In this document: positions 1 to 64,000 of the stretch, piece by piece | Layout of the letters: each line of letters opens with the position of its first letter | Numbering within the stretch: the stretch's first letter is position 1 | Assembly: GCA_014905635.1 (NCBI GenBank) | Contig: JABVCE010000040.1 | Coordinates: forward strand, 62,001 to 126,000 | Reading direction: 5' to 3' | Source of the DNA: Scenedesmus sp. PABB004 | Lineage: Eukaryota | DNA: 64,000 nucleotides | Program-made: the position numbers and the translations under genes | The notes under the pieces: generated by a model | Databases searched by the model: none | Told to the model about the DNA's origin: nothing | Seen by the model: the letters and a program-made list of their open reading frames with translations, nothing else

Positions 1-267
1 GCCATGGCTGCTGACAAAGGCGGAGCGCTAGTTCAGCGCGCTGTGACGGCGGCCGGGGCACGCGTGAGGCGCCCCTGGCTGAGATGCCGTGCTGGTGAGA
101 GGGGTGCCTGCGCGCATTAGGCCGCTGGCGATCGCGGGCGTGCGCATTCACGGGCTGCGCGTGGCGCTGCGATTGTCCAGGCGGGCCCGCGCCGGCGGCG
201 GTTCTGTTGCGTTCAGACGGCCGGTGACGCCGCGAGCAGCAGGCGGTCACCGCCGGCGCGGCGCGGG

Positions 268-2979
268 TCAGACGCCCTCGTCGCCCATGGTCAGCCCGGC
301 GTCCTTGTGCAGCCAGAAGCCGGCGGAGATGAAGACGTATGACAGTATCAGCAGCGCGCCCTTCAGCCAGTGGCTGGTGCCGTCCTGCGGGTGTCCGCGG
401 GGTGGCGGCGGTCAGCGCCGCGCGGCCGGCGCAGGCGCAGCGGCCAGCGCGGCGGCGCGGCGCGGCGAACCTGCACCAGCATCGCCGCGAGCAGCACGCT
501 GACGAAGAGCACGAGCGCCTCAAACTGTGTTTGTGTGGGAGAGGGGGGGGGTCACAGGGTCGAGGCGCAAGGGTTCAGGAAGGCGGCCGTGCCGACGCGC
601 GCCCCGCCGCGCGCCCCGCCGCCTGCCAGCGCCGGCCGCCGCGCGCCCAGCGCTCCGCCCAAGACACGGCCGCGGCTGCGTGCCGCGCGCGCGCCGCGTG
701 GGCCCACCTCATTGAAGTTCAGGTCCAGCGGCTGGCCCAGGGCCCACGCGAGCATGACGCACAGTGGGATGACCAACACGCCGATCTGTGTGCTCGACCC
801 TGACGTGGCGGTCACGACGTGAAGTGAGGCGGCGGTGAAGTGAGGAGGCGCCGGCGGCCGCGCCAGCAGCGGTCAGACAGGGACCGGGCCGGAGGGAGGG
901 GCCGAGCGCGCGCGGCGGCGCGCACCCAGCGCGACGCCCATGGCGATGTCCATGCGGTTCTTGATCGCAAAGCCCAGTGCGCTCGCGTGCTCCGCGGCGT
1001 TGCCGACGATCGGCACGACTGCGCGGCGCGGCGCGGCGCGGCGCGCGTGAGCGCGCGCGTCCGGGGGCCGCACCCGCACCCCCAGCGCGCGTCACGACCC
1101 CCCCCCCCCCCCAGGCCGCACCAATGGTCGTGAGGAAGGGCATCGGCACGTGGAGCTGGTGGGAGGCCTCGGTGATGGCCTCCATGATCGCGTCCGAGAG
1201 CCAGCTGATGGCGAGCGTGACCACCGTGAGCCACACGAAGCAGCCGACCCGCGACAGCACCGGCGCCTCGTCGCCCTCCTCAACCACCTCCACCGACGAG
1301 CGGGGCCCGCCGCCGACGAGTCGCGCCGTCTCGGCCTCACCGCCAGCCGCCGCGCCGCCCGCGCCGGCGCCGCCGCGGCCGCGGCCGCCGCCGTTGCCGG
1401 CGAGGGGGATGAGCTCGAGGTCGCGCTGCGGCTTGGCGGGGGACTCGGGGTCGCCGTCCGCGACGCAGCTGCCGCCGAGCGGGTCCGGGCGCGGCGCGGC
1501 GCCGCCCGCGCCGGGGCCGTCGTCCTCGTACAGGTGCCTGCGGCGGCGCGGCGCGGCGGCGGCGTGGCGCGGCGCGGCGGCGGCGTGGCGCGGCGCGCCG
1601 CACCCCTTGCCCGCAGAGGCGGCGCGCCCGTGCGCCGCCGGCCGCTGCCAGGTTCTGTGTCAGCGCGTGCGCGCAGCAGCAGCGCGGCGACAGCTAGCTA
1701 GCGCCGCCGCCTCAGGCACCCCACCTGTGTGTATAGAGCTGGAAGACCAGGAAGAGCGCGTAGCCCAGCAGCAGCAGCACCGACTCAAAGCGGCTCAGCG
1801 CGAGCTCCGCGGTCGCGTCGCTCACGCTGTCGGCCGTGCTGCTGAGCAGCGTCGGCAGCATGACCGCCACGACTGGCGCGGCGCGGCGTGGCGCGGCGCG
1901 CGGGCGGGCGGGCGGGCGGCGGCAGCAGCGGGGGAGGGGGTGAGGCAGGAGGCAGTGAGGCCCCGGCGGCGGCGGCGCGGGCAAGCGAGCGAGCGCGCGC
2001 GGAGGCGCGCAGCCGCGCACCGCAGAGCACGAGCAGGCCCGCGTTGACCGTGACTCCCTGCTGGTTGTAGCGCTGGCTGCTGTGCGCGAGCCCGCCCGCG
2101 AGGAAGGCGGAGCCGAGCACCAGCAGCAGGTTGCTGACCATCGACCCCAGCAGCGTGAGCTTGACCACGCGCAGCAGTCTGAGCGCGGGGCACGCGCGGG
2201 GTGAGCGCGGGGCGAGCGCGAGCGCCGGTGCGCTGCGCCGCGGGCCTCGGACCCGGCGGCGGCCGCGGGCGCGCGGCGCGCAGCGCGGCACAGCGTGCAG
2301 CGCGGCACAGCGTGCAGCGCGCCGCGCCGCGCAGGCGCGGCGCTCACCCCTTCCTGATGGCGAACGCGGCGATGATGACCTCGGTCGCGTTGCCAAACGT
2401 GGCGTTGAGCAGGCCGCCGAGGGTGTCGTTGTAGTACATCGCGAGCTGCTCGGTGATGAGGCCGAGGCGCTGCGCGGCGTGCGGCGCGGCGCGGCGCGGC
2501 GCGGCGGCGTCGGGAGGGAGGGAGGGAGGGAGGGAGCGAGGAGAGAGAGCGAGCGACAAAGCGGCGGCAGGCCCGGCGGCCTGGCGGCGGGCGCGCGCCG
2601 GGCGGGGCGCGCGCGCACCTCTGCGAGCGGGCACAGCGGCAGCAGCGCGAGCACAAACGTGACGCCCGGCGGCCAGGCCGCGAGCTGGGACGCCGCCGCG
2701 AGGGGCAGCAGCAGGAGCAGGACATTCATCTTGCTCGTCAGCAGCACCTCGCCCAGCTCCGCCCGCGCCTGCTGCAGCAGGCCGCCGCCGCCGCCGCCGG
2801 CGCCCTGCAGCGCGCGCAGGCGCGCCGGCGCGCGCGGTTGGCGCGCGTGTCAGTGCGCGGGCTGGGCGGCGGGCTGGCGGCCAGCGCTCGAGCGCCCGCA
2901 CCTGCTGCGACGCCCGCCCGGACAGCGACGGCCGGTGGGCCTGCTGCCAGGGGCCCACCGCCAGCCAGTCCGCCGCCAT
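268..2979 (-). CDS. CAX: Vacuolar Ca2+/H+ exchanger (CAX family), multi-exon
   Basis: Exons translate to [53 protein letters not shown] and [12 protein letters not shown], the alpha-1 and alpha-2 repeats of CAX. Stop TGA at 268-270. Start ATG 2979 is tentative. Confidence 0.93.
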
Positions 2980-3536
2980 GAGCCGAGTGGCTGGCGCTGC
3001 TCAGGCGCGGCGCATGCTCGCCGCCGGCGCGCCCGCAGCAGCAGCGGCGGCGCGCGCGGGCCGCGACCGGCGGTGCCGGCCGGCCCGCGGGCTGCTCCCT
3101 GGTGTCTCCAGGCACGTGAACAGCGTCGCTGGCACAGCGCCGCGCGGCTGGGCGGACGGTGGGCGCCGCTTGAGTCCGGCGCAGCCTGTGCTGCTGCTGT
3201 CGAGTTGCTGGCAACTGCCCCGGGCGCGTGCGCGAGAACAGAGAGAGCAGGGCTGCGGGCCAAAGTCACGGGCGTGCGGCGCTGCGCGGCCTGGGCGCCC
3301 GCCAGCGACGGGAGCGGTTGCCAGCAGCGGCGGTCGTCGCCCGGCGCAGGCCGTCGGCGGGCAAGGCGGGCAAGGCGCGGGCAGAGGCGGTTGCACTGCG
3401 CGCTCGAGAATGCGTCCGGGCAAGCTGGGACAAGACGGGCACGCCGGGGTTAACGACGCCCCTGCCCGGCCAGAACCCCAGCCGCCACGGTCGTCCGCCG
3501 GCGCGCCGTTCGCTCGCTGCTGCGCGCCCGGCCCCG

Positions 3537-5841
3537 TCACAGCGGCGACACCGCGCCGCTGCTGGGGTCCAGGCTGGTCACGCCGAGGCGCAGCAGGTCG
3601 TACGCGACAAACTGCACCGCCGCGCCGGGCGCGGTCTTGAGGCAGTTCACGCCCCAGCCGCGCCAGAGCTCGCGCAGCAGCCCGCGCTCGCTCGCCGCCA
3701 TGTGGCGCAGGCAGTGCAGGTAGCCGCGGTACCGCGTGGCCGTGCCGGGCGCGCCGTTGACCTGCATGCGGCGGGGTGCGGCGGGGTGCGGCGGGGCGCG
3801 GCAGGTCGGCGGGTGCGCAAACCCCCCGCGCCCGTCGCCGCGCCGCCGCGCCCCCGACGAGCTGCCGCCGCGCGTCGGGGCGCGCCTGCATGCGGCGGCG
3901 CAGCGTGTCGAGGGGGTACGATGCCGTCTGCGCCGCGATGCCCGCGCCCGCGCCGGCGCCGATCTTTGCAAACGGGTACCACCACGCCTCCTTGCTCTCC
4001 TTGCCGCCCGGCAGCTGCTGCTGCGCGGCGGCGCGCGCGGCGCAGGCGCACGGCGCGGCGCGGCGCGCGGGGGTCGGGCGCCCGGCGGCGCCGGCGCGCC
4101 GCGTGGCCGCCCTGCAGCTAAACCGCGCCCTGCAGCTAAACCCTGCCCCGGAGCTGGCCCTAAACCCCGCCGCCGCCGCCGCGCCTTGAGCGCGTCGTAG
4201 GCGCTGAAGCTGATGCCCATGTAGACCGCCACGCCCGGCAGGCTCATGCCGAGCCCCTGGTACCACCCGCGCAGGCCGCGGTCCGCCCAGGCCGACGCGA
4301 GGCAGCTGGCAATGCCGCTGTAGGGCCGCGCGCCGCCGGCGGGCGTCGCGTCGGCGGTGAGCCGCGTGCGCGAGAGGTCGAGGGGGTAGAACAGCAGCGT
4401 GCGCAGGATGCCTGCAGAGGGGCGCGGGCGCGGGCGCGGGCGGCGCGGGCGGCGGGCGGCTGCGTCAGCGCGGGAGCGTGAGGGGCCGCGGGCTGACTTG
4501 GGGCGCGCGCCGCGGCGGCGATGGCCACGCGCGGCCGCCGCCGGCGCTGGCGCGGCGGCGGCCGCGCACCCGTCGCCGCGCCGGCGGCGACCTTCTCGCT
4601 CACACCCAGCGGGCTGCCGTCCGGGGGCGTGAACATCAGGACAAACTGGTCGTGCACCGCAAACTTCAGGCCGACGTCGGGCACGAGGCGCGCGACGTTG
4701 GCGCCGTTGCCGCGGTACAGCGCCTGGCGTGGGCGCGCGCGCGCGGGCGGGCGGCGGTGAGGCCCGGCGGGCCGCTCGCCCGGCGCCGCCGCGCCGGCCG
4801 CGCCGCCGCGCCGGCCGCTGCGCCGCCGCCGCCGCCGCCGCACCCGCACGCCGCCCTCTCGCTGCGGTATCCGCCGCAGCGCGTCCACCAGCCCCTTGTA
4901 CCGCTCCCCCGCCGGCACGCTGGACATCTGCTGCACCTGCAGCAGAATCTGCGGGGCGCACGCGCGCGAGCGGCGGCGGCGGCGCGCTCAGCGCGCGGCG
5001 CACGCGCGCTGCCGCTCCCGGCGCCGCCCGAGGCCCCCTGCCGCCCGGCCGGCGCCGCGCCGTGCAGCCAGCCGCGCCGTGCAGCCAGGCGCGCCGCGCC
5101 GCTCGCCTCACCTTTACGCGCTCGAGCGGCGCGACCGCAGTCTTGGCGATCGCGCCCGAGCCGCCCGCGCACGCGAGCTGCACCGAGAAGCCGCGCAGGT
5201 TGTCGAGCGCGAGCGCGGTCCAGGGCTCGCGCATGCGGTAGCTGTGCGGCGCGGTGTCTATCGTGAACTCGGCCGCCTGCTGCGCCTGCTGCTGCTGCTG
5301 AACCGGCGGGGGCGGGTGCTGCTGCGGCCCGCCGCCCGGCTGCTGCTGCTGCTGCTGCTTGGGCATGGCGCCCGCGCCGGCGGCGGCGCGCCTGCGGCGC
5401 GGGGCTGCGGCCGCGGGCGGCGCTGCTGCTGCCGCGGCCACGCGGCGGCGCGCGCGTGCGGGGGCGGCGCCGCGGGGCGCGCGCGCATGCCCCGCCTGCG
5501 TGCGTGCGGGGAGCGGCGCAGGGGAAGAGAGGGTGAGGCTGCGTTGGCGCGGCGGCGGCGGCGTGGCGCGGCGCGAGCGGTGGCGGCGACGAGGCGCTGC
5601 GGCGCTGCCTGGCGATGCGCGGGGCGTGCGTGGCGCGGCTTTCAGGTCGTGTGGTCGCCAGCGCCGCGAGGGCGCAGCGGGGGGCGCGGGCAGGCCTGCG
5701 GACGTCGCGGGCAGGCCTGCGGACGCGCGTGGCGGGCGCCAACTGACGCGCGAGCGCGTCCTGTGCGAGCCGCGACATTTCCCGCACCCGCGCCGCGATC
5801 GGAGCGCTGCACGCAGCCCAGGCCTCCACAAAGCCCGCCAT
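3537..5841 (-). CDS. Mitochondrial carrier (SLC25) family protein, CoA/adenine-nucleotide carrier-like
   Basis: Three Px[DE]xx[KR] repeats: [28 protein letters not shown]. Also [15 protein letters not shown] and [14 protein letters not shown]. 5' end uncertain (ATG at 5841 or 5366). Confidence 0.85.
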
Positions 5842-6070
5842 CAATCCGCGCCCGCCCGCCAGGCCGGCGCTTGGCGCCCCACGCCCGCGCTGCGCCCTGC
5901 CGTTGGGCTGCCGGTAGACTGGAGGAGCAGCCCCGATCGGCCGCACAGCGCGAGCCGGGCCAGCCATGGCGCTAGCCTGACGCGAGCAGCGCACGCGGCG
6001 CGAGCGGCGCAGGCGGCGGCGCCGGGCGCCGGCGGGCGGGCGGGCGCCCCGGCGGCGCGGGGGCGGCGCG

Positions 6071-8366
6071 ATGGAGAAGGTGTGCGAGCGCCGCAGCACG
6101 CGCGCGCGCGGGCGCGCGGCGCGCGCGGCAGCGGCGCGCGGCAGCAGCACGGCGCGCGGCGCGCGGCGCGGGGGCGCCGCGGCGCCGCCCGCGCGCCCGC
6201 TGGCCAGGCGCCCGTGTGCGGCGCCCGGGGCCGGGCGCCGGCCCCGGGGCGCCGCGCGCCGCCGCGCGCGGTCGGTCGGTCGCGCCCGCGCTCCTCCGCC
6301 GCCGCCGCCGCCGCCGGGCGGCTCTCTCGACCCCGCCGACCAGCGCACGCGCCCGCGCAACTCCCCCGCCGCACACCGCAGTACGAGAAGATTGAGCGCG
6401 TGGGCGAGGGCACGTACGGCGTGGTGTACAAGGCCCGCGACACGCGCAGCGGCGCGATCGTGGCGCTCAAGAAGATCCGGCTCGAGCAGGAGGAGGAGGG
6501 CGTGCCGTCAACCGCGATCCGGGAGATCGCGCTGCTCAAGGAGCTCGCGCACCCAAACGTCGTCACGTGAGCGCGGCGTCGCGCGCGCCTGCGCGCGGGG
6601 CGTGCTCAGAGTGTGCTGCACGCCGCACGCAGCGCCGCCGCCGCCGCGCGCGTGCGCACCCCCACCCCCCACCCCGACCCGCGCCCCGCCCCGCGCGCTG
6701 CCCCGCGGCGGCGGCGGCGCGCCAGGCTGCACGACGTGATCCACGCTGACCGTCGGCTGTACCTGGTGTTTGAGTACCTCGACCTGGACCTCAAGAAGCT
6801 CATGGACGGCCTGCCGGGCTTCTCAGCAGACCACCGGCTCATAAAGGTGAGAGAGAGTGCGCGTCTGTGCGTGCGTGTGTGTGTGGGTGGTGTGTGTGGG
6901 TGGGTGGGTGGGTGGGTGGGTGGATGGGTGGGTGGGTGGGTGGGTGGGTGGGTGTGTGGGAGGGGGGGGGTGTGTGGCGACGGCGTGTGAATGTGTGCGG
7001 GCGGGCGGCGGCGTGTGCGGGCGTGTGGGCGCGGCGGGGCGCCAGCTCGCGGCGCCACGGCTGCGGCGGCCTCAGCTCCGCGTCGTCCCCGCCCCCGCCC
7101 CCGCCGCCCTCTCCCCCCAGCTGTACCTCTATCAGATGCTCTCGGGCATCGCCTACTGCCACTCGCGGCGGTGCGGCGCGCGCGGGCGGCGGCGTGCGCG
7201 CGCGCCGCCGCCTCCCCACCCACTCGCCCGCACCACCCCCTGCCCCGCCCCCTCAACACACCCGCCCGCCTCCCACTCACGCCCGCCGCCGCCGCGCCGC
7301 TCCCGCCCCTGGCCGCGTGCTGCTGCAGCATCCTGCACCGCGACCTCAAGCCCCAAAACCTGCTCATCGACCGCCAGCACAACGCGCTCAAGCTCGCCGA
7401 CTTTGGGCTCGCGCGCGCGTTTGGCATCCCCGTGCGCGCCTACACGCACGAGGCGCGCCCCGCGCCGCCGCCGCACCCCGCCGCCGCTGGCTGGGCCGCC
7501 GCCGGGGGGCGTTGGCCCGCCGCGCCCGCCGCCGCCGCGGGCCCGCCGCCGCCGCGCTCACGCTCTCAAGCCTCCCTCCCACCCGCCCCACCCGTCCCCC
7601 GCCCGCTCCCGCTCTCCCGCTCTCCCGCTCCCCCTCCCGCTCTCCCGCTCTCCCGTGCGCGGCGCGCAGGTGGTGACGCTGTGGTACCGCTCGCCCGAGA
7701 TCCTGCTCGGCGCCAAGACCTACTCCACGCCCGTGGACATCTGGAGCATCGGCTGCATCTTTGTGGAGATGATCAACCACCGCCCCCTCTTCCCGGGCGA
7801 CTCGGTGCGCGGCGCGGCGCGGCACGCGCCGCCGCGTCGCCGCCAGCACCCCGCGCGCCGACAAAAGGAGCGTTTTGACACGCAACAAAACTGCGTGAAC
7901 CGCCCCACCAAAACCCCGCGCGCAGGAGATTGACGAGCTGCACAAGATCTTCATGAAGCTCGGCACGCCCGACGAGGCGGTGTGGCCGGGCGTGCGCAAC
8001 CTGCCCGACTGGAAGGACACCTTCCCCAAGTGGCGCCCCGTGTCGCTGCAGGCGCGCAGCAGGGCGGCGCGCGCGGCGGCGCGCGCGGCGCCCCCGCCCG
8101 CCGCCCTCCTGCGCGGCGCCTGCGCGGCGCCTCCTCCGCGCGCCGGGCCCGGCGCGCGGCGCGCGGCGCGCGACCTGCCTGGCCGCCGCCGCGCGGCGCC
8201 GCGCTTGCAGGAGATCGTGCCCGCGCTCGACCCGCTCGGCCTGGACCTGCTGGGGCGCATGCTGATGTACGACCCCCAGATGCGCATCACCGCGCGGCAG
8301 GCGCTCGGGCACGCCTACTTCCACGACATCGGCGACGCGACGGCGCAGCCGCTGCGCCTCGGCTGA
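6071..8366 (+). CDS. CDKA1: Cyclin-dependent kinase A (PSTAIRE, cdc2 orthologue), 8 exons
   Basis: A 9-nt first coding exon (MEK) splices to [75 protein letters not shown]. Stop at 8364-8366. Confidence 0.97.
6884..6960. repeat. (GT)n/(GGGT)n simple repeat in a CDKA intron
   Basis: GGGT tandem units seen directly. Confidence 0.85.
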
Positions 8367-8652
8367 CGCGGCGGCGGCGGCGCGGCGCGGCGCGGGGCGG
8401 CGCGGCGCGGGGCGCGGTGTGGAGAACCCCGGCGGTGCGGTCAACCGCGACTCAGACGGACGGCCGCCCGCGCCGCTCGACCCCCGCCAGCTTCGCAGCC
8501 CATGCCGGCGCGTGTGAGGCCGCGCGCACAGCAGTATGCCAGGCCACAGAGACGCGCCGCGCCGCCGAGCGCAGCAGCAGCGGCGGCCCACGCCGCGCCG
8601 CGCCGCGCCGCCATGAGCTGAGCCGGGCCCCGACGACAAACCAGCCCGCGCG

Positions 8653-11600
8653 ATGGCGGAGAGCAGCGACGATCCCTTCGGCGCCTGCACGGCCGGCCCT
8701 GGCGGCTGGGGCAGCGGCGGCGCAGCGCAAGCGTTCGCGCTCGACAACTTCCTGGGCCGCAAGCCCGGGCCGGATGTGAGGCTTGAGGGCCGGCCTTTCG
8801 TGCCGGGGCCGTGGCGAGGGGCCCGCCCTGATTGGCGCGCCGCCCCGCCGCGACGCAGGGAGCGCACGCCGGCGCGCGCAGCAGCGGCGGCGCGCGCGAA
8901 ACGCTCGAGGAGGGCTTTGCCTGCGCCCACGAGCTCGCGGCGGCGCTCGCGGTGCGCGGGGGGCTGTGGCCCTCGACCTCGGCAGCATAGCGCAGCACGC
9001 GCGATGGCGGCCGGCGTGGCCAGGCCCGCGCCGCGCTGCGCACCGCCGCCCGCCTGACATCGGCCGCGCAGGTGGTGGAGGCGCGGCGCAAGCTGCCGCC
9101 GGTGCTGAACGACCGCGCGCTCTTCACGCGCGCCGCGCCGTTTGGCGACCGCGCGGACCTCGCCTACCACGCGCCGTCCAACCGCATCGGGTCGCACCTC
9201 TCGCCCGCCGCCGCCGCCGCCGCGGGCGCGCTGTTCGAGGAGTTCCCGCAGGCGCGCGGGGCGCCGCTGCTGCCGCGCGGCGCGCACGCCGCGCCCGCGT
9301 GGTGCCCGGGCGCTCAGCGGCGCCACTGCCGCAGGACCCGAGCGCGCCGCGCACGCGCGCGGGCCGCCACCGGCCGCTTGGCGAGGTGCGCAGCCCCCAC
9401 AGCAGCAGCCGGCCGCTCAGCCCGGGCGCGAGCGGCGCGCTGTCGCCGGGCGCGACGGCGACGCTCGGCGGCGGCCCCGGCGGCAGCCCCCCGGGCGTCA
9501 AGGCGCGCGCGGCCGCCGCGCTGAGCAGCAGCGCGCCGGCAGCGGCGCACCGGCAGCTCAGCCAGCGGGCGGCGCCGGCGGCGTCCGCAGGTGAGCAGGC
9601 GCGCGCGGCGGGCGCGCGCGGCGGGCGCGCAGCGCCGCTGCGTGGCGCCGCGTGACCCCGCCCCCGCCGCGCCCCGCAACAGGTGCGGAGCGGCCGCGCG
9701 CGTCAGCGGCGGCGGCGGCCGACGCGGCTGGCGTGGTGGACGCGCTGCTGCGGTACAGCTACTACGTTCAGCTCGGCGTGGACTCCCGCCACGTGGCGCC
9801 GTTCCGCGAGGAGTGGCTGGCCGCCGCGCTGGCAAGCGTCCCCCGCGCGCCGCCGCCGCACGTCAGCGAGGTGCGCCCAACGGCGTGGGCGGCGGCGCGG
9901 GCGGCAGCGGCCAAGAGCCGCCAGCTGCCGGCCGGCCTGACCGCCCGCCGGCCGCCGGCCGCCGCGGCAGGCCTTTTACGAGGAGTTTATGGCGGCCGCG
10001 GCCGAGGAGGTGCGCCGGGACTACGGCCACGCGATGGCCAAGGCGGTGGTGGACTACGTGCTGACCAGCCCCCTGGAGCGGCAGCGCCTGGGCCTGGAGG
10101 GCCTGGAGCCGCTGCTGGTGCCGTGCGGCGGCCGCGGCCGCGGCCGCGACGGCCCGCTGCGGCCGCCGCTGGGCCTGCCGTCGCACGCCGCGGTCGTGGC
10201 GCGGCGGCTGCCGCCGGGCTGGCGCGAGCACGTGGCGATGGCCAGGCGAGCGGCGGGGGCGCGCGCGGCGCGATCCCCGAGGGAGCGGAGCGCGGCCGGC
10301 CGGCAGCCGTACGCGGTTGTGGCAGGCGGGCATCCAACCGCGCCGCCGTTGCCGCCGCAGGGAGGACATCTCCTGGACGCTGCAGACTCTGAACCGCGGC
10401 GCGCTGGAGCTCGGCCGGCTGTGGCACGACGGCGGCTACGCGTCGGCGCGGCTGCTCGACGTCGCCAGCCCGGAGCTGCTGGAGCGGCTGCCGGTCAGGG
10501 TGCGTCAGCGCGCGCAGCTCCGCTGGCAGCCGCGCTGCCGTGCCAGCTGGGGCACGCGCCGCGCGCGCCGCCGAGCTCGCCACCGCCGCGCCGGCGCAGG
10601 CGGAGTGGTTCCGGCAGTACCAGCAGTCGGCGACGGAGCAGGTCCGGGGGCAGCTGCTGTCCCACTGGGTGCCCAAGTGCGTGGACGTGTTCCGGCGCCA
10701 CCCGCCCGTCCCCATCAACAACGACAGCGCGGCGTTCTTCAGGCGCGGCGCGCCGCCTCGGCTCTGCGTGGCGCAGCCGCAGCGCGACGTGGCGGACGCA
10801 GGGGCGGCTGCGGCTAGCAGCGGCACGGCAGGGGCGCCGCAGCTGAGCCGCTGGCACCGCCGTCGCACCGCAGGTCGGTGGCGACGCTGCAGAGCAACCA
10901 GCTGCGCGGGCTGGTCGCCAGCTCGCTGGCGGACCTGGCGGCCTTTTTCGCGGCGTACCGCGCTGCGCCCTCAGCGCCAGCGGAGCAGGGCCCAGGCGCC
11001 CGCGCCGTGTTTCAGACGGAGCTGACGGCCGCAGCCGGTGCGGGTGCGGCGGCGGCCCGCCGCGCGCGCGCGAGCCGCCGCGTGCCTGTGCCGCTGCGTG
11101 CTGCGCGTGCCGAGCCCCGCCGCGCCGCCGCGTGCTGGGCGCGCCTTGGCCGCAGGCGCGGTCGGCTTTGAGCCCTCCTTTGCGATGACCACGGCCGCGG
11201 TGCTGTCCGCGCTCGAGGGCGCCGTCGCCGCGGCGGCGGGCCTGCCGCGCATCAGCCCCGCCGCCATCAGCACCAGCAGCCTCGCGCCCCTGCCGCCGGC
11301 GGCGGGCGCCGGCGCGCACGCGGCGGGGGCGGGCGCCATCCCCAGCACTGCCCTGGGCGAGGCGGCGGTGCAGGCGGTGGCGCAGGTGCGGGCGCGCGGG
11401 CGCGCGGGCGCGCGAGTGCGAGGGCGCCCGGCACGCGGCGCCGCCCTGCTGCGCAGCGCGGGCCCACCGGGTGCGTATCCCTGCGCCCGCGCCGCGCGCA
11501 GGACGTGGTCGCGGTGCTGCAGGCCAACACCGCGGCCCCGCTGGCGCTGGCGGCGGCGTTTGAGCCCTTCCTGTCGCTGCTGGCCCTTGAGCCGGCGGAG

Positions 11601-13148
11601 CACGCTGCCAGCTTTGCCGCAGGCAAGCCGGGCCGACTCACTCGGTGCTGCGCGCGCGGCGGTGCGACCGCGGCTCACGCCCCCGCCGCCCGCCACCCCC
11701 GCGACGCGCCGCAGCGGCCGGCGGCGCGGCGGCGCCCGACCTGGAGGCGTTTGGTGCCGAGGTGGCGCGCCTGCAGGCGGCGGCGCGCGCGGTGCGGCTG
11801 CTGTGCGACGACTCCGTGCACACAGGTGGGTGGGGGCGTGCCGGCGACCTGGGGCGGCGCGCCGCCTGCCTCGGCCAGGGCGCCGGCTGGGCCGCCCGAG
11901 CCGCCGCGCTGGTGCCCCCCCCCCCCCCGAAACCCTGAACCCCGGCGCCCGGCGAGCAGGGCTGTTCCAGGTGGAGACCCGGCGCCTCAAGGACGCCCTG
12001 GCCGCGGCGGCGGAGGCCGCGGCGCACGCGCTGCTGGATGTTGTGTGCGCCGCGACGCGCGACGCCAACGTGCGCATCGCCCACGAGTTCCAGGTGCGCC
12101 GGCGACCGGCCGCGTCCCGCGCGCGCGCTGTGCCGCTGGGCCGAGCCCGCTGCCGCGCCGCGCCGCGCCGCTGACTCCGTGCGTCACGCCGCGCCGCCGC
12201 CGCCGCCGCGGCCAGGCGATGACGACCGCGCTCGCGCGGCCGTGCGGCAGCGGGGAGGAGGTGCTGGCGCTGAAGAAGCTGGTCGGCCGCGCCGCGCTCG
12301 ACAGCGAGCGGCTGGGCGAGGGCCTCGCCGCCTGCAGGGCGCGCGACGACTTCCTGCTGCGCCACCGGTGCGGGGCGGCGGCGGCGGCGGCGGGCGCGGC
12401 GGCAGACGGCGGCGCCCTGCTGCAGTGCCGCCGCGCTGCGGCCTGGGCCGGCGCGTGAGCCCGTCGCACCCCCCGCGCCGCGCGCCGCAGGTTCGCCGTG
12501 CCCGACGACGACGTCGAGGCGGCGCGGCGCGCGCAGGGCGGGCCGAGGCGCTTTGCCGAGGCGCTGCGGGAGGCCGGCACGCGCGCGGCGGCGGAGCACC
12601 GCGCGTTTGAAGGCGGGCTCAAGGAGAGGCGCCGCGCGCTTGAGGCGCGCGTCGCGGCCTGCGCGGCGGAGCTTGCCGGCGTCGAGGCGCGCAGGGACGC
12701 CGTGAAGCGCGAGGTGGTCGCGGCGCAGGTGCGCGGCGGGGTGCGCAGGGCGCGCGCGCGGATGGACGGGACGGGCAGAGGGAGAGAGGCGAGGGGGCAG
12801 GGGCGGCGCGCTCGCGGCTCGGCCGCCGACGCCGGCGCGCCCTCGCTGCGCGCGGCGCACGCGCGCGCCAGGTCACCGAGCTGCGGGCCAAGCTGGCGGC
12901 AGCGGTGGCCGAGGCGGAGGAGATCAACGGCCAGGAGAAGATGTTTGGCTTGGCGCCCACCAGGTGCGCCGCGCCGCGCGGCGCCAGCTGCCTGCCCTGG
13001 GCCGGTCCAGGCGCCGCGCGCGTCGCACACACTGACGCCTCCGCCCGCGCCGACGACGCCCGCGCCCACGCCCGCGCCGCGCCCGCGCCGCAGGTTTGCG
13101 CACGTCGCCAAGCTCGCGGCGACGCTAGAGCCGTACGCGGGGCTGTGA
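8653..13148 (+). CDS. Axonemal (inner-arm type) dynein heavy chain N-terminal tail only; no motor domain (truncated gene or pseudogene)
   Basis: RYSYYVQLGVDSRHVAPFREEW...EEVRRDYGHAMAKAVVDYVL, SVATLQSNQLRGLV and EINGQEKMFGLAPTRFAHVAKLAATLEPYAGL resemble the DNAH7/DNAH3-type N-terminal stem (recalled similarity). Ends at TGA 13146-13148 with TGTAA at 13186-13190. Confidence 0.75.
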
Positions 13149-13217
13149 CGGATGGCCGCCGCGGGCGGCGCGGCGCTGGCTGCGGTGTAAGGGCTGCATC
13201 CGCCCATCTGCCCCGCC

Positions 13218-13381
13218 CGCGCACGCTTTCAAGCGGGCGCCGCGGCGGCGCTGCGCCGCTGGCGCTCAAGCGGCGGCAACTGCGGCTGCGCTGCGCGCCC
13301 GATCTTCATGACTGTGCGCACAGAGCAGGCGGGCCTCGTCAACTCAGCACGCAGCAGGCGCTGCAGCCTTGGGCGCTGCCC
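13218..13381. repeat. Direct repeat copy A: diverged copy of the THI4 3' UTR
   Basis: Aligns by eye to 17702-17885 and shares the exact block GGCCTCGTCAACTCAGCACGCAGCAGGCGCTGCAGCCT. Confidence 0.9.
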
Positions 13382-13783
13382 CCGCTCGCCACAGCCCCCC
13401 CCCCCCCCCCCGGCCTCCCGCGCTCGGCATCACACCACAACTCACAGCGCCGCCAATTGACGGCGCAACAAGCAGCGAGCCCGGCGCCCGGCGCCGAGCG
13501 CGCGCAATCCATGACGGCATGTGCCGACGTGAGTGCCCCAGAGATGCAGCGTCCCACCCGCCCCGGCCCTGCGGCGGCAACCGCCGCCGCAGGGCCCTCG
13601 CCCAGCCAAATAGATGCAAGCGCATGCATGATGCACACGAGGTGATGTCAACCATGAGCATGCGCGCCCACGCAATCCGGCCACGGACTGCCCGTTCCGG
13701 CCAGCTCAGGCCGTGCTGTGCACGCTGCTCTCAGCTCCAGCCACCTCGCGCAAGCCGCCATGCCAGCGCGTCTGCTGAACAGC

Positions 13784-16700
13784 TCAGGCCAGGTCGGGCG
13801 GCACAATCACTTTCGGATCATCAAGAGAAGGGAACAAATGGCTCGCGTTGCCAGCGGCTGCACGCACGTCCTCCGGCTGGCCCCAGCACGCCACGCGCCG
13901 ATCCGTTCGCACAATGCAAGCGTGGTTTTGAAAGCCGACCGCGAGGCTGAGCACGCGCCCGCCGGCCGGGTCCGGCACCGCCATGGGGAACGCCTTAATG
14001 GTGTAGTCCACAGGCACATAGCCCGTGCACGAGCCAAGCCGGTTGCCGCTCTCCACGACGCACGCCGAGCGGCCGCCCGCCGCAAACGCGGCCACGCCCG
14101 ACGCGCGCTCGACGAATGTGGGCGTGGCGAAAGCTGATCTGTTCTGCCGGGCGACTGCTTCGCCATCCAGCACCGCGTAGCACAGCAGCGAGCCTGTCAG
14201 GTTCAGCCGGCACGCCGTCTCGTCCACGCGCACCGCGGCAACGTTGGATGCCCACACAAAGCCATTGTCTTGGATGTCGGCCAGGGCCTGCCAGACCGCG
14301 CCACGCCGGCCAGGCACCAGACGCGGGGGGTTGGCATACTTCCCAGGCACAGCGCCCCATGCAAAGCCGAGGCACAACATTGCGCCGTCGCCCGTCACAG
14401 CAACCAGGAAACAGCCCGTCGCGTGCGAGCGCCCCGTTTCAAGTGACGCCAGGTCGTCGCCCAGCACCTCGCCCGGGATGCCCGTTGCCTCCCGCAGCGC
14501 CGCGGGGTCGCCGGCCGGGTCCCACGCGTCGCCCCAGCACACGATGCGCGACGGCCGCACGCCGCGCCCGGTGATGCCGGCGCACGCGCCCACGAGCACG
14601 CCGCCTGCGTCTGAGCGGTTGGCTGAGGCCGGTATGTCAAATACAAATGTCACGCCGACGACGTCGGCCGCCAGCGCGGGGTCGCGCAGCTCCGCCGGCA
14701 CCTTGGCGGCGGCGATGCTGGCCGGCCAGCACACCAGCCCCGCGCTGCTCGACACCGCACATGTGGCGTGCAGGGCATACAGGTAGCCAGGCTGGAACAG
14801 CGCCGTCACGCCTGCGAGGCCCGCTGGCGGGTCGCTCCAGCAAGCCCAGTTCGCTGGGCACTTGTGACAGGACCCGGCGGCGCTGCAGTCCGCGGACACC
14901 TTGTAAGCCAGATTGCCCCAGCACCGCACGCCGCTGCTGGGCGTCACGGCGCACGAGTGGTACGCGCCCAGCGACAGCAGCGGCTGCATGCGAGTCGTCT
15001 GTTTTGCACCTGGGAGCAGCCCCCGTGCCGCGCCGCACACGCGCAGCGGGCCTCCCGTGGCGTTGCCGAGGTCTGCGCCCAGCTCGCCCACGTTGTCGGC
15101 GACCAGCTCCTCCAGCAGGGCGTTGCCGTCGGCGGTCGCCGGGCTCGCCGCATTTTGTAGCACCGTGAGCTGGCTCGCGACGTGCGCAAGCCGCGTGGGC
15201 CGCGCTGGCGCGTACAGCACGCAGTCGGGGTCGTCGGGCCCTGCCTCGGACACGCGGCCCTCAAAGTCTTTCAAGACGCTGGCCGCGCGCGCCTGCTCGG
15301 CCTCGGTGCCGGGCACGGGGCCAAAGTCCAGGCCATACGTATCGCCGTTGCTCATGATGTAAGCGGAGCCGTACGCGACGCGCACGGTGCCGCGCCAGCC
15401 CCACGCCGGGCCCCAGGAGTTCTGCGCGCGGCGGACGCGCGCGCAGCAGGCCGGCGCGCGGTGCGGGTGGGCAGCAGCGAGCGCTGGAGTCGGCGGCTGC
15501 ATGGCTGGCCCGCCTGCGGCCGCGCGCCGCGCCGCGCCGCGCTGGTCAGCGGCGCGGCGCCGCCGACCAACGGCAGCGCTGCAGCCCACCTTGCACAGCC
15601 ACGCCCCGGCAGCGTCGTCCCAGCCGTAGCACATGATCGCGTGCCACTCCAGCGACCAGAGGTCGGTGCCGGGCGGCAGGCTGGGCGGGAAGTAGACCTG
15701 CTGCGCCGACGTCGGCGCAAACGCCTTGAACTCTGGCTGCACGACCATCGACGTCACCACGCCACCATGCAACAGGATGTGGCGCTTCATACGCGCCACG
15801 CTGTTAAGCGCCTCAATGCTGAAGCCGTGGCCTGCGGACAACGCAGTGGGCAGCGCGCAGAAGGGGTGGGCTGTGTGGGCGGCGCGCCGTCCGGCAGGGC
15901 GCGAGCGCCGCCGCCGTGCGCGCAGCTGTGCAGGCGGGCAAGCGCGCAGTGGCGTCCCTAGGCGCAGCCACGGCGCACCTGCCGGCAGCGCTGACTGGCA
16001 GACAGGGTTGACGCCCGTTGACCGGAAACACTTGGGTCCCACGGCATCGGGGTTGTACGCCAGGCAGGTGCGGTTCACCCAGTTGGCGTTCAGCCTTCCG
16101 TTCGTCACGTCCTCAGACAGCTTGTCAAATGACATTCCCGTCGCGCAGTTGAGCGGCAGTGACAGCCGGCAGAACGCGAGGTCCTGTTCTGACAGGCCCA
16201 GCTGCGTCCAGTCCTGCCCCAGGTACGTAGCAACCGCGGCCTCGGCTGCTGCGGTCGCCGCAAACGCCACGCATGAGCTGCACGCGCGCTGGTCCTGCGC
16301 CGGGCCGACAAACGCGCGCCCGCCCAGCGTCGCGGCGGTGTCGTTGGCATCGTAGGCCGGTGGCAGGATCGCGAGTATCAGCGCGTCAAAGTAGCCAGCG
16401 CATTCCTCTGTTGCGCCGGCGCCGCACACCGCCTCGAGCAGCTCCGCCCTCTTCTTGCCGCCGCCGCTGCCGCCCCGGCCGCCGTTGCCGCGGCCGCCCA
16501 TGTCGCGCACGCGCTTCGCGCGCGCCTGGAGGCCTGAGTAGTCAGCGAGCTGGTCGAGCGCCGACTGCAGCGCCTTGCCGCGGAACAGCAGCCCCGTGGC
16601 GCGCGCGCACGCGGGCCCGCTGCGGTGACGCAGGCGGCAGCGGGGGCGTCAGCAGCTAAGCGCGGCGGCGGCGCACACATCGTCGCCGAGGCGCGGCTGC

Positions 16701-17301
16701 TGCCGCCACTGCCAGCAGCCTGAGCCACAGCGCGCTGCCCTGCCAGCCAGGGTGCCGCTACTCACCAGGGGGACGTGGGGCTCGCTGGCGCGGGGCTGGC
16801 CGGCGCGGGGCTGGCCGGCGCGGGGCTGGCCGGCGCCGGGCTGGCCGGCGCAGGGCTGGCCGGCGCGGGGCTCGCTGGCGCCGGGCTGGCCGGCGTCTTC
16901 TGGCAGGTCGGGACGCCGTTCACCACCACGCGCGAGAAGCCCTTGTTGCAGCGCACGTCGCAGGCGAACACGCCGGCTGCGTCGGCGGCGCACGTCGCGC
17001 GGCCGCCCCTGGGCGGCTTGGCGCAGCGCGTGCAGGCCGTGCCGCACGCCTTCGTTGTCTTGCAGTTGCGCTGCAGCAGGCTGCGCCCAGGTGCACCTGC
17101 GGCGGGGCGGCGCGGGCGCGGGTGACGACGGGAGCGCAGGGCAGCGCCCGCGACGACCGCGGGCCTGCGCGGTGATCCACCTGCGCGATGCTCCATGTCA
17201 GCCGCCCCAACGATTGCCAGGACCGCTAGGAGCAGGATCAGCGCGCCGCAGCGGCCGCGGCACGGCCAGCGGCGGCGCGGCAGCCTGCTGTCCGGGGCCA
17301 T
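13784..17301 (-). CDS. Secreted papain-like (C1A) cysteine protease with Cys-rich N-domain, (PASPA)n linker, LysM-like segment and C-terminal RCC1/crinkly-like repeats
   Basis: Signal peptide ALILLLAVLAIVGAA. Catalytic motifs QDQRACSSCVAFA, WHAIMCYGW and K|NSWG. Repeats LSLGAYHSCAV..GVRCWG and LAVGFQNHACIV..RVACWG. Four introns give a continuous frame. Confidence 0.82.
16778..16895 (-). repeat. 15-bp coding tandem repeat encoding (PASPA)n
   Basis: GCCAGCCCCGCGCCG-type units seen directly; translation TPASPAPASPAPASPA... Confidence 0.9.
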
Positions 17302-17701
17302 CGCTGCGGCCTCGGCCCGCGCGCTGCGCTCCGCGGTCTAGTGGCTCCGCTGGCTCGGGTGTGAGTCTGGCTAGGTGCGGGAGACCTGTGACCGGCGTGG
17401 GGCGGCGAGCAGAAACCGCGCTGGGGATTTGGGTCACCGTCCCGCGGCCGCCGCCTGTGCGCGCCGGCGCGGGCTGGTGGGCTGGCGGGATGCACTGGCG
17501 GCGACACAGGCGAGGCGCAGAGCGGCGCAGGCGGGCCGGTGCGGCGGCGACACACCGGCCCGGCGCAGACACGGGCGTCACCCGCAGAGAGAGAGAGCGA
17601 GGTCGCCCCAGACGCAGATGCAGGCAGCGCCCGCGGCGGCCGAGAGCAGCGGGATGCGGTGGAACGAACGGGCGCATCTGCCTGCTCACAGCTCGGTCGA
17701 G

Positions 17702-20457
<2,756 letters not shown>

Positions 20458-20637
20458 GGCGGCTGCGCGGCGCGGCGCCGCGCAGGGGGGGAGGCGCCGC
20501 GGGCGGGCTGGGCGTGCGCTCGGCGCGGGGCTGGTCGGGGGCGCGCGCCGGCGCCACCGCGCCGCCGCCGCCCGCCGGGGGGGGCGCGCGGCGGCGGGCG
20601 GGTGGGCGGGCGGGGCTCGACGGGGGCCCGGGGCCTC

Positions 20638-20742
20638 TCAGCGCTCCGCGCCGCGGCGCCGCGGCGGCGGCGGCGCGCCCGCCGCCGCCGCCGCGCCGGC
20701 GCCCGCGTCCGGCCGGTGTGGGGCGAGGACGAGCAGCAGCAT
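20638..20742 (-). promoter_or_regulatory. Candidate riboswitch-controlled uORF (34 aa) behind an alternative 3' splice site
   Basis: Minus strand reads GGCGCAG|G-ATG CTG CTG CTC GTC..., giving [34 protein letters not shown]. It lies between the aptamer and the THI4 start. Confidence 0.6.
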
Positions 20743-20773
20743 CCTGCGCCGGGGGGTGCGCGTGCAAGTGCGG

Positions 20774-20866
20774 ACGCTTCCCTTCGCGCGCATTATCGCG
20801 TTCAGGTTCAAAGGGTATTTCTCAGCACACAACAGGGCCGAAGCGCCTGTGTGGCACCCCTAGCGT
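20774..20866 (-). ncRNA. TPP riboswitch aptamer in a THI4 5'-UTR intron
   Basis: Minus strand: ACGCT-AGGGGTGC-CACACAGGCGCTTCGGCCCTGTTGTGT-GCTGAGAAATACCCTTTGAACCTGAACGCGATAATGCGCGCGAAGGGA-AGCGT. Contains the conserved CUGAGA, AUACCC and GAACCUGA motifs. P1 ACGCU/AGCGU, P4 CCCUU/AAGGG, P5 CGCG/CGCG, and P3 capped by cUUCGg. Confidence 0.96.
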
Positions 20867-21713
20867 GTCTTTGTGTGAGAAATGGCCGGCCGCGGGCCGC
20901 GCCCGAGGCAGCAGGGGGCCGCGCCCGAGGCAGCAGGGCGCGCAGCTGCGGGCAGCCATGGCGCCACAACTGCGGTGCCCCCGAGCGCGCGGGCTGCGCG
21001 AGCGCATTGCTGCTGGCGGGCCGCTCCGCGCACGCGCCCGATCCCCCTGGCCCGCTGGCCCCGCTGCCGCGCTGCCGCAACGCGGCGCCGCGGCGGGGGC
21101 TGGCCTGGATCGCGCCGCATCCGCGGCCGGCCGCAGCGGCGCGCCGGGGCCGCGCCTCACCTGGTGCGTGCGAGGGACGAGGGCGCCGAAGGCGGTAGGG
21201 CCGGGGAGGGCTCCTGCGGGGCGGCAGCGGACGCGTGGGCGCGGGGGCGGCGCCTGCCGCATGCGTTGCCGGCCGCGCGCGCGGCGGGCCGCGTCCGATC
21301 GCGACGCGCGCTCACCTGGAGGTGGATGGGGGCGGGTGGGAGGCTGGAGAATGGCGGGCGGGGGCGAGGAGCGCCGCATTTAGCTGGTGGGGTTTGGGTT
21401 CTGCCACCTCAGCTCGGCCCGGCGCCGACGGCGCCTCGCTTGAGCTCCGTCGCGGCCGTGTCCGGTCGCTTCGTTACCGAGCGCGCCGCCACCGCTGCCG
21501 CGGCAAAGGCTGCGCCGCCGCGGGCGTGCCGCCGCCGGCCGCCGCCGCCGTGCTGAGGTGGTGATCGTACATCGTCTGCCCCCGCCGCCCCCTCCCGCCA
21601 AGCGTGTGCAAGTGCCAACCCCGGCGCGCGGCACAGCGCCTGCTGCCCCGCGCGCCGCGCGGCCGCCGTCGCGGGCCGCCGCTGCCTGCCCGCCGCGCGT
21701 GCGGACCAGGGGC

Positions 21714-22410
21714 TCAGCCCTTGAGCTTGGACTGCTGCCACCACACCGCGAACGCCGGGATGGCCACGCCGCTGCCGACGACGCCGCACACCCACGCGGC
21801 GACCTTCCACTGCCGCCCGGGCCACTGCGGGCGCGCGCGCGGCACGCGGGGCGACGGGCGCGCGAGGCGCGGCGGGCGGCGGCGGCGAGGGCGCGGCGGT
21901 GAGGGGCGTGCCGACGCCGGCTGCGCGCCGCCATCGATCAGGTCGCCGCCACGCGCAGCGCCGCGCGCGCCGCTGCTGGCCCCGCTGCTGCCGCTGCCGG
22001 AGCTGCCGCTCCGCGAGCCGCCGCGCCGATCGCGCGCGGCGCGGTGCCCGGGGGGCCGTGGGCGGCGCTCACGTCCTGGAAGTTCAGGTAGTTGGGGCCG
22101 TGCTCGTAGTCCTGCGCGGGGGCGGGCAGGCGATTGCCCGGAGGCAGCAGGCCGCCCGTGAGCTGGCGCCGGCGCGCCGCGGCCCGCGGCGCCGCGTGTG
22201 CGCCGGCTGGGCCCCGCCTGAGCCCGGGGGAGCCCCAGATCGGGCCGGCGCTGCGCCTGGCGCGCGGCGCGGGCGCGGGCGTGCACGCAGCGCCGCGCGG
22301 GCGCCTCTCACGTAGTGCGAGCGCGGGCCGGCGCTGGTGCGGAAGGTGCGGGTCGCCTTGGGCGCCTCCGCGGCCACGCCGCGGGCCAGGGCGCGCAGCG
22401 CGGCGGACAT
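21714..22410 (-). CDS. Cytochrome c oxidase subunit VIIc-like small mitochondrial protein (3 exons)
   Basis: Exons 22410-22312, 22111-22073 and 21824-21714 give MSAALRALARGVAAEAPKATRTFRTSAGPRSHYDYEHGPNYLNFQDWPGRQWKVAAWVCGVVGSGVAIPAFAVWWQQSKLKG. The presequence, RSHY..GP motif and single TM helix resemble COX7C. Confidence 0.72.
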
Positions 22411-22622
22411 GGTGCACGGGGCCGCTGCCGGCGAGGAGGAGGGCTGCTGCGCGCGCAGCCGGCGGCGGGGAACGAGGGGGACGCGGCGGGCGCCGGGGCA
22501 CCACCACCGCGCGCTGGACGATGCCCGCTGCGCCGCCGCTCTGCGCCCCGCCGCTGCACCCCCGCAGGGCGCGCGGCCGGCAGGGGGGAGGCAGGTTGCG
22601 TTGCCGCCGCAGCCACGCTGCA

Positions 22623-24217
22623 TCAGCCGCCCGAGGCGCACGCCGCGCAGCGCGCCGCCGCCTCGGCGCCGCGCTCGGCGGGCGCGCCGAGCGCCGCAAA
22701 GTGCGCCGCCGCGGCGTCCAGCATCTGCTCCGTGCCGCCGCACCACTTGACGTCCGCGACCACGAAGCGCCCCGGGTCGGCCGCCACCGCGGCCTCGACG
22801 CTCGCCTGCGGCGCGGCGCGGCCGTCTCGGACAGGCGCCCGTCCGACGCGGCGCCCCGGCGCGGCTGCACCCTCGCCCGCGCCGCCGCCGCCGCCGGCGC
22901 CGCCGCCGCCGCACCGCGCCGACGCTGGGCAGGAAGGCCTTGCCCACGGCGGCGGCGAGCGCGAGGTCGTTGTCGTCATCGCCGAGGTGGCCGCAGCGGT
23001 CGGCCTGCACGCCCCAGCGCGCCATGAGCCGCGCCGCGGCGCCCTGCTTGCCGCTCGCGGCGGGGTAAAAGTCGGTGACGCCCAGGTTGACGCTGCTCGC
23101 CACGCCCGGCGGCGCCGCCGCGACGGCGGCGCGCAGCTCGGCCTCGCCCCGGCCAGGCGTGGGCGTGAGCCTGCGGCGGCGGCGGCGGCGGCGCGCGCGT
23201 CGGCGCGCGCGTCGGCGGCGGCGGCCCCCGCTGCGTGAGGCGGCGACGCCCACGCCTAGCGCCGCCGCTGCCCCTGGGCGGGCGCTCACCGGAAGCAGGT
23301 GGAGTAAGAGTTGCTGTCGAGGCGCCACCCCTGCCGGTGCAGCTCGCGATACCACTCCCACAGAACGCCCTGGCCACCGCGGCAGCGGCGGCGGCGCGCG
23401 CGGTGTCGGCGCCGGCCGGAGCGGCAGGCGCGGGGACGCGGCGCCGCGCCGCGCCCGCCGCGCACCTCGCGCTCCAGCGGCGGCCGCACGTCCTGGCCGG
23501 GCGGGCCCGCGACGGCCGCGAGCTGCTGCCGCCACTCGAGGTCCTCCACCAGGGGGCAGGCTGGCCAGGGGCGGGTCGGGGGCGGGCCAGGGCGGCGTCG
23601 CGTCGCGTTGCGCGGGGCGGCGCCGCGGCGCCTCCCGCCCACAGGGCGCGCGGCTGCTGCCGCGCGCCCCGCCGGGCCGTTGCCGCCGCCGCCGCCGCCG
23701 CCCCTTTAATCCACCCACCCGTGAGGCCCTGGGGGTCGGGGTACCAGATGCGGCCGCCATTCTCGGCGACGACGGCGTCCGCGGCCGGCAGGAACGGCAG
23801 GCGCTGCAGTACCGTCGACGTGCGCGCGCCCGAGACCAGCACAAACGCGCCGCCCGCCGCGCGCAGCGCGGCCGCCTTTTCGAGCGTCAGGCGTGAGATA
23901 ACGCCCTGGTGGCGCGGGGGCGGCGCGTGGGCCTCCGGGCGCGCGCTGCCAGCGCTGCCAGCCCGCCAAGCGCGCGCGGCCGCCGCCGCTGCTCACCAGG
24001 CGGCCCGTGGCCGACTGCGGCAGCAGCAGCAGCTCCCCCACCACCTGCGCGGCGCCGGCGCGCGTGGGCGGGCGGGCGGGCGGCCGGCCGGCGCGGCAGC
24101 GGCAGCGGCGGCGCGCACCTCCTGCAGCTGCGACGGGTCCAGGTAGTGGACGAGCGTGCCGTCGATGTCGCTGAAGCAGATGAACGAGAAGCGCGGCGCC
24201 GGCGGCGGCGTCGCCAT
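22623..24217 (-). CDS. HAD-superfamily IIB (Cof/sucrose-phosphatase-like) phosphatase
   Basis: Motif I FSDIDGTLV, motif II LVSGAR, VVAENGG, motif III SGK and motif IV LGDDDNDL. Confidence 0.85.
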
Positions 24218-24477
24218 CCCGCCGCTGCTTGCGGTGCTGCTTACGCCTGAGCGCCTGAGCGTCCTCCTGCGTGGGCGCGATCGCGCTTGTGGATGCAGGC
24301 GCTTGTCGTTGACGGAGCACCGCGAGCGGTGGCAGCCGCGCGGGCGCGGCGCGCCGCCGCTCAAGACCTACTGACGCCGCGCTGGCCACAGAGCTGCAGG
24401 CTGCGCCCAGCGCACCACGAGAGCTGCAGCTGACGGCCGAAACTGCCGTCACAGTTTGCGCGCTGCCGGGCGCCACC

Positions 24478-25854
24478 ATGCTGCTGCGCGCGCCGCCGCC
24501 CGCCGCTGCTGCCTGCGGCGCGGGCGCCGCGCGCCGCGTGCGCGCACAGCGGCCGGCGCCGGCCGGCGGCGGCGGCCCTCCCGCAGCCGCCCAGCTGCTG
24601 GCGTGCAGGGCGGCGCCCGCCGCGCGGCGGCGCCCGCCACGGCGCGGCGGCGCGCTGGCGGCGCGCGCGAGCCTGTTCGACGATCCGCTCGACGCGCGGC
24701 AGCCGGCCAACCCGCACCCCTCGCTCGCCAACGCGGGTGCGCCGCGCACGCCCGCTGCGGCGGCCGCCAACGGGCAGCCGGCCAGGCCAGGCCAGGCCCC
24801 TGCGGCGCGTTGCCACCAAAAAACGCCCGCGCGCCTGCGGCCGCCGCAGACCTGCTGCCGACGCCGGCGGCCGCGCGTTCATTTGGCGCGCTTGAGTTTG
24901 CGAGCCTGTGGGTCACGCTGGTCATCAGCATCACGACCTACGTGCTCGCCGCCAACCTGGTGCAGCTGGGCATGAGCTGGTGGCAGGGCGTCGGCACGGT
25001 GCTCTTCGCAAACGTCCTCACGCTCGTCCCCCTGACCCTGAACGCCCACCCGGGTGCGCGCCGCGCGGCGCGGGTGCCGACCAGGGCCCCGCCCCGCCGC
25101 GCCGCGCCGCCACTCTGGGCCCCGCGCCGCCTCCCGCCAGGCACAAAGTATGGCATCCCTTTCCCGGTGCTCGCGCGAGCCAGCTTTGGCATCAAGGTGC
25201 GGCCAGGCAGCTCAGGCCCCCCCGGGCGGCTGGGGCCGGCGGCCGCCGGCCGCGCGGCGGAGGCCGGGCGGCGCGCGAGTGGGCGCCGCGGCGCGCCGCG
25301 CGGGGGCGGGGCGGGGTCGCGGTCGCCGCCCCGCCATGGACCCGCCGCCGCCTCCGACAGGGGGCCAACCTGCCGTCCCTCGCGCGAGCGCTCGTGGCGG
25401 TGGGGTGGTTCAGTATCCAGACCTGGATCGGCGGCTCGGCGCTGCATCAAATGCTCGCGACGCTCGGCGGCGCGGCGCTCGTGGGCGGCGCGCCGCTCGC
25501 GTGGCTGGGCATCTCCGCCAGCCAGCTCGCCTGCTTCCTGGCGTTCTGGGCGCTGCAGGCGCGCCCGCGGCGCCCCCGCCCGCCCGCCCCCGCGCGGCGC
25601 ACAGCGCGGCTCGTCCGCGGCAGCTCGCCCCGCCCCGCGCCGCGCGGCGCGGCGCCCGGCTGCGCCCGGCCCGGCTCACGGCTCCTGCGCGTGCGCCGTG
25701 CAGGCGGCCATAATCTTTCGTGGCATCGAATGCATCAAAGAGGTCGAGAAGGCCTCCGCGCCCATCCTGGTGGCGCTCGCGGCGGCGCTGATGTGGTGGT
25801 GCGGCCGCCGGCGCCGCGTCGCTCCGTGACCGCGTGCGACGGCTGCTCGCCCGA

Positions 25855-25901
<47 letters not shown>

Positions 25902-27234
25902 GCGCGGCGCGCCGCCCCGCGCAGGGCGCTGACGACGGCGGGCGGGCTCGGGCCGATGCTGGCGGCGCCGTCGCAGTTTGGCCCCGGCATGCCGCAGGAG
26001 GGGCGGTTCTGGTCGGTCTTCGTCCCCGCGGTCACCGCCAACGTCGGCTACTGGGGCACGCTGGCGCTGAACATCCCAGACTTCAGCAGGCGCGGCGGCG
26101 CCGGCACCAGCGGCGGCGGCGGCCGCGGCGGCGCCGGCGGGCGCGCCCCGCGCGCCGACGCCGCGGCGCCGCCCCGCCGCCTCGCCCTGTCCCTGCCCTC
26201 CCCTCGCCCGCGCGCCCAGGTTTGCGACGAGCCAGCGCGCGCAGGCGGTGGGCCAGGCCGCGGGGCTGCCGCTGACGATGGCGGCGTTCAGCTTTGTCGG
26301 CCTCGCCGTGACCTCGGCGACGATTGTCATATGGGGCGCGCCCGTGACCGACCCGGTCGCGCTGCTTTCCCACATGACCCACCCGGGCGCAGTGATGCTA
26401 AGCCTCTTTGGTGCGCGGCGGTCACGCGTGGGGCGCGCGGGCGCGCCACGCGGCGGTCACGCGTGGGGCGCGCGGGCGCGCGGGCGCGCCGCGCGGCGGT
26501 CGCGCGTGTGAGCGCCGCCGAGCTGCGAGCCGCGCCCGCTGTGAGCCGCGCCCGCCCGCGCCCGCGCGGCCGCCAGGCCTCACGCTCGCGACGCTGACGA
26601 CCAACGTCGCGGCCAACGTCGTCGCGCCGGCCAACGCGCTGCTCAACGCCGCGCCCGCGCTCTCCTTCCGCGCCGCGGGCGTCGGCGCGGCAGCGCTCGC
26701 GCTCGCGGCGTCGCCGTGGCGTCTGATGGGCGGGTTCCTCAACTGGCTCGTCGCCTATTCGGCGCTGCTCGGCCCCGTCGTGGGCGTCATCCTGGCTGAC
26801 TATTACGTCATCCGCCGCCGCGCCCTCGACGTCGACGCCCTCTACTCGGCCGACCCCGCGGGCGCGTACTGGTACTCGGTGCGCGGCCCGGGGCGCGCGG
26901 CGCCCGCCGCCGCGGCCGGCGGGGGCGGCGCGCGCGCGGGGGCGGGGGCGGTCGCGCGCGCGCCGGCGGCGGCGCCGCCTGCCGAGCTCGCCGCCGCCGC
27001 GCGGCGCGCATGCAGGGCGGCGTCAACCCCGCCGCGCTGCTCGCGGTCGGCGCGGGCGCGGCGCCGTGCCTGCCGGGGCTCGCGGCGTCGCTCGGGCTCG
27101 CGCGCGTGGCGCCGGTGTGGCCCGCGATCTACGACGGTGCGTGGTTCGTGTCGGTGGCCGTCGCGGCGGTGGTGTACGTCGCCGCGATGCGCGCGCGGCG
27201 CGCGCCCGGCGCGGCGCCCGCGGCGGCGGGCTGA
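24478..27234 (+). CDS. NCS1: Nucleobase:cation symporter-1 (NCS1/PLUTO-like), with transit peptide
   Basis: [80 protein letters not shown]. Confidence 0.93.
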
Positions 27235-27721
27235 GCCGCGCGTGGCGGCGGCGCGGGGTGAGGTGTGCAGCGGCCCGCCCCGGGCGGCAGCGCGCTGAAC
27301 CGCCCGAGCTCTGGCTGACAGGCGTATCGTGAGGCCCGCCGCCGAGCGCACCGTGTGTCCCAGATCCGTCCAGGCAGAGAGGGGTCGCAGCCTGCGCGGC
27401 GGGGGCCAGCGGCGCCGCCAGCCGTCGGCGATCCTCATTCGCCGCCCTCCCCCGCTGACGCCCGCCCGCCCGCCGCCCGCCGCCGACGGCCGCCGCCCGC
27501 CGCCGACGGCCGCCGCGCGCTGCGCGCAGCGCCGAGCTCGAGGCCGTGCTGCGCGGCACGCCGCACGCGCTGAGCTTGGCGGCGATCGAGGAGCTGCTCG
27601 CAGCCGATTCGCTCTTCATCCTGGACGCGGGCGGCACCGTGCGGCTCGACCTCGCGCGCCTCTCCAGCAACGCGAAGGGCTGGTGGGCCGGCGGCGGGGG
27701 CGCCGGCGACGCCTCGCGCCT

Positions 27722-27795
27722 AGATAAAGATAAAGATAGTTACACCACAGGCTCGCGCCCATTGGTCCCGCGCCCCTTAAGGACGGTGTCCTTAA
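27722..27795 (-). mobile_element. 74-bp insertion, probable 5'-truncated non-LTR retroelement 3' end
   Basis: Flanked by the duplication GCGCCT (27716-27721 and 27796-27801). More AT-rich than its surroundings. The minus strand ends TGTAAC-TATCTTTATCTTTATCT. Confidence 0.72.
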
Positions 27796-29317
27796 GCGCC
27801 TGCCGCACGAGGTCGTCGCCACGATCGACGCGGTGTGGCCGCCGGGCGCGGCCGACGCCGCGGCGCGGCTCACGCGCGCGCTCGCGCTCGCGCTCGCGCG
27901 GCCGCCGCACCGCAAGCACAGCGAGACGCTGCGGGCAGACGTGCCAGCAATGACAGGCATTTCGATCTACAACTACGGCGTGCGCGTGGGCTTTTGCACG
28001 CTGCTCGCGGGCGACCCCGGCGCGTGCTTTTCGGTTGAGCGCGACCCCGCCGACGCGACCGGCCGGACGCACTGGGTCGAGCTGCGCGTCGACCGCCTGA
28101 TCGCGCGCGCCGCCGGCGCGGCGGCGCGGCAGCCCGCGCGCGCGCCGGCCGCGCCCGCGCCCGCGCCCGCGGCGCCGCCGCAGCAGCACGCGCCGCAGCG
28201 GCAGCTGCAGCCGGGCTCGCCGGCGCCGCAGTGGCAGCTGCCGGCGGCCCAGCAGGCGCCCGCGGCCGCCGACGTCATGGCGGCAGTCGGGGCGGCCATC
28301 GCGGCGCTCTGGCCGCCCGCCGCCGGCGGCGACCCGGACGCGCGGGTGAAGTGGGCAGCCGCCGCGGCGCTGGTGGGCGCCGGCCCGGCGCTGCGCCTGG
28401 GCGCGGTGGAGCTGGAGGCGCGCGTGAGCGCCTCGGAGGGCGCCATGGCGCTGGCGCTCTTGAGCGCGCCGCTGCTGCAGGTGCTGGGCCGGGAGCCGGC
28501 CTTTTCCGTCACCGACGACGGCGCGCCCGGCGGCTGCCACGTGGCGCTCCTGCCCGACGTGCTGCTGGCCCGCGCGGGCCTCCCGCCGCTGCAGCGCGAG
28601 CCGGCGCCGACGCCGACGCCAATGGGCCCCGGCGCCGACGCCACCGCCAGCTGGCGCGGCGAGCGCGCGGCGCTGCCGGCGGAGCAGCAGCAGCCGGCGG
28701 CGCTGCCGCCGGAGCAGCAGCAGCAGCTGCTGGCCGTCGCGTCTGCCCGGCGCTGGCACGCGGACAAGACGACGCACGTGCTGCGACGCGCGCTGGCGCT
28801 CGCGGCCCTGCTGCGAGGCCATCGGGAGGCGCCGCCGCCGGGCAGGCACACAGAGGGCTTGGGGCTGTCGGCCGCCACAGTGGGTGCGGGGCGCGGCCGG
28901 CGAGGGCCCGCGCGCGCGCGCCGCGCTGCGCCGTTCGCGCTGATCCTTCCCCGCCCGCCGCCCGCAGCCGCCGTGATGGTGCAGGCGCTGAGCATGGCCG
29001 GCCTGCGCGGCCCGCCGCCCGACCTTCCGGCGGCCCTGGCGGGCGACATCTTCCTGCGGCATCGCCCCGCCAAGGGTGGCCGGGGTGTGTGGCTCGACTG
29101 TTCGCTGCTGCTCGACCAGGGCGGGGGCAAGCAGCAGGGCCGCGCGGACGCCTCGGACAGGTGGCGGGGCGCGCCGCCCGGCGTGCCAGCGGCAACGGCG
29201 GCGCCCGGCGGCCCAGGCGGCACCGCAGCCAGCAGACCGGGCGAGGTCGGGTGCACTTTGGTGGTGCAGCAGCCGCCGCAGCAGCTGCCGCCGCCTCAGC
29301 AGCAGCCGCTGCCGCCT

Positions 29318-29409
<92 letters not shown>

Positions 29410-29425
29410 GCAGCAGCAGCAGCAG
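29318..29425 (+). repeat. (CAG)n coding microsatellite (polyQ)
   Basis: CAG run with one CGG interruption. Confidence 0.95.
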
Positions 29426-30093
29426 CCGGTGAGCGTGTCGGCGCGGCAGCTGCTGGAGTTTGTCGCGAGCCGGCGCTGGCACGCGGACGAGCAGACGCAC
29501 GTTGTGCGGCGCGCGCTCGCGCTGCACGTTGTGCGGCGCGCCAACACGGTGCAGCTGGCCTGGGGCGCGCCGCGCGCCGCGCCAGCGAGCTCGCAGGCGG
29601 GCGCCTACGCCTCGCCCGCTGACATCGCGGGTGCGGCGCGGCGCACGAGCTGCCGGCAGCGCGCCGCCGCAGCCACGCGGCGCACGAGCGGCGCCCGCAG
29701 CGGCCGGCGCATGCGGCGGCGCTCACCGCGGCAACGCCGCCGCGCCGCGCGCAGGCGCTGTGATGGAGGGCGCCCACAGCCAGTGGAGCGCGCGGCCGGC
29801 TCAGCTGCCGTTCCAAGACCTGGCCGAGGCTCTCGCTGGCGACGCGTACCTCGCGCCGGCGCAGGGCGAGGCCAGGGAGTCGGTGATTCTGGACAGCCAG
29901 CTCCTCTGCGCTCACGCGCTCGCGGCCAGCGCGGCGGCGGGCGGCGCCGCCGTTGCCGCGCCAACAGACGCTCGCGCGGGCAAGGCCGTGCTGGCGGCGC
30001 CCAGGGCGACCGAGGGCCCGCCCGCCAGCCCTGCTGCCAAGTCACAGGGCGGGGGTGAGGTGCAGGTGCAGATGCCTGCAGCGGCCCAGACGG

Positions 30094-30095
<2 letters not shown>

Positions 30096-30182
<87 letters not shown>
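30096..30182 (+). repeat. (CAG)n coding microsatellite (polyQ)
   Basis: Pure CAG run, followed by (CAGGCGCCA)n encoding QAP repeats. Confidence 0.95.
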
Positions 30183-30183
<1 letters not shown>

Positions 30184-31890
30184 GGCAGGCGCCACAGGCG
30201 CCACAGGCGCCACAGGCGCCACAGGCGCCGGTGGCGCAGCTGGCGCAGCTGGCGCGGCAGCCGCTGCAGGCGCCGCAGCCCGCAGTGGTGCAGGTGTCGG
30301 CGCGGCAGCTGCTGGGCCTCGTGAGGGGACGACGCTGGCACGCGGACGAGCAGACGCACGTGCTGCGGCGCGCGCTGGCCCAGAAGCTGGTGGAGCAGGC
30401 CAACGCGGCGGCGCTGGCGCCGGGCGCGCCGCCCAACGCGCCCGCCGTCCTTCAGGCAGCTGCATATGCCATCGACGGCGGAACTGCAGGTGCTGCCGCA
30501 GCGGCGCTGCGCGCGCTGGCCGCTGCGCGGCGCGCGCCGCACGGCAGCTGACACGCACGGCCTCCCTGCCTGCCCGCCAGGCATCATCATTCTCGAGGCC
30601 TTGGGGTGCTGGAAGGGCAAAGCGCCCGGCGCCGTCTGCCCCAAGCTTGCAGAGCTCGTCGCCGACTGCCAGCACCTGCGCTGGGAGCGCAGCGCGACGT
30701 GCGACACCCGGTGGCTGGTGCGGCTGGACGTGGCGGGGCTGCTGGCGGCGATGCCGCCCGGCGCGGTGGCGCCGGCGCCGGCGCCCGGCACGAGCGCTGG
30801 CGGCGGCAGCGCTGGCGGCGCCAGCGGGCAGGGCACAGCGTCCAGCGCGGCGGCCGCGCCGCAGCGCGCGGACGGTGCGGCCGTGCGCAGCACGCCCCCG
30901 CCGCAGGCGCAGCAGGCGCAGGCAGCGGCGCCGGCGGCAGCAGGGAGGACGCCCTCGCCGCAGGCTCAGCAGTCGCAGGCAGCGGCGCCGGCGGCAGCAG
31001 GGAGCACGCCCTCGCCGCAGGCGCAGCCGGCGCCGCAGGCGCAGCAGGCGCAGCGGCGAGGCAGCCTGGAGGTGCTCCGGAAGCAGCAGCGAGACAAGGA
31101 GGAGGAGGAGCAGCCGGTCGAGCAGGGCGGGGGGCGGCAGCTGGAGCCAGAGCCGGAGCAGGACGCAGGGCGGCAGCAGCGCAGCGCGGCCGCGCCGGAG
31201 CCAGAGCAGGGCCGGGACGAAGGCCGCGCGCGCGAGGCGGCGGGCGCCGCGCCGGACGCGGGCGCGCCTGGGGACGCGGCGGACGCGGACGTGGCCGCGA
31301 CGGCGCACGACGCGGGGCGGGGCGACGGCGGGGCGGGGGGCGCGTGCGAGTCGGACGACGAGGTGGTCGTGCTCGACAGCGACTTGGGCTCGGACGGCGG
31401 CGGCGGCGGCGGCGGCGCGTGCGTCGACACGCTCACGGCGCTCGCGGCGTTTGAGTTTGAGCGCGCCGCGCGCGGGCTGATGCCGCCGCCTGGCACGCAG
31501 GATGGCTGGGGTTGAAGGGCTCGCAGGGCTTTGCGGCGCGTTGGCGAAGTTGGATCAATCGTGCGCCAGGCAACCGCGCGCACCCACACTCCCGCGCCGC
31601 CTCCCTGTGCCGTGTGCGCCCCCGGCTCGGTCCCGCGCCCGCGCGCGGCGCGCAGCGCCGGTCGCCGCCGCTCGCGCCTCGCGATCGCGCGCCCGACTTC
31701 GGCCCCGCCGGCACGCCACCGCGCTTGGGTGCGCGTCTCGGTGCCAGGAGGGCGCGGGCAGCGGCCGGCGGCGGCCGTGCGCGGCGCGATTAGAAATGCC
31801 GCGCCGCCACCGCGCCGACGTGCGTGCGCCGTTCGAGCCGCAGGGCGGCTGCGTGAAAGGAGCGCTTCCCACCCAGAGCCTCGCCCGGCT

Positions 31891-36041
<4,151 letters not shown>

Positions 36042-36452
36042 GTCAACCCCTGGCCTGTGATTGATTGCTTGACCGCATGACCCCTCACAGTCCCGGGCCC
36101 TGCGCACGGGCAGCTCGCAGGACCAGTGTTGAGCGCTGCGTGGCCTGCTTGCACCGACCCGTGGTCCGGCCTCGTGTGACGCGGTCCTCACGTTTGCGCG
36201 CGTGCCCAAGTGTCCCAGCGCGCGCCCGCCCTCACACTGCGCTTTGTCGGGTGCCCGCGCGCGGGAGCACGGGCCGAGGCTGGGGCGTGACTGCCTGCGC
36301 GCTGCCGGGGAGGGAGGCAAGGAGGGGGCGCCAGCGCCCCGTCGCCGTGGGCGCCGGCAACGCTCGGTCGCGGTGTCGTAGCGGCCGGCTGTGCGGGCGG
36401 TGGGGGACCGCGGCAACACCCAACGTTGGCCGGCCCAGCCGGTTGCACGCGC

Positions 36453-39400
36453 TCACCGCCCCCGGCCGCCGCCGCGCCCACCGCGCGCGGCTGTGCTGCT
36501 GCCGCCCCTGCCGCCGCCGCGCGCAGCACTGCTGCCGCCCCTGCCGCGCCCGCCGCCGCCGCGTCCGCCGCCGCGTCCGCCGCCGCGTCCGCCGCCGCCG
36601 CCGCGGCCGCTGCCCCCGCCGCTGCCCCCGCCGCCGCCGGCGAGCTCCAGCTCCTCCAGCACCTCCGGCGGCAGCTTGGACCGGCCGCCGCTCGCCTTGC
36701 GCGCGCGCGCGTCCGATGCGATGGCCGCCATGGCCGCCGCCGCCGCCTCGGCGGGCGAGCCCTTGGGCGGCGTGCCGCCCGTGCGGCGGCGCGGCGCGGC
36801 GCGCGGCGCGTCGCCGTCGCCGGCGTCGGCGGCGGCGCGCGCCGCGGCGCGCGCCGCGCGCGCGGCCGCCTTCTCCTGCCGGACCTCCTCCAGCTCCGCG
36901 TCGAGCGCGGCGCGCAGCCGCGCGCGGTACGCGTCGAGCGGCTCGTCGCCCTCCACGGCCACGTCGTCGTCCTCGTCCAGCACGTACTCGCCTTCGCCCT
37001 CGCCGTCGCTGTCGCTGCCGTCGCCGTCGTGGGCGACGCGGCCGTCGCCGCGCGCCCGCGCCGCCGCGGCGGGCGCCGCCGCCTTGGCCTGCGCCGCCGG
37101 CGCCGCCGCCGGCTGCTGCTGCTGCTGCTGCTGCTGCTGCGCCTGGTCCTCCTCCTGCTCCTTGGGCTGCCGCTGCTTGGGCTTCTTGTCCTTGGCGGGC
37201 GGCGGCCCGACCACGAGCTCGCCGCCGGCGAGGTGGCTCTCCTGCGCGCGGCGCGGCGCGGCGCCGTGGTTCATTGCCGACACGAAGCGCGCGGCGCGCG
37301 GCGCGTCGCGGCGGAGAGCGTGCGACGGGCGCGCGCGCGCATGCGGCGGCGCCGGCGCCGCCGCCGCGCGCGCACCAGGATGGGCACGCCGAGGCGCTTG
37401 GAGAGGCGCTCGACCACGAATCGCTCCCCCGGCGCGACGAGCGTGACGACGAGGCCCGGCGCGCCCATGCGGCCGGTGCGGCCCGCGCGGTGCGCGTAGT
37501 GCGCGGCGCTGCTCGGCAGCTCGATGTTGAACACCACGTCGATCTGGGCCGGCCGGGCGGGTGGCGGGTCGGTCAAACCAACAGGTCAACCAACTCGACA
37601 AACCAACAGCGTCGGCGCCGACGGCAACGGCGCGACGGCGCGAGGGCGGGAGACCCGGCGGCTGCGGCGCCGGCGCGCCCCGTCCCCACCGTGCCCCCCT
37701 CCCCTGCCCGCCCGCTGCGCACCTGGGGCAGGTCGATGCCCCGCGCCGCGACGTCGCTCGCCAGGAGCAGCCGGAACGCGCCGCGCCGTGCGCCCTCCAG
37801 CACCGCGCCGCGCTCCGACGCCGACAGCTCGCCGTGCAGCGTGCCGACCTGCGCCGCGCGCGCGCACGGCGCGCCGCGTTCGGCCGCGCCCCAGGGGGCG
37901 CGCGCGCGACGCCCGCGCAGCTGGCAGCGCCGCAGGCCGCCCCGCCCCGTGCAGCCGCGCCGCGCCGCTGCTGCCGCAGGCCGCCCGCACCTCAATCTTT
38001 TTCGCCTCGACCTTGCCCGCCACGTCCTTGAGCCGCTGCTGCCAGTTCATAAACCCCAGGGCGCAGCCCACGTCGAGGGCGTACAGCGCGCGCCGCACCG
38101 CGTCGGCCTTGTGCTGCGGCGGCACGACCAGGTACAGGTGCCGCAGCGCCGGCGGCAGCGTCGGCACGAGCCCGCCGCCCTCGGCGCCGCCCGCGGCGCC
38201 GACGGTGCGCGGCCCCGCGCCGACGAGCGACGCGGGGCCCTCCCAGCCCTTGGCGCCCCAGCCCCACGCGACCGCGGGGTCGGCGGCGCCGGGCGCGCCG
38301 CCGCCGGCCGCGTCGGCGTCGGCCGCCCACGTCGGCGCGCCGCCCGTCGTGATAAAGGCGGGGTCGGGGCACCACTGCGCAAAGCGCCCCAGCACGCCCG
38401 CCCAGAGCGTCGCGCTCACGAGCACCGTCTGCCGGCTGATCGGCACCAGCGCCGCGCCGCCGGCGCCGCCGCCGGCGCCGCCGCCGGCGCCGCCGCCCTC
38501 GGCGCCGCCCGCGGCCGCGGGCGCGCCCGTGGCCTTGGCGCCGGCGCCGCTCGCGCCGAGGCGCTTGCCGCAGTGCTGCACGATGTGATTGATGTCGGCC
38601 GTGTACACGTCGCCCAGCAGCTGGTCCGCCTCATCCAGCACAAGGGTCGGGCAGCGGTGCAGCCGCAGCGCGCCCGTCCTGCGCGCGGCGGGGGCGCGCC
38701 GGCGGCGTCGGACGCGGCGCTGCAGCGCCAGCTCGGCGTGCGGCGCGCTGCGCGCACGTGCCCCGCGCGCTCCCTCGACCCTGCGCACCGCACGAGGTCT
38801 GCGAGGCGGCCCGGCGTGCCGACCACGACCAGCGGCTGCTGCTCGAGGATCGCCTCCGCCTGGCGCCGCATGTTGGCGCCGCCGATCGCCTGCTGCACCG
38901 CGCCGCGGCTCTCCCGCGGCAGCAGGCCGCCGGCGACGCGGCAGATCTGCATCGCCAGCTCCTGGCTGGGCGCAACGACCACGACCTGGGCGGCGCACGC
39001 GCAGCATGCAGCCAGCGCGTGCGGGGCGCGGCGGCGTGGGCGCCCGAGCGGGCGACAGCCGCAGCGGCAGGCGCCAGCAGCGGCGCCGGCCCGCGCGCCC
39101 CCGCACCTGCACGCTCCACGCGTCGCCCTCGGCGACGCTGGTGGCGCCGGCGGCGGCGGCGGCGCGCGCGCGCTTGAACGCCGCCTCGGCGCGCCGCAGC
39201 GCCAGCGTCATCGCCGGCAGCAGGTAGGCCAGGGTCTGCCGGTCGCGGCGGCGGCGGCGGCGGCGGCGGGGCGCTGCGTCGTGAGGGGCGGCTTGGCTGG
39301 TTGCCGGTTGCTGCTGCTGCTGCTGCTGCTGCTGCCAGTGGCGCCAGCAGCTCAGCTCGGGCACACCTTGCCGGAGCCGGTGTAGCTCTGCACCGCTGCG

Positions 39401-39902
39401 TTGCGGCCGGCGAGCAGCTGCGGGATCGCCGCCTCCTGGATGGGCGACGGCAGCTCGATGCCGGACTCGGCCAGGCCGGCCTGGCGGCGGGGTGGGGCGG
39501 GCGGTGGGGGCGGGCGGCGCGCTGCGCGTGAGCCCCGGGCCTGGCTGCCGCCGCTGCTGCCGGCGGCAGCCGGCGGCGCACAGCTCGCACCGCCAGCAGC
39601 GGGTCGATGCCCAGCTCCACAAAGCTTGGAGGCTCCTCCACGCTCAGGTCGGTGCTGGCGTCGGCGCTGCTGCTCAGCTCCACGGCCTCCGCCGGCGGCG
39701 CGGCAGCCGCCGGCTCGCTCGCCACGGCGCCGCCGCCGCCGGCATCGCCGAGCGCCGGCGCGGCGTGGCGGGGACGGTGCTGGGGACGGCGTCGCCCGAC
39801 CGCGGCCTGTCGGGGGCCCGGCCGGCGCGGCGGCAGGCCGGGGAGGGCGCGCGACTGCCGCGCCGCGCCGCTGCAGGCGCGGCGCGCTGACAGCAGCGCC
39901 AT
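36453..39902 (-). CDS. RH47: Organellar DEAD-box RNA helicase (RH47/ISE1-like) with RGG tail
   Basis: QSYTGSGK|TLAYLLP, VAPSQELAMQI, GGANMRRQ, VVGTPGR, LVLDEADQLL, SAT, LPPALRHLY, DVAARGID, YAHRAGRTGRMG. Confidence 0.88.
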
Positions 39903-40111
39903 GCTGCCGACTGGGGCCTGGTAAACGCGCTCAACGTCGCACAGGAGCGGCACGCGGGCGCCGCGGGCCCCGCATGCGCCGCGCGCAGCCCGTTTGTGGC
40001 ATGCCGTCACAAACACGCGCCCGCCCGCCGCGCTCCCTCGTGCTTTAAGCTTGCGCGCTCGCCAGCGGCGAGCCACAGACGTGCCCCGCGCTACGGCCAC
40101 GCCCGCACAAG

Positions 40112-40459
40112 ATGCTGCGCTCCGCGTGCGACGCGTGCCGAGCCTTCCTGTCGCTGGCGCCCCTCCACCACGCCCAGGGCGACGTGGCGGTGCCGTATGC
40201 CGCCTGCAGCCTGCTACAAGCCGTCACCGCCCGGGCACCCGGCCTGGGCGGCACGCGGGCGGCGAGCGGCGCGGCGGCGGGCGCGGCAGCAGCACCAGCA
40301 GCGGGCGGCCTCGTGCTGCACGACTCCGCCGTGCAGGTGCGGCGCTTGGCCGGCTGCCTGCGCCTGGCGGCGGGGGTGTGGCGTGGCGCTGGCACGAGTC
40401 GCGGACGTCGGGGCGCGGACGCCCAGGCCGCCGCCGTCGCGCCCGCTGCTCGCGCACCC

Positions 40460-40499
<40 letters not shown>

Positions 40500-41050
40500 A
40501 GAGGCTGAAGGAGTTGCAGGCCGAGGCCCCGGGGCGCGCGGTGATGCTGCGCATCGAGGTCGAGGGCGGCGGCTGCTCCGGCTTCCAGTACAAGTTCAGG
40601 CTCGACGACGCGAGCGCCGCGGCCGACGACCAGTGAGCGCCGCGGGCGCGCGCAACCAACGCTCGCGCGCCGCGCCCGGGCGCGCGCGCGCGCCGCGCCC
40701 GCGCCGACACCCGCGCCGCGCGCGCCGCGGCGGCGCAGCGTGTTTGAGCGCGACGGCGCGGCGGTCGTGTGCGACGCGGTGTCGCTCGACTTCCTGCGCG
40801 GCGCGGTCGTGGAGTATGAGGACAGCCTCATGCGCTCAGCCTTCCAGGCGCGGCTGCGCAGCGCGGCGGCAGCAGAGCCGTGCTGCGCAGCGCGGCGGCC
40901 GGCGCCGACGCTCGCGCCGCCTCGCGGGGCCGGCCGCCGCGCGCCGCCTCACCGCGCCGCCTCTCGCCACGCCGGCGCACGCAGATCGCGGCCAACCCCA
41001 ACTCCGAGTCCACGTGCGGCTGCGGCACCTCGTTCGTCGCCAAATTCTGA
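40112..41050 (+). CDS. ISCA2: Fe-S cluster assembly A-type carrier (IscA/HesB family, ISCA2-like)
   Basis: [55 protein letters not shown]. Stop at 41048-41050. Confidence 0.9.
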
Positions 41051-41500
41051 GCCGGCGCGGCGGCTGCGGCGGCGGGGCCCAGTCGGCTGCGAAAACTCAA
41101 CGAAACGACTGCAAGGCGAATTGCGCGGGCGAGGGGCTTGCTCTTGCACTTGATCATTGAAGCGTGAGACTGTATTCGTTGGGCGCCGGGCCAAGAGCGG
41201 GTCGGGTCACAGAGCGTGCGGGCGAAAGCTGCTGGCCGCTGGCTGGAGAGGTCAGAGGCGCGGCGACTCCTGTAAAGACGTTACGTCGATGTACAGCGAG
41301 CGGCGGCCACACTGGCGGCCGCGCGACCCCAGCTGCTGCGGCTGAGTGCAGGCCTGCGGAGCAACTCCCCAGCTGCCTGCCCGCTCCCGATGCCCTTCCC
41401 CAAAAATGCGCTCCTTCCCTCTGTCCCTCTCTCCCGTTCTCAGAACCTCTCGCGCTCACACGCTGTTGGTACAGTGCAGTGCAGATGCTGCAGCCGCCCC

Positions 41501-43330
41501 TCACGCCGTGGCGGCCGCCCGACCGCCGGCGACCCACACGTACTGCTCCGGCGGCACGTGGCCGCCGCCGCCGCCGTTGCCGCCGCCGTCGCTGGCGCGG
41601 CCGTCGGCGCCGACCGCGCCGGCCAGCGGGCAGCGCACGAGCGCGGCCAGCGCCGCCGCGCCGCCCTGGCGCTCGCGCTGCGCGGCGAGCTCCTTGGTGA
41701 TGAACCTGCGGGCGGCGCCGGCACGCGGTGAGGCCAGCCGCGGCTGCCGCGAGCCGGCGCCGCGTGCCGGCGGCGCGCGGCGCGCCGCGCACCGGTTGGA
41801 GTAGCGCTCCGCCGCGGCGATGCAGAACGCGGCCGCGCGCACCGCGCCGCGGCTGCAGCGGGCGAGGTCGAGAAGGTGAAAGGTCTCCATCTCGAGGCTG
41901 ACCGCGTCGGGGTAGCGCTCGCGGAGCTGCGTTATGACGGCGTCATTTTTGTCGTCAAAGTGCGCCCCGAGCCGCGCCTGGCTGGAGTAGAACGAGTCGG
42001 CCGTCGCGTTGAGCCCCGCGACGACGGCCGCCGGCCCGACCCGCTCCGTCGCGGCGGCGACGAGCAGCGCGGCGAGCTGCGGGTCGGCCGCGACCGGCGC
42101 CGACACGGCGTACGCGGGCCGGCCGTCGCCGAGCGTCCAGGCGTCAGGGTCGCGCCTGGGCGGGCGGGTGGGGGAGGGGTGAGCGGGGGGCAGTGCCGGC
42201 GGCGGGCGCGGCGCCGGCGCCCGGCGCCAGGCGTGCCCGCGCCGCGCGGGGCCAGCCGGCGCGGCTGGCGCCGGCTGGCCCTCGCGCACCTGATGCACAC
42301 CGCGCCGGGGCTCGCGACGACGAGGCTGCCGAGCGCCGCGGGCGGCGCGAGCGCGCCGCACGTGCCGAGGCGCACCACGGCCATCTGCCCCGCCACCACC
42401 GCGCGCGCCTCCCGCACCACAAAGTCCATGTTTGGCATTCCCATCATTGTGGTGATGATCGACACCGGCGTGCCCTCGTACAGGCCTGCGCGGCGGCGCC
42501 ACGGGCGGGGCGTGGGTGCGCGGGCGCGCGGGGTTGGCTGGGGTGCGAGTGTGCGCTGCGCGGCGCGGCGGGGCGCGGCGCGGTGCTCGCGGCGCGGTGT
42601 GCGTGCGCGCTGCGTGCGCGCTGCGTGCGTTGCGCGGCGCGACGGGGCGCGGCGCGCACCAGTGATGGTGAGGAAACCGCGGCCGCTGAGGTGCTGGAAC
42701 AGCGGCGCGCCCGGCGCGCCGCCCTGCAGCTGGTCCGCGACGAGCAGCGCGCGGTCCATGCTGCCGACCGAGAGGATGCGGTTGGCGACCTCGCCGCGCT
42801 GCGGCGGCGCGCGGCGGCGGCGGCGCGGGTGGCGCGGCGCGGCGCGGCGCGGCGCGCGACACGAGTGCGGCCGCGCGACCTCGCCGCTGCGCGGGCCGCG
42901 GCCGCGCGCGCCCCTCCTCCCCGCCACACCTTGCAGCCGAGGTGCAGCGTGCGGCCCTCGGCGTCGCAGGGGAAGTTGGCGTCGGCAAAGTCGCTGCTCT
43001 GCGGCTGCGGGTCGATGATTTTCTTGAGCTGCTTCACCGTCGTGTTGAGCGTGGCGACGCTGCGCCGCGCGAGGGGCGCCGCATGCAGCGCGGGAGCAGG
43101 GTGGGACCGGCGTGGGGGCGGACAGCGGGCGGCGGCCGCGCCGGCTAGTGTGGCGGCGCCGCGGCGCCAGGTCGCGCGCTGCTGCTGCGGCGCGCCGCCC
43201 CGCACCAGGGCAGCGCGCGCCGCCTGGCGCGCGTGCTTGGCCGCACGGCGCTCGTCGTCGCGCCGGCCGCTCCCTGGCACCGCCGGGGCGCCGGGCGCGC
43301 CCTGGGAGCGCGCAGCGCCTGCTGCTGCAT
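41501..43330 (-). CDS. Uridine/purine nucleoside phosphorylase (PNP_UDP_1 fold), N-terminal transit peptide
   Basis: ANFPCDAEGRTLHLG, GEVANRILSVG, MGMPNMDFVVRE, VVRLGTCG, ATADSFYSSQAR, LEMETFHL. Confidence 0.85.
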
Positions 43331-43578
43331 CCCGGCGTGGCCTGCACAGGAAACAGCGGCCTCCGCGCTGGCGCGCAGCCAATTTCCGTTCGTGCAAGGG
43401 CTGAGACGACGCACGTGGGCTCAGGCGGGCGCGCGAGCAAGATGGGGTGCTGGAGCTCGAAAACAGCCCTGGGCAGCCCTGGGTCGGTCGGACGAGCTGG
43501 GCAAGCGTTTCAGAGACGAGTACAATCCCCCGGGTGCACCCGAGCAGGAGTGACCGAAGCCCCCTGCGCCGCCGCGTC

Positions 43579-44308
43579 TCAGCGGCCGCGCCCTGGACCG
43601 CGCTCGCGCGCGTGCGCGCCGCCCCAGCGCGCGCGCGGCGCCGCGGCGGCGGCCTTCCAGCAGGCGCCGCAGCAGGCGTCGCTGGCGGCCAGGCCAGCGC
43701 CCGCGCCCCGGGCGCCCGCGCCCCCCGCGACGCGCAGCGGCGCGGCGGCGCCCCCGAGCGCCGTGCAGGGCCGCAGCGCGCCGCCACCGTCGCCGCCGTC
43801 GCCGCTGTCGCGGTTGTCGCCGCCGCCGTCGCTGCGGTTGTCGGCCCCGGGCGCGGGCGCGGGCCCGCGGCCGGGCGGCGCCAGCGCCGGCAGCGCGGAG
43901 CGCAGCGCGCGCGCGAGGCGCACGCTCCCGGTCTTGGCACCCGCCAGGTTGAGCGCGCCGGGGCCGAGCTGCAGCGCTGCATACGCGCCGAGCACGTACA
44001 GCCCCGCGCCTGCGCGCCACTCGAGGCTCGGCTGCACCGCCGGCAGCCCGGCCACGACCGGCACGGGCAGGCGCGCGAGCAGGCCCGCGAGCAGCGGCTC
44101 GGCGCGGGCGTCCACGGCCGATCCCGTCGCGAGCCAGAGGCGCTCCGCGTGGAGCACGTCGCCGTCCTCCAGCAGCACGTCCCAGCGCCCCGCCGACCAG
44201 TCCCACTCCGCACCGGCCACGCCCGCGTGCTCGCGCACCGCGAGGCGCCCCGCCGCCTGCAGCGCGCAAAGCTCGGCCGCCGCCTCGGGCGGCGTGCTGC
44301 CGCCCTGC

Positions 44309-44345
<37 letters not shown>

Positions 44346-45858
44346 GCACGCGGGGGCCTGGTCGCCGGCCGCCAGCTGGCCGTGCGGCGCGCGGCGCGTA
44401 GCGCGTGGCGCTCGGCCGCCGCCCTCGCCCGTCCCGCGCGGCCCACCTGCAGCGCCGCGCGCATGACCGCCGCGCGCGCGTCAAAACTCTTGACCTGCGC
44501 AAACCCCGCGAGCTTCTGGGCGCGCACGCGGCCCATCCAAGGCAGGTCGACGTCAAACTGCTTCACCCGCCACGCGCCTCGCATGAGCAGGGTGGCCGAC
44601 GGCGGGCCGCCGCCGGGCGCGGCCGCGATCGCTGCGAGGTGGGCGCTGGTCAGGCCGCCGCCGACGATGACCACGCGCTCGCCCGGCAGCAGCAGGCCCG
44701 CGCGCTGCAGCGCGGCGGCCGCGCCGCGGGTGCTGCCGCCGGGGCCGCGCGCGCCCGCCGCCGCCGCCGCCTCGGCCAGCTCCCAGGCGTGCATCATGCG
44801 GCCGTGCGGGAAGGTGCCCGGCGGCGGCTCGTCGGCCGCGCACGCGTCGCACCCGCACGCGCTGCTGCTGGGGCTGCCGCCGAGGCTGTTGCTGGCCCAG
44901 CCGCTGCTGTCGCTGGGCGTGCTGACCACGCTGCCGCACTCGCTTGAATCGTCACGCGCACCGCAGGCGCCGTCCACGCTGCCGTCGCCGCCGTCGTCGC
45001 GGCCGCCGGTGCCGGCCGCGGCCTTGCCAGCAACGCCGGCTGGCGGCGCCGGCGGCGGCAGCGCTTGCAGGTGGCTCAGCGCCGGCGGGACGCGTGCACG
45101 ATTGGTGGAGCCGACGGCCAGCACCACCTTGCGTGCGACCAGCTGCCGGCCGCTGGCCAGGCCCACCAGCCAGTGCTGCACGGGCGGCGGCGCCGCGGCC
45201 GCTGCGGTGCCGCCGGGCCGCTGCGGCGCCGCGTGCACGGGCGTGAGGCTGACCACCTGCGTGGCCCGGGGCGGGCGGCGCGTGTCAAGGGCCCCGGCCC
45301 GCGGCCCCTGGGCGCGCAGCGGCCGCCCGCGCCACCAGCCTGCGTCACCCGTGGAGAGCGCACCTGGTCGGCGATCACGCAGTCGTCCAGGCAGTAGCGG
45401 CGCACGAGATCGGCGCAAAAGGCCTCAAATAGCGCCGACCCCGGCACGTGGAACGGGCCCGCAAAGTCAGCAGACTTGGCGACCTCGGTCAGCGGGCGCA
45501 GCTCGGCCAGGCGGCGCTGCTCGGCGGCGTACGTGGCGAGCGCGTGCGTGTCGAGGGGGTCGGGGTGGACCGCCGAGCTCGAGCGCAGGTGGGCGATGCC
45601 TAGGCCGGCAAACTGCGTGCGCCAGCGCCCGAGCCACGCGCCGGCCGGGTCCACGACCGCGACGCGCGCGAGCACCGCCGCCGTGGCGGCGCGGTGCTCG
45701 GCGGAGCCGCGCTGGCGCGACCAGTGGCGCAGGACGGCGGCCTTGGGCGTGGTCTTGCGCGTCGCCGCGTCGGGCTCGGGGTCGGGCGCGGGCTCCAGCA
45801 GCCGCGTGAGCGCCGCCAGCGCGTGCGGGCCCGCGCCCACGAACAGCAGGTCGAGCAT
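43579..45858 (-). CDS. FAD/NAD(P)-binding oxidoreductase (lysine/ornithine N-monooxygenase-like)
   Basis: FAD motif LLFVGAGPHAL; W..QF..LGIAHLRS..HPDP; NAD(P) motif VVIVGGGLTSAHL; LWLATG; GAYAALQLGPGALNLAGA. Confidence 0.8.
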
Positions 45859-46123
45859 GGCGACGACGATCGGTGCCAGCGACAGCGAGCAGCGAAAGCG
45901 GTGACGCCCGCCGCTACGAGCCGACCGCGGTGGTGTGAAGCGCGCCTGGCGCCGCGATCGCGGTGGTGTGGAGCCTGTCAGACGCGTGAAAGTCCAGGCT
46001 GGCGCGCCGGGGCGTACGTGCGGCGCGGGGCTGTGTACGTGATCGTACCGGCGGCGACCGCTGCCGGCACATTTTCAGTCCCGCCTGCGTCCGCTCGTGG
46101 CCTCCTCCCCCCGCCCCGCTCCC

Positions 46124-47066
46124 TCACTTCTTGCGGTGGTACACGCTGCGATACGACACGGTCTCGCCGCCCACGGTGATGGCGCTGTCGATGTGCAGCG
46201 TGTCGGGGGCGGGGAGGGTGAAGGTGTCGGTGCCGACGCCGCCATAGGGCGGCCCCCACTCGAGCGACAGCACCAGCGTGTTGGGCGACGGCGCGCTCGC
46301 GGTGCCGCGGTGCCCGCCACGCCGAAAGTCTCGCCGGCGGCAGCGGCTCGGGCTGCCGTCCAGCGCATACCTCTCCGACACCTGAGCTCGGCGCCGCGCG
46401 CGGCGAGGCCTCGCATGCCTAGAGCGCAGCTGCCGCGCGGCGCGGCCGCCGCGGGCGGGGCGGTGCGCGCGCGCCCACCGCCGCGCTGTGCTGCCCGCGC
46501 CCCACCCACCTTGAACCAGGAGAGGACGCTGAACACGGCCATGCTGAAGCTCGCCTCGTCCTGGGTGATCTGCACGCCCCGGATGAGCTTGATCGCCTGC
46601 CGCAGCAGCCCGCCCAGGCCCATGAGGGCCACGGCGGCAGACATAGAGTCGCTCGCCGCCTTGTCCTGCGCCCGCGGCGCGGCGGCGCGCGTGGGGGCCG
46701 GGCGCGGCGCGTGCTGCGCGACCTGCGCTGCCTGCTGCCCCGGCGGGCGGGCTGGCCGCCCCTGTCGCGCCGACGGCGCGCGCCAGTGCGCGCGCACCTT
46801 GACCCACGTGCCTGCGGGCGTGGCGGCGGCACGGGGCGTTGGGCAGCGGGCGAGCAGGCGGCTGGCGGGAACGAGCCGCTGCCCAGCGGTCGGCACCGCC
46901 GCGTCGCGTGCGCCGCCGCACCCGAAAAGTTGGTCGTCAGCCTGGCCTGCGCCCCCTGCGGCTTGCGGGCCCAGGGCATGTGCAGGCCGTGCGGGTGGCC
47001 AGCTCCCACGCTCGCAAACGGCGGCGCAAAGTGCACCGCCGCCGGGCAGCGCCGCGGCGCCAGCAT
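46124..47066 (-). CDS. Calycin (lipocalin/FABP)-like protein with transit peptide
   Basis: NFSG|TWVK|DKAASD (GxW motif) followed by a helix pair and alternating beta strands, ending RSVYHRKK. Includes a 14-nt exon at 46798-46811. Confidence 0.6.
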
Positions 47067-47409
47067 CGCGTCTGTGCGTGCGGCCGCCGGCGGTGCTGCG
47101 CCGGCGTTGCTGTGGCGCCGGCGCGTCCGTGCGGCCGCGGGTGGGCGGTGCTGCGGCGGCGGCACTGGCAGCGGCGCAGCGCAGCGCGGAAGGCAGCGGC
47201 GGCGCGTCTCAGCGTAACGCGCTGAGCCCTGGCGGTGTAGAGCGACGCTGACCGCATGCGCCCGCATGCGCCCGCATCGCGCGCTCACCAGGCACGCCGG
47301 CCACACGCAGGGCCGTGCGTGGGGCGCAGAGCGCACGGCATCAGCCGCCGCTGCTCGCGCCGCGCCGTGCCGCCCCTGAGCTCGCTGGGCGCGCCCGCCG
47401 TGACCCGCC

Positions 47410-50283
47410 ATGGCCGTGCCCTCGCCCCACCTGGCCGCCTTCTTCCCCGGCCTGCCGGCCGACGCGCCGCCGTGGGCGCCGCCGCCGGGCGACGCGGCGG
47501 CGCGGGACCGCATCGCCCTGCTTGCGCACTACGCCATGACCAGCGGCCCCGCGTTCCTCGCCACCGTGGCGGCCAACCACGGCGACAGCCCCGACTACGC
47601 GTTCCTCCGCGGCGGCGCGGGCGCTGACTTTTACCGCTGGGCGCTGTTCGCGATCGGGTGTGGCCTCTCCCCGCTCGACCCGCCGCCGCCGGCGGGCTTC
47701 GTCCCGCCGGCGCTGGCGCAGCAGCAGGCGCAGCAGCAGCAGGCGCAGCAACAGCAGCCGGGCGCCGGCTACTACGGTCAGCAGCTGCAGCAGCCGCAGC
47801 CGCAGCAGCCGCCCCAGCAGCTCCCTTCGCCGCCGCAGCCGGCGGTGCCGCCGGAGGTCGCCAGCGGGTTCGGCCAGGTGCTGGAGGCACTCACGGGCAG
47901 CAAGGTGCGGGCTGTGGGCGTCACACGCGCCGTGGCCGCAGCGCCGGCGCGCGCCGCCCGCCGACGCGCCGGCCGGCCGCCCGCCCGCCCGCCCGGCCCG
48001 CCGCGCCGCCAGGACTCGATCAAGGCCGGGCAGGGCTGGTTCTCCGCGTGCGCGCGCCACGCGCCGGGCCTCGCGCACATGATGGCGGCGCGCGCGGCGG
48101 CGCTCGTCGCCGGCGGCGGGGCGGGCGCGTTTGAAAAGGCGCTGCATCTCGTCTACCTGGCAAACGACATCCTTTTCAAATCCTTCACCCAGCAGCAGCA
48201 GGCGCAGGCGCAGCAGCAGGCGGCGCAGCAGCAGGCGGCGGAGCCCGACTTCTGCGCGGTGCGCGCCGCGTTCGCGCCGGCGCTCGGCGTGCTCATCGCA
48301 GCCGCGGCGGGCGCGGCGCGGCGCGCCGGCGACGCCGACGGCGGCGCCAAGGTGGACAGGATGCTCGCGTTCTGGGCGAGCAAGGGGCTGCTCGACGGCG
48401 GCGCCGTGGCGGCGCTGCAGGCCGAGGCGGCCGCCGGCGACGCGGCTGCCGCGCTCGCGCGGGCCTACCCTGTGCAGGCGGTGCAGCAGCCGATGCAGCA
48501 GCAGCAGCCGCCTGCGTATCAGCAGGTGCCTGCGTACCAGCAGCAGCAGCAGCCCTCGTACCAGCAGCAGCAGCAGCCCGCGTACCAGCAGCAGCAGCCC
48601 GGGTACCAGCAGCAGCAGCCTGCATATCAGCAGCAGCAGCAGCCCGCGTATCAGCAGCAGCAGCAGCCTGCGTACCAGCAGCAGCAGCAGCAGCCCGCGT
48701 ACCAGCAGCAGCCGGCACAGGGCGGCTGGGGCGCGCCGCTGCCCCACGCAGGCCAGCAGGCACCCGGCTGGGGCGCGCCGCCGCCGCAGTCGGGCTGGGG
48801 CGCGCCGCAGGGCGCGCCGCCTGCCTGGCCCAGCCATGACACGCCGGGGCAGCCGCCGGTGCAGTACGGCCACCCCGCGCCGCACGCGGACGCCGCGTCG
48901 CACGGGCACCACGCGCCGCCAGCAGGTGCGCGGTCGTGCGCGCCGGCGGGCGTGTCGCTGCTGCCCCGGCGCCGCCGCCGCCCGCGAGCTCACCGCGCCC
49001 GCCCGCCCGCCCGCCCACCTGCGCGCAGCGCCGCCGCCGCCGCAGCAGCAGCAGGACGCCGCGATGGCCGCCGCGATCGCGGCCGCGGCGGCCGCGGCGG
49101 CGGCGGCCGCCGCCGCCGCGCAGACGGCGGCGCAGCAGGCCGCGGCGGCCGCGGCGGCGGGCCCGCCGGCCGAGCCGGTGAGCAGCTTCAACTTCCCGCC
49201 GGGGCTCATCCCCTCGCTCGTGCGTGAGAAGAGCCGCTACGCTGACGCCTACGCGCCGCTCGACCCCGCCGAGATTGAGGCCGCGGGCCTGCCGCCGCCG
49301 CCGGTGCGCGACGCATACCTGCGCAGCCGGCTTGCCAAGTTCACGCTCGAGGTGCGCGCGTGTGCGCGCGTGTGCGTGCGCCGCGCCGCACTGTCCCTCG
49401 CGTGCGCCGCGTGCCCGACGCGTCGCGGACGGCGCTGTGTTGCGTGTGCTGGGCTCGTTGCCGTGTTGCTGTCATGTTTTTTTGAGGCGCGCCGTCGCGG
49501 CCTCGGGCTCGGGGCTCGACTCAACCCACGCGCACGCGCGCCGCCGCCCCTGGGGCACACACACCCACGCGCACGCGCGCCGCCGCCCCTGGGGCACACA
49601 CGCACACACAGATCCGGGACTACAAACCCGGCACGAGCCGCGCCGACATGGAGGAGGCCCGCGCGACGGCGCGCGCGCAGCAGGGGCTGGAGCCCGACAG
49701 CGACGAGGCGCGCGGCGCGGCGCGGCGCGTCGCGGGGGCCGCCGCGCGCCGCGCGCCGGCTGCCCCGCGCGCCCAGCGCTGCCCCGCCAATCGTGCCGCG
49801 CCCGCCGCGCGCCCGCCTGCCTGGATGCTCCGCGCAGGAGCTCGCGCTCGGCACGAGCGGCAGCCGGCTCGTGCGGCGCGCGGCGCTCGGCTGGGGCGCG
49901 GGCGCGGGCGGCTCGGACGCGCGCAGCGCGCGGCGCGGCGTGGTCGGCGGCATGGCGGACGACGGCAGCTACGTCGGCCCCGGCGGCGGTGAGCGGCGCG
50001 GGCGGCGGGGCGCGCGGGGGCTGGTGCTGCTGCTGCCGTCGGCGGTCGCAGCGGGGCGCCGAGCGGCGGCGGCGCCCCGCCGACGCGCGCGCCGCGCCGC
50101 GCCGCCGCCGTCGCAGGCCGCGGCGAGCGGCTCGGCCTCGGCGCGCACGGCGCGAGCGCCGCCGCCGAGGACGCGGCCCTGGGCGACGTGTACAGCAGCT
50201 ACCGGCGGCTGCGCAGCAGCAGCTACCACGAGGCCATCGCGAGCGGCGCGGGCGTGTCCAACATGGCGCGCGGCGGGCGGTGA
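47410..50283 (+). CDS. CHERP-like SURP + CID (Pol II CTD-interacting) splicing factor
   Basis: SURP: RIALLAHYAMTSGPAF...DYAFLRGGAGADFYRW. CID: LTGSK|DSIKAG...KALHLVYLANDILF. Also FPPGLIPSLV..YAPLDP and C-terminal DVYSSYRRLRSSSY. Confidence 0.82.
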
Positions 50284-50537
50284 TGGGCGAGGGCGCGCGT
50301 CGGCGAGAGCGGCGAGGGGCCACCTCAGCGCGCAGCTGTTGTGGGCACGGGGCGTGGCCCACAACCACCACACGCACTGGAAGAATGACCGGCAGCGGCA
50401 CAGCGGAACCGCCGCCGCCCGCCGCCCGCGCAGCCGCCGCGACGGCAGCCCAACCGCTCGCGTCCAGCAGGCGCACACCCAAAACCACGCGCAAGTCGCG
50501 TCTTGAGCGCGCACACACCCGCGTGATCGACCACGAG

Positions 50538-52325
50538 ATGGCCCGCCTCGTGCTGCTGCTGCTCGCGGCTGGCGCGGCGCTGGGCGCGCGCGTGGAGGAT
50601 CAGACGCTGCGACTCGTCGGCGTGCCGGAGGCCTCGGCGCACCAGCAGGCGCGCGCGGGCGAGCAGCAGCTCGCGGACAAGGCCGGCGCGCTGCCGGCGG
50701 TGCTCTGGCACGGCATGGGCGACTCCTGCTGCTCCCTCGCCTCCACGGGCGCGATCAAGAAGCTGATCGAGGACAAGCTCGGTGCGTCGCCGCCGCCGCC
50801 GCCGCTCGGGCTAAGCGGTGACCGCCGTGCTGGCGCGCAGCTGGCGGCGCCCCCCCCCGCGGCGCCGCCTGCGCTCCTCCGGGCGACGCCGCGCCCGCCC
50901 GGCAGCGCGGCGCCGACGCCTGGCTCCGCGCGCCGCCGGCCGCCCGACGCGTCGCGCGCCGTCGCCCGCGCCGCGCAGGCGTGTTTGTGCACAGCATCGC
51001 CACCGGCAGCGGCGAGTACGCCGACGTGTGGAGCTCCTTCTATGGCAACGTCAACACCCAGGCACGCGCAGCACCACACCACACGCGCGCCGGCCCTCAC
51101 ACGCAGGCCCGGCGGCGTCCGGCCCTCCCTCGCACACGCACAGCCGCCCGCCCGCAGGTCGACAAGGTGTGCGACGAGCTCGCGGGCATGCCCCAGCTCA
51201 AGGGCGGCTTCAACATGGTCGGCTTCAGCCAGGGCGGCCAGTTCCTGCGGGTGCGGCGCCCGCGCGGTTCGACGGCGGTTCAGGGCGGTTCAGGGCGAGC
51301 GCGGCGCGCGCGCCCGCCGCCGGTCCCACACGCCGCGCCGCGCGCCCGCCCCGCAGGCGGTGGTGGAGCGCTGCGGGCACAAGCTGCCGCCCGTGCATAC
51401 GCTCATCACGCTCGGCGGGCAGCACCAGGGCGTCGCCAACACGCCCGGCTGCGCCGTCGACCTCGCGGGCGCGGCGGCCAAGGCGTGCAGCGCGATGCAG
51501 CTGCTGCTCGCGCGCGGCGCGTACGCGCCGTGGGTGCGGGACAACCTCGTGCAGGCGCAGTACTTCAAGGTGCGGGACGGGGAGAGAGGCGGGGGCTCTC
51601 CCCGCGCAGCGCGACGCAGCGCAGCGCCGCCCCTCCGCCCGCGCGCGCCCTCCTCCCTCCCCGCGACCGCTCCCTAACAATCGTCATGTATAACGCCCGC
51701 CGCCGCCGCACATGACAACGTGACAACGTAACAACCTGACAGGACCCGCACAACCTCGACGAGTACCTGTCGTCCAACGTCTTCCTGCCCGACATCAACA
51801 ACGAGCGCCCCGACAAGGAGCCGGGCTACGCGCGCAACCTCGCGGCGCTGAAGCGCCTCGTGCTGTACCGCTTCGACGAGGACACCACCGGTGCGGCGCG
51901 CGCGGCGCGGGGCGCGGCGCGGCGCGCGGGCCGCTGGGGCGGCGCGGAGCCGCGGAGGCGCTGGGCCGGCGCGCGGGGTGCGCGTGCGGAGGGGGCGGGA
52001 GTTGAGGCTCGCGGCCGAGCGCGCGCGCGCCGCCTTTGACGCCGCCGCCGCCGCCGCCGCCGCTGCCGCTGCCGCCGCAGTCGTGCCGCGCGACTCGGCG
52101 TGGTTTTCGTTCTGGGACGGCGACGCGACGGTGACGCCTCTGTTTGAGCAGCCGATTTTCAAGGAGGACTGGATCGGGCTCAAGCGCCTCTACAACGCGG
52201 GCGGGCTGGAGCTCAAGTCGGCGCCGGGGGAGCACATGCAGTTCACGCTCGACTGGTTTGACGCCGAGATCATCCAGGGCTACCTGGCCGCCGCGCCCGA
52301 CGCGCCCGACGCGCCCGAGGCGTGA
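50538..52325 (+). CDS. PPT1: Palmitoyl-protein thioesterase 1
   Basis: Signal peptide; VLWHGMGDSCC, GFSQGGQFLR (nucleophile Ser), TLGGQHQGV, LVQAQYFK|DP, FLPDINNE, EDWIGLK, GEHMQF. Confidence 0.94.
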
Positions 52326-53027
52326 GCGCCGCGTCCGCCAGGCCGCGCCGCCCGTGGCCGCGCCGGCGGCGCGCGAGCGCGCGCGCGGGAGGGCGGCGGG
52401 GCGGGGCCGCCCCGTGTTTCGTGTGCTGGCGGCGGGCGGGCGGGGCTGCGTGTGCGTGCGTCGCCCTCTGTGTGTGCACGCGCAGGCGCGGGGAGGGAGG
52501 GCGGCCTCTGCCCGGTTTTGACGTGCCGCGCCGGGGCGGCGCCCTCTGCCGCCGCCCCGCGCGGCTGCCGTTGCGAACGGCAGCTGTTGTGCTCGACCAA
52601 CGGATGCCGGCTGGGCTGTTAAGAAGCGCGTGCTGCTGGCAGTCTGCGCATGGGTCTCGGCTGCGGCGCGCGCGGGGCGCGCGGGCGCTGGCGGGCGGCT
52701 GCGTGTGGAGCGCCGCCGCCGCCACGCGCTCGGGCCTGCGCACAAATTCAGTGACTGCGGGTTGCTGGGTTGTTCGGGCAAACTTGGAGACCTCAACCGC
52801 CGTCGCCGCGCGCAAACGCGTCTGTCGCCGCGGCGCCGGGCGCGCAGTCGCGCGCACCAGCGGTTGAGACGGCAAGCAGCGACGACGCCGCATCGTCGTC
52901 AGCGCAGCCCCGACTCTGCCCGCCAAGACGGCGCTGCTCGCGCAGTGCGCTCGCTGCCGCCGCACTGCTCGCCGCGCCGCGCGAGCTCGCAGCCCGCCGG
53001 TGGGCAGAGCCGAGCATCTGCTCAGTC

Positions 53028-56000
53028 ATGGAGTCCCTGCTGGCGGACATCAGCAACCGCCCCGCAGCGGGCGGCGCGGCGCCGCCGCTGAAGACCTTTG
53101 AGCGCCGGCGCCAGCAGCGGGTGCGGCCGCCCAGGGCCCCCCACCGGCCTCCACGCTGCACCTGGACCGCGTGCCGACCCACCCCGCCGCCCGCCGCAGG
53201 CGGTGCCGGCCTGCGACGAGGGCGAGGCCGTGCCGGCCACGCCGTGCAGCGCTGCCTCCAGCCCCGCCACCAGCAGCTGCGCCAGCGCCCCGACGGCGCC
53301 GCCCTCCGCCCTGGACACCACCACCACGCAGCTGGGCGGCGGCGCGGCGGCGCAGCGGCGCGGGCGCGGCGCGCGGCGCAGCTCGGTGCTGCTGCCCGCG
53401 GCCGCGCTGCCGGGCGCCCGCGGCGGCGAGGCGCCCGCGTCGCGCTCGCTGCTGCTGCAGCGCATGTCGCGCGCGCGCCGCGAGGCCTTTGAGGCGCACA
53501 CCCAGCAGCTGGCTGACTATTACGCTGAGGTGCGGCCGGGCCGCCGCAGCGCGTTGCCTGGCTGGTGTCTGCGGGCCAGCCAGTGCCGCTGGGAGGGCCC
53601 AGCCGCCGGCCGATCGCCGCGCCGCCCGCGCGGCGCAGGTGGACCGCTTTGAGCTGGTTGAGGAGAGCCCAGGCGGCGCGCAGACGGCGGCAAAGACGCG
53701 GCGCCGCGCGGCGCAGCCGCCGCCCTCGCCCGCCGTGCCGCCCGGCATCTCGCGCCTGGTGGAGGGCCTGGCCTGCCGCTCGCCCCAGACCATCTTCAGC
53801 CTGCGCCGCCGCTCCGCCAGCCTGGCCGCCAGCCTGGCTGCGGGCGGCAGCGACGACGAGCGGTGCAGCGACGACGAGCGCAGCTGCGACGCCGCCGGCG
53901 GCGAGCAGCCGGAGGCGGTGGGCGGCCGACGCAGCGCACTGGCGAGCGAGCTGGCCGCAGCGACGCCTGCGAGCGAGCTGGCGGCAGCGACCCCCACCGC
54001 TCGGCTGCCGGCGGGCTCGGCGCGCAGCAGCCTGGCGTCCTGCACGCCCGATGGCGCGGCGCCGCCCTCGGCAGAGGCAGCGGCGGCGCCTGGCAGCGCC
54101 GTCGTACCCGATCTGCGGTGCAGCCCGCCCCCGGCGGGGGCTGCGAGCGGCAGCCCGCCGGCGGCGGCGGCGGCCGCGCTGGGCGAGGCGGAGCAGCTGG
54201 CGCAGCGGCTAGAGCAGCTTGTGGTCGACGCGGGCGGCGACCAGCTGCCCGACCTGGCGGCCACGACGCCCGAGCCCAGCCGCAAGCAGCCGCAGCGTGC
54301 GCGCAAGCAGCCCCAGGCGCCCCCGGCGGCGAGGGAGCCCAGCCAGCGGCAGCAGGCGCGGCGCAAGCAGCGGGACGCTGCAGCGGCGGAGGAGGAGCGC
54401 GGGGAGGACCAGGAGGCGCAGCAGCCTGTGGCAGACCAGCAGCAGGACGCGCAGCAGCTGCCGGCCGCGCACGCTGGCGCCGCAGAGCAGCAGCTGGACG
54501 AGCAGCAGCTGGCGGCGCTGATGCAGCAGCTGTCGGCCGACGCCGCGGCGCAGCAGCTGGCCGAGCTGCAGCTGGCGGCGGCGGCGACCGCGGCGCTGAC
54601 GCCGCTGCAGCAGATGCTGCAGGCCTGCGGCCAGCCGGTGCGCGCCGGGCTGCGGCGCCGCGAGCCGGCCGGCGCGCCGCTTGCGCGCGTGCCTCACGCC
54701 GCGCACATGACCCTGCCCTGCTGCTGCTGCTGCTGCTGCGCTCGGCGCCGCCGCCGCCAGGTGGAGCTGGAGGCCGTGCCCAGCCTCAAGCAGTTCATCG
54801 GGCGCGTCACAGACATGAAGCAGGCGCGTGGGGCGCGGCGGCCAACCCAACCGCCCCAGCCAACGGGGCCGCCTGCTGCCTCTCTCCCGCGCGCCGCGCC
54901 GCTCTTCTCTGCCCCACGCGCGCCCGCGCCCCCGCCCGGGCCCCGGCGCCGCCGCCGCCGCAGGTGGTCAAGCTCGGCGAGGGCACGTACGGCGAGGCGT
55001 TCAGGGCGGGGCCGGTCGTGCTCAAGCTGGTGCCGATGGAGGGCGCCGCGCACATCAACGGCTGGCCCCAGAAGGGCGCGGCCGACCTGCTGGCCGAGGC
55101 GGTCATTGCGACGACGCTGTCGGGGCTGCGCGACGACGCCGACGCGGCCGGTGCGGCGCGGCGGGCGCTGGGCGCGCGCGGCGCTGGGCGTCGGGCGCGG
55201 CGCGCGGGCGGGCGGGCGCGTCAGCCCCTGCCGCCTGCGACCGCCGCGTCCGCCGCAGGCGTGCCGTACCCGAGCCACACGCGCGCGTTTGTGCAGACGC
55301 ACGCGGTCGGCGTCGCGCGGGGGCCGTACCCCGCGCCGTTTGTGCGCGCGTGGCGCGCGTGGGACAAGGCCAACACGTCGGGTGCGGCCGCCGCCCGCCG
55401 CCACCGCGTTGCCGCGCGGCTCCGCGGCCTCCCTCGCACCGCGCCGACCGTGCGGCCGAATGCCGCACGCCGCGCCGCCGCGCCCGCCGGCGTGCTGCCC
55501 GTCCCAACGCGTGCCCGGCGCGCCCGCCGCTGCGCACGGCGCACGGCAGAGAACGATGCCATCGACTCCCACCCGCCCGACCAGCTGTACGCCGTCTTTG
55601 CCATGGCCGACTGCGGGCGCGACCTCGAGGGCTGGCAGCTCGCCGGCTTTGACCAGGCGCGCGCGGTGATCCTGCAGGTGGGCGCCGGGCGCGCGGGGCG
55701 CCGCGCGCAGCCGGCGCGCCGGCAGCCACGCGGCGGGCTCGGGGCGCGCGCCGGCGGTCGCCGCGCGTCAGACCTCGGCCGCGACCCCCCGCGCCGCGCG
55801 CCGCCGCCGCGCAGGTCGCGCTCGCGCTCGCTGTCGGCGAGGACTCGCTCGCGTTTGAGCACCGCGACCTTCACTGGGGCAATGTCATGCTGCGCCCCGC
55901 GCCGCCCGGCGGCGCCGCGACCGCGCGGCTGCGCGGCGCGGCCGTGCGCGTCGCGACGCACGGCGCGGAGGTCTGCCTCATCGATTTCACCGCCAGCCGG

Positions 56001-56599
56001 CTGCAGGTCCGCCGCCGCCGCCCGCGCTCCGCCGCCGCCGCCGCCGCGCCGCGCGGCCGCCTCCCCGCGCGACGAGCGCGCGCCCCGCGCGCTGAATGCC
56101 GCCCCCGCCTCCCGTCCCGCCCGGCGCCGCCGCCGCCGCCGCCCGGCCCGCGCGCGCGCGGCAGACGCCGTCGGGCGGCGTCGCCTTTTGCGACCTCGAG
56201 GCGGAGGAGGGGCTCTTTGACGGCCCCGCCGGCAAGCCCCAGTTTGAGACCTACAGGTGACGCGGGGCGCGGGAGGCGGGGCGCGGGAGGCGGGGCGCGC
56301 GAGCCGCCCCGTGGGGGGGGGGTCGGGCGTGTGTGTTGACCGCCGTCCGCCGCGCGGCGCGGCGCAGGCGCATGCGCGCGCTCACCGGCGGCGACTGGGC
56401 GGGGTCGCACCCCTGCACCAACGCGGCGTGGCTGCGGTACCTCGCGGAGTTGATGCTGAGCGCCGACAAGCCCATCCCGGGCGCGACCGCGGCGCAGCGG
56501 CGCCGCCTGCGCGAGTTTGGCCGCCGCGCGGCGGGCTACGCGTCGGCGGGCGAGGCGCTCTGGGACGAGCTGTTCGCCGGGCTGTGGGCGGTGGAGTGA
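53028..56599 (+). CDS. Haspin Ser/Thr kinase
   Basis: KLGEGTYGEAF, FEHRDLHWGNV, IDFTASRL, LFDGP..PQFETYRRMR, HPCTNAAWLRYL, after a long disordered N-terminus. Confidence 0.92.
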
Positions 56600-56899
56600 G
56601 GCGGGGCCGGGCGGGGCGCGGCGGGCGGCCGGGCGGCGGCCGCGGGGAGCACGAGGCGCGCGTTGCACACGCCGCCCGCGCGCCACGGGGCGCGCGTGCG
56701 GTGGCAGGCCGAACAAAAAACTGCCCGCGCGCCCTCGACGCTCCGCTCACAAGGAATTTCAGCGCCGCCGGCTGCCGCGCCTGCCTGCCCGGGCCGCTGC
56801 CGCGCCTGCCTGCCCGGGCCGCTGCCGCGCCCCCCCCCCCCCCTCTCGGGCGGGCGCGCCGTTGCACCGCCGGCCCGCCGCTGCCGCTCGTGCTGCGGC

Positions 56900-58492
56900 T
56901 CAGGCGAAGCCCTTGCCGCTGCCCCGCTTCAGCGCCTCGGCGTCGTCGAGGTCCAGGTCCATGAGCGCCGCCGCGCCGCCGCTGCCCTTGCCGCCGCGCG
57001 GGCCGCCGCCGAGCGCGTCGCGGCGCGCCAGCACGTACTCCTTCAACTCCTTGAACCTGCCAGGGGGGAGGGCAGCGGAGCGAGCAGGGAGCAGGGAGCG
57101 AGCGGCGGGCGGGGCGGCGGGGGTCGGCGGCGTACCGCGCGGGCTGCAGGGGAGGCACACGATGCGGGCAGTGCCGCGGCGCATTGCAGCATGCGCGGCG
57201 GCGGCGGCCCCGCGCCACACACACACACACACACGCAGCACGGCGCACGCACTTCTCGAGGCTGCGCAGCTCGAGCTTGTCGCCGTTGGCGAGTTCGATC
57301 ACCATGTCCCCCCACGCGCCGAGGCCGCGCGACACGGTGAGCACGTTGGCCACCTCCTGGTACGCGCAGTCGGTCTGCTTGTCTGGCGGGGCGCGCGGCG
57401 CGGCGCGGCGCGGCGCGGCGCGGCGTGCGGCGCGGCGGGCGTGGGCGGCGGGGCGGGCGCGGCGTGCGGCGCGCGGCGCGCGGGGGCGAGCGGCGTGCGG
57501 GCGCGGCGCGCGGGGGCGGCCGGCGGGGCGGCGCGGCGCGGCGCGCGCCGCGCGCCACGCACTCTCCCAGGGCGCGGAGGTGACGACGCTGACGCGTTTG
57601 TCGGTGAAGCGGTACTTGACAAACGCGGCCCGCGCGACCGCGCCGACCGTGAGCGGCAGCGCGACGAGCGTCGCGCCGAGCGCGACGTTGAACGCCAGGT
57701 CGCCTGGTGGTGTCGTGTGCGGATGGCGCGTGCGCGCGGGCGGGGCGGGCGCGGTGTCGCCGTGTCGTTGCTGGGCGGGGTCGGCAGCAGGCAAAGCGAG
57801 GCGGCGAGGGCGGCGCAGGCGGGCGGCGGCGGTGGCGCGCGCGCACCTGCCGCGGGGCCGCCCTCCCAGTGCACCGTCTCGTCGCTGAAGTCATACGCGC
57901 GCTTCTTGGCTGCGCGGCCACGCCAGCGGCGGGGCGGCGCGCGGGCGCGGGGTGACGGGCGGCGCGCTGCGGCGCTGCGAGTGCGCGTGCGCGTGCGCGT
58001 GCGCGTGCGCGCGCGTGCGCCGCGGCCGCACCCGGCGCGGCGCTGCCCGCGTCGGCGCCCTTGGCCTTGCTGGCCTTGGCCTTGGCGCCCTCGCCGTCCG
58101 GCGTGGCGCCCTTGCCCTTGCGCAGCGCCGCCAGGCGCGCCTCCAGCTCGCTATCCTCTGCGCGGCGGCGGCCAGCGTTCGGCGGCGGTTGCGCGTTGCG
58201 CGCTGCGGCGCTGCGGCGCTGCGGCGCTGCGCGGCGGCGCCGCCCGACGCGCGCAATTGGGCGCCCCGCGCGCCCGCCGCGGCGCGCTGGCGGCAGGGTT
58301 CAGCGCCGTGCGCGTCTCCCGCGCCGCGCGAGGCCGCCCGGGCCGCGCACCGTCCGCGGCGCGGGCCACCACTCGCTGCCGCTGCTGCCGCTGCGCCGGC
58401 CTGCTGCACGGGCGCGCCGCGCCGGGCCCGAACGCGCGCGTTGTTGTTTGGCAGGCGCACGCCCGCCGGTGGGCCTGCAGCGCGGCGCTCAT
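56900..58492 (-). CDS. Plastid protein with bacterial PH-like domain (cyanobacterial type)
   Basis: Transit peptide; [66 protein letters not shown]. Confidence 0.72.
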
Positions 58493-58833
58493 TGTGCTGT
58501 GGCGCGCCGAGGTCGTGGGTGGCGCAGCGTGCGTCGGCGAGCTTCGGCGCAGCGAGGAACGGTCGATGCGATCAGTGCGCGGGGCGGCGTGCCCGGGCGA
58601 CCAGCTCAGTGCGCCGGGTTTAGGCATCGCGCCCAGGTCGGTGCTGCCCGACCTGCGACCCCGCCCTCGGCTCGCCCTCTTTCTCAGCGCCTTCAGCTCA
58701 CGAGCGTGACACGGTGAGGCGCCGCCGGGGGGCCGCAGGCGCGCGCCGGCGGGCGGGCGGGCATCCCACGCCGGCGCGCCCGCCCGCAGGCCCCGCCGGA
58801 GCTGTCTGTGCGCCCCCCGCACAGCTTGCCAAC

Positions 58834-59541
58834 ATGGGTCACGAGGCGGTGTGGAACAGCCACCCCAAGGACTATGGCAAGGGCGGCCGCAAGTGGTGCG
58901 CCATCAGCTCGGCCGCGCTCGTGCCCTGGGTGGCCGCCCGCCGCCCCCCGGCCGCGACGGGCCCCCGGACGCACGGCCCGGCGCCAGCCGGCGGCGGGCG
59001 GCCATGCGGCGGCGGCCGGCGCGCCCGCAGCAGCGGCGGCGGCGGCGGCGGCGGGCCGGCCACGCAGCCGCCACCGGGCTCGCCGCTGCTGCCGCTCCCC
59101 TGCGGCAGCAGCAGACCAGAGCGCGGCAGGCGCACCTGCGGTCGCGGCCCGCGCTGCTCACGCGCGCCGCCCGCCGCTGTCCGCCGCCGCCGCTCCCGCC
59201 CGGCACTTTGCCGCGCGCGCAGCCGCGTGTGCAGCAACCAGGGCGGCATCATCCGCAAGTACAACCTGAACATCTGCCGCCAGTGCTTCAGGGAGTACGC
59301 CAACGACATCGGCTTCCGCAAGGTGAGGGCGGCGGCGCAGCCGGCGCCCGCGCCGCGCCGCGCCACGGCCCCCGAGCGCGCAGGGCAGCGCGGCGCCCGC
59401 GCCCAGGGAGGGCGCGCGGGGCGGCAGGCGCGGGGCAGCAGCGCCGCGGGGCATCGGCGCAGCAGGCCGGCAGCCGGGCGCTCGGCGGGCGGCAGCGGGC
59501 GAGCGGCGCAGCGCGCGGGCGGCCGGCGGCGTCGGGCGGCA

Positions 59542-59602
<61 letters not shown>

Positions 59603-59777
59603 GCAGCAGCAGGCGGCCAGGCGGCGGCAGCAGAGCAGTCGAGGGCAGCGGCGCGAGCGGGCGTGCCCGCGCGCGTGCGACGCAGCGTCTGCGCCCTCCT
59701 CCCTGCGCCCTCCTCCCGTGCGGCCGCCTCACCCCGCCCTCCCCTGCCGTTCCGCCGCGCCCGCGCAGTACAAGTAA
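58834..59777 (+). CDS. RPS29: 40S ribosomal protein S29 (uS14)
   Basis: [61 protein letters not shown] at 59923-59927. Probable 5'-UTR intron at about 58713-58824. Confidence 0.97.
59544..59600. repeat. (CAG)n microsatellite in the RPS29 intron
   Basis: Pure CAG run inside the last intron. Confidence 0.92.
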
Positions 59778-60289
59778 GCCTCACGCCGGTCTGCTGGGGA
59801 GGAGGAGGATGCGGAGGCGCTGACGGTCACGGCTGCAGCGGCGGCCGGACCGGCGGCGGCGGCGCGGCGCGCGGCGCGCTCGCTTCCGAGCGCCGCCGCC
59901 GCCGCTGCCGCGCGCGCGATGTTGTAACCGTCGCGCTCGATTGCCGTGTGCGCGTGCCAGCATGGGCGCGCTCGTGCCGGTGGCGGGCGCGAGCGGGCAC
60001 CGCGACGGCGAGGGCGCGAGCTGCTGCTGCGTTTGGCGACGCTGCCCTCGCCGGCGCAGCGATGGTGCTCGTCGAAGGCGGCTTGTCGACGACGGCGCTG
60101 CCCCCGATCGCGCCGGCGTGCCCAAAAGAAGAGAAGTTCACACTTCGCCGCGCCGCCGTCGGGGTTTGAGAACGACCGCATGGCTGCGCAAAGCTGCGCC
60201 CGTGGCCCGCGCGTGCGGCCGCGACCACTTCCGCTCCCGCGCTCGTCACGCTCTGACGGCCCCGCGCCAATCGCCCGCGGCACGTGAAG

Positions 60290-62586
60290 ATGCTGCTGCC
60301 ACGCAGCTGGCCCGGCAAGCGCCGCGGGGTGCTGCTGCTGGCCTGTGTTTTGGCGCTCGCGCCCAGAACTCAGGTGCGCCGTGGCGTCCGCCCGGCCACC
60401 ACAGCCGCGGCGGGAGTGCTAGTCCTGCCGCTGCTGCTGCCCACGCTGGCCAGGCGCACCCGCGCCGTGGCACGCCCGCCCACCGGTGCATTCTCCGTGC
60501 GACCGACCTCTCCGCAGGCGCAGCAGATCACGCGCGCGCAGGAGCAGAACCTGCCGGCCATCCGGGGGCACCCCCAGCTCAAGACCATCGCCGCGGTGCT
60601 GGCGACGTCGGGCGCCGCCGACGTGATCTCGCCCGCGGCGCGGCTGACCTTGCTGGCGCCGACCGACCAGGCACGGCATCCGCAGCCGCGGCCGCGGCGG
60701 CGGCGGCGGGCCGCGCGCGCAGCGCGCGCAGCGCCTCCGCGCTGTGCGCAGCGCTGCGGGCAGCGCTGAGGCGTCGCGGCGGCGGCGCGGCGCGGCGGCG
60801 CCCCGCAGGCGTTTGCGCGCTTCTTCGCCGAGATGGGCATCGGCCTGGGCCTGCTCGCGCGCGACGAGCCCCTGGCCGACGCCATCGCGGCGTATCACAT
60901 GCTCATCGGCGCGACGCTGGACAGCGACACGATCTTCGCCGTCGCCGCGCGGCGGCGCGCCAAGGCCGGCGCCAACGCTACGCGGCGCGCCGCCGCCGCC
61001 GCCGCCGGGCCGGCGGCGCCGCTTGACCGCGTGACGCTCACGCAGCGCGTGTACACCGCGGCGACGCCGTTTTACGTCACGTTTGGCCGCGGCGCCAACG
61101 CCACGTACGTGCGCGACATGCAGGGCAACGTGGCCAAGGTGACGGGCGTGCTGCGCGCGGGCAGGCACATCGTGCACATCATCGACCGCGTGCTCTACAG
61201 CGGTGCGGCCGCGCGTGCAGGGGCGCGGGGTGCCGGGCGGGCGGGTGTGCGTGCACGCGTGCGGTGTGCGCGCGCACCGCACACACGCGGCGTGGCGCCT
61301 GCGCGGCGCGCAGGTGAGTATTTCAACACCCTGGGCGACCTTGTCGCGGCCTATCCGAGTGGCCTGGGCAGCCTCGGCGCGGCGCTGCGTGACGCGGGCA
61401 TGGGCGGGCTGCTGACGGCCAAGCCCTTCAACGACACGCTGCTCGCGCCCAACAGCAAGGCCTTTGCGGCGGCAAACCTCGCCGCCAAGGGCTTCACCGG
61501 CCGCCGCCTCGCCACGCTGCTGGCCGACCACATCGTCCCCGGCCGCTACACGCTGCCCGGCGGCAAGACCAAGCCCCTCACCACGCTGGGCGGCACGGCC
61601 ATCACCGTTGACGGCCTGAAGTGAGCGCCGCCCGCCCTCCTTTTCGCCCAGTGCCTGCCCTGTGCGCCGTGTGTGTGCCCCCCCCCCAAAACACAAGGGC
61701 CAACGCGCCCCCAACGCAACCTGCCGCGCCGCGCCGCGCCGCGCAGGGGCCCGTCGGGCGATTTCGTGCTCGTCGACACGACCGGGCAGCGCGCGCCGAT
61801 CACCAAGGCCGACCTCTTTGTCTCAAACGTGCGCCGGCAGCGCCGCGCCCGCGCCGGTGCCGCCGCGCCCGCGGCGGTGCAGGCCGACGCGCGCACTGCA
61901 TGCCCGCTGCCGCGCAGGGCGTGGTGCAGGTTATCGGCGCGGTGCTGATGCCTAAGGCCGCCGCGGCCGCTGCTGCCAAGCCCGCCGCGCCCACGCCCCC
62001 CGCGGTCAAGCCCGCCGCGGCTGCGGCCGCTGCGGCCAAGCCCGCCGCGGCCGGCGGGCCCGCGGGCCGCCGCCGCCTCATGCAGCCGTCGACGCCGTCG
62101 TGGGCCACGCCCACCGACCTGCCCAACAGCCAAACCCTGGACGGTGCCGGCACCGCGACCTCCGCCCAGGACGATGCCGACGCGACCATTGAGGGCGTGG
62201 CGCGTCCCAAGCGCGCGGAGCCGGGCACGCCCGGCTGGGCCAACCCCTCCATCGGCTGGGGCAAGGTGCGACCGGCGACGAGGCACGCGCGGGGCGCGCG
62301 CTCTCACCGACCCACACGCGCGGCCCGCCCTGGCGCCCGGCCGCGCGCGCCGCAGTCGATCAGCTGGGACGCCGGCGACACCAACCAGGGCGGGGACACC
62401 GAGGGGCAGATCTCCGGCGCAGTGAGCGCGCGCGCGGCCCGCCCCAGCACGCCGTCGTGGGCGTCGCCGAACATCGACCTGGGCAAGTCGATCAGCGCAG
62501 ACACGTCTGGCACGAACAACCAGAACGCCGCCGAGGCGCAGATCAACGCCGCCGTGGCGGGCTACGACAGCTCTGGCTGCTGCTAG
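60290..62586 (+). CDS. Secreted fasciclin (two FAS1 domains) protein with repeated C-terminal peptides
   Basis: Signal peptide; LTLLAPTDQ|AF, AYHML, IVHIIDRVL (FAS1 #1); TLLAPNSKAF, LADHIVPG, GVVQVIGAVLMP (FAS1 #2). Confidence 0.88.
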
Positions 62587-63121
62587 GCGGCGCCGCTGCC
62601 TGCCTGCTGGGCAGCGCGCGTGCGGCCGGGCCGGCTGCCAGTGCAGCTGCGCTGCATCGGACCGCGGCGCGCCAGGAACGCGCGCGGCGTCCGGACGCGG
62701 GCCCACGCGCTGGGTTCGGCGTCGTGATTTGATGGCTGGCTGACTCAATCGGGGGCATTCGATGGCTCGCTCACTCAATCCAGGGTCGTTCCAACGTTGT
62801 GTGTCCGCGCCCAGCACGGCGCCACGGCGCTGCTGCGCCCGGCCGGGCCCCGTTCCGCAGCGGTGCGCTCGCCGGCTCTGCCGTCGTGGTGCTGGTCGAC
62901 GACGGCCCGTCGACGGGCGGCTCGTTGCAGATGACGGCGCAGGCCTGATGCGCACGTGGCGAGCAGCAGCGGAACAGCGGAACTTCTCACCCCGACCGCG
63001 AACCCTCGTGAAAGCAACGCGCACGCGCGCCGGCGCGATCGTTCCCACTCCCGCTGCCCGCGCTTGTCAGGCGGTGACGGCCCCGCGCCAATCGCCCGGC
63101 GCCCGCGCGCGCGCGTGAAGA

Positions 63122-64000
63122 ATGCCGCTGCAGACCAGCCGGCTCAGGATGCTGCACACCGCGTTGCTGCTGGCCTGCGCCCTGTTGGTGGCGCCCAGAG
63201 CCCTGGTGCGCGGGTTGAGGCGGTCCGGCAAGCCATTAGAGCCCCCGCGCGCGTGGCCGCTGGTGCTGCTCTATCTGACGCACGCTGCCCGGCCCACGCG
63301 CCGCGCGACGCCCGCCCCGCAGGCGCAGCAGGCCACGCGCGCGCAGGAGGAGGCGCTGATGACGGCGATGCAGCCCATCCGGGGGCACCCCCAGCTCAAG
63401 ACCATGGCCGCGCTGCTGGAGACGTCGGGCGCCGCCGACGTGATCACGCCCAAGGCTCGGCTGACCTTGCTGGCGCCGACCGACCAGGCACGGCATCCGC
63501 AGCCGCGGCCGCGGCGGCGGCGGCGGGCCGCGCGCGCAGCGCGCGCAGCGCCTCCGCGCTGCGCGCAGCGCTGCGGGCAGCGCTGAGGCGTCGCGGCGGC
63601 GGCGCGGCGCGGCGGCGCCCCGCAGGCGTTTGCGCGCTTCTTCGCCGAGATGGGCATCGGCCTGGGCCTGCTCGCGCGCGACGAGCCCCTGGCCGACGCC
63701 ATCGCGGCGTATCACATGCTCATCGGCGCGACGCTGGACAGCGACACGATCTTCGCCGTCGCCGCGCGGCGGCGCGCCAAGGCCGGCGCCAACGCTACGC
63801 GGCGCGCCGCCGCCGCCGCCGCCGGGCCGGCGGCGCCGCTTGACCGCGTGACGCTCACGCAGCGCGTGTACACCGCGGCGACGCCGTTTTACGTCACGTT
63901 TGGCCGCGGCGCCAACGCCACGTACGTGCGCGGCGTGCAGGGCCACGTGGCCAAGGTGACGGGCGTGCTGCGCGCGGGCAGGCACATCGTGCACATCATC
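63122..64000 (+). CDS. Second fasciclin gene (tandem paralogue), runs off the window end
   Basis: Signal peptide; IRGHPQLKT, LTLLAPTDQ. Nearly identical to 60640-61180 at the DNA level. Confidence 0.88.

Follow-up and report, generated by a model that had tools for sequence, protein, structure and literature searches.

GC-AG introns make up about 1% of introns in animals and plants, with an average of 1.2% over 121 plant species (PMC6310983). Closer adherence to the consensus around the GC donor is a textbook trait of U2-type GC-AG introns (PMC2490688). In several GC-rich algae the share is many times larger. Values published in 2011 were 39.6% for Aureococcus anophagefferens and 22.2% for Micromonas pusilla (PMC3033335), and a preprint gives 14-17% for the former (10.1101/2024.10.30.620910). 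Chlorella sp. (7.7%) and Pelagomonas calceolata (~14%) belong to the same group (PMC3033335, PMC4028052 and preprint 10.1101/2024.10.30.620910), and in Emiliania huxleyi GC-AG accounts for 56% of the 241 junctions that were curated (PMC4028052). The 5' end of U1 is reported as identical to the consensus in Aureococcus and Micromonas pusilla, and two Micromonas species differ in a way for which GC content alone does not account (PMC3033335). Chlamydomonas reinhardtii, a green alga which is GC-rich and intron-rich like the source of the DNA studied here, has 532 GC-AG and 25,053 GT-AG introns (2.1%) in an EST-based set and is listed without U12 spliceosomal RNAs (PMC2846911 Table 2). A literature search combining GC-AG with Sphaeropleales genus names returned no paper with both among the matches listed, which does not exclude that such papers exist.

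The window, i.e. the whole 64-kb stretch analyzed here, has a G+C content of 0.745-0.808 in every 4-kb bin (75-81%, compared with 63-70% in the genomes of the GC-AG-rich algae) and is far more intron-dense than pelagophytes. An initial annotation had listed 17 AG|GC donors, estimated about two dozen for the whole window and, from a hand count, assigned them to 15-20% of introns. Reading the sequence directly, exonic AG followed by intronic GC was found at 17/17 coordinates. Gene models of this one window contain 21 AG|GC donors in 129 introns when GC donors carry a penalty of -3.1, and 24 in 132 without a penalty. This amounts to ~16-19% of introns, unlike the ~1% of animals and plants, and is roughly eight times the share in Chlamydomonas reinhardtii. 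As in the GC-AG-rich algae, high G+C goes with a many-fold GC-AG excess, and GC content has been offered as an explanation there too. The high share in the window is confirmed at the level of gene models and homology, while the interpretation given in the initial annotation is only partly supported. The pattern is already described in other GC-rich algae; the window is a fresh instance of it.

The gene finder was run at GC-donor penalties of 0, -3.1 and -5, with 11 decoy dinucleotides as a control (a first gene finder without site matrices, which over-used GC and merged genes, was discarded). GC was used as a donor 37, 29 and 23 times at the three penalties, and the best decoy 41, 14 and 9 times. 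Among donors preceded by AG, GC was used 24, 21 and 18 times and any decoy at most 9, 4 and 3 times. Another 8-13 GC donors lack AG, which is no more than decoy noise. Because decoy dinucleotides were used as well, the gene models contain false introns. At least one AG|GC donor was present in 12 of 21 modelled gene regions. Their distribution is uneven: they account for 4-7 of 11-12 introns in KCS, 0/9 in an exchanger gene and 0-1 of 8 in a helicase gene, so that uniform mutation pressure alone is an insufficient explanation. The lengths of the 21 tabulated AG|GC introns bear out the statement that the genes need these donors, since 15 are not a multiple of 3; the other 6 are in frame.

Homology and reading frame indicate that the GC sites are probably spliced. 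At 14 of the 17 listed sites the junction is fixed to the residue by homology (CDK1 and PPT1 structures, adjacency on Pfam profiles, spliced homologues, or an intron-less orthologue), and removal of the exact GC-AG segment restores a continuous conserved protein. The sites at 11623, 49708 and 54824 are predicted from gene models only. Three of the listed donors (3885, 4184 and 19284) are on the minus strand; all other introns described below are on the plus strand. For 11 of the 24 AG|GC junctions examined, no GT-AG pair is available in a range of 45 nt and 6 codons, and at the remaining ones the GT-AG alternatives delete conserved residues. The modelled acceptors are all AG, mostly GCAG|G.

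In the mitochondrial carrier gene, the intron at 3762..3885 (cag|GCGCGC, 124 nt) has no GT-AG alternative, and the Mito_carr profile reaches position 34 before it and continues at ~35. The second carrier intron lies at 4021..4184 (aag|GCGCGG, 164 nt). An intron-less orthologue of the carrier (L001) reads through both junctions in frame and without gaps. In five unspliced relatives homology ends exactly at 4184, and because all five read K then V there, they have GT donors at the same spot (5/5). A metagenome scan for carrier relatives found one 1,249-base contig only.

The first CDKA intron, at 7453..7669 (gag|GCGCGC, 217 nt), is flanked by THE and VVTLWYR and has no GT-AG alternative nearby. 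Relatives carry an intron at this position, apart from 6 of 120 in which THE runs straight into VVTLWY with no intron. Comparison of orthologous donors, which the initial annotation had proposed, shows that 104 of the 120 read as GT and 8 as GC; the four closest relatives carry GT. The second CDKA intron, at 8052..8210 (cag|GCGCGC, 159 nt), is in frame and stop-free. Here ORF residues 9-52 correspond to CDK1 208-251 and residues 107-146 to CDK1 253-292, and once 53 codons are taken out the ORF fits CDK1 without gaps. The sole GT alternatives delete 4-5 residues.

Four introns were found in a dynein-heavy-chain-N-terminal-like gene. Removal of 9252..9334 (cag|GCGCGC, 83 nt) gives a gapless alignment to the spliced homologue P0012, and the homology of P0005 starts at the acceptor. 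With 10246..10360 (cag|GCGAGC, 115 nt) removed, P0006-P0010, P0014 and P0019 align without gaps. Past this junction, unspliced relatives read R-C-V/G, so they have an AG|GTG(C/T)G donor there, and the orthologous donor is GT in 5/5 read-through proteins. The intron at 10743..10873 (cag|GCGCGG, 131 nt) is gapless against P0019 and P0014. The one at 11623..11714 (cag|GCAAGC, 92 nt) is a gene-model prediction, and no GT-AG pair could take its place within 45 nt.

In THI4 the exon upstream of the intron at 19062..19284 (aag|GCGCGG, 223 nt) takes the Thi4 profile to position 106 at its end, and residue 2 of the next exon is position 108; no GT-AG alternative exists. The NCS1 permease gene has two sites, neither with a GT-AG alternative. 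At 25559..25703 (cag|GCGCGC, 145 nt) the exon ends at profile position 147/148 and the 37 missing positions equal 37 model residues, which fits the profile length. At 26090..26219 (cag|GCGCGG, 130 nt) the profile goes from 225 to 227 with a split codon between. A homologue search with the NCS1 exon 25361-25558 gave 1 candidate and none that was significant. In the FAE1-type KCS gene four to seven further GC donors are predicted in 31990..34308, depending on the model: 31990, 32219, 32803 and 34169 appear in both models and the no-penalty model adds 32486, 32627 and 33230. The donor at 34169 is backed by FAE1 profile positions 232 then 234.

The IscA-like gene has an intron at 40848..40984 (cag|GCGCGG, 137 nt) with no GT-AG alternative. 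Its exon 3 aligns to residues 62-95 of chain 2apn_A and exon 4 to residues 98-112, which places the junction to within a residue, although the E-values (0.11 and 0.0043) are weak. The intron at 49708..49837 (gag|GCGCGC, 130 nt) in a SWAP/Surp/CID (CHERP-like) gene is predicted by the gene model, and its flanking exons had no Pfam profile match. In PPT1, residues 50-81 correspond to human PPT1 41-72 and residues 111-146 to 70-105; with 32 codons out, i.e. the in-frame intron 51062..51157 (cag|GCACGC, 96 nt), the Q71-V72 join is gapless, and Pfam matches of the stop-free ORFs and of the exons are consistent with it. The predicted haspin intron at 54824..54963 (cag|GCGCGT, 140 nt) is backed on the acceptor side only: the alignment with human haspin starts at the third residue of the downstream exon, and the upstream exon had no match in a PDB search. 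In fasciclin gene A, positions 1-34 of the Fasciclin profile extend to the end of the exon before 60671..60808 (cag|GCACGG, 138 nt), no alternative is present, and the equivalent AP..AF stretch in the second domain is uninterrupted. Fasciclin gene B is a tandem duplicate of gene A with an identical donor context, and its intron lies at 63488..63625. The gene model had chosen a donor at 63455 in gene B, which was rejected as profile positions 1-34 extend to 63487. Pfam searches of the IscA, haspin, SWAP and fasciclin second-exon pieces gave no useful matches.

The donor rule of the initial annotation, according to which exonic AG always precedes a GC donor and GT donors are free of this constraint, is upheld. 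Counting the tandem duplicates 60671 and 63488 as one event, AG is present at -2,-1 in 13/13 independent verified GC donors and in 45/100 GT donors (Fisher p = 1.2e-4); a second count of GT donors gave 31/112, so that the range is 28-45%. The presence of AG at all 17 listed sites resembles consensus-adherent U2-type GC-AG introns, which likewise have GC and AG termini, an unchanged acceptor and a donor remainder nearer the consensus. Of the 435 copies of [C/G/T]G|GCGCG, a single one is predicted as a donor, compared with 36/73 copies of [C/G/T]G|GTGCG. The motif by itself is not enough, since 20 exon-internal copies of AG|GC[GA][CA]G are unused. All 21 modelled AG|GC donors have G at +5, but so do 96/100 GT donors. 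Both donor classes favor C at +4 (69% and 90%), a base that the canonical U1 end leaves unpaired. Matches to the canonical donor consensus, i.e. complementarity to the U1 end, average 5.63 in GT donors and 5.36 in AG|GC donors (p = 0.19).

The intronic donor GCGCG(G/C) follows the local GT consensus GTGCG(G/C), whereas the general consensus in PMC2490688 is A-rich. The full set of GC-donor hexamers is GCGCG(C/G/T), GCGAGC, GCAAGC and GCACG(C/G). None of them resembles the U12 donor box, so the introns are presumably not U12-type. The Chlamydomonas reinhardtii donor consensus resembles GTG(C/A)G. At the acceptor, G at -4 is present in 95% of GC introns and 65% of GT introns; because the scoring itself favors G at this position, no enhanced acceptor consensus is claimed. 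That AG is absolutely required, and how orthologous donors compare between GT and GC, comes from this analysis and not from the GC-rich-alga papers cited here.

The GC-AG introns of the window are very probably ordinary U2-type introns at an unusually high frequency, which GC bias together with compensation in the rest of the donor would explain. In nuclear DNA of such composition, here probably that of a chlorophycean green alga, a strong G/C bias would keep driving the donor +2 T toward C. C at +2 would survive only where the remainder of the donor pairs well with U1, that is with an exon end of A(-2)G(-1) and G at +5, and donors without exonic AG would remain GT. No change in the splicing machinery would be required. 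GC pressure, named as the driver in the initial annotation, is plausible in that intron interiors contain 45.5% C and 8.3% T (C/(C+T) = 0.85); as to the cause of that pressure, we infer mutation bias or biased gene conversion. Its wording that GC had arisen wherever exonic AG compensates was too strong, as GC is used by only 21 of the 66 AG-preceded donors and GT by 45. Nor does an altered U1/U5/U6 or U1C rule follow, as had been implied, because GC donors with close adherence to the consensus are ordinary for U2-type GC-AG introns (PMC2490688).

Chance AGGC motifs picked up by hand modelling, with the true donors being GT or other termini nearby, could produce a similar list: the gene strands contain 377 copies of AGGC, the gene finder also accepts decoys, and 3/17 sites are without homology support. 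The residue-fixed junctions, the absence or destructive effect of GT-AG alternatives and the 21 AG-preceded uses of GC against at most 4 for any decoy have largely refuted this reading, which is now highly improbable. Instead of being tolerated products of GC bias, GC donors might be under selection as weak sites through which intron retention or alternative splicing is regulated. GC donors have been tied to regulated splicing in animals (PMC2490688), in the window they are clustered in KCS and the dynein-like gene, and three of the six in-frame introns are at verified sites (8052, 51062, 60671). P0001, a transcript-derived protein and the closest relative sequence with a name, also points this way in that it retains the orthologous intron, though its donor is GT. 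Retention would shift the frame in 15 of the 21 introns, however, and the hosts include housekeeping genes (CDKA, THI4, IscA, PPT1), which makes selection for regulation unlikely.

A lineage with changed 5' splice-site recognition (U1 5' end, U6 ACAGAGA box, U1C, LUC7 or PRP8) which tolerates C at +2 is likewise doubtful. The eightfold excess over Chlamydomonas (PMC2846911) and the C at +4, unpaired with the canonical U1 end, would fit it, and Iwata and Gotoh leave room for differing U1 snRNP proteins or base modifications in GC-AG-rich algae (PMC3033335). However, canonical U1 pairing itself predicts a strict need for A(-2)G(-1) and G(+5), the two donor classes have the same summed complementarity, most AG-preceded donors are still GT, and the U1 5' end equals the consensus in the two best-studied GC-AG-rich algae (PMC3033335). 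There is a slim chance that a shift in the splicing machinery, such as in a protein of the U1 snRNP, in a base modification or in U6, has made C at +2 nearly neutral once A(-2)G(-1) is present; AG|GC would then be a second regular donor class, and its concentration in genes such as KCS and the dynein-like gene would reflect regulatory use. The window gene map contains none of the U1, U6, U1C, LUC7 and PRP8 genes, and an Rfam search of the 64-kb window found a TPP riboswitch only and no snRNA.

On the reading of ordinary GC-AG introns under GC bias, the finding opens no new mechanism, and an intron-rich green alga at extreme nuclear GC joins the short list of GC-AG-rich genomes. The clean rule that GC is used only after exonic AG, together with the GT states in relatives, helps to gauge the selection which holds +2 T against GC-biased substitution. 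A GT-only gene model scores lower and gets these genes wrong, so standard predictors would probably err, as the initial annotation had expected and as has been noted for GT-only gene finders in Emiliania huxleyi (PMC4028052). Such predictors would mis-model about one gene in two here, and to annotate this genome, GC donors have to be modelled with a preceding AG as the condition. Among the named protein relatives the nearest belongs to Tetradesmus, a chlorophycean, and relatives of the carrier and of the dynein-like gene occur together on one 226,751-base contig.

AG|GC splice donors (an exon ending in AG, an intron starting with GC) had been placed at 17 positions by the initial annotation, and exonic AG followed by GC is present at all 17. 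The intron starts are GCGCG(C/G/T) in 12 cases, GCACG(C/G) in three, GCGAGC in one and GCAAGC in one. They resemble the local GT consensus, (A/C)G|GTGCG(G/C) with the acceptor GCAG|G. G+C content is 74.5-80.8% in each 4-kb bin of the window. Pfam searches of the window found eukaryotic domains in stop-free ORFs on both strands: a Na/Ca-exchanger-like gene, a mitochondrial carrier (3540-4948, minus strand), CDKA, a papain/RCC1 gene, THI4 (18024-20298, minus strand), an NCS1 permease (24165-27898, plus strand; Pfam 'cytosine/purines, uracil, thiamine, allantoin'), an FAE1-type KCS (31891-36041, plus strand), a DEAD helicase, a PNP_UDP_1 gene, a Surp/CID/SWAP gene, PPT1, haspin, an S14/S29 ribosomal protein and a tandem pair of fasciclin genes (60101-61998 and 63122-64000, plus strand), the second of which runs past the window end. 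One gene without a Pfam match (9,000-13,150) is termed dynein-like: JGI/IMG labels one relative 'dynein heavy chain, axonemal', and the best match is from a Tetradesmus deserticola transcriptome (61% identity, one exon). On that basis the source is probably a green alga of the chlorophycean group.

Junctions were checked one exon at a time against profiles, structures and relatives. At CDKA 7453 the upstream exon ends in THE and the downstream exon begins with VVTLWYR. The Pkinase profile match continues up to about position 158 and is picked up again at 159, and no GT-AG pair occurs within 45 nt. In the CDKA ORF 7899-8363, residues 9-52 and 107-146 correspond to CDK1 208-251 and 253-292, and the fit is gapless once 8052-8210 (53 codons) is taken out; the sole GT donors that could replace 8052 cost 4-5 residues. 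Similarly, residues 50-81 and 111-146 of the PPT1 ORF 50822-51712 match human PPT1 41-72 and 70-105, and Q71 joins V72 after 32 codons are removed at 51062. THI4 19284 connects Thi4 profile position 106 to 108 (residue 2 of the next exon) and NCS1 26090 connects profile positions 225 and 227. At NCS1 25559 the exon ends at profile position 147/148, and the 37 positions up to 185 are covered by 37 model residues. Both the 4184 and 3885 introns are absent from the carrier orthologue on L001 (a 1,249-base metagenome contig, 58% GC), which reads through in frame at both junctions. Spliced homologues of the dynein-like gene align without gaps across 9252, 10246 and 10743. The exons flanking 40848 in the IscA-like gene match 2apn_A at 62-95 and 98-112, with weak E-values (0.11 and 0.0043). 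The Fasciclin profile (1-34) reaches the exon end at 60671 and at 63488; the gene finder's choice in the second copy, 63455, is wrong, since the profile extends to the exon end and favours 63488 as annotated. Because the copies are duplicates, these two donors count as one event.

The homology-fixed set leaves out the predicted donors 11623, 49708 and 54824. At 54824, in haspin, the downstream exon aligns with human haspin from its third residue, and no match was found for the upstream exon. The length of 15 of the 21 modelled AG|GC introns is not a multiple of three, and therefore their removal is needed to read the conserved downstream exons. The introns 8052-8210 and 51062-51157 are stop-free and in frame; their retention would produce an Ala/Arg/Pro-rich insert, not a truncation.

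Donor use was compared with chance in 21 gene regions, using a Viterbi gene finder that scores codon log-odds and, through matrices trained on GT donors, donor and acceptor sites. Runs allowing only GT donors were followed by runs in which one further dinucleotide was also allowed, at penalties of 0, -3.1 and -5 on the latter. The GT-only model contained 117 introns. With GC allowed as well there were 132, 129 and 126 at the three penalties, including 37, 29 and 23 with GC donors, of which 24, 21 and 18 followed AG. The highest counts for any of eleven decoys (among them CG, GG, CC, GA, CT, CA, AC, TG, TC and AG) were 41, 14 and 9 uses overall and 9, 4 and 3 after AG. GC raised the score by 225 at penalty 0 and by 128 at -3.1; the best decoy raised it by 150 and 64. 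The unpenalised model found 16 of the 17 annotated donors. GC donors lacking AG (8-13) lie mainly at model edges and are not above decoy noise in number. Dinucleotide identity, homology, reading frame and use above decoys confirm the observation. AG|GC donors are estimated at 21-24 per 129-132 introns, or 16-19%, in error-containing gene models made here for one window, in agreement with the annotated 'about two dozen' and 15-20% of introns.

The G+C content of modelled introns is 85-87% on average, and their median length is 137 nt. GC donors are concentrated in KCS, where 4-7 of the 11-12 introns modelled have one, against none of nine in the exchanger gene and none or one of eight in the helicase gene. 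FAE1 profile positions 159-212 are absent from the KCS model, so one or two exons must be hidden in its 876-nt 'intron' (33230-34105).

AG had been said to precede every GC donor and to be unconstrained at GT donors, and this holds: it is found in 13/13 independent homology-fixed GC donors versus 45/100 GT donors in the matrix model (Fisher p = 1.2e-4). A model without matrices gives AG at -2,-1 in 31/112 GT donors. [C/G/T]G|GCGCG is a modelled donor in 1 of 435 sense-strand copies and [C/G/T]G|GTGCG in 36 of 73. AG|GC[GA][CA]G is insufficient by itself to make a donor: of its 61 copies, 20 serve as donors and another 20 sit unused within modelled exons. These exon-internal copies on gene strands are silent cryptic sites or else in-frame introns overlooked by the models. 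GC also does not arise wherever exonic AG compensates, as had been proposed, since 45 of 66 AG-preceded donors keep GT.

Many database relatives are unspliced ORFs running on into the intron, and residues past the junction therefore show the donor type. At 10246, P0001, P0003, P0004, P0005 and P0011 give R-C-V/G, which is AG|GTG(C/T)G. At 4184, K is followed by V, a GT donor, in all five relatives. At 7453, the 120 relatives listed comprise 104 with V, eight with A (a GC donor), six intron-less and two mis-parsed by pattern (by eye, one V and one THD then A); the four closest listed (95% identity) have V. In at least two introns, therefore, GC is here the derived state. Ala follows THE in P0040, P0042, P0045-P0047, P0053, P0069 and P0157 (8 of the 120 CDKA-exon relatives listed), and read-through in several of these (A-S-F, A-S-L) is compatible with a GCAAG-type donor. 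Judging from these sequences, the ancient CDKA intron turned GC independently in a few other lineages, and GT-to-GC switching at this AG-preceded site is recurrent. In the comparison with 3540-4948 (minus strand), L001 has carrier introns 1 and 2, and the one that is clearly read starts with GT. Both introns that bear GC donors here are missing from L001, and the 4184 intron has GT in five other relatives. Carrier introns have been lost or gained within this group.

U1 pairs through its 5' end with the general donor consensus, to which GC donors elsewhere are described as keeping closer, offsetting the T-to-C change (PMC2490688). Mean consensus matches here are 5.63 for GT and 5.36 for AG|GC donors (p = 0.19). 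Pairing lost at +2 would be compensated at -2 and -1. C makes up 45.5% and T 8.3% of intron interiors; free of constraint, a site that is either C or T would be C in about 85% of cases. Roughly one third of AG-preceded donors have C at +2, against essentially none of the rest, as expected if selection for T at +2 were weak with AG and strong without it.

GC pressure with AG compensation, as originally interpreted, is thus supported. The accompanying proposal of an altered U1/U5/U6 or U1C recognition rule seems unnecessary and contrary to algal precedents. In the 2011 study of Iwata and Gotoh, the U1 5' ends of Aureococcus and both Micromonas species are identical to the consensus, and Chlorella sp. 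has 7.7% GC-AG introns; its authors allowed for differences in snRNP proteins or base modifications (PMC3033335). In E. huxleyi 56% of 241 curated junctions are GC-AG, with 9 RT-PCR-confirmed; GC content was named as the cause, and GT-only finders were reported to mis-predict (PMC4028052). A 2024 preprint gives 14-17% in Aureococcus, ~14% in Pelagomonas and 0.32% in low-GC Aureoumbra (10.1101/2024.10.30.620910). Chlamydomonas is listed at 2.1% (PMC2846911, Table 2) and the plant average at 1.2% (PMC6310983). The abundance found here is a fresh instance of an already known genome feature, whose main uses are genome annotation and the study of compensated splice-site evolution, for which it offers a clean data set.

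The fasciclin copies are near-identical over long stretches, GC donor context included, and are a recent duplication. The dynein-like gene model (8800-13148, plus strand), which lacks a Pfam match, corresponds to just the N-terminal part of axonemal dynein-heavy-chain-like proteins. It stops at 13148 after ~820 residues, followed by an opposite-strand gene, and represents a short stand-alone relative or else a truncated gene. For P0007 and P0037, relatives of the dynein-like and carrier genes, the longest contig is 226,751 bases in both cases (JGI/IMG), which suggests that the two genes are also neighbours in that relative.

The sole Rfam match in the window is a full-length TPP riboswitch (RF00059; 20762-20871, minus strand; 63.7 bits), with no second riboswitch at the gathering score. 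It lies upstream of THI4, ~460 nt from the first modelled exon and on the same strand. THI4 looks to be under riboswitch control, which is described for this gene in Chlamydomonas. THI4 and the NCS1-family permease are ~4 kb apart with one unknown gene in between, and may form a thiamine-related neighbourhood.

Follow-up and report, generated by a model that had tools for sequence, protein, structure and literature searches.

A bona fide TPP aptamer lies on the minus strand of a 64,000-nucleotide stretch of contig JABVCE010000040.1 from Scenedesmus sp. PABB004 (hereafter the window), upstream of a gene that profile matches identify as nuclear THI4 (thiazole synthase). We consider it about an even chance (probability near 0.5) that this aptamer belongs to a functional TPP riboswitch which represses THI4 at high TPP through the choice of a 3′ splice site, the AG within aptamer stem P2, in an intron of the 5′ UTR. 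Eukaryotic riboswitches are few, and very few model species have had their mechanism resolved. A THI4 aptamer that scores well in a further, second chlorophycean lineage, in a genome of about 79% GC, widens the comparative set. Because AU-rich elements stand out at such a composition, the expression platform is unusually easy to read and test in this genome. The features discussed below are collected in Table 1.

The Rfam TPP model RF00059 matches the minus strand at 20871-20762 with 63.7 bits (E = 3.7e-10), above its gathering score of 54.3, and the match spans the full model (positions 1-105 of 105). No other Rfam family or site reaches gathering level anywhere in the 64-kb window. The covariance model thus bears out the full aptamer that an initial annotation, made by reading the letters, had placed at 20774-20866, which is exactly the P1-to-P1 core of the match. 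The alignment contains the CUGAGA junction, ACCCUUUGAACCUGA and a P4/P5 hairpin with a UAAUG loop and is without the optional P3a only, and the isolated 93-nt core adopts the P1-P5 architecture with a minimum free energy (MFE) of -33.6 kcal/mol; the aptamer is predicted to sense TPP. A permissive rescan of positions 17000-29000 with RF00059 (E up to 5) recovered the known aptamer and found no second one, nor did it find one belonging to the neighbouring NCS1 permease gene. The ATG of THI4 lies on the same strand, 305 nt downstream of the aptamer.

The Pfam profile Thi4 (PF01946) matched four of the five predicted THI4 exon translations that were submitted (exons 1-3, 6 and 7), with E values from 1.6e-24 to 5.3e-12 and in colinear order (profile positions 1-34, 38-81, 123-199 and 200-235); the fifth, the N-terminal exon, gave no PF01946 match. 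The best named protein relatives are chlorophycean, namely Tetradesmus, Chromochloris and Monoraphidium, and the genome is of chlorophycean type as well. On these matches the gene downstream of the aptamer is THI4, as first annotated. Its neighbours are the NCS1 permease gene and a HAD-like gene. The listing of open reading frames was uninformative, all frames being open at 79% GC. One of the coding-region introns is predicted to have a GC donor.

Table 1. Features of the THI4 leader and gene; positions are those of the window, and a slash marks a splice junction.
Feature	Position	Strand	Basis
Predicted first 5′-UTR intron, CAG/GUGAGC ... CGCAG/G, donor 21315	21214..21315	-	Sequence motifs
Predicted acceptor CCCCGCAG/G of the first intron (AG)	21215-21214	-	Sequence motif
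Predicted non-coding exon, 53 nt, AUG-free	21161..21213	-	Between acceptor CCCCGCAG/G and donor 21160
Predicted 5′ splice site CAG/GUGAGG, intron start 21160	21155..21163	-	Sequence motif
AU-rich stretch AUUUCUCACACA directly 5′ of P1, holding CUCAC with A 20876; putative anti-aptamer strand and putative branch-site/pyrimidine region of the P2 acceptor	20872..20883	-	Folding predictions
TPP riboswitch aptamer (P1-to-P1 core 20866-20774)	20762..20871	-	RF00059 and folding of the core
AG in stem P2, CUAG/GGGUGCC, candidate alternative 3′ splice site under TPP control; first nucleotide of the retained exon would be 20859	20860..20861	-	Sequence and PMC9544697
Partner strand within the aptamer: 3′ strand of P3 plus CUGAGA junction, UGUG-C-UGAGAAAU, C20825 bulged	20817..20829	-	Folding
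CUGAGA junction of the aptamer	20825-20820	-	RF00059 alignment
51-codon uORF from the loop-L5 AUG 20793, A at -3, to TGA	20638..20793	-	Sequence
Alternative acceptor AG of the initial annotation, CACCCCCCGGCGCAG/G	20744..20745	-	Sequence; resembles coding-region acceptors
34-codon uORF of the initial annotation, ATG 20742, A at -3, to TGA	20638..20742	-	Sequence
Candidate distal (constitutive) acceptor AG, GCGCAG/C, 5 nt 5′ of the THI4 ATG (20457)	20463..20464	-	Sequence motif
THI4 coding region, seven predicted exons, 368 aa	18024..20457	-	Splice model, 1107 nt in frame
THI4 exons (predicted)	20457-20221, 20054-19947, 19677-19537, 19359-19285, 19061-18999, 18725-18492, 18272-18024	-	Splice model

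All exon and intron assignments in the leader and in THI4 are predictions from sequence. The two leader donors (21315 and 21160), only 155 nt apart, make up two of the three AGGTGAG motifs found anywhere on the window's minus strand, where about 1.8 are expected, and their occurrence in the leader exceeds chance. Together with the CAG acceptors in front of the ATG, these strong donors would place the aptamer inside a predicted 5′-UTR intron of 698 nt. Both donors and the acceptors at 21214, 20745-20744 and 20464-20463 had been named in the initial annotation, and each motif is present; CAG at 20531 and at 20508 are further options for the distal acceptor that would likewise give an AUG-free leader. 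The predicted aptamer-bearing intron itself contains AUGs at 21120, 21007, 20959, 20793 and 20742. The last of these opens the 34-codon uORF described initially, which is there from ATG to TGA and sits in frame inside a 51-codon uORF beginning at the previously overlooked AUG in loop L5; the stop shared by both ends 181 nt upstream of the THI4 AUG. About 1.7 ATGs per 400 nt are expected by chance at the base composition of the window, and a GC content of 79% leaves few stop codons. Since chance alone predicts about as many AUGs, the uORF is statistically unremarkable and by itself weak evidence. Between the aptamer and the THI4 ATG no donor of the GUGAG or GUGCG type was found, so that use of an internal acceptor would mean retention of the sequence that follows rather than a cassette exon; given the GC donor predicted in one THI4 coding intron, GC-type donors 3′ of the aptamer could alter this isoform structure.

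The alternative acceptor of green algae and plants is described as the AG within the AGGG of stem P2 (PMC9544697). This motif, overlooked in the initial annotation, is present in the Scenedesmus aptamer, an observation that concerns the presence of the motif only. A CUCAC lies 16 nt 5′ of the P2 AG, and THI4 intron 6 has a similar CUCAC close to its 3′ end. The acceptor itself is a UAG following a purine-rich AAAGA, whereas all six THI4 coding-region introns, on which this comparison rests, have a C-rich tract followed by a terminal CAG; in the aptamer (TPP-bound) fold the P2 AG is predicted to be base-paired.

The AU-rich stretch directly 5′ of P1, which had likewise escaped the initial annotation, is complementary to the aptamer's CUGAGAAAU junction, and with positions 20829-20817 it forms a predicted anti-aptamer helix of 12 bp with one bulge. 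The helix appears in the MFE structure of all three contexts that include flanks and again in a second strand-folding run, and its pair probabilities are 0.83-1.00 in four contexts, one of them the entire intron of 698 nt. Forcing the aptamer to fold raises the predicted accessibility of the stretch from 0.00-0.17 to 0.54-1.00; outside the aptamer, large shifts occur only at 20883-20867, with smaller ones just 3′ of P1. Regions in which 20 nt include 12 or more A+T number 34 in the 64 kb, and the stretch falls in one of them. When the 20-nt stretch is shuffled, 95 of 5000 versions attain the duplex energy of the original. The natural 5′ flank gives the alternative fold an advantage of 10.4 kcal/mol over the aptamer fold, which only 4 of 300 shuffled flanks match. 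Measured against the GC-rich background, the energy of the helix is not significant: among 500 dinucleotide-shuffled versions of the 294 nt upstream, 432 equal or better it, and 1624 of 7526 genomic windows form as good a duplex with the aptamer core as the local stretch does. Only the composition-matched flank shuffles support its significance. In the full context the gap between the alternative and the aptamer fold amounts to 14.2 kcal/mol, which is on the high side; by our own estimate 10-14 kcal/mol could be of the order payable by a nanomolar ligand. Transcription produces the anti-helix strand ahead of the remaining aptamer, so the RNA could become kinetically trapped in its unbound form.

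From these elements we infer the following course of ligand binding, splicing and regulation. Without TPP, the AU-rich stretch would pair with the CUGAGA junction and the 3′ strand of P3, leaving the aptamer unfolded, and the same pairing would hide the branch-site-like CUCAC and the pyrimidine stretch serving the P2 AG; donor 21160 would then be joined to the distal acceptor (20463, or 20508/20531), giving an AUG-free leader that would allow translation of THI4. When TPP is present, the aptamer would fold, the stretch would be freed and the P2 AG would be used. About 400 nt, including the loop-L5 AUG and the 51-codon uORF, would thereby be kept in the leader because no good GU donor follows, and the uORF would block translation of THI4, probably with nonsense-mediated decay in addition. 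The part of this scheme in which the expression platform acts by unmasking a branch site, the 12-bp helix joining the CUGAGA junction to the branch-site and pyrimidine region of the P2 3′ splice site, comes from the folding models and is put forward tentatively, at odds clearly short of even. If it is true, TPP binding and access of the spliceosome would be alternative outcomes of a single strand exchange. The mechanisms met in the literature surveyed are masking of a 5′ splice site, long-range looping and a predicted TPP-induced branch-point pairing (PMC5997356 for the last). Ligand-induced release of a branch site is undescribed in the portions of that literature available to us, and Croft 2007, Moulin 2013, Mehrshahi 2020 and Wachter 2007 may have it.

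The initial annotation had placed the regulated acceptor elsewhere: TPP would redirect donor 21160 to the AG at 20745-20744, 30 nt past the aptamer, so that the 34-codon uORF is retained, with a CUGAA in P4 as the possible branch point. Judged as a splice site this AG is attractive, its C-rich tract and GCAG/G being as in the six coding-region acceptors and more alike to them than the P2 UAG; an AUG with A at -3 follows directly, and 12-25 nt upstream there are three adenosines predicted to be well exposed (accessibility 0.84 or more). We nevertheless consider it unlikely as the regulated site, since no coupling to the aptamer is predicted. Accessibility is unchanged by the aptamer fold (0.57 vs 0.60 for the tract and 0.20 vs 0.20 for the AG, which is paired in both states according to the model), and a good acceptor constitutively open at this position would place the uORF in all transcripts. 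The proposed branch point fares no better: the accessibility of 20806-20801, which holds the CUGAA (20805-20801), falls from 0.98 without ligand to 0.50 in the aptamer fold, and a CUGAA partly buried with ligand would be used when TPP is scarce, the opposite of what feedback repression requires. In green algae and plants, moreover, the reported acceptor lies in P2 and not 3′ of the aptamer (PMC9544697), which favours the P2 AG. What stands of the Chlamydomonas-like splicing logic first suggested for this leader is thus the general switch that exposes a uORF; the particular acceptor and branch point are not favoured. A quite unlikely reading, in our judgement, is that TPP inhibits removal of the entire aptamer-containing intron, leaving an unspliced leader with several upstream AUGs and THI4 untranslated. 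The five intron AUGs mean that such retention would repress translation, splicing of the Aspergillus oryzae thiA 5′ UTR is described as inhibited by thiamine (PMC10226581), and Croft 2007 is said to predict that in algae a branch point is paired in a TPP-dependent manner and splicing thereby prevented (PMC5997356). The aptamer fold, however, makes no difference to the predicted accessibility, neither at donor 21160 (0.23 in both states) nor in the distal acceptor region (0.20 and 0.12, again in both states), the leader donors are no more complementary to P4/P5 than the coding-region donors are, and some 300 nt containing eight AGs necessarily separate the distal branch site from the aptamer.

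We think it very unlikely that the aptamer is conserved without regulating THI4, as a relic or in another role, or that it acts on translation in an unspliced 5′ UTR. Such cases have their parallels, in that well-conserved diatom aptamers are reported as unresponsive to thiamine (PMC9544697), so a good aptamer score is no proof of regulation, and many of the TPP riboswitches known from marine algae occupy the 5′ UTR of a gene for which no spliceoforms are apparent (PMC4260697). Against this, the Scenedesmus aptamer scores well over the Rfam cut-off with every consensus junction intact, keeps the P2 AGGG that is reported absent from the diatom aptamers (PMC9544697), and has two very strong donors upstream; its gene has chlorophycean relatives, and the THI4 and THIC switches of Chlamydomonas are experimentally established (PMC12371167, PMC9544697). 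Masking of a 5′ splice site by P4/P5, of the plant and fungal type, was considered separately and found no support: the leader donors reach pairing energies of -17.8 and -14.9 kcal/mol (with the GU not covered), within the range of -11.2 to -21.6 kcal/mol of the six coding-region donors, and the accessibility of donor 21160 is 0.23 in both states.

An aptamer-pattern scan of metagenome contigs gave at least 120 loci; among the 120 listed, tblastn with the THI4 of the window found a Thi4 homologue at only two, uninterrupted, about 31% identical and of prokaryote type, and blastn gave matches to the universal core of 25-28 nt only. With a stricter pattern, 21 loci were found in genome contigs, all of them bacterial, and none in viral contigs. 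Among the papers listed by a literature search on genera of Sphaeropleales, none mentioned a TPP riboswitch, which is not a clean test of absence.

The preferred reading, regulated use of the P2 AG, can be set beside the known eukaryotic systems. The diatom THIC and SSSP aptamers were, as here, predicted by sequence alone and have a conserved core, but they lie in 3′ UTRs, have GCGG in place of AGGG in P2 and are described as showing no thiamine response (PMC9544697). The plant THIC riboswitch shares the eukaryote-type aptamer and, with the Scenedesmus model, the AG acceptor in P2 and a TPP-dependent splicing that lowers expression; it sits, however, in the 3′ UTR, masks a 5′ splice site with P4/P5 and removes a processing signal (PMC10226581, PMC3597705, PMC9544697), whereas the Scenedesmus donors have neither a special complementarity to P4/P5 nor a predicted change in accessibility. 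In Neurospora crassa NMT1 and THI4 the aptamer lies in a 5′-UTR intron, as is predicted here, and TPP lengthens the leader, bringing in uORFs in competition with the main ORF; the choice there is between two 5′ splice sites and is made by P4/P5 pairing (PMC3597705, PMC5997356, PMC5882874). In Scenedesmus the predicted choice is among 3′ splice sites, and the competing helix of the folding model uses the CUGAGA junction.

The closest likeness is to Chlamydomonas reinhardtii THI4, where TPP-dependent alternative splicing of the 5′ UTR retains a uORF and represses the gene (PMC12371167, PMC9544697), in agreement with the background on which the initial annotation drew. As far as the published descriptions surveyed go, the two share the gene, the position in the 5′ leader, the aptamer type with AGGG/AG in P2 and a uORF in sequence that alternative splicing can retain, the last being predicted in Scenedesmus; judged by THI4 similarity, they also belong to the same algal class. 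The leader in Scenedesmus is about 0.9 kb, compared with the 1414 bp given for the Chlamydomonas 5′ UTR (PMC4515103). They differ in lineage at the level of order, the best named matches of the Scenedesmus protein being outside Chlamydomonadales, and the Scenedesmus genome has about 79% GC. The long isoform of Chlamydomonas THI4 arises from an inserted cassette, whereas the long isoform predicted in Scenedesmus would be the product of an alternative 3′ site, no good GU donor following the aptamer. Should the predicted pairing of the CUGAGA junction with the branch-site region prove real, it would offer a simple and portable design for ligand-controlled 3′ splice-site choice, of relevance to algal riboswitch toolkits based on Chlamydomonas THI4; should it not, we would be dealing with an ordinary new instance of a known regulatory arrangement. 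A TPP aptamer in front of THI4 is itself an arrangement familiar from Chlamydomonas.

The sole gathering-level Rfam match in the 64-kb window is to RF00059 (TPP). It covers the whole model at 20871-20762 on the minus strand, scoring 63.7 bits (gathering cut-off, 54.3) with an E-value of 3.7e-10; when 17000-29000 was scanned again at permissive settings, no further TPP element turned up. The alignment holds the CUGAGA junction, the ACCCUUUGAACCUGA segment and a P4/P5 hairpin with a UAAUG loop, and lacks the optional P3a stem. RNA folding of the 93-nt core alone (20866-20774, the borders given in the initial annotation) gave the P1-P5 architecture. We consider this element a genuine TPP riboswitch on THI4 with a probability of about 0.9.

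A splice model assembles THI4 on the minus strand, 3′ of the aptamer, from an ATG at 20457 (seven exons, 1107 nt, 368 aa). Four of the five exon translations submitted matched Pfam Thi4 (PF01946) colinearly, the N-terminal exon gave no Pfam match, and exon 6 has its best named relatives among chlorophycean algae (Tetradesmus obliquus, 94%; Chromochloris, 90%; Monoraphidium, 88%). Each of the six introns in the coding region has a C-rich tract followed by a terminal CAG. Intron 4 (19284-19062, minus strand), bounded by the donor AAG/GCGCGG and the acceptor CGCAG/G, must be spliced as GC-AG because its 223 nt are not a multiple of three and contain no GT. The telomere-repeat-like 12-mer CCCTAAACCCTG occurs in introns 1 and 2 (20097-20086 and 19723-19712, minus strand), each time about 30-45 nt before the acceptor, and may represent the branch-site context of this organism.

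G+C content is 72-82% in every 2-kb bin, and since all six reading frames stay open for hundreds of codons, ORF lists are uninformative; exons are still marked by third-position GC periodicity. A small gene lies 5′ of THI4 on the same strand, two of its exons giving no Pfam match, and its stop places the THI4 transcription start between ~21716 and 21316. A start 3′ of 21379 is further suggested because the frame of an AUG there, as read off the coordinates, would overlap the THI4 start out of frame. A TATA-like CTAAAT (21383-21378) stands 30 nt 5′ of an initiator-like CCATTCT (21354-21348) on the minus strand; if these form the core promoter, exon 1 of THI4 would measure just ~37 nt and be AUG-free. 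Two genes 5′ of THI4, a HAD-like hydrolase shows weak, colinear Hydrolase_3 matches below the Pfam cut-off; some HAD-IIB enzymes use thiamine precursors, so the THI4/HAD/NCS1 neighbourhood may be of interest. The divergently placed NCS1-family permease, with several exons and an Ala/Arg-rich N-terminal extension, belongs to a family described as 'cytosine/purines, uracil, thiamine, allantoin', and no TPP aptamer accompanies it within 17000-29000; it may have a role connected with thiamine, although nothing points to one. A perfect 22-bp tandem duplication (20894-20938; 2.0 copies, 100% match) adjoins the aptamer and its AU-rich flank on the upstream side, within the putative riboswitch intron.

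Features of the THI4 locus, with predicted accessibility (value or range) in the free ensemble and with the aptamer fold enforced
Feature	Position	Strand	Free	Enforced	Remarks
P2 AG (CUAG/GGGUGCC)	20861-20860	minus			counterpart of the acceptor reported in PMC9544697; overlooked by the initial annotation
AU-rich flank	20883-20872		0.00-0.17	0.54-1.00	
Leader donor	21160		0.23	0.23	
Distal acceptor, tract			0.20	0.20	
Distal acceptor, AG			0.12	0.12	
20744 acceptor, tract			0.57	0.60	
20744 acceptor, AG			0.20	0.20	
Segment with CUGAA	20806-20801		0.98	0.50	CUGAA, 20805-20801
Small gene	~22415-21716	minus			~3 exons; strong third-position GC periodicity; hydrophobic C-terminal segment
HAD-like hydrolase	~24217 to 22620	minus			DxDGT and GDxxND motifs in translations
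NCS1-family permease	~24479 to beyond 27000	plus			two exons match PF02133 (E 2.6e-18 and 5.8e-21)

All leader motifs listed in the initial annotation were found in place. AGGTGAG occurs three times on the minus strand of the whole window, and as two of the three are the proposed donors 21160 and 21315, chance is very unlikely. The proposed distal acceptor 20463 is present but not unique, CAG at 20531 and 20508 likewise yielding an AUG-free leader. The 34-codon uORF (20742-20638) exists as sequence but counts for little, with ~1.7 ATGs expected per 400 nt from base counts and, at 79% GC, long open frames as the rule. Previously overlooked, an AUG in loop L5 (20793, with A at -3) is in frame with AUG 20742 and shares its stop, giving a 51-codon uORF.

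Comparing per-base accessibility between the two ensembles, we found large changes outside the aptamer only in the flank 20883-20867, which includes CUCAC, located 16 nt 5′ of the P2 AG and with its A at 20876; a few positions directly 3′ of P1 shift less. The AU-rich stretch of this flank, AUUUCUCACACA, directly 5′ of P1 and missed earlier, falls within one of only 34 window regions with at least 12 A+T in 20 nt. It is complementary to UGUG-C-UGAGAAAU (20829-20817), a segment formed by the CUGAGA junction together with the 3′ strand of P3, and the predicted masking helix has 12 bp and one bulge. This helix appears in the minimum-free-energy fold of all three contexts including the flank and in a separate strand fold (-44.8 kcal/mol, z -2.1), with pair probabilities of 0.83-1.00 in four contexts, among them the whole 698-nt putative intron. 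Enforcing the aptamer fold costs 10.4 (121 nt), 12.6 (141 nt) or 14.2 kcal/mol (761 nt, ensemble). Shuffling the 24-nt 5′ flank gave a gap of at least 10.4 kcal/mol in 4 of 300 trials, and 95 of 5000 shuffled versions of the 20-nt stretch attained the duplex energy of the original. When the 294 nt on the upstream side were dinucleotide-shuffled, 432 of 500 cases produced an equal or better duplex, and 1624 of 7526 genomic windows matched the duplex energy of the local stretch; by raw energy the masking helix is not special in this GC-rich DNA. We propose it only tentatively as the operative device, and doubt outweighs confidence.

According to PMC9544697, the alternative acceptor used in green algae and plants is an AG in stem P2, and the best specific model here, at roughly even odds, takes the P2 AG as the regulated acceptor. 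The site is a UAG after AAAGA, unlike the six coding-region acceptors, and in the predicted bound fold its AG is base-paired; PMC9544697 also reports diatom aptamers of similar quality unresponsive to thiamine, which also counts against the model. The acceptor favoured in the initial annotation, GCGCAG/G at 20744, does look typical beside the coding-region acceptors, but its tract and AG are almost equally accessible in both states, and its suggested branch point, CUGAA, is predicted to shift in the wrong direction for TPP-induced use, leaving it an improbable choice. Under the P2 model, the branch/pyrimidine region would be masked without TPP and the distal acceptor chosen; with TPP this region would be freed and the P2 AG chosen. 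As inspection of the leader found no GUGAG- or GUGCG-type donor 3′ of the aptamer, ~400 nt with the L5-AUG uORF would stay in the mRNA; GC-type donors there could alter these isoforms, since one coding-region intron has one. That the riboswitch works through splicing and uORF exposure is, in general terms, quite probable. A plant/fungal-type mechanism, in which P4/P5 masks a 5′ splice site, found no support, the duplex energies of the leader donors (-14.9 and -17.8 kcal/mol) lying within the range of six coding-region donors (-11.2 to -21.6).

The riboswitch offers a clean, testable example, useful if unsurprising to a specialist. For Chlamydomonas THI4, PMC12371167 reports that TPP causes the uORF to be retained and expression to be repressed, and our model has the same polarity. 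Branch-site control as such is not new, because Croft 2007, as reported in PMC5997356, predicted TPP-dependent pairing to a branch point in algae; the novelty of the present model would be limited to its direction (release on binding) and its pairing partner (the CUGAGA junction).
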